IMG/VR virus record: IMGVR_UViG_3300027895_000003
Reading direction: 5' to 3' (one strand)
Source of the DNA: a virus
DNA length: 36,912 bases
Shown here: piece by piece, positions 1-36,912 of the stretch
Layout of the letters: the number at the start of each line of letters is the position of its first letter
How positions within the stretch are numbered: position 1 is the first letter of the stretch
Translations under genes and position numbers: made by a program
The notes under the pieces: model-generated
Database searches by the model: none
What the model was told of the DNA's origin: nothing
Seen by the model: only the letters and a program-made list of their open reading frames with translations

Positions 1-127
1 ACGTACTGCCCCCAATCTCTGTCACTCGAGGGCCATGTGTAGATGGTGAGGGGTCCGGTCGCATCGGGCTCGAACTTGATGGCGCCGTTGTGGTCGTAGA
101 CGATGCCTCGTTGTCCGTTCTTGGGCT
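1..127. repeat. Terminal direct repeat, copy 1 (identical to 36786..36912); assembly overlap of a circular or circularly permuted genome
   Basis: Base-by-base comparison of the window start and end gives an exact 127-nt match. The terL reading frame is continuous across the junction. Confidence 0.95.
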
Positions 128-1022
128 CGTAGCACTCTCCTAGCTTGACCAGGGGGAAGACGTGGTGGCCGGTGGACAGAAACGCCTCTTCGGGGTTGAT
201 CGGGTACTCCTGGTGGAACTGGTTGATATCTCCCATGCACAGGTTGTCGATGGCGAAGCGCCGCCAGGCGAGCTGGGCCAAGGAGAGCCCGTGGACGGCC
301 ACGAGGTCGCGCTCTTCCTCCATGAGGTCCTGCTCGCGCAATGTGGTGTTCGGGATGGAGTATTCCTCCTGGTCGGTCCAGGGGAAGAAGAGCGGGACGA
401 AGTTGGACTCCTTGTGGACCGCCCTCTGCCACTCGTCGTGGAACCAGTTCCCGACCCCGTTCGCGGTGGATTCGAGCACCATGACCGTCCCGTGCTTGTA
501 GGGCACCGATTGGTTCAACCCCGTCATCAGTCGCTCAGGCTCCTCCCAGAAAGCGCACTCCGAGCAGTGCACGGCGTGGTAGGTGAAGCTGCGCCCTGAG
601 CCGGCGTTCTTGGCCGTGGCCACCGACATCGAAGAGCGGTTCTCCTGCCAGCCCAGCGTCTTCATCGAGTTGTGCTTCTCTGAGAATCCGGGCCGGAACG
701 GCCACTCCTCCCACATCAGCTTGGTCATGTCGAAGAGGTGCTGGCTGGCCTTGGTCTCGTGCGCAATCACCAGGGACCGGGTGCCTGGATGAAGGAAGCA
801 CCAGTTGAACAGCACCCCTTCCACGGCCGTGGACATGCCCATCTGGCGCGCCTTGAGCGTGATGATCCGAACCGGGAGCCCGAGGTTGTACTGGCGCTCG
901 ATCTCCTTGCACAGGGCCAAGGGCGCAGGCCAGGCGGGGTCAGAGAGGTTGATGGGCTCGACCGAGAGATCCTTCTTCTGGATCGTCAGCTGCTCCATGA
1001 AGGGCTTGAGGGACAGGGGCAT
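1..1022 (-). CDS. terL: Terminase large subunit, N-terminal (ATPase) part; continues across the circular junction into 36206..36785
   Basis: My own translation from ATG 1022 gives MPLSLKPF..ITLKARQMGMSTAVEGV (Walker-A-like KARQxGxST). It also gives ..TYHAVHCSECAFW (Walker-B-like) and ..EYPINPEEAFLSTG. The frame is open to the window edge and in frame with the 36206..36784 ORF. Combined length is 533 aa. This ORF is not in the ORF track because it runs off the edge. Confidence 0.9.
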   Translation of the reverse strand, partial: MPLSLKPFMEQLTIQKKDLSVEPINLSDPAWPAPLALCKEIERQYNLGLPVRIITLKARQMGMSTAVEGVLFNWCFLHPGTRSLVIAHETKASQHLFDMTKLMWEEWPFRPGFSEKHNSMKTLGWQENRSSMSVATAKNAGSGRSFTYHAVHCSECAFWEEPERLMTGLNQSVPYKHGTVMVLESTANGVGNWFHDEWQRAVHKESNFVPLFFPWTDQEEYSIPNTTLREQDLMEEERDLVAVHGLSLAQLAWRRFAIDNLCMGDINQFHQEYPINPEEAFLSTGHHVFPLVKLGECYEPKNGQRGIVYDHNGAIKFEPDATGPLTIYTWPSSDRDWGQY

Positions 1023-1056
1023 GTTCCACAGGGAACACTCAGGCTCTAGCTGAGGT

Positions 1057-1443
1057 TCACCCCTCCGACTCGTAGATGGCGGGCGAGAGGTCGGCCGTCA
1101 TGGCCTCGAGAGCTTCGCGCACCTTGGCGGACTGCTCGGGGCTGGACTTGCCGGCCAGGCCGATGGAGCGGGCCAGCACGAGCTGGATGAAGCGGGCCTT
1201 GTTCGCCGGCGTGCCGTGGTGGATCTGGTTGACCGCCTCCTCGTAGGCCTCCCACTGCAACCAGGCCATCGCCTCGTTGATCTCGTCGGTCCCGTAGCGC
1301 TCGGCGTGCATGAGGTCGAGAGCGCCTTTCACGTACTCCACGTCGAGCGAGAGGGCGTTCGCCACGGCGGTCGGTGGCACACCGACGCTCAAGAAGGCGT
1401 AGATCACCTCTGAGCGCTGTTCTTGGGTCAGGTCCAGGTTCAC
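1057..1443 (-). CDS. Putative small terminase subunit / HTH DNA-binding protein (128 aa)
   Basis: It lies immediately upstream of terL. The N-terminal segment is HTH-like (QRSEVIYAFLSVGVPPTAVANALSLDVEYV). Its GTG start overlaps the upstream stop (GTGA). The assignment rests on position and size only. Confidence 0.5.
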   Translation of the reverse strand: MNLDLTQEQRSEVIYAFLSVGVPPTAVANALSLDVEYVKGALDLMHAERYGTDEINEAMAWLQWEAYEEAVNQIHHGTPANKARFIQLVLARSIGLAGKSSPEQSAKVREALEAMTADLSPAIYESEG

Positions 1444-1726
1444 TTGATGCGGCCCCCCACGGCGCTCACAGAGGCCTCTAGGAGCAATCCAGAGGTGTGA
1501 CCGAGCCTGAGGACCTGTTCCTGGCTCTCGTAGGGCACGATCACCTTGAGCGTGACGGTGCCGTTGGGGTTGATGACGAGCTGGGGGGCCTCGAACTGGA
1601 ACTTGGTCCCGTCGAAGCTCGGTGCCTCGGACTTGCGTCTCGGACGGGTCTCGGGCTTGGGCTTGTCGCGGTGGATGCGGGTGGTGGTCTTGGGGTTGGC
1701 GAGGTAGCGGGCTACGCGGGCCCCGT
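1440..1726 (-). CDS. Start-less coding segment in the -1 frame relative to 1712..2104; probable frameshift extension (about 90 aa, ..ARYLANPKTTTRIH..GTVTLKVIVPYESQEQV..)
   Basis: GC3 is very high from about 1726 down to the stop at 1440. The only in-frame ATG/GTG/TTG upstream of the last 34 codons is ATG 2108, and the intervening ~125 codons of that frame have low GC3. A GGGG run (plus-strand CCCC, 1721..1724) sits two codons before the zero-frame stop. Confidence 0.55.
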
Positions 1727-2104
1727 CATCACCTGTCCCGGCACTATCTGGGGCACCATCGGGTTGGTCCTCGGGCTCTGGCCGCTCAGCGTCCCGTGGC
1801 TGTCCAGGAACTCGTTGTACTCCCTCATCAGATCCTCGTCGATGGGTAGCGTGCCGAACTCGGCTTCGGGCTCGTGCCAGGGTTCTGGCCTCAGCGGCTG
1901 CAACGTCGTCTCGGTCGGCGCTAGGGAGTCCGGCACGCCCAAGAGTGTCCTGGTCAACGAGGTGTAATCCCTCATTGTCTCCCGGCTCGTCTCTTGGCAG
2001 GCCGCCAACTGTGACCGCAAATCCCTCCTGATCCAGTTCATAGCCACTAGCAGCGAGATTATGACTGAGATCATCGGGATCGTAGTAAGGATCGTGCGTT
2101 TCAT
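1712..2104 (-). CDS. Membrane-anchored hypothetical protein (130 aa), zero frame of a recoding/dual-coding locus
   Basis: ATG at 2104. Third-codon-position GC is very high (about 85% by my count), whereas the overlapping 2108 frame is low. There is an N-terminal TM segment, ILTTIPMISVIISLLVAMNWI. Confidence 0.7.
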   Translation of the reverse strand: MKRTILTTIPMISVIISLLVAMNWIRRDLRSQLAACQETSRETMRDYTSLTRTLLGVPDSLAPTETTLQPLRPEPWHEPEAEFGTLPIDEDLMREYNEFLDSHGTLSGQSPRTNPMVPQIVPGQVMTGPA

Positions 2105-2140
2105 CCATGTGACCTGGACTTTCCTGGGGGGTTTCTACAA

Positions 2141-2179
2141 ATACTACCGCTCGATTTTCTCAATACAAGTGTACTTGTA
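2141..2179 (-). promoter_or_regulatory. Candidate promoter (-35 TTGTAT, 16-nt spacer, -10 TAGTAT) with overlapping palindromic operator TACAAGT-GT-ACTTGTA
   Basis: Read on the minus strand: -10 at 2141..2146, -35 at 2163..2168, inverted repeat at 2164..2179. It lies in the lowest-GC part of the 2109..2442 intergenic region, upstream of ATG 2104. Confidence 0.35.
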
Positions 2180-2442
2180 CCCGATCTGACACCCATTTTC
2201 AAAGGATGCCTCAGACCTACACGTGCGTGTCGAGCGTCCAAATGGGATCGAACGAGCCCACATGAACGAACCGTTGGCCGTGACGGATGGTCGATCAGCG
2301 CGCGCCCCGGCGCGGCCCATCCGGGGGAGTGGGGAGCGGAGCGGAGGGAGCGAGGCTCGCTCCGTTGTCCATGCGTTGCTTGATGGCGTGGCTGTCGTGG
2401 TGTCACGCTGTGGTCACACGAACGAACGATTGGAGCACAGTC

Positions 2443-2826
2443 ATGCCGATGTCAGTGAAGGCCTTTGGTGCAGCGAACGACATACTGGCTGGTCGTGGCA
2501 GCGTGACCGTGGACGTAGCGCTAGCTGCTGTAGCCGGATCAGCCGGCATCGTGGCACTCGCCAAGCGGATCAAGCTGTGGGACAAGCTCGACGCGGTGGA
2601 GCAGGCCGAAGCCGAGGCGCTCGACGCCGACGCACCGCGTGGTTGGTGGAGAGCGGTTCAGGACAGCCTCAGCTCGACGATGTTCCTCGGTCGCCATGTG
2701 TCGTGGCGGCACGGTCAGCGCGATCTGGCGCACGGCAGGAGCGGCTACAGCGCTGGTCTCAACGAGCAAGGTGAGCTGGTCGTCACCACGCCTGTTCTCG
2801 ACGAGGAGAGCGGAACGCTCGTCTAA
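2443..2826 (+). CDS. Hypothetical membrane protein (127 aa); the only convincing plus-strand protein gene
   Basis: ATG 2443 has GGAG 7 nt upstream. GC3 is moderately high. There is one TM-like segment (VDVALAAVAGSAGIVALA). Its TAA stop (2824..2826) overlaps the TAG stop (2823..2825) of the convergent minus-strand gene. Confidence 0.6.
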   Translation: MPMSVKAFGAANDILAGRGSVTVDVALAAVAGSAGIVALAKRIKLWDKLDAVEQAEAEALDADAPRGWWRAVQDSLSSTMFLGRHVSWRHGQRDLAHGRSGYSAGLNEQGELVVTTPVLDEESGTLV

Positions 2827-2969
2827 CGGCGCTTGTGCTTGCGTCCCGGTCGACGCCTGGCGTTGGACAACGCAGCAGCAACGGCTTGCTTCTGGGAATG
2901 GCCTGAGTCGACCATCTCGCGGATGTTGTTGCTCACCGTCTTGCGTGAGCTGCCCGGTGAGAGCGGCAT
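2823..2969 (-). CDS. Small basic protein (48 aa): MPLSPGSSRKTVSNNIREMVDSGHSQKQAVAAALSNARRRPGRKHKRR
   Basis: The ATG shares its A with the upstream TGA (TGATG). The ..KQAVAAALSNARR.. motif resembles a small basic protein family I recall (DUF6496-like), but this is unverified. The C-terminal tail is polybasic. Confidence 0.6.
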   Translation of the reverse strand: MPLSPGSSRKTVSNNIREMVDSGHSQKQAVAAALSNARRRPGRKHKRR

Positions 2970-3295
2970 CAGATCGGTCGCTCGGTGACTGGGAACGTCG
3001 TGGCGTTGACCACTTCGACCGCTCCGGTGCCCACCCATTCGACTGTCCACGTGCCCCACTTCGCCGTGGTGTCGAGCGTGACGCTGTAGAAGCCGGTCGA
3101 GATGCGACTGATCGAGCCTGAGACGCCGTATTGCCAGACCACCGGGGCCACGCCTGAGTTCAGCACCTCGTACTTGAAGAAGATCGTGGTCGGGTCGACG
3201 AGTGTCGACGTGCCCGGTGGGCTGTAGAACAGGCCGACGCAAGTGACCGCGGTGCCGTCGTAGGTGGGGCTCGGAAGCGAGTTGGTGATCGTCAT
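2969..3295 (-). CDS. Hypothetical beta-rich virion/fibre-associated protein (108 aa)
   Basis: High-GC3 ORF coupled to the upstream GH16-like gene by an ATGA overlap. Composition is typical of Ig-like/beta-sandwich phage proteins. Confidence 0.6.
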   Translation of the reverse strand: MTITNSLPSPTYDGTAVTCVGLFYSPPGTSTLVDPTTIFFKYEVLNSGVAPVVWQYGVSGSISRISTGFYSVTLDTTAKWGTWTVEWVGTGAVEVVNATTFPVTERPI

Positions 3296-4548
3296 GAGAG
3301 CTGAATCCTTATCTGTGGCGACTCGAGGCCGATGTCACACGTTCCCGCCGTGCCCGGCTCGCGCAGGGTCAACGTCATCGAGCCACCGAACGTGAACGCG
3401 GTGGTGAGCGAGACCTCGTTGCTCGCCACTTCCATTGCGCCACTCAGGTTGAACGCGGCCATGATGTTGACCGTCGACCCGCCGATGGTCGACGCCATCG
3501 CGCCGTTGAGCGCGAATGCGCTGGTCAAACCCTGTGGCGTGGCGTTGACCGTGTTCGTCATGGCCCAGCCGATGGCGAAGCTCGACGAGACGGACGTGAC
3601 CGGTGAGTAGCTGTACGCCTGGATCTCGGCTACGTCCAAAGCTCCAGCGTAGGACCCATAACCACCGGTTCCTGGTCCCGATCCCTGCTCGCAGCCCGTC
3701 CACGCGTAGCCCGACGCACTCGAGTCCCACATCTCGACGTGGCAGATGATGATGTAGGGCTGCGCGGTGATCCCGCCCGAAATGGCTGAGCTGAGAATGT
3801 GCCAACGCTGCACGCCGTTGACGTAGCCCGAGATGTGGCTGCCCGGCACCCACTCGAAGCCGAACACGTTGAAGGTGGCTGTGAAGTCGGTCGGGCTCAG
3901 GTTCGGGAACGTCTGGTTTGTGTAGGTGCCGGCATTGTCCTGGTATGCAGTACCGAGCGGGTAGTTCACGCACGTGGTCGTCGTGGCTCCGACCTGCTTG
4001 GACAAGGTTGGTTGCACGAAGTCCATCTCGTTGTTCGCGCCACCTGACGCCGGCAGGAACCACAGCGTCGAGTTGATCCCGTTCTGAATATTGGTCGAAA
4101 GTTTCAAGTTGCCTTGCACGTACCAACCGGCTTCTGGAAGCACAAAACTGGCCGTGGAGACGCTGTTCATGACGCTCGGCATCCGCGCGCTGGTGATCGA
4201 GCCCGAGGCGTACTGGTAATAGCCCGCCGTCGTGCCGTTGCCCCACAGGCCGTTCGGTTCGCACACGATGGTCAATCCGTCGTTGACCTGGAGATATTCT
4301 GGATGCCAGAGGTTGCACGTGACGCCGTTGAACGTGCCGGCGCTGCCCTTGAGGTTGGGGCCCGTGTACGGGCTGGGCAACGTGCCGCCGAAGGTGCCAC
4401 CGCTGTTGTTGTAGACCGATCCGCCGGCGCCCATCATCGGGCACCATTTCGTGGTGTCCAGTGATGTGGTCAAGAACTGGTCGTCGTAGATCAGCTGGCC
4501 GGAGTTGTAGCCGGCCGGCGGGGGCATCTGCGCTTGGCCGAACCCCAC
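3292..4548 (-). CDS. Tail fibre/receptor-binding protein with a GH16-like (ConA-like glucanase fold) domain and a C-terminal triple repeat (418 aa)
   Basis: Motifs DDQFLTTSLDTTKW, LWFLPA and EMDFVQ (4012..4029) match the GH16 pattern DxF..LD..W / WPAxW / ExDxxE, except that the last E is Q. The C-terminus carries three xxAFxLxGAM-type repeats. Confidence 0.6.
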   Translation of the reverse strand: MGFGQAQMPPPAGYNSGQLIYDDQFLTTSLDTTKWCPMMGAGGSVYNNSGGTFGGTLPSPYTGPNLKGSAGTFNGVTCNLWHPEYLQVNDGLTIVCEPNGLWGNGTTAGYYQYASGSITSARMPSVMNSVSTASFVLPEAGWYVQGNLKLSTNIQNGINSTLWFLPASGGANNEMDFVQPTLSKQVGATTTTCVNYPLGTAYQDNAGTYTNQTFPNLSPTDFTATFNVFGFEWVPGSHISGYVNGVQRWHILSSAISGGITAQPYIIICHVEMWDSSASGYAWTGCEQGSGPGTGGYGSYAGALDVAEIQAYSYSPVTSVSSSFAIGWAMTNTVNATPQGLTSAFALNGAMASTIGGSTVNIMAAFNLSGAMEVASNEVSLTTAFTFGGSMTLTLREPGTAGTCDIGLESPQIRIQLS

Positions 4549-4550
4549 GG

Positions 4551-4643
4551 CTAGTCCTCGTCTGGCGCGTCTGCGAACAGCTCGAAGTCGGTGCTCAGCT
4601 GGATAACGACCGGTTCGGGCTGCTCTTCTTCTTCCTCGCTCAC
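4551..4643 (-). CDS. Acidic micro-ORF (30 aa): VSEEEEEQPEPVVIQLSTDFELFADAPDED
   Basis: The GTG start overlaps the upstream TGA (GTGA). Its stop lies 2 nt before the GTG start of the next gene. GC3 is about 73%. It is below the ORF-track cutoff. Confidence 0.45.
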   Translation of the reverse strand: MSEEEEEQPEPVVIQLSTDFELFADAPDED

Positions 4644-5395
4644 GTCGCCGTCACCGTCAACGCGCCGCTGGCGTAGCTGAGCGTCACGCCTGACGCGTTC
4701 ACCGCCACCGGTGTCCCGAGTGGTCCGAACGTGATGACGTTGCCGCCCGCCAGTGTCGGAGAGTCGCTGAGAAACGCTGTGACCAGGTTCGTTGCACCGC
4801 TCGACCATGCTGCAGTGGAGGCCGGGAAGCTGAACACACCGCCCGAGGTCATGACCGATGGTGACGCGGCGCTGGGCAGTGGGAAGTTGGCCTGGTTGTT
4901 CGGCACCGCGATGCGTGCGTAGCCACCGGTCGACGACGGCTCGGCTGCCAGCACACTCGCTTGTGTGCCCCCTGAGGTCGCCTGTGTGCTCAGCCCGATG
5001 TAGATCGTGTTCAGCTGCCACGAAGGTGCTGCGGTGGTCGTACCGGCCGCGCTAGCGCCCCCTCCGAGGAAGATGAAGTCACCGACCGCACGCGCCAGAC
5101 CCACCGACTGGCTAGCAATGGTCAGCGCGGTAGCCGCCGAGCCGGTCAGCTTGAACGTGGCCGGGTTGGTGTACTGGTTCTGCGTCCCACCCGATCCCGG
5201 CGTGCCGATCCAGACGATGGCGGTCGTCGCCGGTGTCTGGTCCATGTTGCCGCTGGCTCCGCCGGTCGCAATGGAGCCGGTGTTGATGGCCGTCTGGGCC
5301 GTTGCACCAGCGCTGATGGCGGTGCGGACGCAGCCGCAACAATTGCCGAACAACCCGGCGAGAATCGCCTGCTCGGAGTACTGGGCGAAGGGCAT
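4640..5395 (-). CDS. Tail fibre-like protein (251 aa)
   Basis: ATG 5395 (MPFAQYSEQAILAGLFGN..) lies 5 nt after the upstream stop. The N-terminus and the ..IYIGLST....GGYARIAV.. pattern resemble phage fibre proteins I recall. It is rich in T/S/G/A. Confidence 0.55.
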   Translation of the reverse strand: MPFAQYSEQAILAGLFGNCCGCVRTAISAGATAQTAINTGSIATGGASGNMDQTPATTAIVWIGTPGSGGTQNQYTNPATFKLTGSAATALTIASQSVGLARAVGDFIFLGGGASAAGTTTAAPSWQLNTIYIGLSTQATSGGTQASVLAAEPSSTGGYARIAVPNNQANFPLPSAASPSVMTSGGVFSFPASTAAWSSGATNLVTAFLSDSPTLAGGNVITFGPLGTPVAVNASGVTLSYASGALTVTAT

Positions 5396-5400
5396 GGTGC

Positions 5401-5598
5401 CTACTTTCTCTTCGATCCTCGGTGGTGCCATTTCTTCGCATTCTTGGCGAAGTTGGCCCGCTGCTTCTCCTTCTTCGACGCCTTGGGGTTGTTGAGCACG
5501 CTGGTCGCGTGCTTCTGCACGCTCTGACCAGCCTTCTTGGCCGATGCGGTGAACTTGCCGCGGTTGGCTGGGTCGATGTGGATGCCTGAGGCTGCCAT
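5401..5598 (-). CDS. Small basic protein (65 aa): MAASGIHIDPANRGKFTASAKKAGQSVQKHATSVLNNPKASKKEKQRANFAKNAKKWHHRGSKRK
   Basis: TGATG coupling to the upstream gene. It is strongly Lys-rich with a polybasic C-terminus. Confidence 0.6.
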   Translation of the reverse strand: MAASGIHIDPANRGKFTASAKKAGQSVQKHATSVLNNPKASKKEKQRANFAKNAKKWHHRGSKRK

Positions 5599-6014
5599 CA
5601 GTGAACTCCTATCGCTATGACGGCTCCGAGGCTGGTCAGGATGGCTAAAGCAGCGATGACCGTGGTCACGATCCACTGGCCACTTTGGCGGCCAGTGGCA
5701 CTCAGCTCGCGCATGGCCGATCCCAGCTCGTCCTTGGTGACGTAGAGGTTGCGCTCGGCGTTGATCTGCTCACGCAGCTCGTTGGCCTTCTCGTCCTTGT
5801 AGGTCTGGATCTCTCGGGCCAGGCCGAGAGCAGCCAGGTCGGCTGTCTCTTTGATCTTGAGCGCCTTCTCACGCTCGGTGTTGACCTCGGAGTAGCGGCG
5901 ATCACGCTCTTGCTCAAAACGTAGATCGGCTCCACGTAAGGCGGCGTAGTGGGCCTGGAGGGTGTCCATCGTCCACCCGCTGACACCGTTGACCACCCCC
6001 GTGTCTTCGTCCAC
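5598..6014 (-). CDS. Coiled-coil protein with a C-terminal TM anchor (138 aa); lysis-associated (spanin/holin-accessory-like)
   Basis: The central region is charged and helical (EQERDRRYSEVNTEREKALKIKE..). The C-terminal TM is WIVTTVIAALAILTSLGAVIAIGV. It lies directly downstream of the holin. Confidence 0.5.
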   Translation of the reverse strand: MDEDTGVVNGVSGWTMDTLQAHYAALRGADLRFEQERDRRYSEVNTEREKALKIKETADLAALGLAREIQTYKDEKANELREQINAERNLYVTKDELGSAMRELSATGRQSGQWIVTTVIAALAILTSLGAVIAIGVH

Positions 6015-6015
6015 A

Positions 6016-6222
6016 TTAGGCAGGCGGTGTTGTAGTGGTCGAGGTCAAGCCAGCGCCGAGCGTGGTGGCGCCTGATCCGAGCAGGATGCCGCCGACACCC
6101 ACAATGCCGGTCAGGGCTTGGGTGCCGGTGATCGTGCCCACAGCCCCGAGGCCGGCCAGCGCCCCGATGATCGCCAATCCGATGACCGCGTGGACGATGA
6201 GGGCGAGATTGGAGGATGTCAT
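6016..6222 (-). CDS. Holin (68 aa, two predicted TM segments)
   Basis: LALIVHAVIGLAIIGALAGLGAV and GIVGVGGILLGSGATTLGAGL are hydrophobic segments. An ATGA overlap joins it to the endolysin gene. Confidence 0.65.
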   Translation of the reverse strand: MTSSNLALIVHAVIGLAIIGALAGLGAVGTITGTQALTGIVGVGGILLGSGATTLGAGLTSTTTTPPA

Positions 6223-6866
6223 GCCGTCGGAATCGAGTTGAGCAGCGTGTCGGTCAGCTGCACACCCTTGTAGAGCCCGGTGGCGAGCAGGGCGTTGGCG
6301 TCAGCCGCGTCGGGCATCCCGGTCTTCGAGCTCAGGTCAGTGGCGATGATGAAGCCGGTGCCGGCTGAGTCGGTGGCGTACAGGGGCATTTCTTCCTCCT
6401 CTGGTGGGCTGGGGGCTGGGTCCACGCCGGGCCAGTAGTCAGCGACTACCGACTCGTCGTAGGGCCCGCGGTCGATCCACTGATGGGCTATCGCACCAGG
6501 GTAGAGCACGGGTCCTGGTCCTGGATAGGCCGCGATCCAGTACTGGGGCTGGGCGACGCCCCACGTCTGGAACGAGCGCTGCACGGTCGGCCACGCCGAA
6601 GCCGAGCAGTAGATCGTGGGCGTGATACCGGCCTTGCGCCGCATGACCACCCAGTTGACGCTGGTCTGGGGCGTCATGTCGCCGTTCTCGCAGTCTCCGA
6701 CCGTGCCTGCGTTGGTGGTCGAGAACACCGCGATGCCAACCGTCTTGCCGGGGTACATCGCCGCGATCTGGTTGTAGTTGGCGTAGCGCCCGTCCACGTA
6801 GCCCGCGTAGAGGTCGAAGCCTGCGGGCAGGTTGGCCGCGGTCACCGAGTCGGCCATGCGCCTCAT
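6219..6866 (-). CDS. Putative endolysin, GH25/DUF1906-like glycosidase fold with a C-terminal domain (215 aa)
   Basis: The ATG 6866 start overlaps the upstream stop (ATGA). Motifs YAGYVDG, GDCENGD, TIYCSASAW, QYWIAAY and AHQW resemble muramidase-like lysins from recall. It is adjacent to the holin. Confidence 0.55.
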   Translation of the reverse strand: MRRMADSVTAANLPAGFDLYAGYVDGRYANYNQIAAMYPGKTVGIAVFSTTNAGTVGDCENGDMTPQTSVNWVVMRRKAGITPTIYCSASAWPTVQRSFQTWGVAQPQYWIAAYPGPGPVLYPGAIAHQWIDRGPYDESVVADYWPGVDPAPSPPEEEEMPLYATDSAGTGFIIATDLSSKTGMPDAADANALLATGLYKGVQLTDTLLNSIPTA

Positions 6867-7210
6867 GAGAAGATGATGCTCGTCGGTAGTGTCGTCGCCG
6901 ACGCCGCATTGAGCACGAAGCCCGATGGCGGCGAGGCGGGCCAGTTCAGCTCGGTGACCTGGCTCGGGTCGATGGTCAAGCCCTGGTCGGTCGAGATGCC
7001 CTTGAGGATCAGGGCCACCGTGTTCGACGGGTTGGGCACGATGAGCGTCCAGGCACACCACGTCGGCACGGCGATGAAGTTGTCGCCCGAGTTGAGCGTG
7101 ATGTTGGTGATGGCGTAGTTGCCGAAGGTGTTGGGGACCAGTTGGTACGGCCCGATGTAGTCCGTCCCTGCCGCGGTCCCGGTCAGCTGTCCGACGATGT
7201 TGACGGGCAT
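6863..7210 (-). CDS. Hypothetical beta-rich structural protein (115 aa)
   Basis: High-GC3 ORF with AAGGTAGG upstream of ATG 7210. Confidence 0.55.
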   Translation of the reverse strand: MPVNIVGQLTGTAAGTDYIGPYQLVPNTFGNYAITNITLNSGDNFIAVPTWCAWTLIVPNPSNTVALILKGISTDQGLTIDPSQVTELNWPASPPSGFVLNAASATTLPTSIIFS

Positions 7211-7231
7211 TTGCCTAACCTACCTTGCGCA

Positions 7232-8113
7232 TCAGTTGTGGGGCAGGTTGGCCGCGAACCAGGCGGCTATCCGGTACACGTCGTTGTTGGGATTGGCGTT
7301 GTCGGTCGACGAGGTCAGCACGTGGTTCTCGGCTGGGCTGCCCGCCGAAGTGGTTCCTGTCCCGTCGCAGTTGGGGGTGACAGGCGCGCCTGCGCCATGC
7401 GCGGCCGAGTAGATGGCAGGCGTCAGAGTGTCGGCGGTCCACGGTGATGGGCCGACCACCTCGTCTACAGACCCCCAGCCCAGGAGACCGGGGACCGAGG
7501 TGACGCCGTTGAGGGCCGAAGACGTGACATCGGCTCCTGTCGTCGTGATGTCGCTGAAAGTCTCGAGCACCCATGCCGGGTTCAGATCCGAGACGATCGA
7601 GGCGGGGTGGTGGGCGACATAGCCGGCGATGGTCGAGGTGCGGCCGATGGCGATCTGGAGCGCGTTCCATCCTCCCCACGAGAACCCCACGGGCACGATC
7701 GGCACGCTGGCCGAGATTGTCCTCTGGATGAAAAGGACCATGTGGTCCCACCATTCGAGCGTGGTGCCCACCAACCGTGTCCCGTGCCCGGAGTCTGCGC
7801 CGATGTCGTCGTAGAGGGCAACATTCTGCCCGCCGACGGCGTAGCCGTCACCGGGCTCTGACGGAGCGATCACATACCACCCAGTGGCCGCGATGGTCTG
7901 GCAGAGCAGGAGGTTCCAGTTGGGCAACAGCACATCGGTGTTGTAAAGCTCCTCTGGGAAGCCCGCACCGGCGCCGGCCTGCATCCCGTGGAGGTACACG
8001 AGTACGCCTTTGAGCGTTCCGGTCTGCGCGATAACCGAACCGATGTTGATACCGGGGACCTGGATCTGGCTCGCAGCCGCCGAACCGCTCGGTAGGCAGT
8101 GGGTGACTGTCAT
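7232..8113 (-). CDS. Alpha/beta-hydrolase (esterase/lipase-like, 293 aa)
   Basis: The ATG 8113 start overlaps the upstream stop (ATGA). A GFSWGG nucleophile elbow (GxSxG) follows a beta-strand (VPIVPVGFSWGG). It could be LysB-like or a virion-associated esterase. Confidence 0.55.
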   Translation of the reverse strand: MTVTHCLPSGSAAASQIQVPGINIGSVIAQTGTLKGVLVYLHGMQAGAGAGFPEELYNTDVLLPNWNLLLCQTIAATGWYVIAPSEPGDGYAVGGQNVALYDDIGADSGHGTRLVGTTLEWWDHMVLFIQRTISASVPIVPVGFSWGGWNALQIAIGRTSTIAGYVAHHPASIVSDLNPAWVLETFSDITTTGADVTSSALNGVTSVPGLLGWGSVDEVVGPSPWTADTLTPAIYSAAHGAGAPVTPNCDGTGTTSAGSPAENHVLTSSTDNANPNNDVYRIAAWFAANLPHN

Positions 8114-8964
8114 GAGGCGAACGCTCGCATAACCGCTGGTCCGAGGGTTGAGGACGCGACACCGGTGGTCCCGGACGCGTTCAAGATCGCCGTTCCGCCC
8201 GTCGTGGCCCACGCCCAATCGACCTGATACGCGGTACCGGCGACGGTGTTCATGCGGATGTAGACGTGCGCCATCGGGCTTTCCGTGTCCGTGGTCGACG
8301 AATACGCGCTCGCGCTGTAGCCGACCTGGGTCGTCGTGCCGTGCGTGAAGAGCATCCAGATGATCTCGTTCTGCGCTCCGTTGCTGAAAAACCCCGTGTA
8401 GGCCTGGAGCTCGATCAGCGTCTTGGCCGAGATCGCCGTGAAGGGCAGCGTCAGGTGCGTGGTGTCGATGGCGGCCGGGGTCGACGAGCCGATGGAGTAC
8501 GACTGCTCGGGGGACGGCTCGTAGAACGTGGAGGCGAGCTGCTGGTTGAGGGCGGTGGCGCCGTCGGTGGTCGACTGCGGCACGACGTTGACGATCCGTT
8601 GCCCGGCCAGGTTCACCGGACCTGCTGGGTTCGCCATCTGGTCGAGCGTCTGCTCGCGGATCAGGTACTCCACGGCAACGGTGCCGTTGAGCGTCGAGGC
8701 GTTGGAACCCAAGGGGATCGAGACATCCCCGGTGACCGCTGAGCGTGAGATCGTGACCGTCGGGCCTGATCCACCGCTGATGGTGACCGTGCCGTCGCTG
8801 TTCTCGATCAGCGAGATCGAGCCACCGGGGTTGAATCCTTCGATGGCTTGGATCAGCGCCCAGAGCAGTTCACCTGGGCCGTTGGACTCAGGCCGCTCGC
8901 CCCCGAAGGCTTCGATCAGGCCGATCAGAAGCTCGGCTTCGCCGAAGCTGCGGATGATGCTCAT
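8110..8964 (-). CDS. Tail fibre protein (284 aa)
   Basis: The motif ..NLAGQRIVNVVPQSTTDGATALNQQ.. resembles the common fibre motif (L..nrItnla.P....DAvnk). It is rich in T/S/G. Confidence 0.55.
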   Translation of the reverse strand: MSIIRSFGEAELLIGLIEAFGGERPESNGPGELLWALIQAIEGFNPGGSISLIENSDGTVTISGGSGPTVTISRSAVTGDVSIPLGSNASTLNGTVAVEYLIREQTLDQMANPAGPVNLAGQRIVNVVPQSTTDGATALNQQLASTFYEPSPEQSYSIGSSTPAAIDTTHLTLPFTAISAKTLIELQAYTGFFSNGAQNEIIWMLFTHGTTTQVGYSASAYSSTTDTESPMAHVYIRMNTVAGTAYQVDWAWATTGGTAILNASGTTGVASSTLGPAVMRAFAS

Positions 8965-9968
8965 GTGACCGTGGCCAGGTAGTCGGCGTAGAGCGGTCCC
9001 ACCGCGTCCAGGCTGTACTTGGCCACCGCTTCTCGACGGAGCACCTGCGCGGGGTCGTGCGCGGGGCTGCCGATGGCCTTGACGTAGTCGTCCAGGCCGC
9101 GACAGCGCCAGCCCTCGTGGCCATTGCGCACGGTCTCGGGGAAGATGCCCCAGTCAGAGACGATGACCGGTGTGCCGCTGAGCAGGGATTCGATGTGGAC
9201 ACCGCAGAACGGCTCGATGTAGCGGCTCGGGCAGAAGGTGGCGATGGCATGGCCCAGGAGATCTTTTCGTCCCTTGGGGTCGAGTTCGCCCACGTACTCG
9301 ATCTCGCCGGTGAGATCCTTGACGTACTCGGCGTCCTCGAAGACGTGGCCGCCGATCTTGAGTGGCACGCCGGCCTTCTTGCAGGCGGCGATGGCGATGT
9401 CGATGCCCTTGCAGCCTGTGATCCGGCCGAGGAAGGCGAAGTAGTCGCGGCCCTTGGAGACCGCGAAGTCCTTGGGGTCGAAGTAGTTGGGGATCACCGC
9501 GTCGAACTCGGAGCCGTAGGCGCGGTCGATGCCGTAGACGTGGTTGGCCCAGATGTGGGACTCGAAGACGCGGTATTTGGCGAACGTGCCGGTATAGCCC
9601 ACCCCGAACTCGACCACGGGCCAGTGACCGAGAGCGTCCGCGATGGGCTTCTGGGCTGTGCCACCGATCAGGCAGATGATGTCGCCGGATTCGAGATGCT
9701 GAACCAATGCGGCGATGGCCTTGGCGTTGAAGTTCTTGAACAGGAACTCCTCTGGCGTGAAGTCGGGGACGAAGAAGGGGGCGAACTGCATGTCGGTGAC
9801 CTTGACGTACTTGCCCGCCAGCTCCGCCTCGCCGTTGCCGTAGGTAACGACCTCACAACCCTGGTCCGTCATCATCTTGGCGAACTTGGCCACCTTGGCG
9901 GTGTAGGCACACCAGGAGAACTGCGCGGTGAGGTTGGTATGCGGCAGGCCGACGACGTGGAGACGCAT
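8961..9968 (-). CDS. Glycosyltransferase, GT-B fold, GT4-like (335 aa)
   Basis: ATG 9968 ([11 protein letters not shown]..) shares its A with the upstream TGA. The C-terminal motif EPFCGVHIESLLSGTPVIVSDWGIFPETVRNGHEGW matches the GT4 E-x7-E region pattern from recall. Confidence 0.65.
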   Translation of the reverse strand: MRLHVVGLPHTNLTAQFSWCAYTAKVAKFAKMMTDQGCEVVTYGNGEAELAGKYVKVTDMQFAPFFVPDFTPEEFLFKNFNAKAIAALVQHLESGDIICLIGGTAQKPIADALGHWPVVEFGVGYTGTFAKYRVFESHIWANHVYGIDRAYGSEFDAVIPNYFDPKDFAVSKGRDYFAFLGRITGCKGIDIAIAACKKAGVPLKIGGHVFEDAEYVKDLTGEIEYVGELDPKGRKDLLGHAIATFCPSRYIEPFCGVHIESLLSGTPVIVSDWGIFPETVRNGHEGWRCRGLDDYVKAIGSPAHDPAQVLRREAVAKYSLDAVGPLYADYLATVT

Positions 9969-11080
9969 CAGGCCATCTGGTAGATGATGACGTAGCCACT
10001 CCCGCCGGTGCCGCCCGCACCTGCGGAGGTCCCGGCCCCCCCACCTCCACCGCCTCCACCGGTATTGGCCGACGCAGTGCCTCCTGGTCCACCCACACCC
10101 GACGAACCGTTCGTGCCGTTGCCGCCTCCACCGGCGCCACCACCTCCACCACCGAGCGCTGCCCCGGTGCCACCGGTGCCGCCGGCCTGGCCACCGCCGG
10201 CACCGCCGGCAGCCGAGGTCGGGCCACCACCACCGCCTCCGCCCGAGCCATATCGCATCTGGCCGGGACCACCACGGGCGCCTGCTCCTGACGTGGTGGC
10301 ACCCCATCCACCAGCGGTGCCTGAGCCAGCGCCGGTGCTGCCGGCTGGCTGTTGACCGTCACCTCCAGTACCGCCAACACCCGCCGAACTCCCTCCTAAT
10401 CCTAGAATGCCACCCTTGGCTGTGACCAGAGACCCGATGGAAGTGTTGTTGCCAGTAGACCCCGCCGTGCCACCAGTGCCGATGGTCACCGTCTGGTTAC
10501 CGGTCACATTGCCCAGGTAGAAGAGCGGCAGGACCTCGCCTCCGCCTCCGCCTCCTCCACCGGTTGAGGTCGACGCGGCACCTCCACCACCACCTCCTGC
10601 AACAACGAGGGCGGCGAAGATGGCGCTGCCGGTGGTCGACGGGGTCCAGGTCGGCGTGCCGCTGGTGAAGGTGGCCGGGGCGGCGAGAACCGTGCCCGAG
10701 GCTCCTGTGGCACCGGTGACCCCCGTAGGCCCTGTGGGTCCGGTTGCGCCAGCGACCCCGGTAGCCCCTGTCACACCGACAACGCCGGTCGGACCGGTCG
10801 GGCCGGCTGAACCGGTCGCCCCGGTTGCCCCTGTGGGGCCTCCAGCGGGTCCTGTAGCCCCGGTGACCCCTGCTGCGCCCGAGGAGCCTGTAGCCCCGGT
10901 TACGCCCGCTCCGGTGGCTCCTGAGACCCCTGTAGGACCCGTCGGGCCGGCTGAACCGGTCGCACCTGTGGCGCCAGTCGGTCCACCCGAGGCTCCGGTC
11001 GCGCCTGTCGGACCGGTGGGTCCTGCAGCTCCCCCTCCGCCTCCACCCCCGGCGAACTCACCCCCGGTGCCGATGGGCAT
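9968..11080 (-). CDS. Collagen-like (G-X-Y) plus glycine-rich-domain fibre protein (370 aa)
   Basis: There are about 37 uninterrupted Gly-X-Y triplets ([13 protein letters not shown]..). Poly-Gly tracts follow, and the protein ends ..[12 protein letters not shown], typical of glycine-rich minor tail proteins. Confidence 0.75.
10690..11020 (-). repeat. Collagen-triplet coding repeat with an internal imperfect 144-nt (48-aa) duplication
   Basis: [21 protein letters not shown] occurs at residues 32 and 80. The underlying DNA is similar but not identical. Confidence 0.8.
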
Positions 11081-11376
11081 TACTGCCGTCCGGCGACGAC
11101 GTAGACGGTCGGCGTGCCCGTCGAGAAGCAGTAGGGGATGTCGTTGTTGTAGATGTTCATGATGACCGGGGAGTTGGCCACCATGAGGAAGCCGTTGGAC
11201 GCCGAGACGGTCGGACCACCCCAGTAGACCGTGCCCGAGGTGATCATGAACTGGACCGGGATCGGGTCAGACGCCGACCCGGTGATGTTGTAGAAGTCAG
11301 TCCCCGTCGATCCCTGGACCAACAACGGGGTCGCCGTCGACGCGGCCAGGGTGATCTGGTGCGTCGCGAACGCCAT
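11080..11376 (-). CDS. Hypothetical structural protein (98 aa)
   Basis: Very high GC3 from ATG 11376 ([10 protein letters not shown]..). A TAATG overlap joins it to the collagen-like gene. An alternative TTG start at 11412 is less likely. Confidence 0.55.
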
Positions 11377-11587
11377 TGGCTGATTCTGCCCCAGCGCCGT
11401 TCGTCCTGGCAACGCCTTGGACCGCTTTGGCCCAGCGCGCCCGTGCGCCTTGGTGCGTGATGCCGAGAGCGGTGCCGATCTGTTGCCACGTGAAGCCGGC
11501 GTGGCGCGCCTTGACGACCTCCACCTCGATCATACGCTCGGCCAGCTCGCGGTAGCGCTTGGCGTTGGAGAGGTCAACGAGGGTCAT
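11297..11587 (-). CDS. HTH DNA-binding protein (96 aa)
   Basis: ATG 11587. The HTH-like segment is GFTWQQIGTALGITHQGARARW. The 3' 80 nt overlap the next gene out of frame and have lower GC3. Confidence 0.55.
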   Translation of the reverse strand: MTLVDLSNAKRYRELAERMIEVEVVKARHAGFTWQQIGTALGITHQGARARWAKAVQGVARTNGAGAESANGVRDAPDHPGRVDGDPVVGPGIDGD

Positions 11588-11720
11588 CGGCCCACTCCTC
11601 CCAGAGGTCGATGGGCCTGCGGCCGAGGATGGGCTGGGGACGCGCGCAGACCCCACAGCGGCGGTCGGTGGACCGGGCAGGCAAGAACATCAGGCCGCAG
11701 CGCTCGCAGGTGCGCAACAT
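11574..11720 (-). CDS. Zinc-ribbon micro-protein (48 aa): MLRTCERCGLMFLPARSTDRRCGVCARPQP..
   Basis: Two CxxC pairs and high GC3. It is below the ORF-track cutoff. Confidence 0.5.
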   Translation of the reverse strand: MLRTCERCGLMFLPARSTDRRCGVCARPQPILGRRPIDLWEEWADDPR

Positions 11721-11735
11721 GCAACCAAGCTTACA

Positions 11736-12044
11736 CTAGAGGGCAAGGCTACTTGCGTCATCATTCTCGTTGGCGATCTCCCTGGCGCGGTCGAGCACCC
11801 ATTCGACGTGCTCGGAGCCGTCGACGTGCTCGAGGCCGTTGAGGACGGTATGCGGATCGGCACCCACCATCCGTGCGACTTCACGCAGGCTGTACCCCTC
11901 TTGGGCCAGGGCGGCCCAGTAGACGCACTTGGCGAAGTAGCGCCGCCCCATCACGCGCGTCCCGGTGTGGTGGACCGGCTCACCGAACAGCCACTCGGCC
12001 GCTTCGGCAATCTCGCTTGCACGCGGCAGTCGCTCCGCGCTCAC
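11736..12044 (-). CDS. DnaA domain IV-like HTH protein (102 aa)
   Basis: ..AKCVYWAALAQEGYSLREVARMVGADPHTVLNGLEHV.. resembles the DnaA C-terminal DNA-binding pattern (..IG..fg.rDHtTV.ha..) from recall. A GTGA overlap joins it to the upstream gene. Confidence 0.5.
   Translation of the reverse strand: MSAERLPRASEIAEAAEWLFGEPVHHTGTRVMGRRYFAKCVYWAALAQEGYSLREVARMVGADPHTVLNGLEHVDGSEHVEWVLDRAREIANENDDASSLAL
11743..11756. promoter_or_regulatory. GCAAG-N4-CTTGC palindrome (GCAAGGCTACTTGC)
   Basis: Exact instance of the recurrent motif. It lies in the last codons of the DnaA-IV-like gene, 23 nt upstream of the next ORF. Confidence 0.5.
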
Positions 12045-12211
12045 TCGGGCGTCTCCTCCTTGATCGCCGACGCGATGGGGACTATGGGCGTCAGGATGAT
12101 CGTTCCGTCCTCTAGTCGCTCGGCCCGGAACCGCGACCCAGGCGGATACTCACGGCGGAGCACCTTTGCCAGCGGTGCTCGTTTGCGATCGTCTAGTTCG
12201 ATTTCACCCAT
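12041..12211 (-). CDS. AbrB/SpoVT/MazE-like small DNA-binding protein (56 aa)
   Basis: MGEIELDDRKRAPLAKVLRREYPPGSRFRAERLEDGTIILTPI.. fits the swapped-hairpin pattern. A strong SD (AAGGAGGGGGAG) precedes it. It is below the ORF-track cutoff. Confidence 0.5.
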   Translation of the reverse strand: MGEIELDDRKRAPLAKVLRREYPPGSRFRAERLEDGTIILTPIVPIASAIKEETPE

Positions 12212-12653
12212 CCGTCTCCCCCTCCTTGGCCGTAGCGGTGAGAGCGGCGGCGAGGTTGCGACCTGCTTCTACGAACAGGAACCCGATGGCTGGCCGTGGG
12301 TCGTTTGCGTACGCGTCAGCCGCCGTTTGCCACTCCCGCGCCGCCTCGGCTACCGCGCGTAGGCGCTCAAGCTCGGCCAACTGGACCGATTCGCTCTGCC
12401 AAACCTCGTACATCGCTATTCGTTCCCGTTGCAGGTCTTCGTTCTCAGCCCTGAGCCGCGCGCACTCCGCTACCAGCGGATCGAGCGGGCGCGCCAGCTC
12501 GGCGTATCGTTCGTCGGATACCCATTTGCCGTGACGGACGGACTTCGGCGGGATCGGCGGCCAACACTCCATGCAGTCGCAATCATCGTCGTGACGTGCT
12601 GCTTCGGCGGCGTCTAACTCCCGCCCCATCTCGTCGCTTAGTGCCTCATCCAT
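12204..12653 (-). CDS. Hypothetical protein (149 aa), acidic with a coiled-coil
   Basis: Good codon bias and an 8-nt overlap with the upstream gene. Confidence 0.55.
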   Translation of the reverse strand: MDEALSDEMGRELDAAEAARHDDDCDCMECWPPIPPKSVRHGKWVSDERYAELARPLDPLVAECARLRAENEDLQRERIAMYEVWQSESVQLAELERLRAVAEAAREWQTAADAYANDPRPAIGFLFVEAGRNLAAALTATAKEGETDG

Positions 12654-12834
12654 AAACGGTCACCTCAATCAGGAGTCCGCCGACGAACATCGCGAAGCCG
12701 AGCCACGCGGCAATCGCCCAACCCACCGCGTAGTGCGGCTCGGTCAGTGCGCCCGCAATCGCCAGCGGCGTCAGCATGAATCCGAGGACGAGCAGCAGCG
12801 GCGCAGGACCCGTATTCTTCGGTGCCTCATCCAC
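12646..12834 (-). CDS. Small membrane protein (62 aa, 2 TM)
   Basis: Hydrophobic segments PLLLVLGFMLTPLAIAGAL and WAIAAWLGFAMFVGGLLI. The GTG start has an 8-nt overlap with the upstream gene. Confidence 0.55.
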   Translation of the reverse strand: MDEAPKNTGPAPLLLVLGFMLTPLAIAGALTEPHYAVGWAIAAWLGFAMFVGGLLIEVTVYG

Positions 12835-13285
12835 GGGTCAGCCTCCCAAGAACGGACTCGGCGTGCTGCACGACGGCAAGTCGTGGCGGGATGGCACCGC
12901 GGCAGGTGCTGTCCACGACTGCTTGCAGCGCCTCACGCAAGTCGTCGCGCTCGGCCCGCAGCCTCTCTATCTCGGCAAGGAGGGCCGGGATGTCTTCGCG
13001 GGCGTGGGCGATGAAGATGGCGTCGGCCTCTCGGTGCCCGTGGATGTTGCCCGCGACTGAACGCGCCCGCGAAACGCGCCCTGACGGTGGGTCATAGCCC
13101 GCAACGGGAACCGACACGTCCCAGTGGTCGTAACAATCGTCAGGGTCGTCGCAATGGCACATCGTCGTGCGCGCCCACGGTCCCGGTGTTGCCGCGTCTG
13201 CCCGCGCCGCGATCGCGGCCAGCCGCTCCTCGGTGAGTTCGCTAGGGGTGGGGGGCGGGGTGCTTGGACCCATTTGCTCAGACAT
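12827..13285 (-). CDS. Ead/Ea22-like protein (152 aa)
   Basis: ATG 13285 follows GGGAGG at a 6-nt spacing. The motif EADAIFIAHAREDIPALLAEIERLRAE is characteristic of Ea22-like proteins from recall. Confidence 0.5.
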   Translation of the reverse strand: MSEQMGPSTPPPTPSELTEERLAAIAARADAATPGPWARTTMCHCDDPDDCYDHWDVSVPVAGYDPPSGRVSRARSVAGNIHGHREADAIFIAHAREDIPALLAEIERLRAERDDLREALQAVVDSTCRGAIPPRLAVVQHAESVLGRLTRG

Positions 13286-13451
13286 TCTCGGCCTCCCATT
13301 CATCCAGCCCCCACTCCAACACCCGGATGATGAGGCGGTTGCGTGAGATGTCGCGGCGGTCAGCTTCGGCCGCGAGCCGTTCTAGTAGTTCGGGCTGCAG
13401 CCGCAAGGCCGTGGCGATCCGGTTCGGGTCCTCCGTACGGGGCCTGCCCAT
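13278..13451 (-). CDS. Ribbon-helix-helix (CopG/Arc-like) protein (57 aa)
   Basis: MGRPRTEDPNRIATALRLQPELLERLAAEADRRDISRNRLIIRVLEWGL fits the RHH pattern. TGATG coupling to the upstream gene. Confidence 0.55.
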   Translation of the reverse strand: MGRPRTEDPNRIATALRLQPELLERLAAEADRRDISRNRLIIRVLEWGLDEWEAENV

Positions 13452-13693
13452 CAGGTAGCCCGCTCCACCAGTTGCGGGAACTCCGATGCTGAGGCCATGC
13501 AGCGATGCGAGAAGAAACACAACGAGCGCATGTCAATACGGTCGTAAGGACATGGTGGGCAGTTGGTTGGAACGGAAACGGTTTGCCAGCCCCATTCTTG
13601 GTCAAACTCGTAGCCCATTACCGCTAGAGCATGTATTTCTTCTTTCGTCCCCACCTCGGCGGGCGCCCCCTCGGTTGGCGCGGGGTCAGGCAT
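13451..13693 (-). CDS. Hypothetical protein (80 aa), lower-GC segment
   Basis: ATG 13693 (MPDPAPTEG..) has an 8-nt overlap with the upstream gene. Local GC is clearly lower than in the neighbouring genes. Confidence 0.45.
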   Translation of the reverse strand: MPDPAPTEGAPAEVGTKEEIHALAVMGYEFDQEWGWQTVSVPTNCPPCPYDRIDMRSLCFFSHRCMASASEFPQLVERAT

Positions 13694-13922
13694 CAGCGGC
13701 CTCAGCTTCCATGTCGATCTCGGTGCCGTTAGTGAACTCAACGATCCCCTCCGCGCAACCGACGCAATACCAGTAGGTCCGATCGCCGCTTTTCCAATGC
13801 ACCTTCACGGGCACCTCAGCGCGGTCACCGCAGACGCAGACTTGCCCGTGGCGATATTTCGCTCGCGCCCGCGCCGCCCCCTCGGGCTGGGTGGGGGTCG
13901 GAATATCGGGGATTTCAGACAC
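13686..13922 (-). CDS. Zinc-ribbon protein (78 aa)
   Basis: GTG 13922. Cysteine pairs CVCGD and CVGC. GC3 favours this start over the track's 108-aa form, whose N-terminus is the off-frame of the upstream micro-ORF. Confidence 0.5.
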   Translation of the reverse strand: MSEIPDIPTPTQPEGAARARAKYRHGQVCVCGDRAEVPVKVHWKSGDRTYWYCVGCAEGIVEFTNGTEIDMEAEAADA

Positions 13923-14088
13923 GGCCCTCAACCACTCCGCCAAAGATGGCGGCTCGTTCTTCTGCCTCGTACCGCTCGTAAAACGGTCCAGACTCAACTG
14001 GACCATTGTCATCGGTCCACGTAACCCACCACGTCCGAAAGTTCTCGTATTCGCCCGAGGGCTGGGTGGGGGTCATGGGGTCAGGCAT
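13915..14088 (-). CDS. Trp-rich micro-protein (57 aa; or 53 aa from ATG 14076): ..MTPTQPSGEYENFRTWWVTWTDDNGPVESGPFYERYEAEERAAIFGGVVEGRV
   Basis: Below the ORF-track cutoff. The composition is coherent and an ATGCCTGA overlap joins it to the upstream stop. Confidence 0.45.
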   Translation of the reverse strand: MPDPMTPTQPSGEYENFRTWWVTWTDDNGPVESGPFYERYEAEERAAIFGGVVEGRV

Positions 14089-14341
14089 CGAGACCGTCGA
14101 CGATTTCGGCGTCGATCAGTTCGCGCTCAAGGTCGCCTGCGTCGCCGTAGATGTAGGCGCGCAATCGGGCGATCTCGGCCGCGGCCTGCTCCATGTCGTC
14201 AGCCGAGCGCCGGAGATCCCGCTGCACCTCGTCGCCGCTGAATCCGAGGTCGCCATCACGCAAGTCGAACCAATCAGCCAGCACGCGCAGCCCTTCCGGA
14301 CCTGTCATCGGCGGCCGGCTCACCCCTCCTCCTTCAACCAC
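14081..14341 (-). CDS. Hypothetical acidic protein (up to 86 aa; start uncertain: 14341, 14323 or 14308)
   Basis: Good codon bias. AAGGAGGAGGGG lies within the 5' end. Confidence 0.5.
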   Translation of the reverse strand: MVEGGGVSRPPMTGPEGLRVLADWFDLRDGDLGFSGDEVQRDLRRSADDMEQAAAEIARLRAYIYGDAGDLERELIDAEIVDGLDA

Positions 14342-14522
14342 TGAGCGGGAGAGCCTGCATCCCGCGTTGCCAGATGATCTCGGCGTAGCACGACTCGCAG
14401 CTCCCGCTCGGGCGGGTCTCGGGCTCGCTGCGGTTCCACCAGAACTCGACGGTGACCGACTTCTTGCAGCGCCAGCAGGTCACGTCCGCGCTGAAGGAGT
14501 CGTCTTGCTGGGGATCGCGCAT
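14334..14522 (-). CDS. Zinc-ribbon protein (62 aa)
   Basis: CWRC ... CESC pairs and TGATG coupling to the upstream gene. Confidence 0.5.
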   Translation of the reverse strand: MRDPQQDDSFSADVTCWRCKKSVTVEFWWNRSEPETRPSGSCESCYAEIIWQRGMQALPLSG

Positions 14523-14839
14523 CACCGGCCCAACGCCTTCTCGATGGTGGCCAGGGCGCGGCCGTCTTCGACCATTGCAGGGGTGAAATGGAGCACCGTC
14601 CAGCGGCCGAGCGCGGCCTCGTTCAGCTTCTCGCACTCCTTGTCTGCCTTGTTGCCGCGGCGGTGCCCCCCAGACCAGGCACCGCCATCAACTTCGACCG
14701 CGAACAGGAACGTAGGCGTGTTGCGGACGACGAAGTCAAACCGCCACTTCCTGGGCGGAGCGAACCGCACCTCTCGCTCGAACGGGATGTCCGCGGCCTT
14801 CATCTGGAACGCCAGCGTCTCTTCGGCCTCAGAAGCCAC
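14522..14839 (-). CDS. Vsr/DUF559-like PD-(D/E)XK endonuclease (105 aa)
   Basis: GTG 14839. The pattern ..FDFVV....FAVEVDGGAWSGGH....D.EC.KLNEAALGRWTVLHFT matches the Vsr-like nuclease core from recall. Confidence 0.5.
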   Translation of the reverse strand: MASEAEETLAFQMKAADIPFEREVRFAPPRKWRFDFVVRNTPTFLFAVEVDGGAWSGGHRRGNKADKECEKLNEAALGRWTVLHFTPAMVEDGRALATIEKALGR

Positions 14840-14999
14840 GGTTGTTCCGTCCCCACTCGCTGAAGCGGTGGAAGTCACGGTCGACCTCGCCGCCAGAATG
14901 GTCCCAGTGGTCTCTGGAATGCTCTGTGAGCCACGCAAGGAGTTCGAGGACCCCTACGGCGAGGGCAAGAGCGCCGAGGAAGCAGAGGTCGAAGATCAT
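14829..14999 (-). CDS. Small membrane protein (56 aa): MIFDLCFLGALALAVGVLELLAWL..
   Basis: High GC3 (about 80%) and an ATGA overlap with the upstream gene. The track only shows it inside an 87-aa ORF. Confidence 0.5.
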   Translation of the reverse strand: MIFDLCFLGALALAVGVLELLAWLTEHSRDHWDHSGGEVDRDFHRFSEWGRNNRGF

Positions 15000-15289
15000 G
15001 GCCTGAGCCACTCGTTGTAGGCCGAGGTCTCCGCGGCGATGCGCTCGAAGAGGTGACCGTCGTGGGCCTCGGTGCTGTGCGCGCCAGCGCAACGGCGACA
15101 GCTGGGAGGTCCGGGGTCGCGCATGGAGACCTCATAGCCGTAGAGGTCGGCGATGCGCTTGACCAAGGCGATCACGTCGGTCTCGTCGCCCACCAGGGTC
15201 AGGTCCCCGTACGTCAGGTCGTTGCCCATCGTCACGCCCCGCACGTCGAGCCGGGGTTCCATCTCGTCTGCGTTCACCCAGACTTCCAT
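14996..15289 (-). CDS. Hypothetical protein (97 aa), first gene after a short intergenic gap
   Basis: A strong SD (AAAGGAGG) lies 7 nt upstream of ATG 15289. Confidence 0.6.
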   Translation of the reverse strand: MEVWVNADEMEPRLDVRGVTMGNDLTYGDLTLVGDETDVIALVKRIADLYGYEVSMRDPGPPSCRRCAGAHSTEAHDGHLFERIAAETSAYNEWLRP

Positions 15290-15310
15290 AGTTCGTACCT
15301 CCTTTGGACC

Positions 15311-15339
15311 ACTTTAGTCCACCGCAAGTACACTTGCAA
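15311..15339 (-). promoter_or_regulatory. Candidate promoter (-35 TTGCAA, 17-nt spacer, -10 TAAAGT) overlapping the palindrome GCAAGTACACTTGC (15324..15337)
   Basis: Read on the minus strand: -35 at 15334..15339 and -10 at 15311..15316. The operon-start gene with the strong SD follows. Confidence 0.4.
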
Positions 15340-15619
15340 GCCCTTTTCTTCGCACCAGCCAGCCCTGGGCGTAGCTGTACTCGGGGTGGTCGTGGATCAA
15401 GCGGTGGTCCTCGGCGCAGACTGCCAGGAGGTTGTCCAGGTCGTTCTTGCCGCCCTGGGAGCGGCGGAGGCGGTGGTGCGGGTGGACGGCCGGGGCTGAG
15501 CGGCAGACCTCGCAGACGCCGCCCGAGCGCGCCCAGAGCGCTGGTAGGACCTCTTGGAGCTCGTCGAGGTAGGCGCGACGCTTGTCCGAGATCGCTTTGA
15601 GGCTCTTGTGGCGTTTCAC
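15314..15619 (-). CDS. HNH endonuclease (101 aa)
   Basis: CEVCRS...HPHHRLRRSQGG...NLLAVCAEDHRLIH is a canonical HNH/zinc-finger motif. The GTG 15619 start overlaps the upstream stop (GTGA). Confidence 0.75.
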   Translation of the reverse strand: MKRHKSLKAISDKRRAYLDELQEVLPALWARSGGVCEVCRSAPAVHPHHRLRRSQGGKNDLDNLLAVCAEDHRLIHDHPEYSYAQGWLVRRKGLASVLAVD

Positions 15620-15750
15620 CGTGGCAGCTTCATGTAGTGGTGGCACCCCATTCGCTTGCACTTGAAGGTCACGTAGTTAGAACCACCGCTCCAACGTTCC
15701 ATGCGGGGCCCAGCGAACTTGCACCACCATGACCTATGCATCCACATCAT
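15616..15750 (-). CDS. Cys/His/Trp-rich micro-protein (44 aa): MMWMHRSWWCKFAGPRMERWSGGSNYVTFKCKRMGCHHYMKLPR
   Basis: TGATG coupling to ERF and GTGA coupling to HNH. It is below the ORF-track cutoff. Confidence 0.45.
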   Translation of the reverse strand: MMWMHRSWWCKFAGPRMERWSGGSNYVTFKCKRMGCHHYMKLPR

Positions 15751-16397
15751 CACTTGAGCAGGTCTATCGCTGCGCCGGCCTGGGACTTCGACAGCTTGTG
15801 GATCGAGCCGGGCCACGGGCCGACGTTCTGCTCCATCCACTGTTGGCCCGCGGCTCCGTCCCCTATCCCGTTGTCGTCGAGCAGCTTCTTGAGGTAGCCG
15901 ATCTGCTTGGCGCTCGCCAGGTTGGGGTCCGCGGGCACTTCGTCGGGGACGAGTTTGGGCTCCTTGACCTCGCCGGCCACGAACGGGCGCTGTGGGGGTC
16001 GGATCGCCTTCTCGGCGTCGTCGTCCTTGTCGGCGTTGATGCGCAAGATGGCGCACGTCGCGTAGCGGCGCAGATACGTGATTCCCGAGCCTTGTCCCTG
16101 TGGGTCGTTCTTCGCCATGACCAGGGGGGTATCTGACTCCATCCACTCGCCAGACACGTGCCCGAGCAACGAGGCGAGGCCCGGCTGGCCGTCCTCCATG
16201 ACGCAGGGGAACTGGGTGAGCACCAGGCCCACGTTGTGCAGGTACGGGTTGATGGCCTTGTCGATGGCCCCTTGGCTGGCGAACTCGTTGCCGAAGTGGG
16301 GGTTGACCGAGTCCTTGACCACGCTCATCCCTTCGGAGGCGTGGAGGCTGTCGAGCGCCGCGAGCAGGAACTTTATGGACTCAGACTTGCGGATCAT
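15750..16397 (-). CDS. ERF-family single-strand annealing protein (215 aa)
   Basis: ATG 16397 has GGAGG 8 nt upstream. The pattern ..LLGHVSGEWMES......PQGQGSGITYLRRYATCAILRINADKDDD.. matches the ERF core from recall. Confidence 0.6.
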   Translation of the reverse strand: MIRKSESIKFLLAALDSLHASEGMSVVKDSVNPHFGNEFASQGAIDKAINPYLHNVGLVLTQFPCVMEDGQPGLASLLGHVSGEWMESDTPLVMAKNDPQGQGSGITYLRRYATCAILRINADKDDDAEKAIRPPQRPFVAGEVKEPKLVPDEVPADPNLASAKQIGYLKKLLDDNGIGDGAAGQQWMEQNVGPWPGSIHKLSKSQAGAAIDLLK

Positions 16398-16617
16398 CGG
16401 TCGCCTCCAACACAAAGGTAGACGTGCCCAGGATCTCGGTCTGGGGGCACTTGAAGTAACGCGCCAGGGCGCGGAGGTGCTTGGGACGGATCGGCTCGTA
16501 GCCGAGCGCGTAGCGCGTCAGCTGGCTCGGGTGGATGCCGATCTTGGCTGCGATCTTGTAGGCGGCCACGTCGGCCTCGAGGAGCTTCACCTTGAGGTTG
16601 GTGATCGTGCGCTCCAC
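16381..16617 (-). CDS. XRE/Cro-CI-type HTH regulator (78 aa), apparently leaderless
   Basis: The HTH segment is VAAYKIAAKIGIHPSQLTRYALGYEP. The GTG start lies 6 nt after a near-consensus -10 element. Confidence 0.65.
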   Translation of the reverse strand: MERTITNLKVKLLEADVAAYKIAAKIGIHPSQLTRYALGYEPIRPKHLRALARYFKCPQTEILGTSTFVLEATDDPQV

Positions 16618-16623
16618 GACTCA

Positions 16624-16652
16624 AATATATACGTTTATATTGCGCCGGTCTA
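16624..16652 (-). promoter_or_regulatory. Early promoter candidate: -35 TAGACC, 17-nt spacer, -10 TATATT; overlaps the inverted repeat AATATA-N6-TATATT (16624..16641)
   Basis: This is the only strongly AT-rich stretch I saw in the genome. It lies between the stop of the 1290-aa gene and the XRE start. Confidence 0.5.
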
Positions 16653-19600
16653 GATGTTCGTCGGCGCTGCGATCTCAGGCACGGTCTCCGACGGCGGCAG
16701 GCCGGTCTGCTTGAGCGCCTGGTTGTAGACCGCTTCGAGGTTGGCCGGGCTGATGTTGTAATCGGTCTGTAACGGGTTCGGAACAGAAGCGACATTGCCG
16801 AGTGCGCCGAAGTTGCCGGTCTCGAACGCCTGCTGCGCCGCGGCTGAAGCCGTCGAGTACCGGTCGAGTTCCTGTTGGGCCGCGATCTGCTTGAGGTTGA
16901 TGTGCTGCACCTGGGCGAAGGGGATGTTCAGCGACTCGAAGATGAGCTTGGTGAACGCTGCGGGGTTGGATCGTTGCAGGTCGCGGTACTGCGCGCTGAG
17001 CCCGAACGCGGCGTCCACCGTCGTCAGCTCGGGGACGAACTGCTCCGCTGCGGTCAAGATGTTGCCGCCCGCCGAGGCCTCCTTGGTCCCGTAGAGCTGG
17101 CTGTAGCTGACCGTCGGGTACAGCGTGTTGGAGCCGAAGACGATCTGGGGGTCGACCGCGGCGAAGGGGGCCGAGATCACCGGGTTGAGGGCGGAGATGA
17201 AACCGCCCAGCGTGGCGTAGTTGGCCACGTCACGCAGCGGGTTGAGGGCGCGCACGTCGACGGCACTGACGTTGCCGTTCTGGTCCGGGGTCCCCAAGAA
17301 GAAGAGGTTTTGGATGCGCGTGTAGTAGCCCAGCGCCACGTTGTCGGAGTTCTGGTTGGCCAGGTTCGCCAGGAACATGGCGCGGTAGGGGTGGTCAACC
17401 GGGTACTCGGCCACGTAGGTGAGCACGTGCTTGGTCCACCCGTAGAACGGCATGATCGTCGTCAGCGTGTTGCGCTCGAAGGGCGACATGGCGGACAGGT
17501 TGCCCATCGTCCGGTTGGCGGCGCGCATCCCTTCCTCCTGCGCTCGTGCGTCGGTCATCTCCAAGCGTTCGCCCGTCTCGGGGTCGACGTAGAAGCCGCG
17601 CCCCTCCGCTTTCGCCGCGCCGTCGAGGTAGACGAGAGTGCGCTGCATGTCGGTCATCAGGTTGGTCAATTTGAAGACCATTTGGGGGATGACCTGGAGG
17701 TAGCTGGTCATCTTGGAAGGGTCCAAGCCCAGCTCTTCGATCTTCTGCTGCATCCAGTGGTACGCCATCGTCTTGCCGGCGGCGTCGTGGAAGGCGATGG
17801 CGCCCATCGACTCGGGCTTGTCGAAGCCGATCTGCGTCGACGTGGTGTGGATCGACGCCCGGAAGTCGGGGTCGCGCATCATCCGGATGGCGTCGGGGAT
17901 GAAGCGGAAGCTGGTCGGGTGGCGCAGCGCCAAGAGGAACGTGCCACCGAAGCCGATGTGGGCGATGAAGCGCGGCGAGTAGCCCAGCACCGCGGTGCGG
18001 AACACCTGGGTCGCCTTGGACAGGCCGCCGCTCGGGTCCATCTGGTTGCGGTCCACGATCTGCTGGAGCCCGTCGACCATTTCCTTAGGCATCCACAGCG
18101 TCTCACCGCCTTTGATGTGCTTGGACGAGATCCCGAAGCGCGCGTCGGGGTCGAACTTGACCAGTCCCCATTCCGATTCGAGGACGCGGGCGAGCGATGC
18201 CTCGTCGCTGGCCAGCGCGCGCATGTCGGGGTGCATCTTGGCGAGGATGGCTTCGAGGTCGGCCTGCTTGTAGGCGTGGCCGGGGATCACGATGTCGTCG
18301 ATGAACTCCGCGTTGGCGTCTCGGCTGACCTGTTGCCACATGGCCTTGGAGAAGCCGGCGTGGATGTCGTAGACGGTGTTGCGCATGTCGAGCATCCGAC
18401 TGGTGGCCGAGTCGACGCTCTGGTGGGTCAGCGGTTGGATGCGGATGTGGTACTCGCCGTAGCCGCCCTCGGCCTCCTTGGAGGTGACGTTGGGGACCCA
18501 GTGCGGCACGAAGCCCTGGGCGCGCAGCGACTCGATCTCGCTCTTGGCGTCCTCCATCGCCCGGTTGATCTCACCGGGGCTGAGCATCCCGGCGAAGACG
18601 CTCGTCGCGCTGGCCTTGGTGTGCGCCATGATGATCCCGATCATCCGCGTCGGGTCCTCTCGGAACTCCTTCTCGGCCTCTGCGGTTATGGCGCCGTCGT
18701 TCTTCATCTGCGCCACCGCCTTGGCGACCGCGACCTTGCCCTCTTCTGACTTGGCGAGGTTCTGCACCTGGAGGCGGATGGCGAGCGGCTGCCAGTTGGC
18801 GGCTGGGTTGTCGCGGAAGTCCTTGTCGAACTGCTTGGTCGCCTTGGCGTAGGCGTCGATCTTCTTGTGCAGGCCTCCCTTGGTGATCGCCTTGCTCAAC
18901 GCGTCCTCGTCGCGCTTGCGGCTCCTGGCGTACTTGTAGAGGTTGTCGGCCAGGTCGCGCGAGGTGGCGAAGAGAGGACTGACGCGGACCGGGGCCTGGA
19001 GACCGGTGTTCAGCGGATCAGGCGCGAGCAGGTCGCCCGAGATCGACTTGTTCTTGAACTTCTTGGACAGCTTGAGGGTCAGCGTTCGCATGGCGTCGAA
19101 GTCCTTGGACTCATACGACGCCATGACCTGGTCGATCAACCCACCTTCACCGTAGATCTCGTTGACCAGCCGGAGCTGCGTGGCGTTGGGTACAGGGCGG
19201 CCGATGAGCTGGGCGATTTGCGCGGGGTCGTCGGTCGCCCCGCGGACCTGTTGGTTGAACTGGCTGAGCTTGTCGAAGGCCGGTTGGGCGACGGTGTCGT
19301 TGGCTTCGATGTTGTCGGCCAGGCGGTCCGAGACCTTGGACGCCTTGTCCACCGCGTCGATGCTCGCAGCCAGGCGGTCCTTGGACCGGACTACCTTGTC
19401 GTCGACGCCTTGGGCCACGCGGAACTCGGTCGTGCCGTCGGGCATCTCGACCATCGCTCCTTCACCAGACGCCAGCATCTTCTCCTGCACGAAGTCCATG
19501 ACCTTGAACGTCTGCTTGAAGAACTGCTTCATCTCGGGAGCCAACGCGTCGTTGTTGATGAGCGTCTGGCGGTCGTTGCCTCCGAGCGCCTTGTCCAGCC

Positions 19601-20522
19601 CGGTCCAGATGTCGTAGGCCTGGCGCGCCTGGTCGGGACTGAGCTTGGCGTAGGCCTCGTCCCAGGCCTGTGACATCGACGCGAGGTCGTGGCTGGCGGC
19701 TGAGGTGATCTTGACCATCGACCCGGCCAGATGCGCCTGGTCGCTCCCGGCCATGTGCGTGTTGGCGTAGTGCTTGAGGCGCGTCGAGACCGTGAGGTTG
19801 CCGTACTCGGGTAGGCCGTCGGCGTTTCGGAACAGGCCCTTGGTGCGCGTCGGAAGATTGCCGACTACCTTGCGGGCCAGCGTCAGCGCCCCCACGCCGT
19901 TCTGCGCGTCTTGTCCCAACAGCCGAGAACGGCCCAAGAGGGCTTCGGGGATGCCAGCTCGTTCCGCTATCCCGGCTCCGAGACCGGCCTTGGCCAACAA
20001 GCCGACTCCGGTGTCGGCAAGAGGAAGAACGTCGAGGAAACTGATGAGGGGATGACTGGCGACATTGGACCAGCCGCCTTGCATGTACTCGCCGATAGCA
20101 GCGACTCCGGGTATCCACTGGGCCAATGTGTTCTTCTCGGGGTTCAAGATCCAGTTCGGGTGCTCGACCGTGTTCACCACGCCGTCGACGATGGAGGGGA
20201 TCAGCTTGGTCGGCTGCAGGCCCGTGAAGATGTTCGCCGCGTCATGCTCCACGTTGGAGAAGAAGTGCCCGACCGCGCTGAGCCCTGAACCAGTCGACGG
20301 CGTGTCGGTCGGCAGCGGCGTGACGTTGTTCGGGTTGTCCGCGGCCAAAATGGCGCGCGTGCGCTCGGCCTCTGACATCGGGTAGGTGCCCGAGAGAAGC
20401 CGCTTGGAGTCGAGCTGATAGACGGGATAGATGGCGGACTGCGGGATGCCCTGGGACTTGGCCCAGTTGACCGTCTTATTCCAGGAGGTCTGGAACTCTT
20501 GAACGTTCGACTTGTAGGCCAC
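16650..20522 (-). CDS. Giant virion protein (1290 aa); candidate internal/ejection protein (alternative: atypical tape measure)
   Basis: Single uninterrupted high-GC3 ORF. It is the last gene of the late operon, after three low-complexity proteins. I recognised no enzymatic motif. Confidence 0.5.
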   Translation of the reverse strand: MAYKSNVQEFQTSWNKTVNWAKSQGIPQSAIYPVYQLDSKRLLSGTYPMSEAERTRAILAADNPNNVTPLPTDTPSTGSGLSAVGHFFSNVEHDAANIFTGLQPTKLIPSIVDGVVNTVEHPNWILNPEKNTLAQWIPGVAAIGEYMQGGWSNVASHPLISFLDVLPLADTGVGLLAKAGLGAGIAERAGIPEALLGRSRLLGQDAQNGVGALTLARKVVGNLPTRTKGLFRNADGLPEYGNLTVSTRLKHYANTHMAGSDQAHLAGSMVKITSAASHDLASMSQAWDEAYAKLSPDQARQAYDIWTGLDKALGGNDRQTLINNDALAPEMKQFFKQTFKVMDFVQEKMLASGEGAMVEMPDGTTEFRVAQGVDDKVVRSKDRLAASIDAVDKASKVSDRLADNIEANDTVAQPAFDKLSQFNQQVRGATDDPAQIAQLIGRPVPNATQLRLVNEIYGEGGLIDQVMASYESKDFDAMRTLTLKLSKKFKNKSISGDLLAPDPLNTGLQAPVRVSPLFATSRDLADNLYKYARSRKRDEDALSKAITKGGLHKKIDAYAKATKQFDKDFRDNPAANWQPLAIRLQVQNLAKSEEGKVAVAKAVAQMKNDGAITAEAEKEFREDPTRMIGIIMAHTKASATSVFAGMLSPGEINRAMEDAKSEIESLRAQGFVPHWVPNVTSKEAEGGYGEYHIRIQPLTHQSVDSATSRMLDMRNTVYDIHAGFSKAMWQQVSRDANAEFIDDIVIPGHAYKQADLEAILAKMHPDMRALASDEASLARVLESEWGLVKFDPDARFGISSKHIKGGETLWMPKEMVDGLQQIVDRNQMDPSGGLSKATQVFRTAVLGYSPRFIAHIGFGGTFLLALRHPTSFRFIPDAIRMMRDPDFRASIHTTSTQIGFDKPESMGAIAFHDAAGKTMAYHWMQQKIEELGLDPSKMTSYLQVIPQMVFKLTNLMTDMQRTLVYLDGAAKAEGRGFYVDPETGERLEMTDARAQEEGMRAANRTMGNLSAMSPFERNTLTTIMPFYGWTKHVLTYVAEYPVDHPYRAMFLANLANQNSDNVALGYYTRIQNLFFLGTPDQNGNVSAVDVRALNPLRDVANYATLGGFISALNPVISAPFAAVDPQIVFGSNTLYPTVSYSQLYGTKEASAGGNILTAAEQFVPELTTVDAAFGLSAQYRDLQRSNPAAFTKLIFESLNIPFAQVQHINLKQIAAQQELDRYSTASAAAQQAFETGNFGALGNVASVPNPLQTDYNISPANLEAVYNQALKQTGLPPSETVPEIAAPTNI

Positions 20523-21583
20523 TACGCATTGCTACCTGTCGGGGTAGCCGAAGTCGAGGGCGTCGTGCCGACTCCACCCGCGGCGACGGTCGGTGACACC
20601 AGGCCTCCGCCGACGGCCTGGCCGGTGACGCTCGCGATGAGCTGTTGCAGCCACGCCGGGTCGCCCGTCGAAGACGGCGCTTCGCCACCGTAGATGGTCT
20701 CGTACTGCTGGTGGCTGAGCAGCGCGGCCAAGAGGCTCGCATACGGGCTGGCCGTCTCGGACTCCTTGGCCGCGGGGCCGAGTTGGCCGAGCGCGCTCAT
20801 GATCGAGGGCAGACCGGCGACGGAGTTGTTCAGGTTCCCTGTCCCCGCGACGATGTTCTGGAGGCTATTGACGTAGCCCTGCGTCTCGGGGTTGGCGCTC
20901 ATCTGCTGCGTCGAGCCCATCTGGCCCAACAGGTTGTTCACCTGTGCCTCGGCGTTGGAGAAGTCGTAGGGCTGGGTGACCTGGGTCTGCTGGCCTTGGA
21001 GGTTCTCGGCCAACGCCGGCAGGCCGCTCAAGGCTTTGACGAAGGGGTCTTCGACCTTGGAGAGATCCTGCTGGAGGCTCGGGTAGTCCTTGTCTTGGAA
21101 CTTGCCTTTGACGAGGATCTGCTGGGCCAGCTTGTTGCCGCCGTGGGCCAGCTGGGTCAGCTTGTCGTACTCGTGCGGGCTGAGGTCCTGGGCGTTCTGT
21201 GTGCCGCCGAGCAACAACTCGAGTTGGCGCGACATCTCGTTCTTCGGCTGGACACCGGCGACCGGGCCTTCGGCCTCGGCCTGGCCGACTCCGGTAATCG
21301 TCGCGTTGGGGTCGGCCGCCGAGTAGTCCTGCACATCGCCGTAGGGGTTGGAGGTGACCGCGGTGAAGCGGTAGTCCTTGCCGCTCCAGTCCCCGGTATC
21401 CGCGGTGTCCGCGTCGCTGCTCCCCGTGGCGTCGGGGCGGTCCGCCGTGGTCGGCGCGTAGGGGAGTGAGGTGGCCTTCTTCTTCTTGGTCTTGGGTTGT
21501 GGGCCGACTCCTGCCAGATAGCGGTACTGCTCGGTGTAAGAGGGACCCGATTCTGTGTCGTCTGTGCTGTCGTCGTCAGCCAT
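20522..21583 (-). CDS. Low-complexity Q/G/A/S-rich virion protein (353 aa); ejection-protein candidate
   Basis: Starts MADDDS.. within an ATGGCTGA 8-nt overlap. Assignment rests on composition and position. Confidence 0.45.
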   Translation of the reverse strand: MADDDSTDDTESGPSYTEQYRYLAGVGPQPKTKKKKATSLPYAPTTADRPDATGSSDADTADTGDWSGKDYRFTAVTSNPYGDVQDYSAADPNATITGVGQAEAEGPVAGVQPKNEMSRQLELLLGGTQNAQDLSPHEYDKLTQLAHGGNKLAQQILVKGKFQDKDYPSLQQDLSKVEDPFVKALSGLPALAENLQGQQTQVTQPYDFSNAEAQVNNLLGQMGSTQQMSANPETQGYVNSLQNIVAGTGNLNNSVAGLPSIMSALGQLGPAAKESETASPYASLLAALLSHQQYETIYGGEAPSSTGDPAWLQQLIASVTGQAVGGGLVSPTVAAGGVGTTPSTSATPTGSNA

Positions 21584-22769
21584 TGGATGCTCCCGGTCGA
21601 ATCCCTGGGATCAATGCTGCCAGAGCCTGCTGGTACTGGGCTGCGCTCGGGACGCTCGTCTGCTGCGCCTGGCTCGGGGTCTGGTCAGGGTTCCCTGGGG
21701 CGTTGGACGTGTTGGCCGCGAGGGTCTGGGCGCTGGCGGGGTCCGAGAGGCCGGCCAGGGCGCTCTGGAGGCTCGAGTTGGACATGGAGGTCCCCAAGGT
21801 GGGAATGGACAGGCCAGCGCCCGTAGAGGTCGACGCAGCCTGGTCGGTCAGGGCTTGGGAGGCACCGCTGTCGACGAGTCCCTGGAGGCCGCTGTCGTAG
21901 CCCGAAGAGGCCGAGCCGCCGGGGAAGTTCGTGGTCGGCTGGCCGGCGTCTTGGAGGAAGCTGGTCGCGTAGGCGGCGTTGGCCGCGGGGTTGGACCCCT
22001 CGTACGAGGAGGCTGCAAGTCCAGTTGCGTACTGATTGGGCGTGGCCGTGCCGCTGAGCAAAGCGTTGTAGATGCTCTTCATGTTGGGCTGATCGAGCGT
22101 CTGCGCCTCCGCCTGTGCCCCTTCGGCGAGCGTCGGGTACTCCTGCACGCCTGCCGAGTTGACGGTGCTCGAACCGGCTTCGGGCTCGGAAGTGGCGAGA
22201 GGGTTGTCTTCTGAGCCGGGCATCCCTTCGACCGTCATCTGGTCCTCGAGCAGCTTCTCGTTGCTGGCGGTGTCGGGCAGGCCGGCTTCGGTCAACACGT
22301 CGGCCGCGTACTGGGAGGGGTCGGTCGGGTTCGCGGTGACCCCTGTGCCCGCGTTCGCACCCTTGGTCGCTTGCGAATACCCCGCTGACGGCGCTGCAGC
22401 GGGATGGGAGGGCGCGTACTTCTGCGTCAGTGCCTTCACCTTGGACTCGGGGATGCCCGCCTTGAGCAGCTGCTGGGCGTCGGGGTGAGAGAGCCCGGTG
22501 AGGGCGCCCTCTTCGGCCTGGTCCGCGGTGACCTGCTTGATGAGGCCCTTGAGCTGGCTCGGAGATGCCTTGCCCTCTTCGCCGATGTCGCGGTGCATCT
22601 GGTTGAAGATGGCGTTCTCCTGGGGGGTCAGGCTGTCCGCCGAAGCTTTCGATTTGGGCTTTGCCTTGGGCTTGGCCGCGGGCTTCGCTTTGGCCTTGGG
22701 CTTGGCCTTCGACGGCGGGGAGACGCCGACGGCTCCGAGAACCTTGGCCAGGTTGCCGTCGTCAGCCAA
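21576..22769 (-). CDS. Low-complexity virion protein with an N-terminal (A/P)K repeat (397 aa); ejection-protein candidate
   Basis: Starts at TTG within a TTGGCTGA overlap (MADDGN..). It contains the tract KAKPKAKAKPAAKPKAKPKSKA. Confidence 0.45.
   Translation of the reverse strand: MADDGNLAKVLGAVGVSPPSKAKPKAKAKPAAKPKAKPKSKASADSLTPQENAIFNQMHRDIGEEGKASPSQLKGLIKQVTADQAEEGALTGLSHPDAQQLLKAGIPESKVKALTQKYAPSHPAAAPSAGYSQATKGANAGTGVTANPTDPSQYAADVLTEAGLPDTASNEKLLEDQMTVEGMPGSEDNPLATSEPEAGSSTVNSAGVQEYPTLAEGAQAEAQTLDQPNMKSIYNALLSGTATPNQYATGLAASSYEGSNPAANAAYATSFLQDAGQPTTNFPGGSASSGYDSGLQGLVDSGASQALTDQAASTSTGAGLSIPTLGTSMSNSSLQSALAGLSDPASAQTLAANTSNAPGNPDQTPSQAQQTSVPSAAQYQQALAALIPGIRPGASNG
22644..22709 (-). 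repeat. Hexanucleotide-type repeat encoding the Lys-Ala/Lys-Pro tract (histone H1 / Hlp-tail-like)
   Basis: On the plus strand it reads as repeated GGGCTT/GGCCTT units. Confidence 0.7.
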
Positions 22770-23664
22770 TGGGACTCACCCCCGGCGAGAACAGGTTGAG
22801 GCCGGCCGCGTTACCGACACCCGAGACCTGGGACGGGCTGAGCGAGGTCCCGCCGAGCAAGCCGACCTCGCCGGCCGCGCCCTCTGCGGTCCCGAGCTCG
22901 CCCGAGTAGATGGTCGACAGGCTGTTGAGAAGCTGGGGAAGGGCCTGCTGGTAGTCGAGCCCGGCCTGGGAGAGGCCGTAGCCGAGCTGCTGGGCGACCT
23001 CCTGCTGGTTCAAGCCGTTGGACTGGGCGACCAGGGCCAGGTTCTGCTGCTGGTTGGCGATGTCGGCGGCCGAGTACTGCTGCTGGGCCGTCGTCCCTTG
23101 CTGTTGGAGCTGGCTGAGCTGCTGGGCCCGGTTGATGTCGGCCTGCTGGTACTGATAGTCCTTCGACAAGAGGTTCTGCTGGGTCTTGGCTCCGGTGGTG
23201 TTCGTGGCTCCCTGGGCGGCCAGGTTGCCGGTCAGGCTCTGCTTGTTGGCCCCGTAGTTGAGGGCGGCTTCGGCCAGCTGCTCGGGGTACTGCTGCTGCT
23301 GGATGCCGTATTCCTGCTGCTCGAGGCCCGTCGTCGTGCCGAGAAGTTGCGCCTGTTGCTGCAATCCGAGCCCCTGGAGACCGAGCTGCTGGCCCGAGAT
23401 GCCGAGCTGGGCCTCCTGGTTGGCCGCCTGCTGCTCGAGGTTCGTCCCCGTCAGCCCGTACTGGGCGCCGGCCAGGTTGAACTGGTTCCCCGCCAGAGCC
23501 GCCTGGAGGCTGCTCAGAGCCTGCTGGGGGGCGGTGGCGTCCTCGAGCTGCCCCAGGATGTTCTGGAGCGTGTTGGGGGAGCCTGAGAAGTTCGAGATGT
23601 CGGTCTGGAACTCAGAGACCGGGTTGTTCGCACCGCCGTAGGCGGCGTCGTTGGTCATGCTCAT
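22762..23664 (-). CDS. Gln-rich low-complexity virion protein (300 aa); ejection-protein candidate
   Basis: Contains segments such as LGLQGLGLQQQAQLLG and QQLSQLQQQGTTAQQQ. It is the first gene after a 79-nt gap. Confidence 0.45.
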   Translation of the reverse strand: MSMTNDAAYGGANNPVSEFQTDISNFSGSPNTLQNILGQLEDATAPQQALSSLQAALAGNQFNLAGAQYGLTGTNLEQQAANQEAQLGISGQQLGLQGLGLQQQAQLLGTTTGLEQQEYGIQQQQYPEQLAEAALNYGANKQSLTGNLAAQGATNTTGAKTQQNLLSKDYQYQQADINRAQQLSQLQQQGTTAQQQYSAADIANQQQNLALVAQSNGLNQQEVAQQLGYGLSQAGLDYQQALPQLLNSLSTIYSGELGTAEGAAGEVGLLGGTSLSPSQVSGVGNAAGLNLFSPGVSPIG

Positions 23665-23743
23665 CGGATCGGCCTGCCGGGACGGGGCTTGGGGAAGGTG
23701 CCGATGGGTCTCGGGTCAGGACGACAGGGGCCGGCCGGCTGCA

Positions 23744-24430
23744 CTACCAGCTCCCGTTGACGAGCCACGCGGGGACGTTCGACGTGCCGGTGGAGAAGAA
23801 GTTGGCCTGGTCGGTGAAGGTGCGGCTGAGCGAGATGAGCGAGTCCAGGTTGTTCTGGTACAGGGTGAACTGGTCCTGCCAGCGGGGGTCGGCGTCCTGG
23901 CGCAAGGCGCGATAGACGGCGTAGTCGTAGATCACCGACTCGTATCCGGGCAGGCAGTCGAGCGTGTCGGTCATCAAGGACACCGTGACCGGTTGGCGGT
24001 AGTAGAAGCACTGGAAGATACCGTTCTGCGACGGCACCGGGTACGCCACGATCTGGAGTGACGGCGGCTGGGACCACAGCGTGTAGAGGCTCGGGAAGGC
24101 CCCGGTGTACTGCTGGTAGATGCCCCACACCGCGTCCATCTCGTTGTAGCCCCGGAACTCGAGGCCGTAGGTCTGCATCGAGCCGGTCGGGATGTATTCG
24201 AGGCGGTAGATGCGCAAGATGTCAGAAGGCGCCACGTACTTCTGCGTGTTGGCAATGACTGGCAGAGTGACCAGTTGGCGCAGTGCCTCAGACTTGCGCT
24301 GCACGTCCGCCTGACCCAAGTTGATGTACGCCGTGAGCTGGGCGTCGGTCCACTGCTGAGGCGTCGGCTCGTCGAGGAAGCTGCGCACGTCGCTCAGCGC
24401 ATCGGACAGGGAGGTCCCCGAGTTTCCCAC
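23744..24430 (-). CDS. Virion structural protein (228 aa), head-to-tail/tail-hub associated
   Basis: Good codon bias and a position in the head-completion/tail block. The function is not recognisable from sequence. Confidence 0.45.
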   Translation of the reverse strand: MGNSGTSLSDALSDVRSFLDEPTPQQWTDAQLTAYINLGQADVQRKSEALRQLVTLPVIANTQKYVAPSDILRIYRLEYIPTGSMQTYGLEFRGYNEMDAVWGIYQQYTGAFPSLYTLWSQPPSLQIVAYPVPSQNGIFQCFYYRQPVTVSLMTDTLDCLPGYESVIYDYAVYRALRQDADPRWQDQFTLYQNNLDSLISLSRTFTDQANFFSTGTSNVPAWLVNGSW

Positions 24431-24447
24431 GATCCGATCCTAGGCCC

Positions 24448-24834
24448 TCATAGCACCGAGATGTAGGAGAAGGCCCAGGTGGACCCCGCCGCCAGCTCGG
24501 TGCCGCTCGGGGTGTAGAGGGCCACGGTCATCGACGTGGCGCTGAGTGCGGTGATCTGGGCCTGCGAGGCGTCCGAGCCGTCGAAGACGCCGAACGCGAC
24601 CCCCGTGGGGGTGTCGGGGAACGGGTTGGCGAAGTCGACCACCACACCCCCCGTCGTGTAGTTGGCGCTGCCCGAGGCGATGGCGTAGTTCCACGGGTAG
24701 AAGCTGTTGGCCCAGTTCTGGATCTGGTAGAGCGCCGTCTGCACCGTCTTGTCCTGCACGTTTTGGAGACCCGAGAGGAGCAGGCTCGGGATGCCCGTGA
24801 GGTTGGTCTGGGTGCCCAGATAGTTCTGTGTCAC
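24448..24834 (-). CDS. Virion structural protein (128 aa)
   Basis: The GTG 24834 start overlaps the upstream stop (GTGA). The track's 185-aa form has an Arg/Pro-rich off-frame N-terminus. Confidence 0.5.
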   Translation of the reverse strand: MTQNYLGTQTNLTGIPSLLLSGLQNVQDKTVQTALYQIQNWANSFYPWNYAIASGSANYTTGGVVVDFANPFPDTPTGVAFGVFDGSDASQAQITALSATSMTVALYTPSGTELAAGSTWAFSYISVL

Positions 24835-26474
24835 GCCAGTGCCGTGTGCTCGCGGGGCCGGTAGCCGATGGAGAGGCCGTGGATGACCGGCGCACCGCTG
24901 GTGGGGCCGTTGGCGACCAGGGCGATGGCCAGCGTGGTGGTCTGGGCCAGCCGGGCGTTCACCCGGATCTCCTGGACGGTGTCGGTGTCGGGCTCGAGGT
25001 TCCACACGTCGAGCGCCACCGTGTTGCCCATGTCATCGATGAGCGTGACCGCGACATTCGGCGCGGGGTCGTTGTAGGGATTGGAGGCCCGGATCACCAC
25101 CTCGCGTGTCGTCGAGGTCCTGTCCTCGGCCGGCATCTTGATCGGCAGGCTCTGCCAGTTGTAGCTCTTCGCCGGCACGGTCCGGTCGAAGACGGCCAGG
25201 AACGGCTCGGACTCCTCGGTCACCGAGGCCAGGGCGCCGTACATGATGTTGTCCTGGTAGCCGGGCACGAACCAGAAGAAGCTGAACACGTTGGGGTCGC
25301 TGAGGCGCCACCACGCTCCGGTGTTGGGGTTGTGGACATAGTTGTTCGAGAAGAGCATCCAATCGGCCCAGCGCTGGCAGTACCACCCGTAGTAGTCCGA
25401 GGGGTTCCGCGGATTGGGGATGAAGAAGTTGTCGTCGAGTTGTGCACTGATCTTCTGGCTGGTGTTGCCGCCGTTCCATACCCAGGCGCCTTCCGCGTAG
25501 GTGCAGTAGAAGAGGCCCAGCTGGTTGGAGTCGGTGCGCCCGTAGAGCGGTCCGGTCGAGCGCACGCCGGGCAGGCTGGTGACGGTGGGGTTGTTGAGGT
25601 CGCCCTGGATCAGGCCTGCTCCGCCACGAGCCTTGACGGCGAACAGCTCGCCGGCTGAGACCGAGCCCACGACGCCGTAGCCGTGCGGGAACTCAGGTAC
25701 GAACTCCTCGTTGGAGAGCACCAGGGTCTCGGTCTCGGGGGGGTCGGTGAAGGAGATCGGCTCGTTGATCCTCGGGGTGTTGGGCACCGGCCAGCCGGGT
25801 GGGCTGATGAGACGGAACACGACCACGCGCCCCTGGTGACCGACGGTAGTGCCTCCCTGGTGCGAGCCCTCACCGGCCAGGATCTCGTCGACGGCGAAGA
25901 AGTTGGGGTTGTTGACCTGGGGGTAGACCCAGATGTTGCCGTTGTTGGGGCCGTCGGGGCTGGTCACGGGCAAGATGACGACCGGCTGGGGGACTGACTC
26001 GGCGTTCTCCATGATCGTCGTGAAGGGGTAGGCGACAAAGTTGTGGTTCCCACTGTAGGTGTAGGACTCCGATTGGATGGAGTTGAGCGCTGCGGTCTGG
26101 ACCACGAAGGACCAGAACTGGGTGTCCTGGGCGCTGCCGCTGATGACCGTGGTCCCGATGACCAGCTCGTCGGCCGGCGTGACCTGGGAGTTGATGAGGC
26201 ACGACACGTCTCTGGCCCCTCCGCCGATCCCGATCGTGCCCATCGAGTACTGACCCGTGATCGCCGGCATGGGTCCGAGGCCGCCGTTGGGCATCGACAT
26301 GCAGGCCCAGGTGTTGTTGCCGTCCGCTGCTCCCGGAGGCGCGGGGAAGATGCCGGGCGCGGCCAGGGGCCCGGTGGTGGCGATCGTGTTGCCGGCCGAG
26401 TAGATGCCCGGCGAGAAGTCGGTGATCTCGAGGAAGTTGAGACCTCGGCTGTCGGGCTTGCCCTTCTCAGCCAT
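24831..26474 (-). CDS. Large virion structural protein (547 aa); tail hub/nozzle candidate
   Basis: Assigned by size and by position after the capsid-proximal genes, comparable to P22 gp10 or the T7 gp12 slot. No motif was identified. Confidence 0.45.
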   Translation of the reverse strand: MAEKGKPDSRGLNFLEITDFSPGIYSAGNTIATTGPLAAPGIFPAPPGAADGNNTWACMSMPNGGLGPMPAITGQYSMGTIGIGGGARDVSCLINSQVTPADELVIGTTVISGSAQDTQFWSFVVQTAALNSIQSESYTYSGNHNFVAYPFTTIMENAESVPQPVVILPVTSPDGPNNGNIWVYPQVNNPNFFAVDEILAGEGSHQGGTTVGHQGRVVVFRLISPPGWPVPNTPRINEPISFTDPPETETLVLSNEEFVPEFPHGYGVVGSVSAGELFAVKARGGAGLIQGDLNNPTVTSLPGVRSTGPLYGRTDSNQLGLFYCTYAEGAWVWNGGNTSQKISAQLDDNFFIPNPRNPSDYYGWYCQRWADWMLFSNNYVHNPNTGAWWRLSDPNVFSFFWFVPGYQDNIMYGALASVTEESEPFLAVFDRTVPAKSYNWQSLPIKMPAEDRTSTTREVVIRASNPYNDPAPNVAVTLIDDMGNTVALDVWNLEPDTDTVQEIRVNARLAQTTTLAIALVANGPTSGAPVIHGLSIGYRPREHTALA

Positions 26475-26715
26475 CCATCGCCCTCAGCATGTCGCGCTCG
26501 ACCAGCATGGCGGCGATGTTGCCTTCCAGGCGGATCTCGTCCTCTTTGATCGACTGGGCCGCGATCTCAGCCGAGCGTTCCCGGCCCGACACCGAGGTCT
26601 CGTGGCTCCGCTGGTAGCCCTCGTTGTAGAGCCAGAGGTACTGGACCTTGACCTCGGCCAGCTCCCGGTAGGCGGCGGCTAGGCGCTCAGAGACCGCCTC
26701 GAAGGTGAGATCCAC
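26467..26715 (-). CDS. Coiled-coil small protein (82 aa)
   Basis: GTG 26715 lies 1 nt after the upstream TGA. GC3 is high. It is hidden inside a 279-aa track ORF whose upstream part is off-frame. Confidence 0.5.
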   Translation of the reverse strand: MDLTFEAVSERLAAAYRELAEVKVQYLWLYNEGYQRSHETSVSGRERSAEIAAQSIKEDEIRLEGNIAAMLVERDMLRAMDG

Positions 26716-26716
26716 A

Positions 26717-27361
26717 TCAACGTTGCGGAGGGCCGTCGACCTCCACGTCGGCGCCGTCGTTGACCACCCCGCGCTTCTCCTGCGCCTTGGCCTGCTGTTC
26801 GAGCAGCTTGATCTGCTCGCGCATCTTGGAGAGCTGGGTGGCCACGTCGTGGACCTCGGCACTCTCGTGCGCGTAGCCGTAGATGTGCTTGCCGTCGGGG
26901 TCGCTCGCCGGACAGATGACCTCAGTGTCGTCGGCTGTCGTGATGGTGACGTTGGGCACGGCCCGGTCCAACCACTCGATGTGGGTGTCGTAGAGGCCGT
27001 AGAGGACGGCCAGGCGGCGCAGCTCCTGCTCGCGGGGAGGGATGTCCCCGATGACGCCCTTCTTGGACTCCGTGCGTCCGAAGGTCCCAGAGACGCTGCG
27101 CGGGTCACCGAAGTAGACCCGGACCACGTCGAAGGGGACCAGCTTGGCTTCGCCCTCTTCGAGACCGCCGAGGTAGTCGGTGCCGTCCCAGAGGAAGCGG
27201 CCCGTAGGCAACGGTCCCTGGACCTCTTCGAGGTCGATCCTGCCGCCACCGGCCACATCCTTGTCGGGGACGAAGATCGTCTTGGTGTAGGTGCCGTGGT
27301 AGACAAGCTTGAAGTTGTCCTCGGCGGCGATGGTCGGGACGCTCGGTTGCAGTACGGTCAT
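26717..27361 (-). CDS. Virion structural protein (214 aa); head-completion/adaptor candidate
   Basis: Assigned by position and codon bias only. Confidence 0.45.
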   Translation of the reverse strand: MTVLQPSVPTIAAEDNFKLVYHGTYTKTIFVPDKDVAGGGRIDLEEVQGPLPTGRFLWDGTDYLGGLEEGEAKLVPFDVVRVYFGDPRSVSGTFGRTESKKGVIGDIPPREQELRRLAVLYGLYDTHIEWLDRAVPNVTITTADDTEVICPASDPDGKHIYGYAHESAEVHDVATQLSKMREQIKLLEQQAKAQEKRGVVNDGADVEVDGPPQR

Positions 27362-27395
27362 GGGACCGAAGCCTACAACTTCGCTTGTGGGCCGA

Positions 27396-27881
27396 TCAGG
27401 TCTTCTCGAACCAGATGTTGACCAGGCTGGTGCCCGAAGAGATCGTGATGGCTTCGAGGACCACGCCGTAGTCGAGACCCGCGGCGGCGGTCGTGCCGCC
27501 CGAGTCGGTCAGCGAACCGGCTGTCGTCGTCCCGAGAATGGCGTAGTGCCCGGCCACCGTCGGTGAGGTCGTCGCGTCGAAGAGCGCCCTGGTGTGGCCG
27601 TGGATCACGGCCTGACCGGTCGCCAGCGCAGCCTGGGTACCGCCGACACCGCCCGTGATCGAGACGCCGATGTTCAGCGGAGCCTGCGTAGTGGTCGTCG
27701 TGGCTGCCTTGACCGCGAAGATCGTGGTGGTCGTGGTCGTGATCGGCGTGATGAGCTGGATGAGCGTGCCGAAGGGGATGGCGGTCGACGTGGACGAGTT
27801 GTAGGTGTCCTGGACCTGGGGTCCCGAGGAGAAGCCCTCGCCATCCGCGCCGGCGACGTTCGTGAGTTGTGCGACTGGCAT
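27396..27881 (-). CDS. Thr-rich protein (161 aa); head decoration candidate
   Basis: It lies immediately downstream of the major capsid gene and is rich in T/G/A/S, with a beta-type composition. Confidence 0.4.
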   Translation of the reverse strand: MPVAQLTNVAGADGEGFSSGPQVQDTYNSSTSTAIPFGTLIQLITPITTTTTTIFAVKAATTTTTQAPLNIGVSITGGVGGTQAALATGQAVIHGHTRALFDATTSPTVAGHYAILGTTTAGSLTDSGGTTAAAGLDYGVVLEAITISSGTSLVNIWFEKT

Positions 27882-27888
27882 GTCTCTC

Positions 27889-28860
27889 CTAGCCGGTGAG
27901 GGCCGTGAACCGGCCTTGACGTGAGATGTTCCCGCAGACGAGGTTGCCGGCCCACAGCAAAAGGGCGGTCATGGCGTCCTGGTTGACCGGGGTCTGGAAG
28001 TCCTGCAGCTTGAAGTTGGCCATCTCCGAGACGATCAGCTCGAAGTAGTCCTCGTTCAAGAAGAACGGTCCACCCAGCGCGGCGGTCGAGCCGACGTGGG
28101 AGTCGGTGACCCACGGCACGCCGTTGAAGAGCAGGTTCTCGAAACCGCTCTGGGCGAGCTGGATGTCCTTGCCGCCCGGCTGGACCGGGAACTGCTGCGG
28201 CGTGAGGTTCAGGTTCCAGTAGCGGCTGTAGTTGGTGTTGTTGGACACGATGATCGTCGGGCTGCGGCCACCGCTGGTGCAGTTCATGAACAGCGTGTTG
28301 AGGGCCACGAGGCTCATGGTCGTCGTCGACGAGTCGATCTGGCTGTTCCACCACGAGTTGGCCGAGTGGCTGATCGTGGCGTAGGTGGCTTCGACCGTGC
28401 CGTTGTCGACGACCTCGATCAGGCCGTCGATCTGGAGCGGCAGGGCGATACCGTCACCGAAGAGCCCTGTGCCCAGCGTGTCGAACAGGTCCATCTCGGC
28501 CTGCTTGAACTGGGTGGCGATGTAGTCCACGATCGAGTCGGCGCCGTCAGTACGGAGCAGCGTCAACCCGTCGACCGTGACGGCACTGTAGGCCTGCTTC
28601 CAGGCCAGAGCGCCGTTCTGGATCGAGTCCGTCGGCTGGACGTTGAGGAGTTGGTAGCCCGAGTACCAGCCGCCGGCCGCCATCTTGGTGTACATGAGCG
28701 GGAACTCGATCTGGGTCCCGCCCTTGATGACGATCTTGTTCATCTTGTTCCACCGGGCGAACAAGACGTTGGAGCCGTAGATGTTGTCCACGATCCTCGG
28801 GACGATGTAACGCCTGGCAATCGCCGTGACTGTGTTCGTCCCGATCGCGGTGACTGCCAT
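27889..28860 (-). CDS. Major capsid protein (323 aa)
   Basis: It follows the scaffold gene, has the strongest codon bias in the window, and is of typical HK97-fold MCP size. A GGAG SD lies 9 nt upstream. Confidence 0.7.
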   Translation of the reverse strand: MAVTAIGTNTVTAIARRYIVPRIVDNIYGSNVLFARWNKMNKIVIKGGTQIEFPLMYTKMAAGGWYSGYQLLNVQPTDSIQNGALAWKQAYSAVTVDGLTLLRTDGADSIVDYIATQFKQAEMDLFDTLGTGLFGDGIALPLQIDGLIEVVDNGTVEATYATISHSANSWWNSQIDSSTTTMSLVALNTLFMNCTSGGRSPTIIVSNNTNYSRYWNLNLTPQQFPVQPGGKDIQLAQSGFENLLFNGVPWVTDSHVGSTAALGGPFFLNEDYFELIVSEMANFKLQDFQTPVNQDAMTALLLWAGNLVCGNISRQGRFTALTG

Positions 28861-28863
28861 TTC

Positions 28864-29244
28864 CTACGCTCCTAGCTCGGATGGACGTGCTGCGGAAAAG
28901 TGTGTCCCACCACTCTTCGGCTTTGCAAGGGCTATGCCGACACCTCTTGCTGCGTGCCCACGACGAATGTTCTCCTGCCTCGTGACCGCTTCAAGATGGT
29001 CTGGGTTGACACACCCGCGGTTTCGACAAAGGTGGTCCAGATCGAGTCCGTCGGGGATAGGACCGACATAGATCTCGTAGGAAGCCCGGTGCGCTTGGCG
29101 GCAGCGACCGCCGTTCTCGATGCGTCCCCCAGCCCAGAACCGGCCGTATCCACCGCGCTGCAAGGAAGCTTGCCACTCCCAGCACCCAGCGTCACCGCCT
29201 CGGAGATACTGGGATTCAAACCGTCTCTCGTCCTGGGCGTTCAC
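28864..29244 (-). CDS. Free-standing HNH (HNH_3-type) homing endonuclease (126 aa from GTG 29244; 134 aa if from GTG 29268)
   Basis: CWEW....GGYGRF...AHRASYEIYVGPIP.GLDLDHLCRNRGCVNPDHLEAVT..EN is a canonical motif. GC3 is markedly lower than in the flanking scaffold and capsid genes. Confidence 0.8.
   Translation of the reverse strand: MNAQDERRFESQYLRGGDAGCWEWQASLQRGGYGRFWAGGRIENGGRCRQAHRASYEIYVGPIPDGLDLDHLCRNRGCVNPDHLEAVTRQENIRRGHAARGVGIALAKPKSGGTHFSAARPSELGA
29160..29173. promoter_or_regulatory. GCAAG-N4-CTTGC palindrome (GCAAGGAAGCTTGC) inside the HNH gene
   Basis: Exact instance of the recurrent motif. Confidence 0.4.
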
Positions 29245-30140
29245 AGAATATTTTGGTCCTTGAGCCACGCGGCCGCGGCGGCCTTGGCCGCGTGATCCGT
29301 GCTGAGATCAGGCTTCGGCTCCTGTCTCGGAGCCGATCCTGACGATCCGCTGAGCGCGTTCAGCTTGCCCTTGCGTTCCTGTGCCTTGGCCTTCTTCTCG
29401 TCAGCCGGTGAAGGAGTGGCTACCGCCCTGGCTCGGAACTCTGGGTGGTCCCAGTACGCAATATCCAGGGCTTTGAGGATGGCCTCGGGACCGCTGCGCG
29501 TGCGGGCCAGGCCGTCGATGATGTCGAGGCTGACCGCGTGCAGGCGGAGCTTGGAGATGTCGTCCTCGGTCAACTCGGGATGTGACGTGCGGAAGGTGGA
29601 GATGCCCAGTTCGGCGTCGTTGGTGGCGCGGGCGACGGCCTGCTGTTGAGCGATCTGCTGCTGGTTGCCGGCGATCGCCGCCACCTGCTTCTCGAGTTCC
29701 TGTTGGCGCGTCCACATCGCCATCTGGGCCGGGTCGTCCTGGTCCAACCATTCGGGCGGCTTGGGTGGTTCGGGTGGCGGGGCGGCTGCCTTCTCGCGTT
29801 CGAGAAGCGTCTTGACCGCCTCTTCAACAGGGACCTCGCGCCCATCGATGACGACGACACCACGGGAAGAGGGCGGGGCCTGGGCCACTGCTGGAGCAGG
29901 CTCCGCAGGCGTAGGGTCCGGCTCTGGCTCTACCTCGGGCTCTTCGTCGACGACCTCTTCGGGCTCGTCGGAGGTTGGTGCTTGGAGGCCGAACTGCTCT
30001 TGAAGGCGCGCCACCATCGCTTCGGCTTCGGCTTGCTCTTCGGGTGAGAGTTCGATTCCAAGGTCGAGTTCAGCGGCCAGGGCTTCTGGGTCAGGCTCAT
30101 CGGCCTCGGGTTCGTCGCCGGTCGGGCGGGTGTCAGCCAC
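29241..30140 (-). CDS. Scaffolding protein (299 aa)
   Basis: Highly acidic N-terminus, Pro/Glu-rich linker and helical Q/A-rich core. It sits in the usual scaffold position upstream of the capsid gene, with only the HNH gene intervening. Confidence 0.6.
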   Translation of the reverse strand: MADTRPTGDEPEADEPDPEALAAELDLGIELSPEEQAEAEAMVARLQEQFGLQAPTSDEPEEVVDEEPEVEPEPDPTPAEPAPAVAQAPPSSRGVVVIDGREVPVEEAVKTLLEREKAAAPPPEPPKPPEWLDQDDPAQMAMWTRQQELEKQVAAIAGNQQQIAQQQAVARATNDAELGISTFRTSHPELTEDDISKLRLHAVSLDIIDGLARTRSGPEAILKALDIAYWDHPEFRARAVATPSPADEKKAKAQERKGKLNALSGSSGSAPRQEPKPDLSTDHAAKAAAAAWLKDQNIL

Positions 30141-30519
30141 TGGCGGTCGCTCCTTGGATCATGCGGCGGATCTCGTCGCCGCTGTTCTGGGGGGAAAGGC
30201 CCATGCTAGGCCCACCGCCCGGTCCAGGGCCCATTGTCGGAGCGCCTTGTGTCGGCATACCAGGATTGGCCGGGCTGGCCCCAGGTGGTCCCCCGGCCAT
30301 TCCCTGAGGTCCGATACCCGGCCCGGGAGCGCCTGGAGGCGGAGCGCCCGGTGCCCCAGTGGGCTTCTGGGGACCTGCGGGCATCCTGGCCTTGGCCACG
30401 ACAGCCTGCGCCACCTTCATGCAGAAGATGGGATCGGCGTCGGGCAGCGTCGCCAGCCGCATGGCGTCGGACGCGAGCTGCTGGAGGCCGTCCGTGAAGG
30501 ACTGCGGGCCGGATGCCAC
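30133..30519 (-). CDS. Pro/Gly-rich protein (128 aa)
   Basis: Starts at GTG 30519. The low-complexity core reads PAGPQKPTGAPGAPPPGAPGPGIGPQGMAGGPPG. Confidence 0.5.
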   Translation of the reverse strand: MASGPQSFTDGLQQLASDAMRLATLPDADPIFCMKVAQAVVAKARMPAGPQKPTGAPGAPPPGAPGPGIGPQGMAGGPPGASPANPGMPTQGAPTMGPGPGGGPSMGLSPQNSGDEIRRMIQGATASG

Positions 30520-30525
30520 GAAGAA

Positions 30526-30684
30526 CTAGGGGCGAACGTCTTGGGGCGGGTGAGGCTCGCGGCGCATGATGTCCACGTCCGAGCCGTAGGCGCCAGAGTC
30601 GGTCTGGCCCTGCATTTGCACGTTCGTCTTGCCGCCCTTGCCCATGTAATTGGACGCCGCGCGGTTGACGGGGGTGGTTGCCAT
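30526..30684 (-). CDS. Micro-protein (52 aa): MATTPVNRAASNYMGKGGKTNVQMQGQTDSGAYGSDVDIMRREPHPPQDVRP
   Basis: AAAGGA SD lies 5 nt upstream of the ATG. It is below the ORF-track cutoff. Confidence 0.45.
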   Translation of the reverse strand: MATTPVNRAASNYMGKGGKTNVQMQGQTDSGAYGSDVDIMRREPHPPQDVRP

Positions 30685-30762
30685 TGGATTCCTTTGATCG
30701 AAGAAGTTGGGCGGGGCAGGGCGGCGTGTCGGCTACCGCCCCACCCCGTTAGCGCTCACAAG

Positions 30763-30807
30763 CTACTTGCGCTTGTGGCGGCCTCCGTGACGCTTTCCAC
30801 GAGCCAT
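30763..30807 (-). CDS. Polybasic micro-ORF (14 aa): MARGKRHGGRHKRK
   Basis: AGGAAGGGGGG lies upstream. It shares MARxG and HGG(R/H) with the 41-aa peptide at 31256..31381. An alternative 19-aa GTG frame exists, so this call is tentative. Confidence 0.3.
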   Translation of the reverse strand: MARGKRHGGRHKRK

Positions 30808-30842
30808 TTTATCACCACCCCCCTTCCTGAAATGAGATGGGA

Positions 30843-31163
30843 CTAGGACGACACGCCGTCGTCAGCGAGGGGCGCTGGGGGCGTGTCGGTCGGGATGACG
30901 GGGCCGGTGACCGCGATGGTCTCGTCGGTCTTGGGCGCCGGCTGGGCCGGGGTCGGGGCGGGCGTGACGACCGGCTGGCCGCCCACGGTGTGCACCGGCT
31001 CTTCGATCGGCTGGGTCGGCAGCTCGGTCTGGCCGGCGTCGGTCGTCAGGGTCGCACCGGTCAGCTTGTGGCCGATGGCTTCGAGGTCGTCGACCAGCTT
31101 GAGGATGACTTCCTCGAGGTCGGTCTCGAGCGCCTGGCCCGTGAGGTGAAGATTCCACGCCAT
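30843..31163 (-). CDS. Acidic Pro/Thr-rich protein (106 aa)
   Basis: Good codon bias. ATG 31163 lies 3 nt after the upstream stop. Confidence 0.55.
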   Translation of the reverse strand: MAWNLHLTGQALETDLEEVILKLVDDLEAIGHKLTGATLTTDAGQTELPTQPIEEPVHTVGGQPVVTPAPTPAQPAPKTDETIAVTGPVIPTDTPPAPLADDGVSS

Positions 31164-31166
31164 GTT

Positions 31167-31256
31167 CTACCTGCGCTTTCCTGAGCGACGGTTGCCGAAT
31201 CGCCTCGCGCCCGATGACTTGCCGGGGGTCTTGAAGACGAGGGACTTGAAGGGCAT
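31167..31256 (-). CDS. Polybasic micro-protein (29 aa): MPFKSLVFKTPGKSSGARRFGNRRSGKRR
   Basis: TGATG coupling to the upstream micro-ORF. It is below the ORF-track cutoff. Confidence 0.45.
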   Translation of the reverse strand: MPFKSLVFKTPGKSSGARRFGNRRSGKRR

Positions 31257-31381
31257 CAGCGGCGGCCCATCTTGCGCTGCGTCTGGCGCGGCACGCGGGC
31301 ATTGGAACTCAGCCGGTGACCGCCGTGCGGCGTGCCCTTGTTGTGCGTCTTGATCTGGCCTCGCGAGCCGCTACGTGCCAT
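31256..31381 (-). CDS. Polybasic micro-protein (41 aa): MARSGSRGQIKTHNKGTPHGGHRLSSNARVPRQTQRKMGRR
   Basis: GAGAGGAA SD lies 5 nt upstream. It overlaps the upstream gene by 11 nt. GC3 is high. It is below the ORF-track cutoff. Confidence 0.5.
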   Translation of the reverse strand: MARSGSRGQIKTHNKGTPHGGHRLSSNARVPRQTQRKMGRR

Positions 31382-31628
31382 CGGCATTCCTCTCTGGTCT
31401 CTCAGCGGCGAAGTCGTCGCGGAATGGTCTGATGCGTGACATGTGCCCCGTGTTCTCCTGGTCGCACAGGTCGAAGTCGCGCCCGTCGGGGTAGCGCGGC
31501 ATGGCGCGATGGCCGTCGGCGATGCGGATCATGACCGCGTTGGCGTCGCTCTTGGCGTCGCCGTTGGGGTAGGTGGCGTTGGCCCGGTCAGCGATGTCCC
31601 TGGTCGAGCGCGGCGAACGGGAAGGCAT
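31371..31628 (-). CDS. Hypothetical protein (85 aa)
   Basis: High-GC3 ORF overlapping the WhiB 3' end by 41 nt. Confidence 0.5.
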   Translation of the reverse strand: MPSRSPRSTRDIADRANATYPNGDAKSDANAVMIRIADGHRAMPRYPDGRDFDLCDQENTGHMSRIRPFRDDFAAERPERNADGT

Positions 31629-31899
31629 GGACCGATGATGGCAGCATCACTCGGCGTGGCGCAAGGTCTTGGAGATGTGACGGTCGGACGTACTGGTCCT
31701 TGATCCGCCGCCGCTCGCGCTGGGTCGTCCCGCCCCAGACTCCTACCTCGTCGTGCGCGATGGCGTAGTCCATGCACTGGGCCATGACGGGGCAGGTGGC
31801 GCAGATGGCTTTGGCCCGCCCAGACGCGAGCCGGTCGTTCTCCGGGAAGAAGATGCTCTGGTCCTCACCGCGGCACAGAGCGAGTTCTCGCCACTCCAT
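31588..31899 (-). CDS. whiB: WhiB-family Fe-S transcription factor (103 aa)
   Basis: Four Cys in the WhiB arrangement (C9, then CATCPVMAQC), followed by the GVWGG turn and a basic tail, RRRIK. Confidence 0.8.
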   Translation of the reverse strand: MEWRELALCRGEDQSIFFPENDRLASGRAKAICATCPVMAQCMDYAIAHDEVGVWGGTTQRERRRIKDQYVRPSHLQDLAPRRVMLPSSVHAFPFAALDQGHR

Positions 31900-31926
31900 C
31901 GACCCCGATTATGACTTCTGGGTGCC

Positions 31927-32145
31927 TCAGGCGGGTGGACCCGCCACTCTGTCCCGGCGCACGAACGGGCCGACGGCCCACGCCCAGCCGGTCAAGAGGT
32001 CGACGAAGAAGCTCAAGAGCGCGGCGCAGAGCCAGGTGTACCAGGTGACCCCGAAGAGCTGGCCCGGCGAGGAGCCCGTCGTGATCGCCGTGGCGATGAT
32101 GGCGAAGACGATGAGGACGATGGCCCCGATGATGAAGATCCTCAT
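31927..32145 (-). CDS. Small membrane protein (72 aa, 2 TM)
   Basis: Hydrophobic segments IFIIGAIVLIVFAIIATAI and WLCAALLSFFVDLL. Confidence 0.55.
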   Translation of the reverse strand: MRIFIIGAIVLIVFAIIATAITTGSSPGQLFGVTWYTWLCAALLSFFVDLLTGWAWAVGPFVRRDRVAGPPA

Positions 32146-32639
32146 GCCACCGTGATGACGGCGGTGGTGGCCTGGTTCGTCGTCGACGCGGTCACGGTCT
32201 CGGAGACCGGCGCCGGCTGGATGAAGGCGGTCACGCCATCGTCGTCTTCGAGGGCCGCACCGCTCTGGTTGAGCACCGTGGCCCCCAGGTTGTAGGAGCC
32301 TGCCGCTACACCGGTCACCGTGGCCGAGTAGTTGCCGTTGCCGGCCGAGTCGGTGCCCGCGATGGCGGTGCCAACCGTGGCGACGGTCGGGGTGTCGGAA
32401 GTGAAGGTGACAGCGAGGCCCGAGCCGTCACCGGTCGGGGGTGCGGCGGCTGTGCCGACGGCGACGTCAACGAAGCCCAGAGTGGCGGTTGTGGTCCCAC
32501 CTACGGTCAGTGGCATGTCTGCTCCTTCGAGGGTAATGGCCGCGGAGACGGCCTGGTGGTCAAGAACTCCCCAGATCTTACGCAGAAGACGCTCAATCTC
32601 GCGGAGCAGTTTTACCTCTTCGCGGTCGAGCCAGGGCAC
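32142..32639 (-). CDS. Ig-like (BIG2-type) domain protein (165 aa; alternative start ATG at about 32516)
   Basis: ..YSATVTGVAAGSYNLGATV.. is Ig-like. GTG 32639 has AAGG 5 nt upstream. The first ~40 codons have lower GC3, and an internal ATG has a GAAGGAG SD. Confidence 0.5.
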   Translation of the reverse strand: MPWLDREEVKLLREIERLLRKIWGVLDHQAVSAAITLEGADMPLTVGGTTTATLGFVDVAVGTAAAPPTGDGSGLAVTFTSDTPTVATVGTAIAGTDSAGNGNYSATVTGVAAGSYNLGATVLNQSGAALEDDDGVTAFIQPAPVSETVTASTTNQATTAVITVA

Positions 32640-32654
32640 ACCACAACCTTACAT

Positions 32655-32690
32655 GCGGAACCCCCGGCCAAGAAGTACCGGGGGTTCCGC
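32655..32690. terminator. Perfect 13-bp stem / 10-nt loop hairpin (GCGGAACCCCCGG..CCGGGGGTTCCGC)
   Basis: The arms are exact reverse complements. There is no U-tract on either strand. It sits 15 nt upstream of the 32639 start, at the end of the non-coding island. Confidence 0.45.
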
Positions 32691-32792
32691 ACACGTGGCC
32701 GCTCTTAAGGAGCCAACAGCAGCGGGGGAGGGTCTGCGTCTCGCCCGTCTACCGTTGACAAACTTAACACGGCGGCGCGACAGTTGGCACTT

Positions 32793-32868
32793 AGCAGCGT
32801 GGAGCAGGAGTAGCTCGCCAGGCTCATAACCTGGAGGTCGCGTGGTGCAAATCCCGCCGCTGCCACCA
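32793..32868 (+). tRNA. tRNA-Met(CAU)-like gene, initiator-like, with encoded CCA and an aberrant T-arm
   Basis: Manual fold: acceptor AGCAGCG/CGCTGCC (position 1:72 is an A-C mismatch), D-stem GAGC/GCTC, anticodon stem CCAGG/CCTGG, loop CTCATAA. The T-arm GCG(T)GG-TGCAAAT-CCCGC has a bulged T, and G replaces the near-universal U55. The sequence resembles bacterial initiator tRNA (TGGAGCAG..GTAGCTCG..GGCTCATAACC). Confidence 0.55.
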
Positions 32869-32980
32869 CGGATAGGGTCTGCGGTCTGCACTCCCGCGCG
32901 TGACACGAACGGCGGAGACGCCACGGACCTCACGCGCCGGTTGAGCGCCGGCATCAGCGGAGAAGATGCTGCCCTCCTTG

Positions 32981-33016
32981 CCACAGTCCACAGCTTGTAC
33001 AGCTGCCTGTGGATAA
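32981..33016. promoter_or_regulatory. Inverted cluster of CCACAG/TCCACA boxes, including a perfect TTATCCACA (DnaA-box consensus, minus strand, 33008..33016)
   Basis: The sequence is CCACAGTCCACAG-CTTGTACAGCTGC-CTGTGGATAA. There are two direct CCACAG copies, one inverted copy, and a central 5-bp-arm palindrome (32991..33005). Confidence 0.35.
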
Positions 33017-33096
33017 CTCAGGGCGAGGGTTTCGGTAAGGCTGTCTGCGCGCGTTTGGGTTGAAGAGTCAGAGGCCAGTCAAGGGCGGCTATTGGG

Positions 33097-33198
33097 TTAT
33101 TTGCGCTTCCGCCACGCCCGCTTGGAGTCGATGGCGACGATGTACCAGATGACCGCCACCGCCCACACGATGGCGAAGATCAGGCCACCGCTCACCAC
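33097..33198 (-). CDS. TM micro-protein with a polybasic tail (33 aa): VVSGGLIFAIVWAVAVIWYIVAIDSKRAWRKRK
   Basis: The GTG start overlaps the upstream TGA. GC3 is high, unlike the rest of the 72-aa track ORF. Confidence 0.45.
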   Translation of the reverse strand: MVSGGLIFAIVWAVAVIWYIVAIDSKRAWRKRK

Positions 33199-33311
33199 AT
33201 CATCTCGTCCAGCGGGGTGTCGCAGTGCAGGCAGACGCCACCGACCACGATCCGGTGCTGGCACCTCGCCCTGCGTATCGACTTGCGCCACACGGCCATC
33301 AGCCACTTCAT
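33192..33311 (-). CDS. Cys/His micro-protein (39 aa): MKWLMAVWRKSIRRARCQHRIVVGGVCLHCDTPLDEMMW
   Basis: GC3 is very high in this frame. The ATG lies 7 nt after a -10-like hexamer, so the mRNA looks leaderless. It is below the ORF-track cutoff. Confidence 0.45.
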   Translation of the reverse strand: MKWLMAVWRKSIRRARCQHRIVVGGVCLHCDTPLDEMMW

Positions 33312-33347
33312 GCAAGCTATCTTGCGCTCTGCAAGTTCCCTTGTCAA
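33312..33347 (-). promoter_or_regulatory. Candidate promoter (-35 TTGACA, 17-nt spacer, -10 CAAGAT) bracketed by two operator-like palindromes (33312..33325 and 33331..33344)
   Basis: -35 at 33342..33347 overlaps the portal stop. -10 at 33319..33324. The palindromes are GCAAGCTATCTTGC (exact motif) and GCAAGTTCCCTTGT (9/10), 19 bp apart centre to centre. Confidence 0.4.
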
Positions 33348-35188
33348 TGTGGGTGCCCCGTACCCGGCCCCTTCGGCTGCGCGTTGCCCCCTCCTTGCGC
33401 CTTTCCTGCTGCTTGTGCCTGAGCCATCGCGGCGGCTTCGGCCTTCATCCGCTCGACCACCTGTTGCCAGTTCGGCCAGGCGTGGGCCTGGAGCACAGCC
33501 TGGGCGTCGATCGCCTTCATGGCAAAGAGGGCGTCGGCTTCGGCAATGCGGGCCTGGCGAGACGTGGGTGCGGAGCTGCCGGCCTTGACGATCAAGGAGA
33601 ACTTGAGTGGCTCGGCCGCCACCTTCCCGTCGATCATCTTGGGCATGTAGAAGTGCTGGGCCGCAAGCCTTATTGCGGTATCGACCCCGTCGTCTCCGAC
33701 GATGGCGACGACTCGGGGGGCGTCGTAGTTCTGGACGATGAGGTTAGCAACGAGGTTTCCGAGTCCACCCAGGCATCGCTCAAGATTGCGCAGAGCGCTG
33801 CGGATGCGTACAAACCCCGCTTCCTGAGTCGCCTGGACAGTTTGCTGAGCAGGACGCCCAGACGACGGCTGACCCTTCTGGGGACCACTGAGCCCACTGA
33901 TGTTCTCCATTCTCGATATCCAGAACTGCACGGTGTTCATGACGAACTGGGGCAGCTCGGGCGGGGTCATCCAGTGCGGGCCCGGCCCGGCGTTCGCCGC
34001 CTGCTGGGTCGTCTCGACGCGCATCCCGGGCCGGTTCATCATCTGGGTGCGGCTCAAGCCCGAGCCGGCCACGTCCATGAAGACGGGATTGCCGATCAGC
34101 TCAGCGTTTCCTTGGACCGAGCTCAGCAACCTGTCTATGGCGATTTGGCAGGGGGCGAGGTGGCTGACGATGGGGGTAGGCCAGAACTCACCCAGTTCCT
34201 CATCCACAAACCTCTCGTACGGGTGACGGTCATGCTCCCAGAGGTTGACAGCGAGCTCGTCCAACAAGACGGTATGGCCTGTGTAGACGACGACTCTCCA
34301 CTGGTCATAGACGATCTCCTCGTTCTCTCCGTGCGTCTGGTCGGTGGCCTGGCGGACTTCGCGGACGTTCTCCCTGATCCAACACTCCTTGACGTTCACC
34401 CCGTTCTGCAGCATCTGGTCCGACGCCGTCCGGCGGCTCTGACCAGGGAGTCCGTAGACGGTGGAGTTGGACCCAGGCAGGTTGCCGGGATTCGCCATCG
34501 GGTAGTCGGACTGCGGGGCGTAGTCGGGCCGCGTCATGCCCGGGTCCTGCCCGTCGCCGCCCTGTAGCGCCTCCTCTATCAGCGTCTTGGAAGTGGAGGG
34601 GAAGCGCCGCTCGATCTCGGCGTAGCTCATGCGCTTGATCTCGAAGCAGTACTGCATGTCCGCAATCGAAGTTGCGTTGGGGTCGGGGTAGAACTTCCAC
34701 ACGTCGACCCGCTTCATCGCCGCGTTCCCCAGCCCCGAGTCGATGCCCGAGTCCCAGATGGCTTTCAAGATCCCCGCCCCGAACAGGGCCGAGTCCCAGA
34801 TGGAGAGCAGCACCTCGGCGTCCCAGGCCTGCACCTGCCAGTTGGTGTCGAGGATCTGCTCGAGGTGGGTGCCGAGCGTCTGCATGTGGTCCGCGTAAGC
34901 CGAGCCTGGCGTGGCCGAAGGCGCCACGTCGAAGGCCAGCTTCTGGTCCGTGATCCAAGCAATGCGCGACGAGATGATCGGGAAGATCTCCGAGTCGGTC
35001 ACGTTCGCTGACCAGGGCTGGGTGCCGCTGGCCTGGTTCTGCCGGCTGGTGAGCAAGAGGTAGTTGCGACGCCAGGTCGACTGGTACATCTGCTTCTTGT
35101 CCTTGGCCAGCTGGTAGAGCTGGTCCAAGTCGTTAGTCAGCTCGAACTCGTCGAGGGTCGGGGCGTCTTCGACCTGGGTGAGCGTCAT
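33344..35188 (-). CDS. Portal protein (614 aa)
   Basis: Assigned by size and by position downstream of terL and upstream of the scaffold/capsid genes. The N-terminal pattern ..QSTWRRNYLLLTSRQ.. resembles portals from recall. Confidence 0.7.
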   Translation of the reverse strand: MTLTQVEDAPTLDEFELTNDLDQLYQLAKDKKQMYQSTWRRNYLLLTSRQNQASGTQPWSANVTDSEIFPIISSRIAWITDQKLAFDVAPSATPGSAYADHMQTLGTHLEQILDTNWQVQAWDAEVLLSIWDSALFGAGILKAIWDSGIDSGLGNAAMKRVDVWKFYPDPNATSIADMQYCFEIKRMSYAEIERRFPSTSKTLIEEALQGGDGQDPGMTRPDYAPQSDYPMANPGNLPGSNSTVYGLPGQSRRTASDQMLQNGVNVKECWIRENVREVRQATDQTHGENEEIVYDQWRVVVYTGHTVLLDELAVNLWEHDRHPYERFVDEELGEFWPTPIVSHLAPCQIAIDRLLSSVQGNAELIGNPVFMDVAGSGLSRTQMMNRPGMRVETTQQAANAGPGPHWMTPPELPQFVMNTVQFWISRMENISGLSGPQKGQPSSGRPAQQTVQATQEAGFVRIRSALRNLERCLGGLGNLVANLIVQNYDAPRVVAIVGDDGVDTAIRLAAQHFYMPKMIDGKVAAEPLKFSLIVKAGSSAPTSRQARIAEADALFAMKAIDAQAVLQAHAWPNWQQVVERMKAEAAAMAQAQAAGKAQGGGNAQPKGPGTGHPH

Positions 35189-35409
35189 CGATCGTGCGGG
35201 TGGTTGACCGTCACGAACTTCTGCTTCACGTCGTCGGGGAACTTGCCGCCGTTGACCCAGCGTTCAGCGGTCTTGTAGTCGTCGATGGAGCCCAGGTGAG
35301 TGCCGAAGTACTCCCCGTCAGAGAGGGTGTCGAGGCGGAACAGGGCGATCCCCTCGGGCTTGACCGCGGCGGCTCGGCGCAGGTCCTCGCGGATCAGGTA
35401 GTCGGTCAC
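35185..35409 (-). CDS. Hypothetical protein (74 aa)
   Basis: The GTG 35409 start overlaps the upstream stop (GTGA), and an ATGA overlap joins it to the portal gene. The track's 159-aa form has an off-frame Arg-rich N-terminus. Confidence 0.5.
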   Translation of the reverse strand: MTDYLIREDLRRAAAVKPEGIALFRLDTLSDGEYFGTHLGSIDDYKTAERWVNGGKFPDDVKQKFVTVNHPHDR

Positions 35410-35591
35410 GCCACTCCCAGCACCCAGCGCCACGTGTCCTGCCACTCCTCGTTGACCTCGCAGCTCGACAGCATGACGATGCGCCCGTGATTGTCGGTGT
35501 GGTACGTGTACGTGGCAGGGTGATCGTCCTCGAGAACACCGCACTGGAGGCACCGCGGCTCCCCGTCCACTTCGTCGATGAACCCGCTCAC
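35406..35591 (-). CDS. Hypothetical Cys-containing protein (61 aa)
   Basis: ORF coupled on both sides, with a CLQC motif. Confidence 0.45.
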   Translation of the reverse strand: MSGFIDEVDGEPRCLQCGVLEDDHPATYTYHTDNHGRIVMLSSCEVNEEWQDTWRWVLGVA

Positions 35592-35941
35592 AACGCCAAA
35601 TCCCGCTGCCGGCGCCTGGTCTCCTCCAGGGAGTCCTCAGAGACGCCGTGTGCCGATGGGTCACGCATGTCGGCCGGATCTACCCGGACGAACTCATGGT
35701 CGACCCCTGTGCGCACTGAGGCGGCCTCTGACTGGCGCTTGAGGGCGTCGTCCATCTCTTGGCGGTTCGAGACGTACTGGCCCACCGCGGTGTTCCAGTG
35801 TTCTTTCATTGAGCCGGACACGTTGAAAGTAAACTTGCGTGTGGCGGAGCCTAGACAGAGGGGGCATGTGGTTGCATCCGCTCTTGTCTCGGTGCTGAAA
35901 AGCCGCTTGCACTGGTTGCAACGGTACTGGTAGAGACTCAC
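35588..35941 (-). CDS. FmdB-family zinc-ribbon protein (117 aa)
   Basis: MSLYQYRCNQCKRLF....TCPLCLGSATRKF matches the FmdB N-terminal pattern (Y.Y.C..C...F......CP.CG) from recall. Confidence 0.55.
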   Translation of the reverse strand: MSLYQYRCNQCKRLFSTETRADATTCPLCLGSATRKFTFNVSGSMKEHWNTAVGQYVSNRQEMDDALKRQSEAASVRTGVDHEFVRVDPADMRDPSAHGVSEDSLEETRRRQRDLAL

Positions 35942-36246
35942 CCCAGCTCGTCCTCTTCTTCATCGAAGACCTCAATCGGGTCCATGTACTTCCACCACCG
36001 TAGGCCACAATCAGGACACCGGGTATCCCAACTCCTGAACTCTTTGCGTGTTGGCCGTCGTTCGGAGTGCCACGGAATCACGTCATAAAACTCCTCGTCA
36101 GTGCCATCACTCTTCTTGACCTGATGGTGTTTTCGATTCCTCAAAGGCGCGTGAGTTGGCTGGTTACCAGGGCAATACACCAAGACTTGCCATCCGCGAT
36201 TGTCGTCAGCCGAAGGCTTCCCAAGGTGGCTTATCGAAGAGGTCAT
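35938..36246 (-). CDS. Hypothetical protein (102 aa), low GC3, with a CPDC motif
   Basis: It overlaps the terL 3' end by 41 nt. Codon usage is atypical, with many T-ending codons. The start is uncertain. Confidence 0.4.
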   Translation of the reverse strand: MTSSISHLGKPSADDNRGWQVLVYCPGNQPTHAPLRNRKHHQVKKSDGTDEEFYDVIPWHSERRPTRKEFRSWDTRCPDCGLRWWKYMDPIEVFDEEEDELG

Positions 36247-36912
36247 TCGTTGTCACCTCACTTGGACCGTAAGGCAGGGCGGGCTCGGTCATCGTACTCC
36301 CAATCGCAATCATGAGGGCGGTCACCGAATCGTCGTTGCCCTTGGGGCTCGACGGTCCCATGTCGTAGGGGCCGAGGTGTACGAAGTTGCACATCTCGTG
36401 GTAGGTCATCTCGTCGTGGATCTTGATGGCCTTCTGGGCCAAGAGGTCGATCACGCACCCCCGGGCCCAGTGCTTGCGCTGCGAGGACATCTGCCAGCCC
36501 CAGGTGATAGCCAACTTGCCGGGCGACTTGTCCGCCCAGCGGTGGCGCCAGATGTTGGGGTAGTCGAGTTGCAACAGGGCACCGATGGTGGCGTAGCCGG
36601 GACCGTTGATCTCTACGTTGAGGAGCGCCTGGTTGTAGTAGTAGGCGAGTCGGATCAGTTCATGGGCGAAGGCAACAGGGTCCATATGCCCATGCCAAAC
36701 GGCAACCTGCTCGAAGGTTCTTCGGTTAAAAACCTGGATGCAAGCTCCGTCGCCATACGTGGTCCGAGAAGGATCTCCGGCCACGACGTACTGCCCCCAA
36801 TCTCTGTCACTCGAGGGCCATGTGTAGATGGTGAGGGGTCCGGTCGCATCGGGCTCGAACTTGATGGCGCCGTTGTGGTCGTAGACGATGCCTCGTTGTC
36901 CGTTCTTGGGCT
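36206..36912 (-). CDS. terL: Terminase large subunit, C-terminal (nuclease) part; 36786..36912 duplicates 1..127
   Basis: The track ORF 36206..36784 starts at an internal GTG. Upstream codons stay open (..KFEPDATGPLTIYTWPSSDRDWGQYVVAGDPSRT..), which is the classic terminase hinge/nuclease-entry pattern. The stop is at 36206. Confidence 0.9.
   Translation of the reverse strand, partial: PKNGQRGIVYDHNGAIKFEPDATGPLTIYTWPSSDRDWGQYVVAGDPSRTTYGDGACIQVFNRRTFEQVAVWHGHMDPVAFAHELIRLAYYYNQALLNVEINGPGYATIGALLQLDYPNIWRHRWADKSPGKLAITWGWQMSSQRKHWARGCVIDLLAQKAIKIHDEMTYHEMCNFVHLGPYDMGPSSPKGNDDSVTALMIAIGSTMTEPALPYGPSEVTTNDLFDKPPWEAFG
36786..36912. repeat. Terminal direct repeat, copy 2 (identical to 1..127)
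   Basis: Same as copy 1. The unique genome length is 36,785 bp. Confidence 0.95.

Follow-up and report, generated by a model that had tools for sequence, protein, structure and literature searches.

The locus analyzed here raises the question of how the C-terminal ~90 codons of the gene preceding the terminase genes are translated, as the coding signal changes frame in front of them. The window, that is, the whole 36,912-nucleotide stretch analyzed (IMG/VR record IMGVR_UViG_3300027895_000003), comes from an uncultured, double-stranded DNA phage of about 36.8 kb. A preliminary description of this DNA held that the gene needs either a -1 frameshift or full dual coding. The two minus-strand ATGs it placed 4 nt apart (2108 and 2104) were confirmed to open two frames, a 222-aa ORF (gene L) and a 130-aa ORF (gene N), which overlap by 393 nt. 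The features of the locus and its neighbors are as follows.

1..1022, minus strand: 5′ portion of the gene for the large terminase (match to phrog_2 terminase large subunit, E = 3e-16)
1057..1443, minus strand: 128-aa gene, small-terminase-like by position only, immediately upstream of the large terminase gene
1440..1443, minus strand: GTGA, overlap of the L stop (TGA) and the GTG start of the next gene
1440..2108, minus strand: gene L, 222-aa ORF from ATG 2108 to TGA 1442..1440
1712..1715, minus strand: GTAG, in which the L codon for Val132 (GTA) overlaps the N stop (TAG)
1712..2104, minus strand: gene N, 130-aa ORF in the +1 frame of L, stop TAG 1714..1712
1721..1724, minus strand: GGGG run, read as Thr-Gly (ACG GGG) in N and as Asp-Gly-Ala (GAC GGG GCC) in L
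2027..2092, minus strand: predicted transmembrane helix of N (residues 5-26, ILTTIPMISVIISLLVAMNWIR), encoded over the conserved L motif DPYYDPDDLSHNL
2102..2108, minus strand: twin starts ATGgATG, L from 2108 and N from 2104, 4 nt apart in different frames
2112..2125, minus strand: purine-rich, putative Shine-Dalgarno stretch AGGAAAGTCCAGGT upstream of both starts

The 128-aa gene gave no significant family matches; it adjoins terL in the relatives too, and the 4-nt overlap with the L stop recurs in their called genes. Because the L stop overlaps the GTG start of this small-terminase-like gene, translation of L is probably coupled to that of the packaging genes. Window bases 1-127 are repeated at 36786-36912; as the assembly is circular, the large terminase gene runs on at the high-numbered end of the window, and a weak Terminase_6C match was obtained at 36209-36784. 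A consensus scan of 1000..3000 returned no promoters or terminators. No lysis-protein domain was detected in the window ORFs scanned, and no endolysin or holin was identified adjoining L/N. An NlpC/P60 gene lies ~1.1 kb upstream in one relative.

For comparison, 13 diverged relatives were collected, which had been assembled independently from different samples and by different pipelines. One of them, L019, is truncated by the contig start ahead of the start codons, and 12 of the 13 were used in the start and selection tests. One alignment was set aside as too diverse. Pairwise nucleotide identity among the window and 12 relatives was 0.53-0.85 (median 0.67). Both ORFs are present in all 13 relatives and in a distant locus, L020 (IMG/VR, 54% GC). 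There, genes resembling terS and terL follow a 267-aa L homologue in which a 160-aa +1 ORF, with a transmembrane helix at its start, is embedded. The transmembrane score of this embedded ORF exceeded all 5000 resamplings. Window N and the embedded ORF of L020 showed no significant similarity in BLASTP (E = 0.58), so their homology rests on architecture. Other distant L homologues share the architecture of L, each as one protein of 209-265 aa, and five database proteins of 220-222 aa correspond to L, i.e., the long ORF has been called by some gene callers. Pfam and PHROGs scans of N, L, the C-terminal part and the distant L homologues produced zero matches. Searches of isolated phages with blastn and tblastn yielded no relative of the locus, the hits being remote portal matches at 22-23% identity, and several IMG/VR scans and a scan of GTDB species representatives added no further loci.

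Our reading, which we consider very probable, is that the locus consists of the 222-codon gene L and a 130-codon membrane-protein gene, N, overprinted in its +1 frame, with no need for a frameshift. One mRNA region would then carry two start codons (ATGgATG) behind a single ribosome-binding region. Ribosomes initiating at ATG 2108 would make L, the last ~90 codons of which are the C-terminal segment in question, and those initiating at ATG 2104 would make N in the +1 frame and terminate at TAG 1714..1712, recoding being required for neither product. Two starts in two frames, no more than 7 nt apart, were present in all 12 relatives with the start region on the contig, arranged as ATGnnnnATG, ATGccATG or ATGTG with a single AGGAG-type Shine-Dalgarno sequence upstream. 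In the relatives, AGGAG makes a stronger Shine-Dalgarno sequence than the stretch ahead of the twin ATGs in the window. Use of both starts, and their ratio, is our inference.

The 2108 frame is open through the entire N gene in 13 of 13 relatives. Its start is ATG or GTG in all 12 relatives having the 5′ end on the contig, and lies 5-9 nt past the AGGAG-type Shine-Dalgarno sequence. As the frame is open and has its own start in the relatives, the supposedly orphan C-terminal 90 codons form the 3′ end of the 222-aa L. The preliminary description was right that, past its first ATG, the 2108 frame offers no ATG, GTG or TTG until a GTG that precedes the stop by 34 codons. L begins with MDETHDPYYDPDDL and the frame encodes a strongly conserved N-terminal peptide, DPFYDPDDLSHNLF; just after the start, the consensus of the relatives reads DP[FY][FY]DPDDLSHNLFA.GYELDQEGLA.TVGGL.RDEPGD. 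The conserved, acidic N-terminal part (about residues 1-60) is followed by a helix (66-84), a low-complexity linker and a C-terminal part (residues 132-222) consisting of a basic stretch and a small beta-rich domain. A further peptide within L residues 1-130 is DPYYDPDDLSHNLAASGYELDQEGF. Mean column identity over the full-length L alignment was 65%, and the predicted structure was of low confidence (pLDDT 51.8). No hydrophobic segment, signal peptide or lipobox was found in L, and the copy in the window contains no Cys. L is most likely a soluble 222-aa protein made from ATG 2108.

The 2104 frame, previously described as a 130-aa transmembrane protein ending at the TAG at 1712, is borne out by the ORF and by fifteen N homologues of about 130 aa. 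In N, a transmembrane helix at the N terminus adjoins a juxtamembrane helix that includes the invariant LTRTLLGV; LPIDEDLMREY and QIVPGQ are further conserved motifs. Its AlphaFold model (mean pLDDT 72.9) contains helices at 2-55 and 90-103 and is essentially one long helix. N is thus predicted, as the most likely case, to be a single-pass membrane protein of 130 aa. The hydrophobicity of the helix was rescored in the N frame after L codons had been swapped synonymously 1000 times. The best 18-aa Kyte-Doolittle score of the helix was 2.41, against a resampling mean of -0.73 and maximum of 0.68, and the helix exceeded all 1000 resamplings in each of 13 lineages (window and 12 relatives). Over the helix (2027..2092), T occupies 52% of L third positions in the window versus 5.7% genome-wide, and over L codons 2-28 it occupies 37-52% in each of the 13 lineages. 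These T-ending codons are explained by dual coding, because T at this position is the middle base of hydrophobic codons in the N frame. The T-ending L codons keep the transmembrane helix of N, and the helix is actively maintained.

Selection in the two frames was estimated with a four-class substitution test of the OLGenie type in our own implementation; ranges are given in brackets after the ratios. Over the whole overlap, dNN/dSN for L was 0.51 [0.39-0.66] and dNN/dNS for N was 0.70 [0.56-0.86]. L was strongly constrained in its codons 1-45 (0.17 [0.09-0.28]), where the N ratio of 0.82 indicated little amino-acid constraint on the N frame. In L codons 81-125, N was constrained (0.42 [0.26-0.60]) and the L ratio of 1.09 indicated no amino-acid constraint on the L frame; what supports the L frame in this segment is its openness and its conserved flanks. 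The most variable phase was the L third position in L codons 1-45, 66-80 and beyond 126, whereas in codons 46-65 and 81-125 the N third position was the most variable and the N second position the least. Codon identity at conserved residues is 0.61-0.64 under single-frame coding. L matched this value both over codons 1-45 and over the C-terminal part, N came near it in codons 81-125 (0.69), and the non-selected frame of each segment gave 0.83-0.86. As the lineages are related, the per-lineage statistics are not fully independent. Purifying selection acts on both frames, most strongly in complementary segments. The constraint is split: L is conserved where N varies or needs hydrophobicity only, as in the transmembrane helix, and N is conserved over the disordered, low-complexity linker of L.

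The frame switch on which the preliminary description was based is real and not due to chance, as the two-frame layout recurs in the 13 relatives. In 90-nt windows, GC3 of the 2104 frame was 0.70-0.97 from 2110 to about 1780, and that of the 2108 frame was 0.77-0.97 from about 1750 to 1510. The earlier reading of GC3 and GAT/GAC usage, that the 2104 frame alone is coding upstream of 1726, proved wrong, the T-ending codons of the 2108 frame being explained by dual coding. Among the outcomes it had listed, a complete overprinted gene pair is the one favored by the conservation of both ORFs and by selection in both frames, and a frameshift is most likely not needed. The homologous loci, put forward earlier as a means of deciding, conserve the two-frame architecture and do not conserve the slip site.

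The headline proposal of the preliminary description was programmed -1 frameshifting. In this model as considered here, ribosomes translating N would slip back one base at GGGG or nearby, shortly ahead of TAG 1714..1712, and a fusion of N and the C-terminal segment of about 221 aa would result. The minus-strand sequence ACG GGG CCC GCG TAG was found as described, with the Gs at 1724..1721 and TAG at 1714..1712, so a re-pairable Gly codon does lie two codons ahead of the stop in the window; moreover, the 2108 frame lacks an internal start, and the -1 frame relation and the position of the N stop are kept in the relatives. Against this, GGGG two codons before the stop occurs in the window only, the last codon in the relatives being GAG, GGG, GCG, CTG or GAC, none of which makes a slippery context. 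The run offers only single-tRNA re-pairing, and a slippery heptamer of the form X XXY YYZ is absent from all 14 sequences (window and 13 relatives). The 89 nt downstream are C/A-rich and contain no RNA structure beyond that of shuffled sequences (MFE -10.9 kcal/mol, shuffle mean -10.6, z = -0.13), and the alignment of relatives contains no conserved Shine-Dalgarno sequence upstream of the proposed slip site. Other candidate slip sites, namely the CCG GGN encoding Pro-Gly of QIVPGQ and the last sense codon, gave inconsistent re-pairing and were discarded; CCG GGN is conserved because of the protein motif in N. Frameshifting would also leave unexplained the conserved start of the 2108 frame and the selected N-terminal domain behind it (dNN/dSN 0.17), and the distant homologues are single ORFs. 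We regard it as very unlikely to account for the locus, though occasional low-level -1 slippage on top of dual coding may yield a minor N-C fusion. The other proposal concerning the G run, that one G is missing from the homopolymer through a sequencing or assembly error and that the true gene is a single ORF, is refuted: homopolymer indels are common, and a metagenome contig, L006, was dropped from the comparison for several frameshifts inside N, yet the same layout with the N stop at the same L codon recurs in 13 independent assemblies that share no homopolymer.

Two further readings dispense with one of the two long products. In one, the locus is a pair of consecutive genes, and a ~91-aa C-terminal protein is initiated by termination-reinitiation at the GTA of GTAG, the upstream 2108 frame being untranslated. 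The overlap of the N stop with this codon is indeed conserved: at the homologous position in L, 10 of 14 sequences (the window and nine relatives) carry GTA and one carries CTA, although GTA makes up 2.8% of Val codons in this genome (binomial P about 8e-14). One relative, L001, has GTGA exactly here with a 92-aa gene called, and in two others, where genes of 95 and 99 aa were called, a GTG is found in frame six codons farther upstream. A non-canonical GTA start, suggested by this GTGA, was rejected, the frame being open and under selection for 130 codons upstream. GTA has two mismatches to AUG and should therefore initiate very poorly. Selection for reinitiation should favor GTGA or ATGA, yet only one sequence in 14 has GTGA; of the four lineages in which GTG-A would leave the amino acids unchanged, three have GTA-A. 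In addition, the L frame conserves both the Arg codon just before it (CGN, with a free third base) and an acidic motif farther upstream, and these lie inside the protein in lineages with upstream starts, and the upstream 130 codons have their own start and are under purifying selection. The rare GTA is kept in L because it ends N, and reinitiation appears highly improbable. In the other reading, L alone is real and the +1 ORF is not translated and merely reflects the richness of L in Asp, Glu, Gly and Ala in a genome of high GC content. Given the L protein, the +1 frame has a probability of 0.2-0.7 per lineage of being open by chance (openness of the L frame, at 0.18-0.30 per lineage, is likewise only moderately improbable), and N is little constrained in L codons 1-45. 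Set against this are the selection on N in codons 81-125, where L is unconstrained, the invariance of LTRTLLGV despite changes in L at the same codons, the excess of T-ending codons together with a helix beyond the resamplings in 13 lineages and L020, and the conservation of the N start codon and stop position, the latter through a rare codon. In L020, with 54% GC, the probability of the +1 frame remaining open for at least 160 codons is 0.008. We therefore consider an untranslated +1 ORF unlikely and retain the overprinted pair, L and N.

With L and N read as a pair, the locus adds a new and well-supported case to a known class, that of embedded gene pairs. To our knowledge, long same-strand embedded genes with clear selection in two frames are rare in tailed phages, Rz/Rz1 being the usual example, and the division of constraint is clean here, an acidic motif being overlaid by a transmembrane helix and a disordered linker by a conserved domain. 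Gene callers mis-split the locus in almost every relative into N and a truncated "gene" of 36-99 aa for the C-terminal domain of L, the full 220-222-aa L being called in a few cases only; recognizing the pair corrects the annotation across a group of uncultured phages of ~36 kb. It also illustrates that frame plots based on GC3 or codon preference may suggest a frameshift where dual coding is the real cause. The twin starts are genetically separable: T2103C would kill the N start (ATG to ACG) and be silent in L (GAT to GAC), and mutation of ATG 2108 would remove L and leave N untouched. Somewhat speculatively, L/N may belong, as an old and conserved element, to the packaging module of a large group of uncultured phages, with the product ratio governed by mutually exclusive initiation and with N acting in lysis or membrane anchoring. 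In that case, N would have arisen by overprinting on the N-terminal, disordered half of a protein encoded next to the terminase, the proportion of L to N would be set at overlapping or adjacent starts (ATGgATG, ATGTG) served by one ribosome-binding site, and N synthesis would be locked to late-gene translation.

The archetype of embedded +1-frame gene pairs in tailed phages is the lambda spanin pair Rz/Rz1 (PMC6139136, PMC5295617). L/N resembles it in that the two genes share a strand, one being wholly contained in the other in the +1 frame, and that one partner, here N, has an N-terminal transmembrane helix. Lysis genes of lambda- and P22-like phages are located just upstream of the terminase genes, as L/N is. 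The pair differs from Rz/Rz1 in that the membrane protein is the product of the embedded, shorter gene, which starts 4 nt after the outer one, and in the absence of sequence similarity. The o-spanin is a small lipoprotein of the outer membrane with a signal peptide and a lipobox Cys; L, having no signal peptide, lipobox or hydrophobic segment, is no equivalent of it, and N has a transmembrane helix without a lipobox. The i-spanin, in which an N-terminal transmembrane domain precedes a helical periplasmic domain, is the product of the outer, longer gene, whereas N, although helical to residue 55 and again at 90-103, is embedded and shorter.

In small phages, phiX174 E and the MS2 lysis protein are short transmembrane-helix proteins encoded in the +1 frame over a pre-existing gene. 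As in those cases, hydrophobic residues of N come from T at the third codon position of the host frame, and the two frames share the constraint in complementary segments. Those phages have genomes of 4-6 kb under strong size pressure, unlike the ~36.8-kb dsDNA phage here, and N adds about 100 residues of conserved extramembrane sequence, a lysis role being putative in this case. Such overprinted membrane proteins, including phiX174 gene E in D and the MS2 lysis gene, have been reviewed (PMC8227390).

The likeness to programmed -1 frameshifting lies in a short ORF that ends while the -1 frame runs on without a nearby start, with a run of one base near the stop. The best known instances of such frameshifting are the tail assembly chaperones gpG/gpGT and dnaX; the present locus differs from them in having no conserved slippery heptamer or stimulatory structure, and in a -1 frame whose start lies 130 codons upstream, with selection acting on the codons in between. 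In the dual-start holin of lambda (S105/S107), both starts open a single frame, and the two proteins are nearly identical. L/N shares with it a spacing of a few nucleotides between two starts that have a common ribosome-binding site and, as predicted here, two products from one locus, but its starts are in different frames and would thus give unrelated proteins.

Two ORFs in different frames, L and N, open at closely spaced ATG codons on the minus strand next to the packaging genes. The main features of the genome are as follows.

1440..2108, minus strand: L, 222 codons, opened by ATG 2108
1712..2104, minus strand: N, 130 codons, opened by ATG 2104, in the +1 frame relative to L
1443..1057, minus strand: 128-aa gene, small-terminase-like by position only
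start 1022, running over the window start, minus strand: large terminase (terminase match)
8964-10307, minus strand: group-1 glycosyltransferase (E = 1.7e-14)
15753-16415, minus strand: ERF-family recombinase (E = 1.5e-16)
16653-20522, minus strand: 1290-aa ORF without Pfam match

The window is a circular assembly with a genome of ~36.8 kb (~36,785 bp), because bases 1-127 recur exactly at 36786-36912; the large terminase, cut at the window start, therefore resumes at the high end. The portal is P22-like, and no close relative of the window was found among isolated phages. Neither the N ORF, the C-terminal segment nor the 222-aa ORF had a Pfam or PHROG match. Near the locus, the plus strand has just two sizeable ORFs, of 183 and 179 aa, which overlap each other (2223-2826) and are located between tail-fibre-like genes and the promoter region of L/N; no family matched them, and one of the frames includes the hydrophobic stretch VTVDVALAAVAGSAGIVALA.

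In 90-nt windows, GC3 was 0.70-0.97 in the N frame down to ~1780 and 0.77-0.97 in the L frame from ~1750 on, after the switch. After its first codon, the 2108 frame had no ATG, GTG or TTG until a GTG that precedes the stop by 34 codons, and ACG GGG CCC GCG TAG was found on the minus strand, with the Gs at 1724..1721. The preliminary description was accurate in all of these points: the twin ATGs, the GC3 frame switch, the lack of an internal start and the G run.

An artificial fusion of N and the C-terminal segment was used as the protein search query, and the contigs of matching proteins were fetched. All 15 proteins obtained were ~130 aa long and covered the N part alone, and the usual gene calls of the relatives consisted of N and, for the C-terminal segment, no more than a truncated ORF of 36-99 aa. 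The "missing start" is therefore general in the family and does not stem from an error in this contig, such as a one-base homopolymer error. The short public calls begin at GTG or ATG codons inside L (L001, 3396-3674; L015, 2381-2668; L017, 520-819; the corresponding GTG in the window is at ~1544) and are most likely annotation artefacts from callers disallowing long overlaps. The N/L region of the metagenome contig L006 (Ga0182031_1468088) contains several frameshifts, and the conserved motifs shift from one frame to another; the assembly is probably of low quality, and this contig was left out of all analyses.

Upstream translation of the 2108 frame in every lineage showed that, in the window and all 13 relatives (14 sequences), L is open over the full length of N. 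L starts at ATG or GTG in 13/13 sequences with the 5' end on the contig, and an AGGAG-type Shine-Dalgarno sequence is placed 5-9 nt before it in the 12 such relatives. The N start is at most 7 nt from the L start, in the other frame: the layout is ATGgATG in the window, ATGnnnnATG in seven lineages, ATGccATG in one, ATGTGGTG in one and ATGTG in three, in which ATG serves N and GTG serves L. The motif CCCAGGTCAGGAG is conserved ahead of the start in most lineages (window version CCAGGTCAC, 2109-2117). The L start is directly followed by the strongly conserved peptide DP[FY][FY]DPDDLSHNLFA.GYELDQEGLA.TVGGL.RDEPGD..G..LVDQD[TS]LGR. A full-length-alignment search returned five database proteins of 220-222 aa, and an exhaustive profile search found distant L homologues of 209-265 aa, each a single protein built in the same way (acidic N-terminus, long low-complexity linker, small beta domain at the C-terminus); P0059, among these, contains DDPNFDPDDF.

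Selection in the two frames was assessed with our own OLGenie-like implementation of a four-class substitution test (brackets, intervals).

Substitution ratios in the L/N overlap
Whole overlap: L dNN/dSN 0.51 [0.39-0.66]; N dNN/dNS 0.70 [0.56-0.86]
L codons 1-45: L dNN/dSN 0.17 [0.09-0.28]; N dNN/dNS 0.82
L codons 81-125: L dNN/dSN 1.09; N dNN/dNS 0.42 [0.26-0.60]

The most variable codon phase alternates along the overlap. It is the L third position in L codons 1-45, 66-80 and >126; in codons 46-65 and 81-125 it is the N third position, and the N second position is the least variable. For L, codon identity at conserved residues was 0.61-0.64 in codons 1-45 and the non-overlapping C-terminal part, which is the single-coding baseline. 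The N value in codons 81-125 was 0.69, and in each segment the frame not under selection gave 0.83-0.86, like the third-frame control. T occupies 37-52% of L third positions over the N transmembrane helix in each of 13 lineages, versus 5.7% genome-wide, and the Kyte-Doolittle value of the helix is 1.7-2.5, against a mean of ~-0.5 and a maximum of ~1.0 in synonymous resamplings. N hydrophobicity is thus selected in codons 1-45 despite little amino-acid constraint there. Taken alone, the openness of either ORF given the other protein is of only moderate improbability in a lineage (0.18-0.30 for L, 0.2-0.7 for N).

The headline reading of the preliminary description, programmed -1 slippage on the GGGG run joining N to ~90 C-terminal codons, was not borne out. 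The run is not conserved in relatives, no lineage has a slippery heptamer, and folding of the 89 nt downstream is no stronger than that of shuffled sequences (z = -0.13). The locus lacks every defining -1 frameshift-site feature that was tested. Low-level -1 slippage may add to dual coding, but nothing calls for it. The complete overprinted gene pair, offered there as an alternative, is highly probable and strongly backed by the comparative evidence, which shows the ORF structure, its conservation and selection in both frames.

A GTA Val codon of the L frame overlaps the N stop (TAG/TAA) in 10/14 sequences; CTA and GTGA occur once each, and in two the N stop is four codons further on (CTGA, ATAG). 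As 2.8% of the genome's Val codons are GTA, its recurrence (binomial P ~8e-14) is selected. GTAG/GTAA was initially taken for a non-canonical start overlapping the N stop, but GTGA, one synonymous step off, occurs only once; the third base of the preceding Arg codon (CGN) varies freely, an L-frame coding signature; and A-E-x-[DE]-R before the Val is included in members with called upstream starts. The last residue of N, at the same place as this Arg, is variable (A, E, G, L, D).

The dual-coding layout recurs in an independent distant case, the 54%-GC IMG/VR locus L020, where terS-like and terL genes come after the L homologue.

1603..2406: L homologue, 267 aa
1634..2116: embedded +1 ORF, 160 aa, with an N-terminal transmembrane helix and an LDGLP...LQREY motif

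The probability that the +1 frame stays open over 160 codons or more was 0.008, and the transmembrane score of the embedded ORF exceeded all 5000 resamplings.

N is a predicted single-pass membrane protein: its model (mean pLDDT 72.9) has a long helix at residues 2-55, predicted to comprise the transmembrane segment and a juxtamembrane part including LTRTLLGV, and another helix at 90-103. L, an acidic/basic protein, is modelled as largely disordered, with a small domain at the C-terminus (pLDDT 51.8, mostly low-confidence or disordered; helices 66-84 and 127-137, hairpin-plus-helix unit 173-204). Ordered or conserved parts of either protein overlie variable parts of its partner.

A single transcript region with one ribosome-binding region and two starts 4 nt apart in different frames could yield two unrelated proteins, making recoding unnecessary; we infer the use of both starts and their ratio. 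The GTG that opens the small-terminase-like gene shares bases with the L stop TGA (GTGA, 1443..1440), which fits L-frame translation up to this point, coupled to the packaging genes. The L/N gene lies within ~50-600 nt of a contig end in many 33-37-kb relatives (L002, L003, L004, L008, L010, L011, L017, L019), which suggests physical genome ends (cos, pac or direct terminal repeat) just upstream. In one lineage, a 300-aa C5 DNA methylase gene (PF00145; L003, 1528-2430; L004, 1441-2343) separates the small-terminase-like gene from the large terminase; the window and the other relatives lack it. An NlpC/P60 peptidase gene, likely an endolysin, is present ~1.1 kb upstream of L/N in L007 (707-1390), and no equivalent domain was detected among the window ORFs scanned.

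L/N is not a spanin pair, since L lacks both a signal peptide and a lipobox and it is the embedded gene that encodes the membrane protein. The layout resembles the embedded +1 pair Rz/Rz1 of lambda (PMC6139136, PMC5295617) and phiX174 E in D, one of the overprinted membrane proteins of small phages (reviewed in PMC8227390). The arrangement is of a known kind, in a previously undescribed pair of protein families.

Follow-up and report, generated by a model that had tools for sequence, protein, structure and literature searches.

A repeated 14-bp palindrome as the predicted operator of a ClpC2/RelI-family HTH protein encoded by an uncultured actinophage

ClpC2 is an experimentally established autorepressor that binds CGTCAAC-n5-GTTGACG in EMSA, with two operators lying over the -35 and -10 elements of a leaderless promoter whose transcription is repressed (PMC10030653, PMC13345244). 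Mutation of ClpC2 R57 abolishes dimerisation and tight binding, and a 2023 study attributed DNA contact to the C-terminal domain (PMC10030653); the N-terminal domain of Mtb ClpC2 by itself gave no repression in vitro (PMC13345244). RelI, the antitoxin of M. tuberculosis RelS-RelI (PDB 9sdc), is a small stand-alone HTH protein of the same Actinomycete-specific family as the phage protein described here, and the available part of its report describes no operator (PMC13284704).

The window (the whole stretch of DNA analysed, 36,912 nt, IMG/VR record IMGVR_UViG_3300027895_000003) is the complete circular 36.8-kb genome of an uncultured podovirus-like actinophage, with nearly all genes on the minus strand. 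It shares with ClpC2 a homologous HTH domain in which the Arg used for dimerisation is conserved (ClpC2 R57; R28 of the window protein), palindromic sites made of inverted xCAAx/xTTGx half-sites, an adjacent pair of these on -35 and -10, and a start codon directly after the downstream one, at a leaderless promoter that in the phage is predicted. The half-site is GCAAG in the phage and GTCAAC in ClpC2, with respective spacers of N4 and N5. Unlike ClpC2, the phage protein is phage-encoded, is a stand-alone protein of about 65-96 aa that lacks the Clp_N ligand-sensing domain, and has candidate sites at several promoters round the genome, beyond its own. RelI is its best solved-structure match (E 1e-4, single sequence); no RelS-like toxin gene was recognised beside the phage gene, whose Zn-ribbon neighbour was Pfam-scanned only. 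We propose, with a probability of about 0.72, that the repeated palindrome GCAAG-N4-CTTGC is the binding site of the phage HTH protein 11297..11587, which would repress most of the phage's own promoters. An earlier note on this DNA had suggested the operator of a dimeric phage HTH regulator, a prediction that promoter geometry, comparative evidence and the ClpC2 precedent support. The system is predicted to be a phage representative of the known ClpC2/RelI kind, and would be a classical type of phage switch operated by a recently recognised protein family.

Phage 434 operators are 14-bp elements of the form ACAA-N6-TTGT. Lambdoid Cro and repressor proteins resemble the predicted system in being small dimeric HTH proteins with 14-bp palindromic operators over -35 and -10, in their tandem sites, in the position of the regulator within the operon controlled, and in similar outer bases (ACAAG...CTTGT). 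Their fold is lambda-repressor-like (XRE), whereas the phage HTH is sigma-region-4/HTH_23-like, and their sites are clustered in OL and OR, whereas those of the window are spread throughout the genome, in which neither an integrase nor an immunity region was seen. In cluster A mycobacteriophages (L5 gp71), stoperators are 13-mers that lack symmetry, are oriented with transcription and number about 20-30; they too are multiple copies of one short repressor site across an actinophage genome, often at gene boundaries, but the window has six symmetric sites, mostly on predicted promoters.

A rescan of the window reproduced every coordinate and sequence that the earlier note had listed, including its four exact copies of the palindrome, and the over-representation it had claimed was borne out by counting. 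GCAAG-N4-CTTGC (GCAAGNNNNCTTGC) occurs at 11743, 15324, 29160 and 33312, against 0.06 copies expected from dinucleotide shuffles and a mean of 0.057 (maximum 2) in third-order Markov simulation; four copies were reached in 0/100 shuffles, and the observed count was attained in 0/300 simulations. The relaxed form RCAAG-N4-CTTGY (RCAAGNNNNCTTGY) adds 2165 and 33331, giving six sites (0.08 expected), and the core CAAG-N4-CTTG occurs seven times in the window (0.65 expected). Enrichment is confined to N4, the other spacings of the CAAG/CTTG core (N0-N3 and N5-N8) giving just 0 or 1 apiece. When every 5-Nx-5 palindrome (x = 0-8) was scanned without bias, GCAAG-N4-CTTGC was the top outlier by far, with a Poisson p of 1.8e-7 against 2e-3 for the next best. 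The repeated 14-bp palindrome is a genuine, non-random element. Three copies overlap coding sequence, as a by-product of composition or codon usage might; given the failure of shuffles and simulations to match the count, the zero exact copies in about 1 Mb of related DNA, and the clustering of copies at gene boundaries, the probability that they arose by chance or in this way is negligible.

When the minus strand is read, all but one of the six sites fall on predicted sigma-A-type promoters, overlapping their -35, spacer or -10/start. The geometry that the earlier note described, overlap with -35 or -10/TSS elements, holds for these five; site 29160 lies inside an HNH_3 ORF. The features are as follows.

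33331..33344, minus-strand reading ACAAGGGAACTTGC: putative operator O1, overlapping the -35 hexamer and spacer of a promoter that lies downstream of the portal gene
33312..33325, minus-strand reading GCAAGATAGCTTGC: putative operator O2 of the same promoter, over the -10-like CAAGAT and abutting the ATG
33342..33347, minus strand: perfect -35 hexamer TTGACA, 17 nt upstream of CAAGAT
33192..33311, minus strand: small Cys-rich ORF of 39 aa, its ATG directly after O2; GC3 0.83
15324..15337, read on the minus strand: putative operator over the -35 and spacer of TTGCAA (15339..15334)-17 nt-TAAAGT (15316..15311)
11743..11756, read on the minus strand: putative operator in the 17-nt spacer from ATGACG to the -10 TAGTGT (11738..11733); the ATG at 11720 is 22 nt downstream
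2165..2178, read on the minus strand: putative operator variant ACAAGTGTACTTGT, whose right half is the -35 TTGTAT (2168..2163), with the -10 TAGTAT (2146..2141) 16 nt downstream
29160..29173, minus strand: exact copy at about codons 33-37 of the HNH_3 homing-endonuclease ORF 28864..29268
4104..4117: candidate weak site TCAAGTTGCCTTGC inside ORF 3292..4548, which could be due to chance

The double-site promoter, TTGACAAG-N4-CTTGC-N5-GCAAG-N4-CTTGC-ATG (33347..33309), looks leaderless and has the layout TTGACA-17-CAAGAT-7-ATG, with one site over the -35 and the other over the -10. The TTGACA hexamer occurs just twice on the minus strand of the window, one occurrence being that at 33342..33347, and ORF 33192..33311 is the predicted first gene of the leaderless transcript. 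The arrangement is that of ClpC2, with two sites overlapping the -35 and -10 of a predicted leaderless promoter, and a palindrome of inverted xCAAx half-sites also lies upstream of the regulator's own operon, at 11743. The remaining promoter-like pairs under sites are TTGCAA-17-TAAAGT, ATGACG-17-TAGTGT and TTGTAT-16-TAGTAT. A strict search for TTGNNN-16..19-TANNNT near gene starts gave three matches, two of which carry the motif; a generic sigma-70 scanner called none of the motif-bearing promoters, which are sequence predictions.

The 15324 promoter is followed by AGGAGG and the ATG of gene 14996..15289, and its site doubles as the final codons of the HNH gene 15314..15661; like the 11743 site, it overlaps both the last codons of the upstream ORF and the next promoter. 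The 11743 site heads the operon of the Zn-ribbon gene 11574..11720 and then the HTH gene 11297..11587, and the 2165 promoter precedes gene 1712..2104, then the TerS and TerL genes. No promoter elements were found near site 29160, which is not at a transcription-unit start; the surrounding ORF matches Pfam HNH_3 at 6.5e-15 and is an insertion relative to the related contig L001.

The sites at 15324, 11743 and 29160 are transcribed within ORFs and a stem of 5 bp closed by a 4-nt loop is possible, so that the palindromes could be small RNA hairpins acting as processing, stability or translation signals. Folding is weak, however (-5 to -7 kcal/mol, z-scores -1 to -2.3), the fold of one site differs from the palindrome, the U-tract is absent, loop sequences are variable and the dual site precedes the predicted start, while a symmetric half-site switch among relatives (below) and the association with the HTH are accounted for by DNA binding; a hairpin function is highly improbable. 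The intrinsic terminator/RNA hairpin class was rejected, with neither a stable G+C-rich stem plus U-tract nor folding better than that of shuffles.

The candidate cognate repressor is encoded within the operon headed by the 11743 site.

11297..11587, minus strand: small HTH protein of the ClpC2-N-terminal/RelI family, with a sigma-70 region 4-like fold

A family profile built from 11 sequences, the window protein included, matched RelI (9sdc) at 4.7e-12 and the ClpC2 N-terminal domain (8ada, Rv2667(1-72)) at 1.5e-6 in the PDB. For the window protein alone the two best PDB matches were RelI (9.9e-5) and, weakly, ClpC2-NTD (0.33). An hmmsearch with the profile scored ORF 11297..11587 at 5e-25, a value that is partly circular because this ORF is among the sequences building the profile. 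These comparisons indicate that the HTH protein is a member of the Actinomycete ClpC2-N-terminal/RelI family. The protein is 96 aa long with conservation only over residues of about 1-57, and so is related to the ClpC2 N-terminal domain without being a ClpC2; identification as ClpC2 proper was rejected, the C-terminal Clp_N (ClpC1-NTD-like) ligand-binding domain being missing. The structural model has a pLDDT above 90 over residues 10-55 and matches sigma-70 region 4, which is responsible for recognising the -35 hexamer. The Arg28 that aligns with ClpC2 R57 is invariant. The gene neighbours encode the 48-aa Zn-ribbon, which has no Pfam match at E up to 0.1, and a structural-looking protein. 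Named genomic homologues are almost all from Actinomycetota, and the phage encodes a WhiB (Pfam 6e-22), a protein of actinobacteria and their phages.

Related phages were then compared for the motif and the HTH. In L109/L193, whose MCP, portal and TerL proteins are only 38-45% identical to those of the window, the composite TTGACAAG-N4-CTTGC-N5-GCAAG-N4-CTTGC-ATG is found again with its architecture identical base for base, and precedes an operon containing an HTH homologue. HTH and motif are both present in the window, in L109/L193/L241 (four sites against 0.057 expected) and in L186. The L018/L187-191 lineage has the HTH with the motif changed to GCAAC-N4-GTTGC (two exact copies against 0.023 expected), a symmetric change that alters both half-sites. 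A site directly before an ATG, equivalent to O2, was found in L109, L186 and L018/L191, and a palindrome upstream of the HTH in its own operon also in L109, L186 and L018; the motif stands at the head of the HTH-encoding operon in four lineages. HTH and motif are both absent from the sampled regions of L001-L017 and L055-L066, an absence that is only partly informative because most related contigs are incomplete; L001 and L063 have one CAAGTCTACTTG site each, though no HTH was found in their sampled parts. From lineage to lineage, the form of the motif (GCAAG or GCAAC) changes together with the phage-encoded HTH.

Four candidate binders had been put forward in the earlier note: the HTH protein, an XRE protein, an RHH protein and an AbrB-like protein. 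The comparative evidence singles out HTH 11297..11587 as the probable one, since relatives with the HTH carry the motif or its symmetric variant and sampled HTH-less relatives are without it; nothing was found in favour of the RHH and AbrB-like proteins. The XRE protein 16381..16617 has a true HTH_3 domain, and the 14-bp operators of phage 434 are similar to a 5-4-5 palindrome whose outer bases are ACAAG; the XRE homologue in L055 retains the helix start HPSQL, on a contig with one ACAAGTCTACTTGT site. The XRE gene, however, is syntenic in seven motif-free relatives (with about 88% of one contig sampled), went undetected in the loci that carry the motif (L109/L193/L186/L191) and has no site upstream of itself. 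The motif goes with the HTH and not with the XRE gene, which makes the XRE protein a very unlikely binder, and an XRE/Cro-type operator system was rejected on the same distribution.

For the HTH protein, we infer binding, a dimeric state, repression as the direction of control, and its timing. The operator would be (G/A)CAAG-N4-CTTG(C/T), bound by the product of 11297..11587 as a dimer with one subunit per CTTGC half-site. Because the sites cover host sigma-A-type promoter elements (-35, spacer or -10/start), RNA polymerase should be shut out once a dimer is bound, and transcription would be repressed. O1 and O2 are 19 bp apart centre to centre, so that one dimer would sit on the -35 and the other on the -10 and leaderless start, and from this pairing tighter, cooperative control is expected. 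The 11743 promoter heads the operon containing the regulator's own gene, and the HTH would therefore limit its own synthesis. Of the roughly five transcription units on the circular genome, four have sites at their head (packaging genes, the post-portal to head/tail genes, an early-region block, and the regulator and tail-fibre block), and the HTH may work across the whole genome as a Cro-like switch for shut-down or feedback.

The same protein on the same sites might instead act at about -30 as an activator or sigma-region-4 substitute, recruiting or redirecting host RNA polymerase in the manner of MotA in T4 sigma appropriation, possibly with the phage WhiB binding sigma-A region 4. Three sites are centred between -35 and -17, the half-sites look like -35 hexamers, and neither 11743 nor 15324 has a perfect -35 hexamer; the resemblance of the HTH model to sigma-70 region 4 and the phage-encoded WhiB point the same way. 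O2 at 33312, however, lies over the -10 and start site, a repressor position, the characterised family member ClpC2 represses, and the sites of cellular homologues sit right on good TTGACA and TAnnnT elements. Activation is unlikely, and we likewise doubt that a free-standing sigma-region-4-like domain, reading inverted -35-like half-sites, re-programmes host RNA polymerase together with WhiB. If it did, the phage would hold an actinobacterial analogue of T4 AsiA/MotA sigma appropriation instead of a simple repressor, with the corollary that in cellular ClpC2/RelI relatives the N-terminal HTH, and not the Clp_N domain, reads the operator.

Palindromes were also enriched upstream of HTH homologues at large. 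Within 250 bp upstream, xCAxx-N4-xxTGx was found 19 times in 80 metagenomic homologue loci (1.25 expected), and the same zone in 80 named genomes gave 30 N4 palindromes (1.4 expected), 10 N5 palindromes (1.8 expected) and none with N3 or N6. Perfect N4 palindromes lie upstream in only 15/80 and 20/80 homologous loci. Over all 160 loci, palindromes concentrate just upstream of the HTH gene, usually as two sites, one on the -35 and one on the -10 of a leaderless promoter. A homologue in a Pseudonocardia MAG has a pair of GCAAG-N4-CTTGC sites. Identical operator pairs at cellular homologues would also fit binding by a host paralogue of the family or another host factor, in which case the phage promoters would belong to a host regulon and the phage HTH would serve another purpose, e.g. 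as an antitoxin mimic; one prophage homologue is annotated as an antitoxin, and RelI-type members are antitoxins (PMC13284704). This is decidedly unlikely, since motif type follows the phage-encoded HTH across phage lineages and the motif heads the HTH operon in four of them.

As to the close variants of the earlier note, 2165 and 33331 fit RCAAG-N4-CTTGY at predicted promoters, whereas 12007 and 35825 lie within coding sequence, as do the one-mismatch variants 22015 and 33663, and these four may be chance occurrences. The whole one-mismatch class of GCAAG-N4-CTTGC has 10 members in the window against 1.4 expected.

The palindrome GCAAG-N4-CTTGC was counted exhaustively in the window and compared with shuffled and Markov controls. 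Four exact copies of GCAAGNNNNCTTGC were found, at the positions reported in an earlier note (11743, 15324, 29160 and 33312), against 0.06 expected from dinucleotide shuffles, with none of 100 shuffles reaching four, and 0.057 under a third-order Markov model. The enrichment thus holds under both controls, and a chance origin of the copies was rejected. When A was also accepted as the first base and T as the fourteenth, sites 2165 and 33331 were added, giving six sites against 0.08 expected, while the CAAG-N4-CTTG core occurred seven times against 0.65 expected. Core copies at the other spacings from N0 to N8 numbered 0 or 1 each, and an unbiased scan of all 5-Nx-5 palindromes in the window revealed GCAAG-N4-CTTGC as a clear outlier (p 1.8e-7). 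A search for long repeats around the sites in the window found none; the motif thus does not belong to a larger repeated unit. An RNA-hairpin reading of the palindromes was rejected on folding energies. No exact copies were present in the early comparison set of about 1 Mb of related and unrelated viral contigs.

The window carries an identical 127-bp direct repeat at its two ends (1-127 and 36786-36912), and the terminase gene of a relative spans both ends; these two findings mark it as a complete circular assembly with a length of 36,785 bp. Its G+C content is 65%, and almost all of its genes lie on the minus strand. The main features are as follows:
split across the window ends, minus: terminase large subunit
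33344..35188, minus: portal
32793-32868, plus: tRNA-Met, antisense to all neighbouring genes
31588..31899: WhiB gene (Pfam 6e-22)
28864..29268, minus: HNH_3 homing-endonuclease ORF (Pfam 6.5e-15), containing exact site 29160
27889..28860, minus: major capsid protein
16650-20522, minus: 1290-aa protein at the end of the structural module
16381..16617, minus: XRE-type protein
15750..16397, minus: Erf
11297..11587, minus: small helix-turn-helix protein (HTH)
9968-11080, minus: collagen-like, Gly-rich repeat protein
8961-9968, minus: glycosyltransferase (phrog_3408, 1.5e-59), after the collagen-like gene
3292..4548: 418-aa ORF with no database match, further downstream of the glycosyltransferase
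elsewhere in the window, minus: HNH endonucleases

The WhiB gene points to a probable actinobacterial host. The capsid protein is distant kin of podovirus capsids, such as those of Mx8 and the Brucella Tb group, and the 1290-aa protein, which has no PHROG or Pfam match, has homologues of 31-51% identity in most of the relatives sampled (23 loci). A near-identity DNA search of the phage collection returned no cultured close relative, no integrase was found among the window proteins scanned, and a search of genome contigs with the major capsid protein found no prophage relatives. Erf and the glycosyltransferase, used as anchors for retrieving relatives, yielded nothing but unrelated phages, owing to the mosaicism of the early and accessory regions. 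The block of about 8 kb from the collagen-like gene onward, between the regulator and packaging genes, is missing in relatives; by eye, the 418-aa ORF within it looks like a GH16/lectin-type protein.

Site sequences were read as transcribed, on the minus strand. The predicted promoter caTTGACAAGGGAACTTGCagagcGCAAGATAGCTTGCATG, located downstream of the portal gene, begins with a perfect -35 hexamer TTGACA, one of two on the minus strand. Site 33331..33344 (O1) overlaps this hexamer and the spacer, while CAAGAT, 17 nt past TTGACA, falls inside site 33312..33325 (O2). The ATG of a small ORF directly follows O2, a spacing that fits a leaderless mRNA with its predicted start at 33311. At site 15324, cTTGCAAGTGTACTTGCggtggacTAAAGT reads TTGCAA-17-TAAAGT and is followed by AGGAGG and an ATG at 15289. 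ATGACG and TAGTGT are 17 nt apart, and site 11743 occupies this spacer, with the ATG (11720) 22 nt beyond the site; the right half of site 2165 forms the -35 of TTGTAT-16-TAGTAT, upstream of gene 1712..2104 and the terminase genes. Two of the three strict TTGNNN-16..19-TANNNT matches lying up to 120 nt upstream of minus-strand gene starts contain the motif; a generic promoter and terminator scan was uninformative in this high-GC window. The overlap with promoters previously claimed for three exact copies and the 2165 variant is therefore confirmed at the level of predicted elements. The fourth exact copy, 29160, is intragenic, with no promoter elements found beside it, and the HNH_3 ORF around it is an insertion between the scaffold-like and major capsid genes, where relatives such as L001 have no gap.

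Sites 15324 and 11743 also code for the final codons of the upstream ORFs, whose ends appear to have been extended over the operators. The two sites (15324-15337 and 11743-11756) share a reading frame, encoding Ala-Ser-x-Leu-Ala in the C-terminal tails (...GLASVLAVD* and ...DDASSLAL*).

To identify the phage protein that goes with the motif, IMG/VR relatives of the window, with 37-90% capsid identity and conserved gene order, were compared. The earlier note had listed both the XRE-type protein and HTH as candidate regulators, and co-occurrence with the motif separates them. The XRE gene lies directly after the 1290-aa gene in seven relatives without any motif copy, and was rejected as the binder on this phyletic pattern; searching PDB sequences with this protein gave no useful information. 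Contig L109, with larger versions L193 and L241, emerged from a scan for pairs of adjacent sites; its proteins are only 38-45% identical to those of the window. L109 carries acTTGACAAGGTTCCTTGCttcgtGCAAGGATTCTTGCATG, the dual-site composite of the window with identical spacing, and four sites in all against 0.057 expected. Its composite heads an operon with an HTH homologue as the second gene, and HTH is likewise encoded by the second gene after the 11743 promoter. In L186, GCAAGGATACTTGC abuts the ATG of the equivalent HTH operon. The L018/L187-191 lineage has gcTTGACGCAACGGTAGTTCCctGCAACAATAGTTGCATG at the equivalent place, before the HTH operon, with the half-site changed symmetrically in both arms from GCAAG to GCAAC and two exact genome copies of this palindrome type against 0.023 expected; the recognition helix of the L018-type HTH reads MTRQGAAQRY. 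A profile search of all loci L001-L066 found the HTH family only in the window and L018-L020. This distribution across lineages, in a comparison of mostly incomplete contigs, indicates that the motif and the HTH gene travel together, probably occurring, varying and going missing as a unit. L001 (6701-6714, downstream of the portal gene in AT-rich intergenic DNA) and L063 (20753-20766) have one site each sharing the 12-mer CAAGTCTACTTG, with no HTH detected in the sampled parts. These single sites and intragenic site 29160 are unexplained by the operator model, as is the weak site 4104.

The family profile of HTH was searched against the PDB, giving matches to the RelI antitoxin (9sdc, 4.7e-12) and residues 1-72 of Rv2667 (ClpC2; 8ada, 1.5e-6). 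The two were still the best matches for the window HTH alone (1e-4 and 0.33). NCBIfam gave no specific match, the Pfam matches of the window protein were all below cut-off, and its relatives reached only generic HTH_23 and, weakly, Sigma70_r4. An AlphaFold model built from database homologues has pLDDT >90 for residues 10-55 and shows a long N-terminal helix followed by the helix-turn-helix. The ORF and the next gene (11080..11376) share 80 nt (11297-11376), and the last ~40 residues of the protein are unconserved and modelled at low confidence; its real C-terminus, or the start of the neighbour, may therefore lie elsewhere. Superposition of the model on sigma-70 region 4 gives 0.5 Å across 44 residues, with weak Foldseek E-values. 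The operator half-sites GTTGAC and CTTGC resemble -35 hexamers in inverted orientation, and in several of the promoters the -35 element coincides with a half-site. A role for HTH as an activator or in sigma appropriation is an alternative of low probability, suggested by this likeness to sigma region 4, the centring of several sites near -30 and the presence of a phage WhiB protein.

The best-supported reading is that HTH is a dimeric repressor acting at palindromes over phage promoters. HTH would bind each palindrome as a dimer and, by covering the -35, the -10 or both, would repress transcription, including that of its own operon, with the dual site providing tight, cooperative control. Since the sites head four of about five transcription units, HTH would be a Cro-like switch that shuts down, or feeds back on, expression across the genome.

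ClpC2 offers a precedent. It represses its own gene, binds the pseudopalindrome CGTCAAC-n5-GTTGACG in EMSA, has two operators over the -35 and -10 in most actinobacteria and a transcript predicted to be leaderless, and loses dimerisation and tight binding in the R57A mutant (PMC10030653); the invariant Arg28 of HTH aligns with this residue. Tandem ClpC2 operators are bound ~24-fold more tightly than single ones, and repression blocks polymerase engagement (PMC13345244). RelI is reported to belong to a small HTH family that is specific to Actinomycetes and resembles ClpC2 (PMC13284704). The operator architecture already shown for ClpC2 matches that predicted for the phage HTH. The published ClpC2 operator has an N5 spacer, whereas stand-alone ClpC2-NTD-like HTH genes of Actinomycetota (L195-L354, e.g. 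L205, L272, L290 and L333) have paired N4 operators. Operator reading by ClpC2 was attributed to the Clp_N domain (PMC10030653). The paired operators of stand-alone HTHs, together with chromosomal locus L272, where such an HTH gene precedes separate genes for a protein judged by eye to be Clp_N-like and for an ABC transporter, argue that the N-terminal HTH, not Clp_N, reads the sequence.

The HTH family is large, with 7193 hits. Across 80 metagenomic homologue loci, the 250-bp stretches preceding the gene contained 19 perfect xCAxx-N4-xxTGx palindromes (1.25 expected). In 80 named genomes, nearly all Actinomycetota, upstream palindromes numbered 30 for N4 (1.4 expected) and 10 for N5 (1.8 expected), with none for N3 or N6. 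TTGACA usually ends site 1, TAnnnT lies within site 2, and the ATG follows 6-8 nt on. Half-sites by subfamily include TCAAC, GCAAC, TCAGC, TCAAT, TCAAG and GCAAG. The sequence GCAAGTTAACTTGC-N14-GCAAGTAAACTTGC-atc-ATG is present in a Pseudonocardia MAG. These comparisons yield a putative operator code for the family, xCAxx-N4 or N5-xxTGx; the sites mostly come as pairs that cover the -35 and -10 of predicted leaderless promoters.

Palindromic operators placed over phage promoters and bound by a dimeric helix-turn-helix repressor are a classical arrangement. New here are the phage-borne, stand-alone member of the ClpC2-NTD/RelI family, its predicted multi-promoter regulon, its predicted GCAAG-N4 specificity and the family-wide operator code. 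An uncultured actinophage thereby gains a concrete, testable regulatory circuit, predicted to comprise one protein, six sites and four promoters. The family, described only in 2023-2026 from a drug-sensing autorepressor and an antitoxin of M. tuberculosis, is extended to phage gene control, and the natural specificity variants GCAAG, GCAAC, TCAAC, TCAGC and TCAAT could be used to decode its DNA recognition.

Similar palindromes occur in unrelated contigs. The first double-site DNA scan, which did yield L109, was dominated by an unrelated family with CAAGCATGCTTG pairs, also present in Pseudomonas phages. RCAAGCATGCTTGY pairs with 9 AT-rich nt between them were found in >60 viral contigs of 53-61% G+C (loci L067-L185, e.g. 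L100 and L143) and in some Pseudomonas aeruginosa phages (YMC11/02/R656 and vB_PaeS-D14O), typically with 3-5 copies per locus. This system is operator-like and unrelated to that of the window, though the CAAG-N4-CTTG core is identical. A stricter composite scan retrieved only L109-type contigs and L355, a 190-kb viral contig of 47% G+C with a tandem GCAAG-N4-CTTGC array at 1336-1521. No HTH homologue was found near this array, which was rejected as a relative of the phage operators.

The tRNA-Met gene of the window has its own perfect -35 TTGACA at 32755, 38 nt upstream. In L109, the promoter with the dual operator comes directly after a tRNA-Met on the coding strand.

Follow-up and report, generated by a model that had tools for sequence, protein, structure and literature searches.

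Polycationic micro-protein genes conserved between the portal and capsid genes of an uncultured lineage of soil actinobacterial podophages

The short-tailed phage T7 encodes the small virion proteins gp6.7 and gp7.3, of which gp6.7 belongs to the ejected core (PMC11784390), and the internal proteins of T4 carry an N-terminal capsid-targeting sequence, are located with the DNA in the head and leave with it (PMC7697877). Adenovirus pVII and mu and baculovirus P6.9, which are extremely rich in lysine and arginine, have been proposed to condense the genome within the particle (PMC10548178, PMC5899202). Here we compare with these proteins three very short basic ORFs, m41, m29 and m14, from a 36,912-nt stretch of virus DNA with 65% GC (IMG/VR record IMGVR_UViG_3300027895_000003), the whole of which is referred to below as the window. 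Like gp6.7 and gp7.3, they are small proteins of a short-tailed phage encoded near the portal gene; in contrast, the T7 proteins are 88-99 aa long, possess defined structures, and are encoded upstream of the portal gene rather than between portal and scaffold. Neither m41 nor m29 matched DUF5476 or any other Pfam family at E-values up to 10. The combination of targeting sequence and cargo in T4 IPI, IPII and IPIII may be analogous to the docking motif and functional tail proposed below, and conserved N-terminal motifs were identified in m29 (MPFKSLIFKT) and in fused forms (MPLKS or MPFKS). However, the T4 proteins are much larger, are cut by the prohead protease and share no homology with the peptides; in this phage, none of the proteins scanned could be recognised as a prohead protease. 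With the protamine-like viral proteins the similarity is one of composition, as lysine, arginine and histidine account for 34% of m41, 34% of m29 and 64% of m14 and none of the three contains aspartate or glutamate, but those proteins belong to eukaryotic viruses and are unrelated in sequence, and here genome binding is only putative. To our knowledge, dedicated DNA-condensing peptides have not been described in tailed phages.

A further comparison is provided by the phrog_2423 proteins, which are likewise tiny, possess a disordered polybasic tail and are encoded among head-module genes; in relatives of the window the m14 peptide forms the tail of such proteins. In contrast, m41 and m29 have no match to Pfam or PHROG profiles, and m14 is too short to accommodate the helical-hairpin domain of approximately 37 aa, representing instead a tail-only version with its own Shine-Dalgarno (SD) site. 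An earlier, sequence-only reading of the window had regarded the peptides as unlike any system described for actinophages, a view that needs to be narrowed, given that small polybasic-tailed proteins are common, if uncharacterised, in phage head modules (113 of 116 phrog_2423 relatives carry a tail of net charge at least +4).

Using p52, which lies at the downstream end of the cassette, as an anchor for finding relatives, we recovered 22 viral loci, several of which are duplicate fragments of one contig. A p52 scan of bacterial and archaeal genomes gave zero matches, and consequently neither a prophage copy nor a host assignment is available. Megablast of the region against GenBank phages returned no match, tblastn with the portal, the capsid protein and p52 returned remote relatives or none and no cultured relative, and in PHROG scans of ten large proteins of the phage most stayed unannotated. 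The peptides m41, m29 and m14 are confined to one uncultured lineage, comprising soil actinobacterial podophages with a P22-type portal, an Mx8-like capsid protein and WhiB. At every relative locus found, the cassette is placed between portal and capsid genes; in the window the interval is bounded by the portal gene (PF16510) on one side and by the scaffold-like and capsid genes (NF033394, E = 2.7e-60) on the other, and the gene order beyond the cassette is p52-p128-scaffold-like-capsid. The portal-scaffold interval additionally contains clearly non-capsid genes. A WhiB gene was also identified upstream of the cassette in the five close relatives whose contigs reach far enough, as well as at several distant loci. 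No family match was obtained for p85 in Pfam, NCBIfam and PHROG scans or for p52 in profile scans. The same three databases gave none for the 299-aa protein, for which the label of scaffold is consistent with position, acidity and conservation but lacks support from any known family; we therefore refer to it as scaffold-like. The p106 protein combines a short beta-alpha-beta-beta N-terminal domain with a disordered tail rich in proline and acidic residues (in an AF2 model of low confidence, pLDDT 61), and an acidic protein occupies the equivalent position in the more distant clade.

Table 1. Coordinates and properties of the features discussed (positions refer to the window; aa, amino acids)
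Feature	Coordinates	Strand	Length (aa)	Net charge	Remarks
phrog_2423 member	2823..2969	-	48		E = 1.4e-15; helical hairpin plus tail RRRPGRKHKRR
Basic protein	5401..5598	-	65	+15	more than 130 relatives, 70-77% identity
Scaffold-like protein	29241..30140		299	-31	labelled from position, acidity and conservation
p52	30526..30684	-	52		very highly conserved; downstream end of cassette; mean column identity 92%; dN/dS 0.20
GC-rich hairpin	30712..30748	-			14-bp stem; begins 14 nt past m14 stop; folding energy -33.9 kcal/mol, z = -1.6
m14	30763..30807	-	14	+7, plus 2 His	stand-alone ORF in the window; sequence MARGKRHGGRHKRK
m14 Shine-Dalgarno region	30811..30827	-			consensus GGAAGGGGGGTGGTGAT; strong SD upstream of ATG in all 8 close genomes
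p106	30843..31163	-	106	-13	acidic, pI 4.1; homologues aligned
m29	31167..31256	-	29	+10	ATG shares one base with m41 TGA (TGATG)
m41	31256..31381	-	41	+11	sequence MARSGSRGQIKTHNKGTPHGGHRLSSNARVPRQTQRKMGRR
p85	31371..31628	-	85		conserved; 47-58% identity in relatives; dN/dS 0.40
WhiB-like transcription factor	31588..31899	-	103		Pfam Whib, E = 6.3e-22; opens coupled run, overlaps p85 start
Predicted membrane micro-protein	33097..33198	-	33		hydrophobic helix plus KRAWRKRK anchor; weak match in one close relative only

The three minus-strand ORFs of 41, 29 and 14 aa that the sequence-only reading had placed between the WhiB block and the scaffold gene are present (Table 1), and its description of them as polycationic, joined at m41/m29 by a TGATG overlap, and interleaved with an acidic 106-aa protein proved accurate; no acidic residue occurs in any of the three. 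Translational coupling, also proposed there, is borne out by the stop/start overlaps retained along p85-m41-m29-p106. Specifically, in the window p85 ends 11 nt inside m41, and the two genes overlap in this manner in 5/5 genomes with both mapped; the m29 start overlaps or abuts the m41 stop in 8/8 close genomes; and the m29 stop abuts the p106 start in all seven genomes with a mapped p106 homologue. The m41 ATG (31381) is preceded, at a distance of 7 nt, by an SD-like AGAGAGGA; a start two codons earlier, at an alternative in-frame ATG, would yield a protein of 43 aa. The m14 gene possesses its own SD site, which reads GAGAGGAGGTGA or AAAGGAGGTGAT at 5-7 nt upstream in six close genomes and GGGGGTGGTGA, 4 nt upstream of the ATG, in the window and one relative. 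Public gene callers recover m41, at exactly 41 aa, but miss both m29 and m14.

Composition alone is no evidence for genes here, because DNA of 65% GC gives rise to polybasic ORFs by chance: among the 342 short ORFs of 13-70 aa in the six frames of the window, 26 are polybasic (net charge at least +7). These are almost pure arginine, with a median lysine share of 0, and a lysine share of at least 0.3 was found only in m29 and m14. It is the comparative evidence, namely synteny, in-frame indels, dN/dS, synonymous variation, and ribosome-binding sites or coupling, that lifts the micro-ORFs above this background. In 8 independent close genomes, whose neighbouring proteins are 31-73% identical, each of the three is found intact and in synteny, and the more distant clade carries m29 and the m14 peptide. 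Conservation of the reading frames in relatives, which the sequence-only reading had set as a test of its proposal, holds across the 8 close genomes, every indel in the m41, m29 and m14 alignments being in frame. The Ka/Ks comparison it had also suggested indicates purifying selection, with pooled dN/dS values of 0.40 (m41), 0.42 (m29) and 0.38 (m14) that match the flanking p85 (0.40); in shifted frames the same alignments give about 1.0-1.5 (m41 1.4, m29 1.3-1.4, m14 1.0-1.2). Furthermore, at least two synonymous codons are used in 8 of 11 invariant amino-acid columns of m41, 6 of 9 of m29 and 3 of 5 of m14. That the ORFs are no more than products of chance in GC-rich DNA, or that what is conserved is a non-coding element, might be argued from the frequency of polybasic ORFs in the window and from the failure of gene callers to detect two of the three. 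This explanation is hardly tenable, however, in view of starts, stops, frames and SD sites that are kept among genomes with neighbouring proteins of only 31-58% identity, of in-frame indels, and of dN/dS values near 0.4 in the proposed frames only, which together effectively refute it. Taken together, the sequence comparisons confirm m41, m29 and m14 as genuine translated micro-protein genes under purifying selection.

Closer examination of the two coupled peptides revealed conserved motifs of restricted distribution. In m41 the core HNKGGxxGGxxxSNARxPR is conserved and the basic C-terminus that follows it is variable; such a sharply conserved core suggests a specific partner, as opposed to generic charge neutralisation. 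A database of 5.8 billion proteins contains m41 as 20 protein clusters of 33-42 aa and one 71-aa fusion, all of them unnamed or annotated as 'hypothetical protein', and among 1.84 billion proteins just 5 representatives and no distant relatives were found. The N-terminus of m29 consists of an invariant-type motif, (M)PFKSLIFKT, followed by a tail of lysine, arginine, glycine and serine. The m29 gene was found in 17 of the 22 p52-linked loci (again counting several duplicate fragments of one contig), in both clades, and in four further loci. Neither peptide has homologues beyond the lineage in searches of NCBIfam, PHROG, Pfam, large protein databases and PDB sequences. Basic proteins of 36-55 aa are encoded at a similar position in the distant clade; homology of these to m41 was rejected (hhalign probability 0.2%), and on this comparison they are positional analogues only. 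A programmed frameshift from m41 into m29 was also considered and rejected, as the single fused case, locus L150, is due to a 1-nt insertion; because the original frame past the insertion remains intact, this fusion is likely due to an error in sequencing or to a mutation that arose very recently. Likewise rejected were mimicry of small basic ribosomal proteins (bL34, bL36, bL37, bS22 and Thx), with no NCBIfam match at E up to 1 and no Pfam match at E up to 10, and an identity as AT-hook peptides, with neither RGRP nor GRP occurring in m41, m29 or m14.

The m14 peptide displays a different pattern of evolution. Its length is 13-16 aa in the 8 close genomes, in L150 and in one other locus, and it is also stand-alone in two more. 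In distant relatives, conversely, the m14 peptide, complete with internal SD and ATG, forms the C-terminal tail of proteins of 59-64 aa, such that the unit of SD, ATG and polybasic codons sits behind one of two unrelated N-terminal domains, either phrog_2423 (L024-type relatives match the profile with E = 1.7e-13) or a 'PFKSExQRRYLW' domain, for which tblastn returned two marginal phage matches only. The m14 tail is retained inside larger proteins, and also in genomes with a different downstream gene. These cases show that a polybasic tail can occur either by itself, as a micro-protein, or attached to different small domains as a module. The sequence-only reading had further noted that m14 and m41 share MARxG and HGG; the MARxG start does recur in many but not all relatives, but HGG is missing from 6 of 8 close-clade m14 orthologues, which read MARHKRGGR. 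A DNA pattern search of viral contigs for MARHKGRHGG recovered only already known loci, and a metagenome scan with a pattern that was too loose gave random arginine-rich matches, with no new relatives among the matches listed.

The phrog_2423 family is a widespread phage hairpin domain, distantly DUF6496-like, found in proteins of 41-79 aa. In the cultured phages KBS-S-2A and phiEap-2 its gene lies between portal/MuF and scaffold/capsid genes, and in Acinetobacter phage P919 the domain forms the N-terminus of the head-maturation protease, an enzyme that acts within the procapsid. An AF2 model of the member in the window (pLDDT 85) comprises helices at residues 9-22 and 26-39 and a disordered tail; a Foldseek search with this two-helix hairpin gave no meaningful match (all E > 2), and profiles of m41, m29 and phrog_2423 found nothing significant among PDB sequences. 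The fusion of m14 to phrog_2423, together with the head context of that family, makes a head-associated DNA-binding role more plausible on sequence grounds. The link to the procapsid is a two-step one, the m14 tail being fused to phrog_2423 and phrog_2423 to the protease, and applies directly only to m14.

Three additional ORFs elsewhere in the window had been grouped with the cassette as further protamine-like peptides, a grouping that does not hold, since they are unrelated to one another: one is a phrog_2423 member, one belongs to a widespread 65-aa family and one is a transmembrane peptide. The first (2823..2969) has a start that overlaps the stop of the upstream gene and 154 database relatives; a search for relatives of the locus of its 418-aa neighbour found none. 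Relatives of the 65-aa protein were identified in unrelated viral contigs of 7-188 kb; the protein itself gave only weak PHROG matches, and its gene comes after a small cluster of transmembrane-segment genes that may constitute a lysis cassette. The third is predicted from its sequence to be a membrane micro-protein and not protamine-like; at this location the JGI annotation calls another, overlapping ORF (39-aa CxxC, 33192..33311).

With the coding status of the cassette established, we tentatively propose, with rather less than even confidence, that m41, m29 and m14 enter the procapsid and bind the genome via disordered polycationic tails, using short docking motifs. The p85, m41, m29 and p106 genes form a single translationally coupled run, and m14 is expressed from its own consensus SD. 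Each peptide is bipartite, with invariant columns clustering in a motif and a tail of lysine, arginine, histidine, glycine and serine that varies yet stays basic. The motif (PFKSLIFKT in m29, HNKGG..GG..SNARPPRP in m41), a role that for m14 in some relatives may be taken by the whole phrog_2423 or 'PFKSExQRRYLW' domain, would dock the peptide, its target being either some component of the procapsid or one of two acidic proteins, p106 and the scaffold-like protein. Thereafter the tail would bind a polyanion, most probably the incoming genome, and the peptides would end inside the head as DNA-bound counter-ions, which may exit the head with the DNA. Docking, encapsidation, DNA binding and any ejection role are steps that we infer from the sequences. 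The position of the cassette between portal and capsid genes and its acidic neighbours, p106 and the scaffold-like protein, seem to speak for a head-internal location; against it weigh a run that begins with the overlapping regulator WhiB, hairpins that set this run apart from p52-p128-scaffold-like-capsid, and the non-capsid genes of the portal-scaffold interval. One copy each of m41, m29 and m14 contributes about +28 against about 73,600 phosphate charges of the genome, so that a bulk effect would require copy numbers in the hundreds. A stronger version of the proposal, which we consider unlikely, is that the m14 unit (consensus SD, ATG and 12-15 basic codons) is portable, alone or welded to capsid-targeting domains, and would constitute with m41 and m29 a protamine system that is loaded into the procapsid, organises the genome and neutralises its charge, and is injected with it.

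Several alternatives to a head-internal role were weighed against the same evidence. The most serious holds that the peptides are effectors acting on the host within the cell: produced along with WhiB, they would bind nucleic acids of the host or further polyanions (nucleoid, RNA, ribosome or polyphosphate) for takeover, and would not be virion components. The overlap of WhiB with p85 and the coupling of p85 to m41, m29 and p106 imply co-translation with WhiB, and in 8/8 close genomes the hairpins that follow m14 separate this unit from p52-p128-scaffold-like-capsid; these two observations make a host-directed role a serious rival, and the specific, conserved core of m41 would fit a defined target. 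RNA binding by short arginine-rich peptides has precedents in lambda N and HIV Tat. Tat is a nucleic-acid chaperone (PMC2425468). We nevertheless regard this alternative as somewhat improbable, since the peptides do not resemble small basic ribosomal proteins or any curated family, a domain that carries the m14 tail in relatives occurs in head modules and on the head protease of other phages, and the cassette is always between portal and capsid genes. Distinctly less probable is that they act during assembly only, as charge partners that transiently neutralise the scaffold-like protein and/or p106 (as a chaperone or in scaffold release) and are absent from the mature particle. The strict interleaving and coupling with p106, the proximity of the scaffold-like protein and the presence of an acidic positional counterpart beside basic peptides in the distant clade are all consistent with such a function; on the other hand, there is no sign of physical interaction, p106 is modelled with low confidence, and basic-tailed phrog_2423 proteins occur in phages that have no obvious acidic neighbour.

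A further alternative is that translation of the ORFs, rather than the peptide encoded, is what matters, through ribosome delivery, coupling or hairpin control. Overlapping stop/start junctions do occur throughout the run, the m14 SD is unusually strong, and one or two strong hairpins of unrelated sequence lie between m14 and p52 in 8/8 close genomes, beginning 1-14 nt past the m14 stop. A stop directly before a hairpin, a trait of leader peptides, is nonetheless found for m14 only, and a consensus terminator scan revealed no U-tract behind any of the hairpins, which may represent terminators, processing sites or mRNA stabilisers. A regulatory upstream ORF would be expected to encode a peptide free of selection, contrary to the in-frame and out-of-frame dN/dS values reported above. 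Purifying selection on amino acids combined with synonymous change at invariant residues, and the retention of the m14 peptide as the tail of larger proteins and beside a different downstream gene, thus leave a purely cis-acting device very improbable.

These results demonstrate that comparative metagenomics by itself can firmly establish ORFs of only 13-16 codons, missed by standard gene callers, as genes. Whether they prove to be head-internal or host-directed, the peptides are of a length that permits direct synthesis and testing. Should they be host-directed, they would represent a new class of phage micro-effectors acting beside WhiB in Actinobacteria. If the protamine-system version of the proposal were true, they would be the first DNA-condensing peptide system described for tailed phages, with the phrog_2423 tail proteins as its general form. 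If the peptides are head-internal, many tailed phages would, given how widespread the phrog_2423 family is, supply the packaged genome with polycationic counter-ions of their own, which would bear on the physics of DNA packaging and ejection pressure, and also on what is injected along with the DNA.

The contig, derived from a soil metagenome (ENA ERZ923293), ends in an exact terminal overlap of 127 bp, the length of the assembler k-mer, and therefore represents a complete genome that closes into a circle of 36,785 bp; a second, independent assembly of this genome was identified in JGI 3300001546 (36,859 bp). Nearly all genes lie on the minus strand, and the micro-ORFs of 41, 29 and 14 codons (m41, m29 and m14) are located, together with the small proteins p85 and p106, between a WhiB gene and the genes for p52 (52 aa), a scaffold-like protein and a major capsid protein ~30% identical to that of Myxococcus phage Mx8. 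The Gly/Gln-rich p52, which lacks a hydrophobic core, matched no family or cultured phage in profile and sequence searches; with a mean column identity of 92%, compared with ~90% for the capsid protein, it is probably an important structural component. The HNH endonuclease gene is missing at this position in relatives, the only similar sequence being found upstream of the portal gene of the related contig L007, and looks like a mobile homing-type insertion.

Features of the window and of related contigs, with pooled Nei-Gojobori dN/dS
Feature	Coordinates	Strand	Net charge	dN/dS	Remarks
Terminal overlap	1..127 = 36786..36912				exact
Portal	33344..35188	-			PF16510 P22_portal
Several small genes, then Ig-like 165-aa protein, then 72-aa membrane protein	between portal and WhiB				in transcription order
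WhiB	31588..31899	-			Pfam E 6e-22
p85	31371..31628	-		0.40
m41	31256..31381	-	+11	0.40	acidic residues 0
m29	31167..31256	-	+10	0.42	acidic residues 0; M-P-(F/L)-K-S start
p106	30843..31163	-	-13	0.57	acidic
m14	30763..30807	-	+7	0.38	acidic residues 0
GC hairpin	30712..30748	-			between m14 and p52
p52	30526..30684	-		0.20
p128	between p52 and scaffold-like gene				
Scaffold-like protein	29241..30140	-	-31		acidic, 299 aa
HNH endonuclease	28864..29268				HNH_3, Pfam E 6.5e-15; between scaffold-like and capsid genes
Major capsid protein	27889..28860	-			NCBIfam capsid_maj_Podo E 2.7e-60
48-aa ORF	2823..2969				phrog_2423 (E 1.4e-15); M-P-(F/L)-K-S start
65-aa ORF	5401..5598		+15		widespread family
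33-aa membrane peptide	33097..33198				hydrophobic helix, basic anchor
39-aa CxxC ORF	33192..33311				JGI call
L024 phrog_2423 type	3163..3354				M-P-(F/L)-K-S start
L017-type protein	L017 3254..3448				M-P-(F/L)-K-S start
L021 m14-type peptide	2800..2875				ATC in place of ATG
L150 m41-m29 fusion	1501..1716				P0020

All three micro-ORFs were recovered exactly as described in the sequence-only reading, with identical sequences and with m41 and m29 joined by TGATG. Composition alone is insufficient to set them above chance: a six-frame count in this 65% GC DNA gives 342 short ORFs, of which 26 are polybasic (net charge of at least +7). These 26 are Arg-only, while Lys contributes 40-43% of basic residues in m29 and m14. 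Comparative evidence is decisive. The cultured phages searched included no close relative, and IMG/VR relatives were recovered by querying with the portal protein and p52. Conservation of the reading frames in relatives, which that reading had proposed as a check, was observed in all eight independent genomes of the close clade, where the micro-ORFs are intact, alignable and in the same order, with neighbouring proteins merely 31-73% identical, and where all indels are multiples of three in length. Conserved features comprise a core in m41 (HNKGGxxGGxxxSNARxPR), (M)PFKSLIFKT ahead of a basic tail in m29, and MARHKRGGRKHKR in m14. Furthermore, the +1 and +2 frames of the same alignments gave dN/dS values of 0.97-1.46 for the three micro-ORFs, and invariant residues are encoded by two or more synonymous codons in 8 of 11 (m41), 6 of 9 (m29) and 3 of 5 (m14) columns.

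Among 5.8 billion database proteins, the m41 family comprises 20 clusters (19 of 33-42 aa and one 71-aa fusion), every one unnamed or 'hypothetical protein', with an exhaustive HMMER search adding no distant relatives; public gene callers call m41 and miss m29 and m14. The 71-aa fusion (P0020; contig L150, ENA ERZ25039497 contig_53573) results from a 1-base insertion, CTGAGCTTCGAAC versus CTGAGTTCCAAT in the window, which places m41 in the m29 frame. Past the insertion the original frame still encodes SNAHVPRQSQRKMGRKR* and retains the TGATG junction, and the fusion is likely a sequencing error or very recent mutation.

Translational coupling is also conserved. In all five genomes with both mapped, p85 and m41 overlap, stop on start; m29 begins on or directly beside the m41 stop in 8/8 (TGATG, TAGTG, TAGGTG or TGAGTG); and in the seven with a mapped p106 homologue, p106 begins directly next to the m29 stop. 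m14 is set apart from this run. Upstream of its ATG stands GAGAGGAGGTGA or AAAGGAGGTGAT, at 5-7 nt, in six of the eight close genomes, and GGGGGTGGTGA, at 4 nt, in the window and L001, which, judging from actinobacterial 16S rRNA 3' ends, we take to be near-ideal Shine-Dalgarno (SD) sequences. One or two strong GC hairpins begin 1-14 nt past the m14 stop in all eight (window, L001, L002, L005, L006, L007, L010 and L013), with 11-19 bp stems of unrelated sequence and, in a terminator scan, no U-tract after any of them. This conservation of structure without sequence suggests a terminator, processing site or mRNA stabiliser that separates the capsid unit from the one running from WhiB to m14. 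A conserved element, TAGGACTyC...GGGTTAAGTCC, was also observed after the m14-type stop in L017, L018 and L022.

In a distant clade (L017-L030; p52 55-73% identical), m29 is retained and followed by another basic protein of 36-55 aa, for which homology to m41 was not demonstrable (hhalign probability 0.2%). Here proteins of 59-64 aa end in the m14 peptide and carry one of two N-domains unrelated to each other, 'PFKSExQRRYLWAxHP..AEAWAHG' or 'PLKSGSSRKTVSSNISEMVxSGxPQKQAVAASLSNAR'; in L029 and L030 the peptide stands alone as an 18-codon ORF. Except in L021, GAAAGGGGGTG or GAAAGGAGGTG precedes the internal ATG of MAR(H/R)KG, encoding (R/K)KGG in fused forms. Since this SD is kept in both fused and free forms, the SD, ATG and polybasic codons constitute a conserved unit whose upstream part varies. 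L021 retains ARHKGRHGGRKKGRK, an m14-type peptide, together with its SD, out of phase with an upstream phrog_2423 ORF, and is the sole case found without a canonical start. An M-P-(F/L)-K-S start is common to three small proteins that are unrelated in other respects (MPFKSLIFKT, (M)PFKSEAQRRYLW and (M)PLKSGSSRK), representing either a common docking/processing signal or coincidence; p85 of the close clade starts MPSxSPRSxRA.

The second N-domain corresponds to phrog_2423 (E 1.7e-13), a family whose relatives in the protein database number at least 154. A domain of ~37 aa followed by a tail was found in 116 of 120 listed relatives, the tails having a median of 12.5 aa, 7 K/R and 0 D/E, and a net charge of at least +4 in 113. 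AF2 modelled the domain with confidence (pLDDT 85) as a hairpin of two helices, the tail being predicted to be disordered, and sequence and fold searches returned no solved structural relative. In cultured phages the gene belongs to the head module: members with basic tails are encoded directly 3' of a Mu-F head-morphogenesis gene in cyanophage KBS-S-2A, and between head-morphogenesis and scaffold genes in Enterobacter phage phiEap-2. In Acinetobacter phage P919, phrog_2423 forms residues 1-38 of a head-maturation protease (phrog_2229 E 2e-142; DUF2213). Because prohead proteases work within procapsids, this fusion provides a Rosetta-stone type of hint that the domain, and hence its attached polybasic tail, enters the head.

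The sequence-only reading had also grouped three further ORFs with the micro-ORFs as protamine-like, a class which dissolves on inspection. The 48-aa ORF is a phrog_2423 helical hairpin with a polybasic tail; its position here is outside the head module, at the tail-fibre end of the genome, and its start has one base in common with the stop of an upstream 108-aa gene. Relatives of the 65-aa ORF, at 70-77% identity, occur in over 130 unrelated viral contigs (7-188 kb), some of them from human-associated (human-microbiome) samples, a conservation across very different genomes unusually high for a small phage gene. In the window this ORF comes after a 138-aa protein whose C-terminus carries a membrane anchor and a membrane protein of 68 aa, together a possible lysis cassette. 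After the portal gene (33097..33347), the 33-aa membrane peptide and 39-aa CxxC ORFs overlap in different frames as competing candidates.

As to function, the best-supported model, tentative and at somewhat under even odds as a whole, is that each peptide would combine a short docking motif with a disordered polycationic tail, be made in fixed ratio to its neighbours through translational coupling, and be taken up into the procapsid, where the tails may bind incoming DNA. Small internal proteins of T7 (PMC11784390), and those of T4, which carry a capsid-targeting sequence (PMC7697877), offer precedents. A host-directed role alongside WhiB is the main rival and a possible, if unlikely, one: WhiB is the first gene of the coupled run, and hairpins set this run apart from the p52, p128, scaffold-like and capsid genes. 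That the peptides act in assembly only, with acidic p106 or the acidic scaffold-like protein as their charge partner, appears doubtful. A purely cis-regulatory role is contradicted by selection on the peptides and is very improbable, and the comparative evidence leaves chance ORFs scarcely credible.

Taken together, these findings confirm the earlier observation and support its interpretation in part: the coding status of the genes, selection on them, their coupling, the modular tail and the link of phrog_2423 to head modules are demonstrated, while the docking, encapsidation and DNA binding that would make them packaged, charge-neutralising peptides are reached by inference. Robust evidence supports the genes themselves, and the polycation tail, being portable, is a neat finding. 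m41, m29 and m14 form orphan micro-protein families of a phage lineage that is poorly known, and vary a known theme, that of small basic proteins whose genes lie in phage head modules.

What the first reader, a model, noticed from the sequence alone, without database searches (positions are those of the whole stretch)
32793..32868. Reverse-oriented, initiator-like tRNA-Met with a non-canonical T-arm
The only RNA gene I can fold lies on the plus strand, antisense to every flanking gene, inside the non-coding island.

Initiator-type traits:
- No Watson-Crick pair at position 1:72 (A opposite C).
- G2:C71 and C3:G70 pairs.
- A purine-11:pyrimidine-24 D-stem identical to bacterial tRNA-fMet (GAGC/GCTC).
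- A CAU anticodon in a CTCATAA loop.
- An encoded CCA end.

Deviations:
- Only two of the three hallmark G:C pairs are present in the anticodon stem (A29:T41 replaces the third).
- The 5' strand of the T-stem has a bulged T.
- The T-loop reads TGCAAAT, with G where U55 is almost universal.

Upstream lies TTGACA (32755..32760), an 18-nt spacer, then GACAGT, which would place a transcription start at about the tRNA 5' end. A GC-rich stem-loop (32896..32937) follows 28 nt downstream.

Candidate interpretations are a functional phage initiator tRNA, a decaying tRNA, or a tRNA-like decoy or attachment remnant. The first would be interesting given the apparently leaderless phage mRNAs.
Basis: partly seen in the sequence, partly recalled or inferred. 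Interest (0 to 1): 0.6.

Follow-up and report, generated by a model that had tools for sequence, protein, structure and literature searches.

The report
Phage initiator tRNA with swapped elbow
A small soil phage carries a single start-codon tRNA gene in which a near-universal corner contact of tRNA (G18 with U55) is replaced by a matched A18 with G55; the same design is the only initiator found in many ultra-small bacteria, so it probably works, and it removes the site that a published anti-phage nuclease needs in order to cut tRNA.

Summary
The tRNA is real (ARAGORN; Rfam 52.9 bits) and every listed trait is there. A18 and G55 go together without exception in viral CAU tRNAs (94/94 with G55 have A18; 92/92 whole tRNAs with A18 have G55), and this A18/G55, A29:U41 design is the only initiator-type match in 33 genomes of one Patescibacteria family. 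So G55 is half of an alternative elbow (like riboswitch UGNRA T-loops with an intercalated A), not decay. A29:U41 and A1xC72 are ordinary in phage initiators. The T-stem bulge is the one doubtful trait, yet the same bulge sits in initiator genes of two Streptomyces plasmids. The window is a complete 36.8-kb actinophage-like genome. Ten related contigs keep a conserved structured RNA-like element, nine also the promoter-like motif, but none has the tRNA: it is an accessory insertion between the two, and the 'stem-loop' is not its terminator. Best reading: a working accessory initiator tRNA, possibly resistant to T-loop nucleases (Cash needs U55). Expression and function are untested. This scan noted the A18/G55 swap before on other DNA (77 findings); I found no paper describing it.

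The parts
32793..32868 (+). initiator-type tRNA-Met(CAU) gene, 76 nt, with encoded CCA
   Evidence: ARAGORN; Rfam RF00005 52.9 bits, E 9.2e-9; cloverleaf is the minimum-energy fold
32809..32810 (+). A18-G19 in the 7-nt D-loop (A18 replaces G18)
   Evidence: sequence; covariation with G55
32846..32852 (+). T-loop U54-G55-C56-A57-A58-A59-U60; G55 at 32847; fits the UGHAA riboswitch-type T-loop
   Evidence: sequence; bioRxiv 10.1101/2022.12.26.521914
32843..32843 (+). extra T bulged between T-stem pairs 51:63 and 52:62
   Evidence: costs 3.8 kcal/mol; present at full depth in the probable source run; same bulge in two Streptomyces plasmid initiator genes
32818..32834 (+). anticodon arm with A29:U41, G30:C40, G31:C39 and anticodon CAT at 32825-32827
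   Evidence: sequence; same stem in Myrna and GodonK tRNA-Met and in Patescibacteria initiators
32755..32784 (+). promoter-like motif: TTGACA, 18 nt, GACAGT (inferred; transcription not shown)
   Evidence: TTGACA kept at the matching place in 9 of 10 related phage contigs that lack the tRNA; not called by the strict sigma-70 scan
   Evidence: blastn to relatives; 12 of 26 predicted pairs with changes on both sides; no Rfam match
32655..32690 (.). strong hairpin upstream of the promoter-like motif, a possible terminator or insulator; role not tested
   Evidence: z -5.2 on +, -5.8 on -

Best explanation
This is a working, accessory initiator tRNA of a small actinobacterial phage, built with an alternative elbow. 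Shown: the gene, its initiator hallmarks, the strict A18/G55 covariation, and its insertion into a conserved cassette. Inferred: it is transcribed from the conserved promoter-like motif with a very short leader, together with the downstream structured RNA, and cut out by host RNases. A18 slots between positions 57 and 58 and pairs with G55, as the receptor adenosine does in riboswitch UGNRA T-loops, so the L-shape, G19:C56 and U54-A58 are kept without pseudouridine 55. Host MetRS charges it (CAU, A73), host formylase formylates it (1x72 mismatch, G2:C71, C3:G70, A11:U24), and G30:C40 admits it to the P site. The T-stem bulge lies on the EF-Tu contact face, which an initiator does not need, so it is probably tolerated. 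Why the phage keeps it is the least certain step (about 0.4 within this reading): most likely to keep initiation going when host tRNA is cut during defence, since G55 removes the U54-U55-C56 site that Cash-type Schlafen nucleases require.
For: Covariation in viral CAU tRNAs: 94/94 distinct G55 sequences have A18; 94 of 105 U55 matches have G18 and none of the other 11 is a whole tRNA with A18; 92/92 whole tRNAs found by A18 have G55. The swap recurs in other isotypes and across whole phage arrays. In one Patescibacteria family, 33 genomes have only an A18/G55 initiator-type match (all with A29:U41), 3 have only G18/U55, none has both. A29:U41 is a natural variant and G30:C40 is the essential pair (PMC5389676). 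Mycobacteriophage Myrna has the same A1xC72 and anticodon stem. Riboswitch YGNRA T-loops take an intercalated A in 99.96% of cases. Substitution of U54 or U55 abolishes Cash cleavage, and phage tRNAs are named an open question (PMC13462974). All seven acceptor, four D-stem, five anticodon and five T-stem positions other than 1:72 are Watson-Crick paired although the acceptor stem differs from that of its closest relatives. The bulge recurs.
Against: No transcript, charging or initiation data. The gene is absent from all 10 related contigs at this site and from 5 whole records, 2 of them complete, so it is dispensable, and I have a single copy, with no way to measure selection on it. The bulge costs 3.8 kcal/mol and 75 of the 76 nearest whole sequences lack it. 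The cellular examples show that the elbow works in Patescibacteria, not in an actinobacterial host. Chromosomal A18/G55 tRNAs in Patescibacteria and DPANN archaea mean that counter-defence cannot be the only reason for the design. The Cash paper does not say which base replaced U55 in the passages I read, and no Cash system is known for the host, which is unidentified.
Confidence: 0.68

Rival explanations
1. A recently acquired A18/G55 initiator gene that has been damaged by a 1-nt insertion and is now a neutral passenger or in early decay.
For: Absent from all relatives; the bulge is destabilising and rare (1 of 76 nearest sequences); single observation.
Against: No other lesion: all stems are paired and CCA is intact. 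The same bulge occurs at the same place in two Streptomyces plasmid initiator genes. An extra T-stem base occurs in at least 6 other distinct viral A18/G55 initiators, in some with compensatory stem changes around it. The gene sits exactly behind a conserved promoter-like motif.
Confidence: 0.15
2. The RNA is made but does not act in translation: it is a decoy or inhibitor for tRNA-directed host enzymes (initiator-specific VapC nucleases, acetyltransferases), or a processing signal whose cleavage matures the downstream structured RNA.
For: It is inserted between the promoter-like motif and the conserved element. Natural G55 tRNAs in Staphylococcus are non-translational (PMC7826273, PMC13443448). 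The bulge would weaken T-stem contacts.
Against: Relatives make do without it, so processing of the downstream RNA does not need it. The staphylococcal tRNAs lack G18-G19 altogether and have weak EF-Tu pairs, whereas this one keeps G19 and every initiator determinant. A decoy should mimic the host's elbow, not change it.
Confidence: 0.13
3. An attachment-site (attP) remnant or a sequencing artefact.
For: 3' fragments of initiator tRNAs do occur in viral contigs. About 30 long ORFs were scanned and most have no family match, so a very divergent recombinase is not strictly excluded.
Against: Full-length gene with both halves; no integrase hit in Pfam or PHROGs; best matches to cultured phages and plasmids are about 80-86% identical, not near-identical. 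The tRNA piece is assembled at depth 74.8 against 75.4 for the genome, with no differences (this run may be the source).
Confidence: 0.04

Closest known systems
Bacterial initiator tRNA-fMet (E. coli metZWV/metY type; PMC5389676)
   Same: CAU anticodon, 1x72 mismatch, G2:C71, C3:G70, A11:U24, A73, G30:C40 and G31:C39
   Different: A1xC72 rather than C1xA72; A29:U41; 7-nt D-loop with A18; G55; bulged T-stem
Initiator tRNA-Met genes of actinophages Myrna (NC_011273.1), GodonK (MK620899.1) and Bxz1 (NC_004687.1)
   Same: Myrna and Bxz1 have A1xC72; Myrna and GodonK have the identical anticodon stem with A29:U41
   Different: They keep G18/U55 and a 5-bp T-stem and lie in large tRNA arrays of 120-165 kb genomes; here one gene in 36.8 kb
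Chromosomal initiator-type tRNAs of Patescibacteria (e.g. Ca. Adlerbacteria, DAIDHJ010000001.1)
   Same: A18/G55 elbow, 7-nt D-loop, A29:U41, often the same anticodon arm
   Different: A1xA72, G-rich acceptor stem, no bulge, usually no encoded CCA; cellular and single copy
tRNA-fMet genes on Streptomyces linear plasmids pFRL6 (NC_023286.1) and NZ_CP109315.1
   Same: The variable loop and T-arm match the window's except at position 55, including the bulged T
   Different: Canonical G18/U55 elbow, three G:C pairs, different acceptor and anticodon stems
YGNRA T-loop / T-loop receptor module of FMN and cobalamin riboswitches (bioRxiv 10.1101/2022.12.26.521914)
   Same: G at T-loop position 2 with an adenosine intercalated between positions 4 and 5; UGHAA favoured
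   Different: Not a tRNA; the geometry in this tRNA is inferred by analogy, not solved
Staphylococcal non-proteogenic tRNA-Gly NP1-3 (PMC7826273, PMC13443448)
   Same: TGC or TGT in place of TTC in the T-loop; no pseudouridine 55
   Different: They lack G18-G19, have weak EF-Tu pairs and serve cell-wall synthesis; this one keeps G19 and has initiator identity
Phage tRNAs that evade host anticodon nucleases (PMC10264068)
   Same: Phage-encoded tRNA differing from host tRNA at a nuclease target site (proposed here)
   Different: Those changes are in the anticodon loop; the paper does not mention T- or D-loops

Membership tests
tRNA (RF00005) | Cloverleaf scoring above the curated threshold | tested here: met
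   52.9 bits against 29; ARAGORN
tRNA (RF00005) | Canonical G18-U55 elbow contact | tested here: not met
   A18 and G55; G19, C56, U54 and A58 are kept
Bacterial initiator tRNA-fMet | No Watson-Crick pair at 1:72, with G2:C71, C3:G70 and A73 | tested here: met
   A1xC72
Bacterial initiator tRNA-fMet | Purine 11 : pyrimidine 24 | tested here: met
   A11:U24
Bacterial initiator tRNA-fMet | Three consecutive G:C pairs in the anticodon stem | tested here: not met
   A29:U41, G30:C40, G31:C39. The relaxed rule (middle pair essential, first pair AU in nature; PMC5389676) is met, so I call it initiator-type
Bacterial initiator tRNA-fMet | Methionylated, formylated and used at the P site | not testable with these tools
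   needs biochemistry or complementation
Elongator tRNA-Met or tRNA-Ile2 (CAU) | Paired 1:72 and pyrimidine 11 : purine 24 | tested here: not met
   compare the elongator CAU genes
A18/G55 elbow tRNAs (class seen in this scan, no paper found) | A18 with G19, and U54-G55-C56 with A58 | tested here: met
Staphylococcal non-proteogenic tRNA-Gly | Glycine identity, loss of G18-G19, weak EF-Tu pairs | tested here: not met
   CAU anticodon, G19 present, G:C-rich 49-51 pairs
attP remnant of a tRNA-targeting integrative phage | Partial near-identical copy of a host tRNA beside an integrase | tested here: not met
   full-length gene; no integrase hit; host unknown, so identity to its tRNA could not be measured
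Defence-evading phage tRNA | Resists a host tRNA nuclease and rescues infection | not testable with these tools
   only the sequence prerequisite (no U55) is met; PMC13462974

The most novel reading that the evidence does not exclude
The phage carries a nuclease-proof initiator tRNA: the A18/G55 elbow is a second, modification-free way to lock the tRNA fold that phages adopt repeatedly because it removes the U55 site cut by broad T-loop nucleases such as Cash, while the T-stem bulge confines the tRNA to initiation. One small gene would then keep translation starting after a defence that destroys most host tRNAs.
Probability: 0.27. Interest if true: 0.8.

Novelty: new variant of a known kind. 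Interest (0 to 1): 0.55.

Why it matters
G18-pseudouridine 55 is taught as a near-invariant tRNA contact. A natural, strictly covarying substitute that is the only initiator-type gene found in dozens of bacterial genomes means that the ribosome, synthetase and processing enzymes accept a second elbow. A 2020 review of non-canonical tRNAs does not mention it. It also makes an open question directly testable: the Cash paper asks whether phage tRNAs are targeted, and this 76-nt gene and its two-base revertant are a ready pair of substrates. Within the class this window is one more example, notable for being a lone gene in a small actinophage, for its bulged T-stem, and for being inserted in front of an undescribed conserved phage RNA.

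Tried and rejected
No RNA holder listed for this stretch; this says nothing about expression. No whole genome (G000) is held, but the window is itself a closed genome. The strict sigma-70 scan finds no promoter or terminator here; support for the promoter rests on conservation only. My recollection of a 'GANNNT' class of Streptomyces -10 elements was not borne out by the paper I checked (PMC6344877: it reports only that T at -12 is less conserved when G lies upstream); the sixth base of the hexamer is T in only 4 of the 9 loci with the motif (window included), so the -10 register is uncertain. Loss of TruB as the reason for A18/G55 in Patescibacteria was rejected: 60 of 61 genomes keep a TruB-like gene. 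The formylase search there was inconclusive (weak hits). The host could not be named: the WhiB search gave only 4 close proteins, and no actinobacterial genome handle was available to test whether chromosomal initiators carry the bulge. The excess of T-stem bulges in the G55 class is borderline (6/122 against 0/91; p 0.039 with the window, 0.072 without). Nine literature searches ran and none found a description of natural A18/G55 tRNAs (bear on it). I recall that suppressor-library work from the Steinberg laboratory may have recovered engineered A18/G55 combinations; these papers are not held, so this is unchecked memory. I did not build a tree: the donor of the gene cannot be told from 76 nt, and it looks like a mosaic of actinophage, Streptomyces-plasmid and Patescibacteria-like parts.

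Full report
Observation. ARAGORN finds one tRNA in the window, Met(CAT) at 32793-32868 (+), and Rfam RF00005 scores it 52.9 bits against a threshold of 29, E 9.2e-9. The predicted fold is the cloverleaf with an unpaired 1:72 position and one bulged U in the T-stem. Each trait listed is in the sequence. The bulged T at 32843 is not a low-coverage error: in the soil run that probably gave the window, the piece 32811-32927 is assembled at depth 74.8 against 75.4 for the rest, with no differences (not independent support).

Setting. The window is a closed genome, with a 127-nt terminal overlap. Portal, major capsid, terminase and WhiB genes are on the minus strand. WhiB homologues in cultured phages are almost all from actinophages, so the host is inferred to be an actinobacterium. 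No integrase was found among about 30 long ORFs.

The D-loop is 7 nt and has A18-G19, not G18-G19. I tested whether this goes with G55 by three scans of viral contigs anchored on the CAU loop. With G55 fixed, 94 of 94 distinct sequences have A18. With U55 fixed, 94 of 105 have G18; the other 11 are mostly fragments without a D-arm, and none is a whole tRNA with A18. With A18 fixed, all 92 whole tRNAs have G55. The swap is not limited to methionine: 56 distinct non-CAU tRNAs in the fetched viral loci have it by a rough parse, and in some arrays nearly every gene does.

Does this design work? A scan of prokaryotic genomes returned 120 hits, mostly Patescibacteria and DPANN archaea; 56 are CAU and 36 are Gly-GCC. 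The sequences nearest to the window's tRNA are initiator-type genes of this kind. In 61 genomes of the family of a Ca. Adlerbacteria genome, 36 match an initiator pattern that leaves positions 18 and 55 open: 33 have A18 with G55, 3 have G18 with U55, and none has both (one of the three, G117, is unpublished, and the claim stands without it). In five genomes searched with a looser pattern, the A18/G55 gene was again the only initiator-type match. These are incomplete assemblies, but a canonical second copy missing from all 33 is unlikely. Across the whole class U55 is commoner (13 against 3), so the swap is lineage-restricted. These genomes keep a TruB-like gene, so loss of the pseudouridine synthase does not explain it.

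How the elbow probably folds. In FMN and cobalamin riboswitches, T-loops of consensus YGNRA take an intercalated adenosine between positions 4 and 5 in 99.96% of cases, and UGHAA is favoured (bioRxiv 10.1101/2022.12.26.521914). In tRNA, base 18 occupies that slot and contacts base 55 (established knowledge; PMC7609411, for the 18-55 and 19-56 contacts). The window's loop begins UGCAA and its D-loop offers A18. I infer the same module here, with G19:C56 and U54-A58 unchanged. No structure has been solved.

The other deviations. A29:U41 is ordinary. Among viral CAU tRNAs with purine 11:pyrimidine 24, this stem occurs in 18 of 87 with G55 and 14 of 51 with U55, all three G:C pairs in only 9 and 14, and G30:C40 in 76 and 50. 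An AU first pair is known from mycoplasmas and alpha-proteobacteria, and the middle pair is the essential one (PMC5389676). Mycobacteriophage Myrna has A1xC72 and the same anticodon stem with a canonical elbow. The bulge is the only doubtful trait. It costs 3.8 kcal/mol, and 75 of the 76 nearest whole sequences lack it. But an extra 5' T-stem base occurs in nine viral contigs, six distinct sequences, mostly next to pair 53:61 and with compensatory changes in the stem around it. The identical bulge is in canonical initiator genes on two Streptomyces plasmids, whose variable loop and T-arm differ from the window's only at position 55. Those two plasmid copies may share one origin and their function is unknown. 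Pairs 49-51 are the EF-Tu contact (PMC7826273), which an initiator does not use, so tolerance is plausible (inference).

The cassette. Related phages (64-87% portal identity, plus four found by a shared motif) keep the stretch 32898-33040. Nine of ten also keep TTGACA 61-93 nt upstream of its core; in the window the distance is 148 nt, and the difference is about the size of the tRNA. None has a tRNA at this site, and five whole records, two of them complete, have none at all. So the tRNA is an accessory insertion behind a conserved promoter-like motif. The downstream element has 12 of 26 predicted pairs with changes on both sides and 92% of cells paired, against 32-43% for slid controls (the structure was derived from the same alignment, which favours it). 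It matches no Rfam family. It is better read as part of this element than as a terminator for the tRNA.

Purpose. Cash, a Schlafen nuclease of type III CRISPR systems, cuts many tRNAs just 5' of U55 in the T-loop, and substitution of U54 or U55 abolishes cutting; whether phage tRNAs are targets is left open (PMC13462974). Phage tRNAs that escape anticodon nucleases are documented (PMC10264068). An A18/G55 initiator would be the T-loop counterpart, and whole-array conversion in other phages fits such a pressure. This remains a hypothesis: the host and its defences are unknown, and cellular lineages use the same elbow. The link to leaderless mRNAs is not supported.

Comparison and verdict. It works like a bacterial initiator tRNA and meets the relaxed, not the strict, anticodon-stem rule. 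It is not an elongator Met or Ile2 tRNA, not a staphylococcal-type non-proteogenic tRNA and not an att remnant. It is a member of an A18/G55 class that I could not find in the papers searched and that this scan has noted on other DNA (77 findings; AI notes, used as leads only, and my covariation result came before I read them, apart from one short note). Novelty: new variant of a known kind. Interest 0.55.

Noticed in passing
window 32898-33040 (+): Conserved structured RNA-like element of this phage clade, with compensatory changes, no Rfam match, behind a conserved promoter-like motif and antisense to the late genes; found in 10 related contigs. It may deserve its own study.
   Followed up: partly
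L614:2995-3072 (NC_023286.1) and L625:2476-2553 (NZ_CP109315.1): Streptomyces linear plasmids carry a tRNA-fMet gene with the same bulged T-stem as the window but a canonical elbow.
   Followed up: partly
L127:1500-1576 (phage CBW1004C-Prop1, MZ188970.1): Unannotated A18/G55 initiator-type tRNA between a GIY-YIG nuclease gene and the lysis genes, downstream of antiterminator Q; the only one with this elbow among the 13 GenBank phage records I fetched.
   Followed up: partly
L247, L355, L261, L014, L034 (IMG/VR contigs): tRNA arrays in which most genes, of many isotypes, have A18/G55; some also change the 54-58 pair (A54 with U58, or G54).
   Followed up: partly
L368-L483 (Patescibacteria genomes); L375, L402, L406 (Micrarchaeota and other archaea): Chromosomal tRNA-Gly(GCC) of many Patescibacteria and tRNA-Ala of Micrarchaeota, including a complete cultured genome (NZ_CP060530.1), carry A18/G55.
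   Followed up: no
window 32655-32690: Very strong hairpin (z about -5 on both strands) between the minus-strand gene at 32142-32519 and the promoter-like motif; a weaker counterpart is in L119.
   Followed up: no
L617, L618, L622 (PaMx74, R6L, Elanor): Small cultured phages carry a lone, unannotated initiator-type tRNA (canonical elbow) right after the terminase gene, so a single initiator tRNA near the packaging module is a recurring arrangement.
   Followed up: no
window 8961-10307 (-) and 15750-16415 (-): A group 1 glycosyltransferase and an ERF-family single-strand annealing protein; no integrase or DNA polymerase was recognised in the genome.
   Followed up: no
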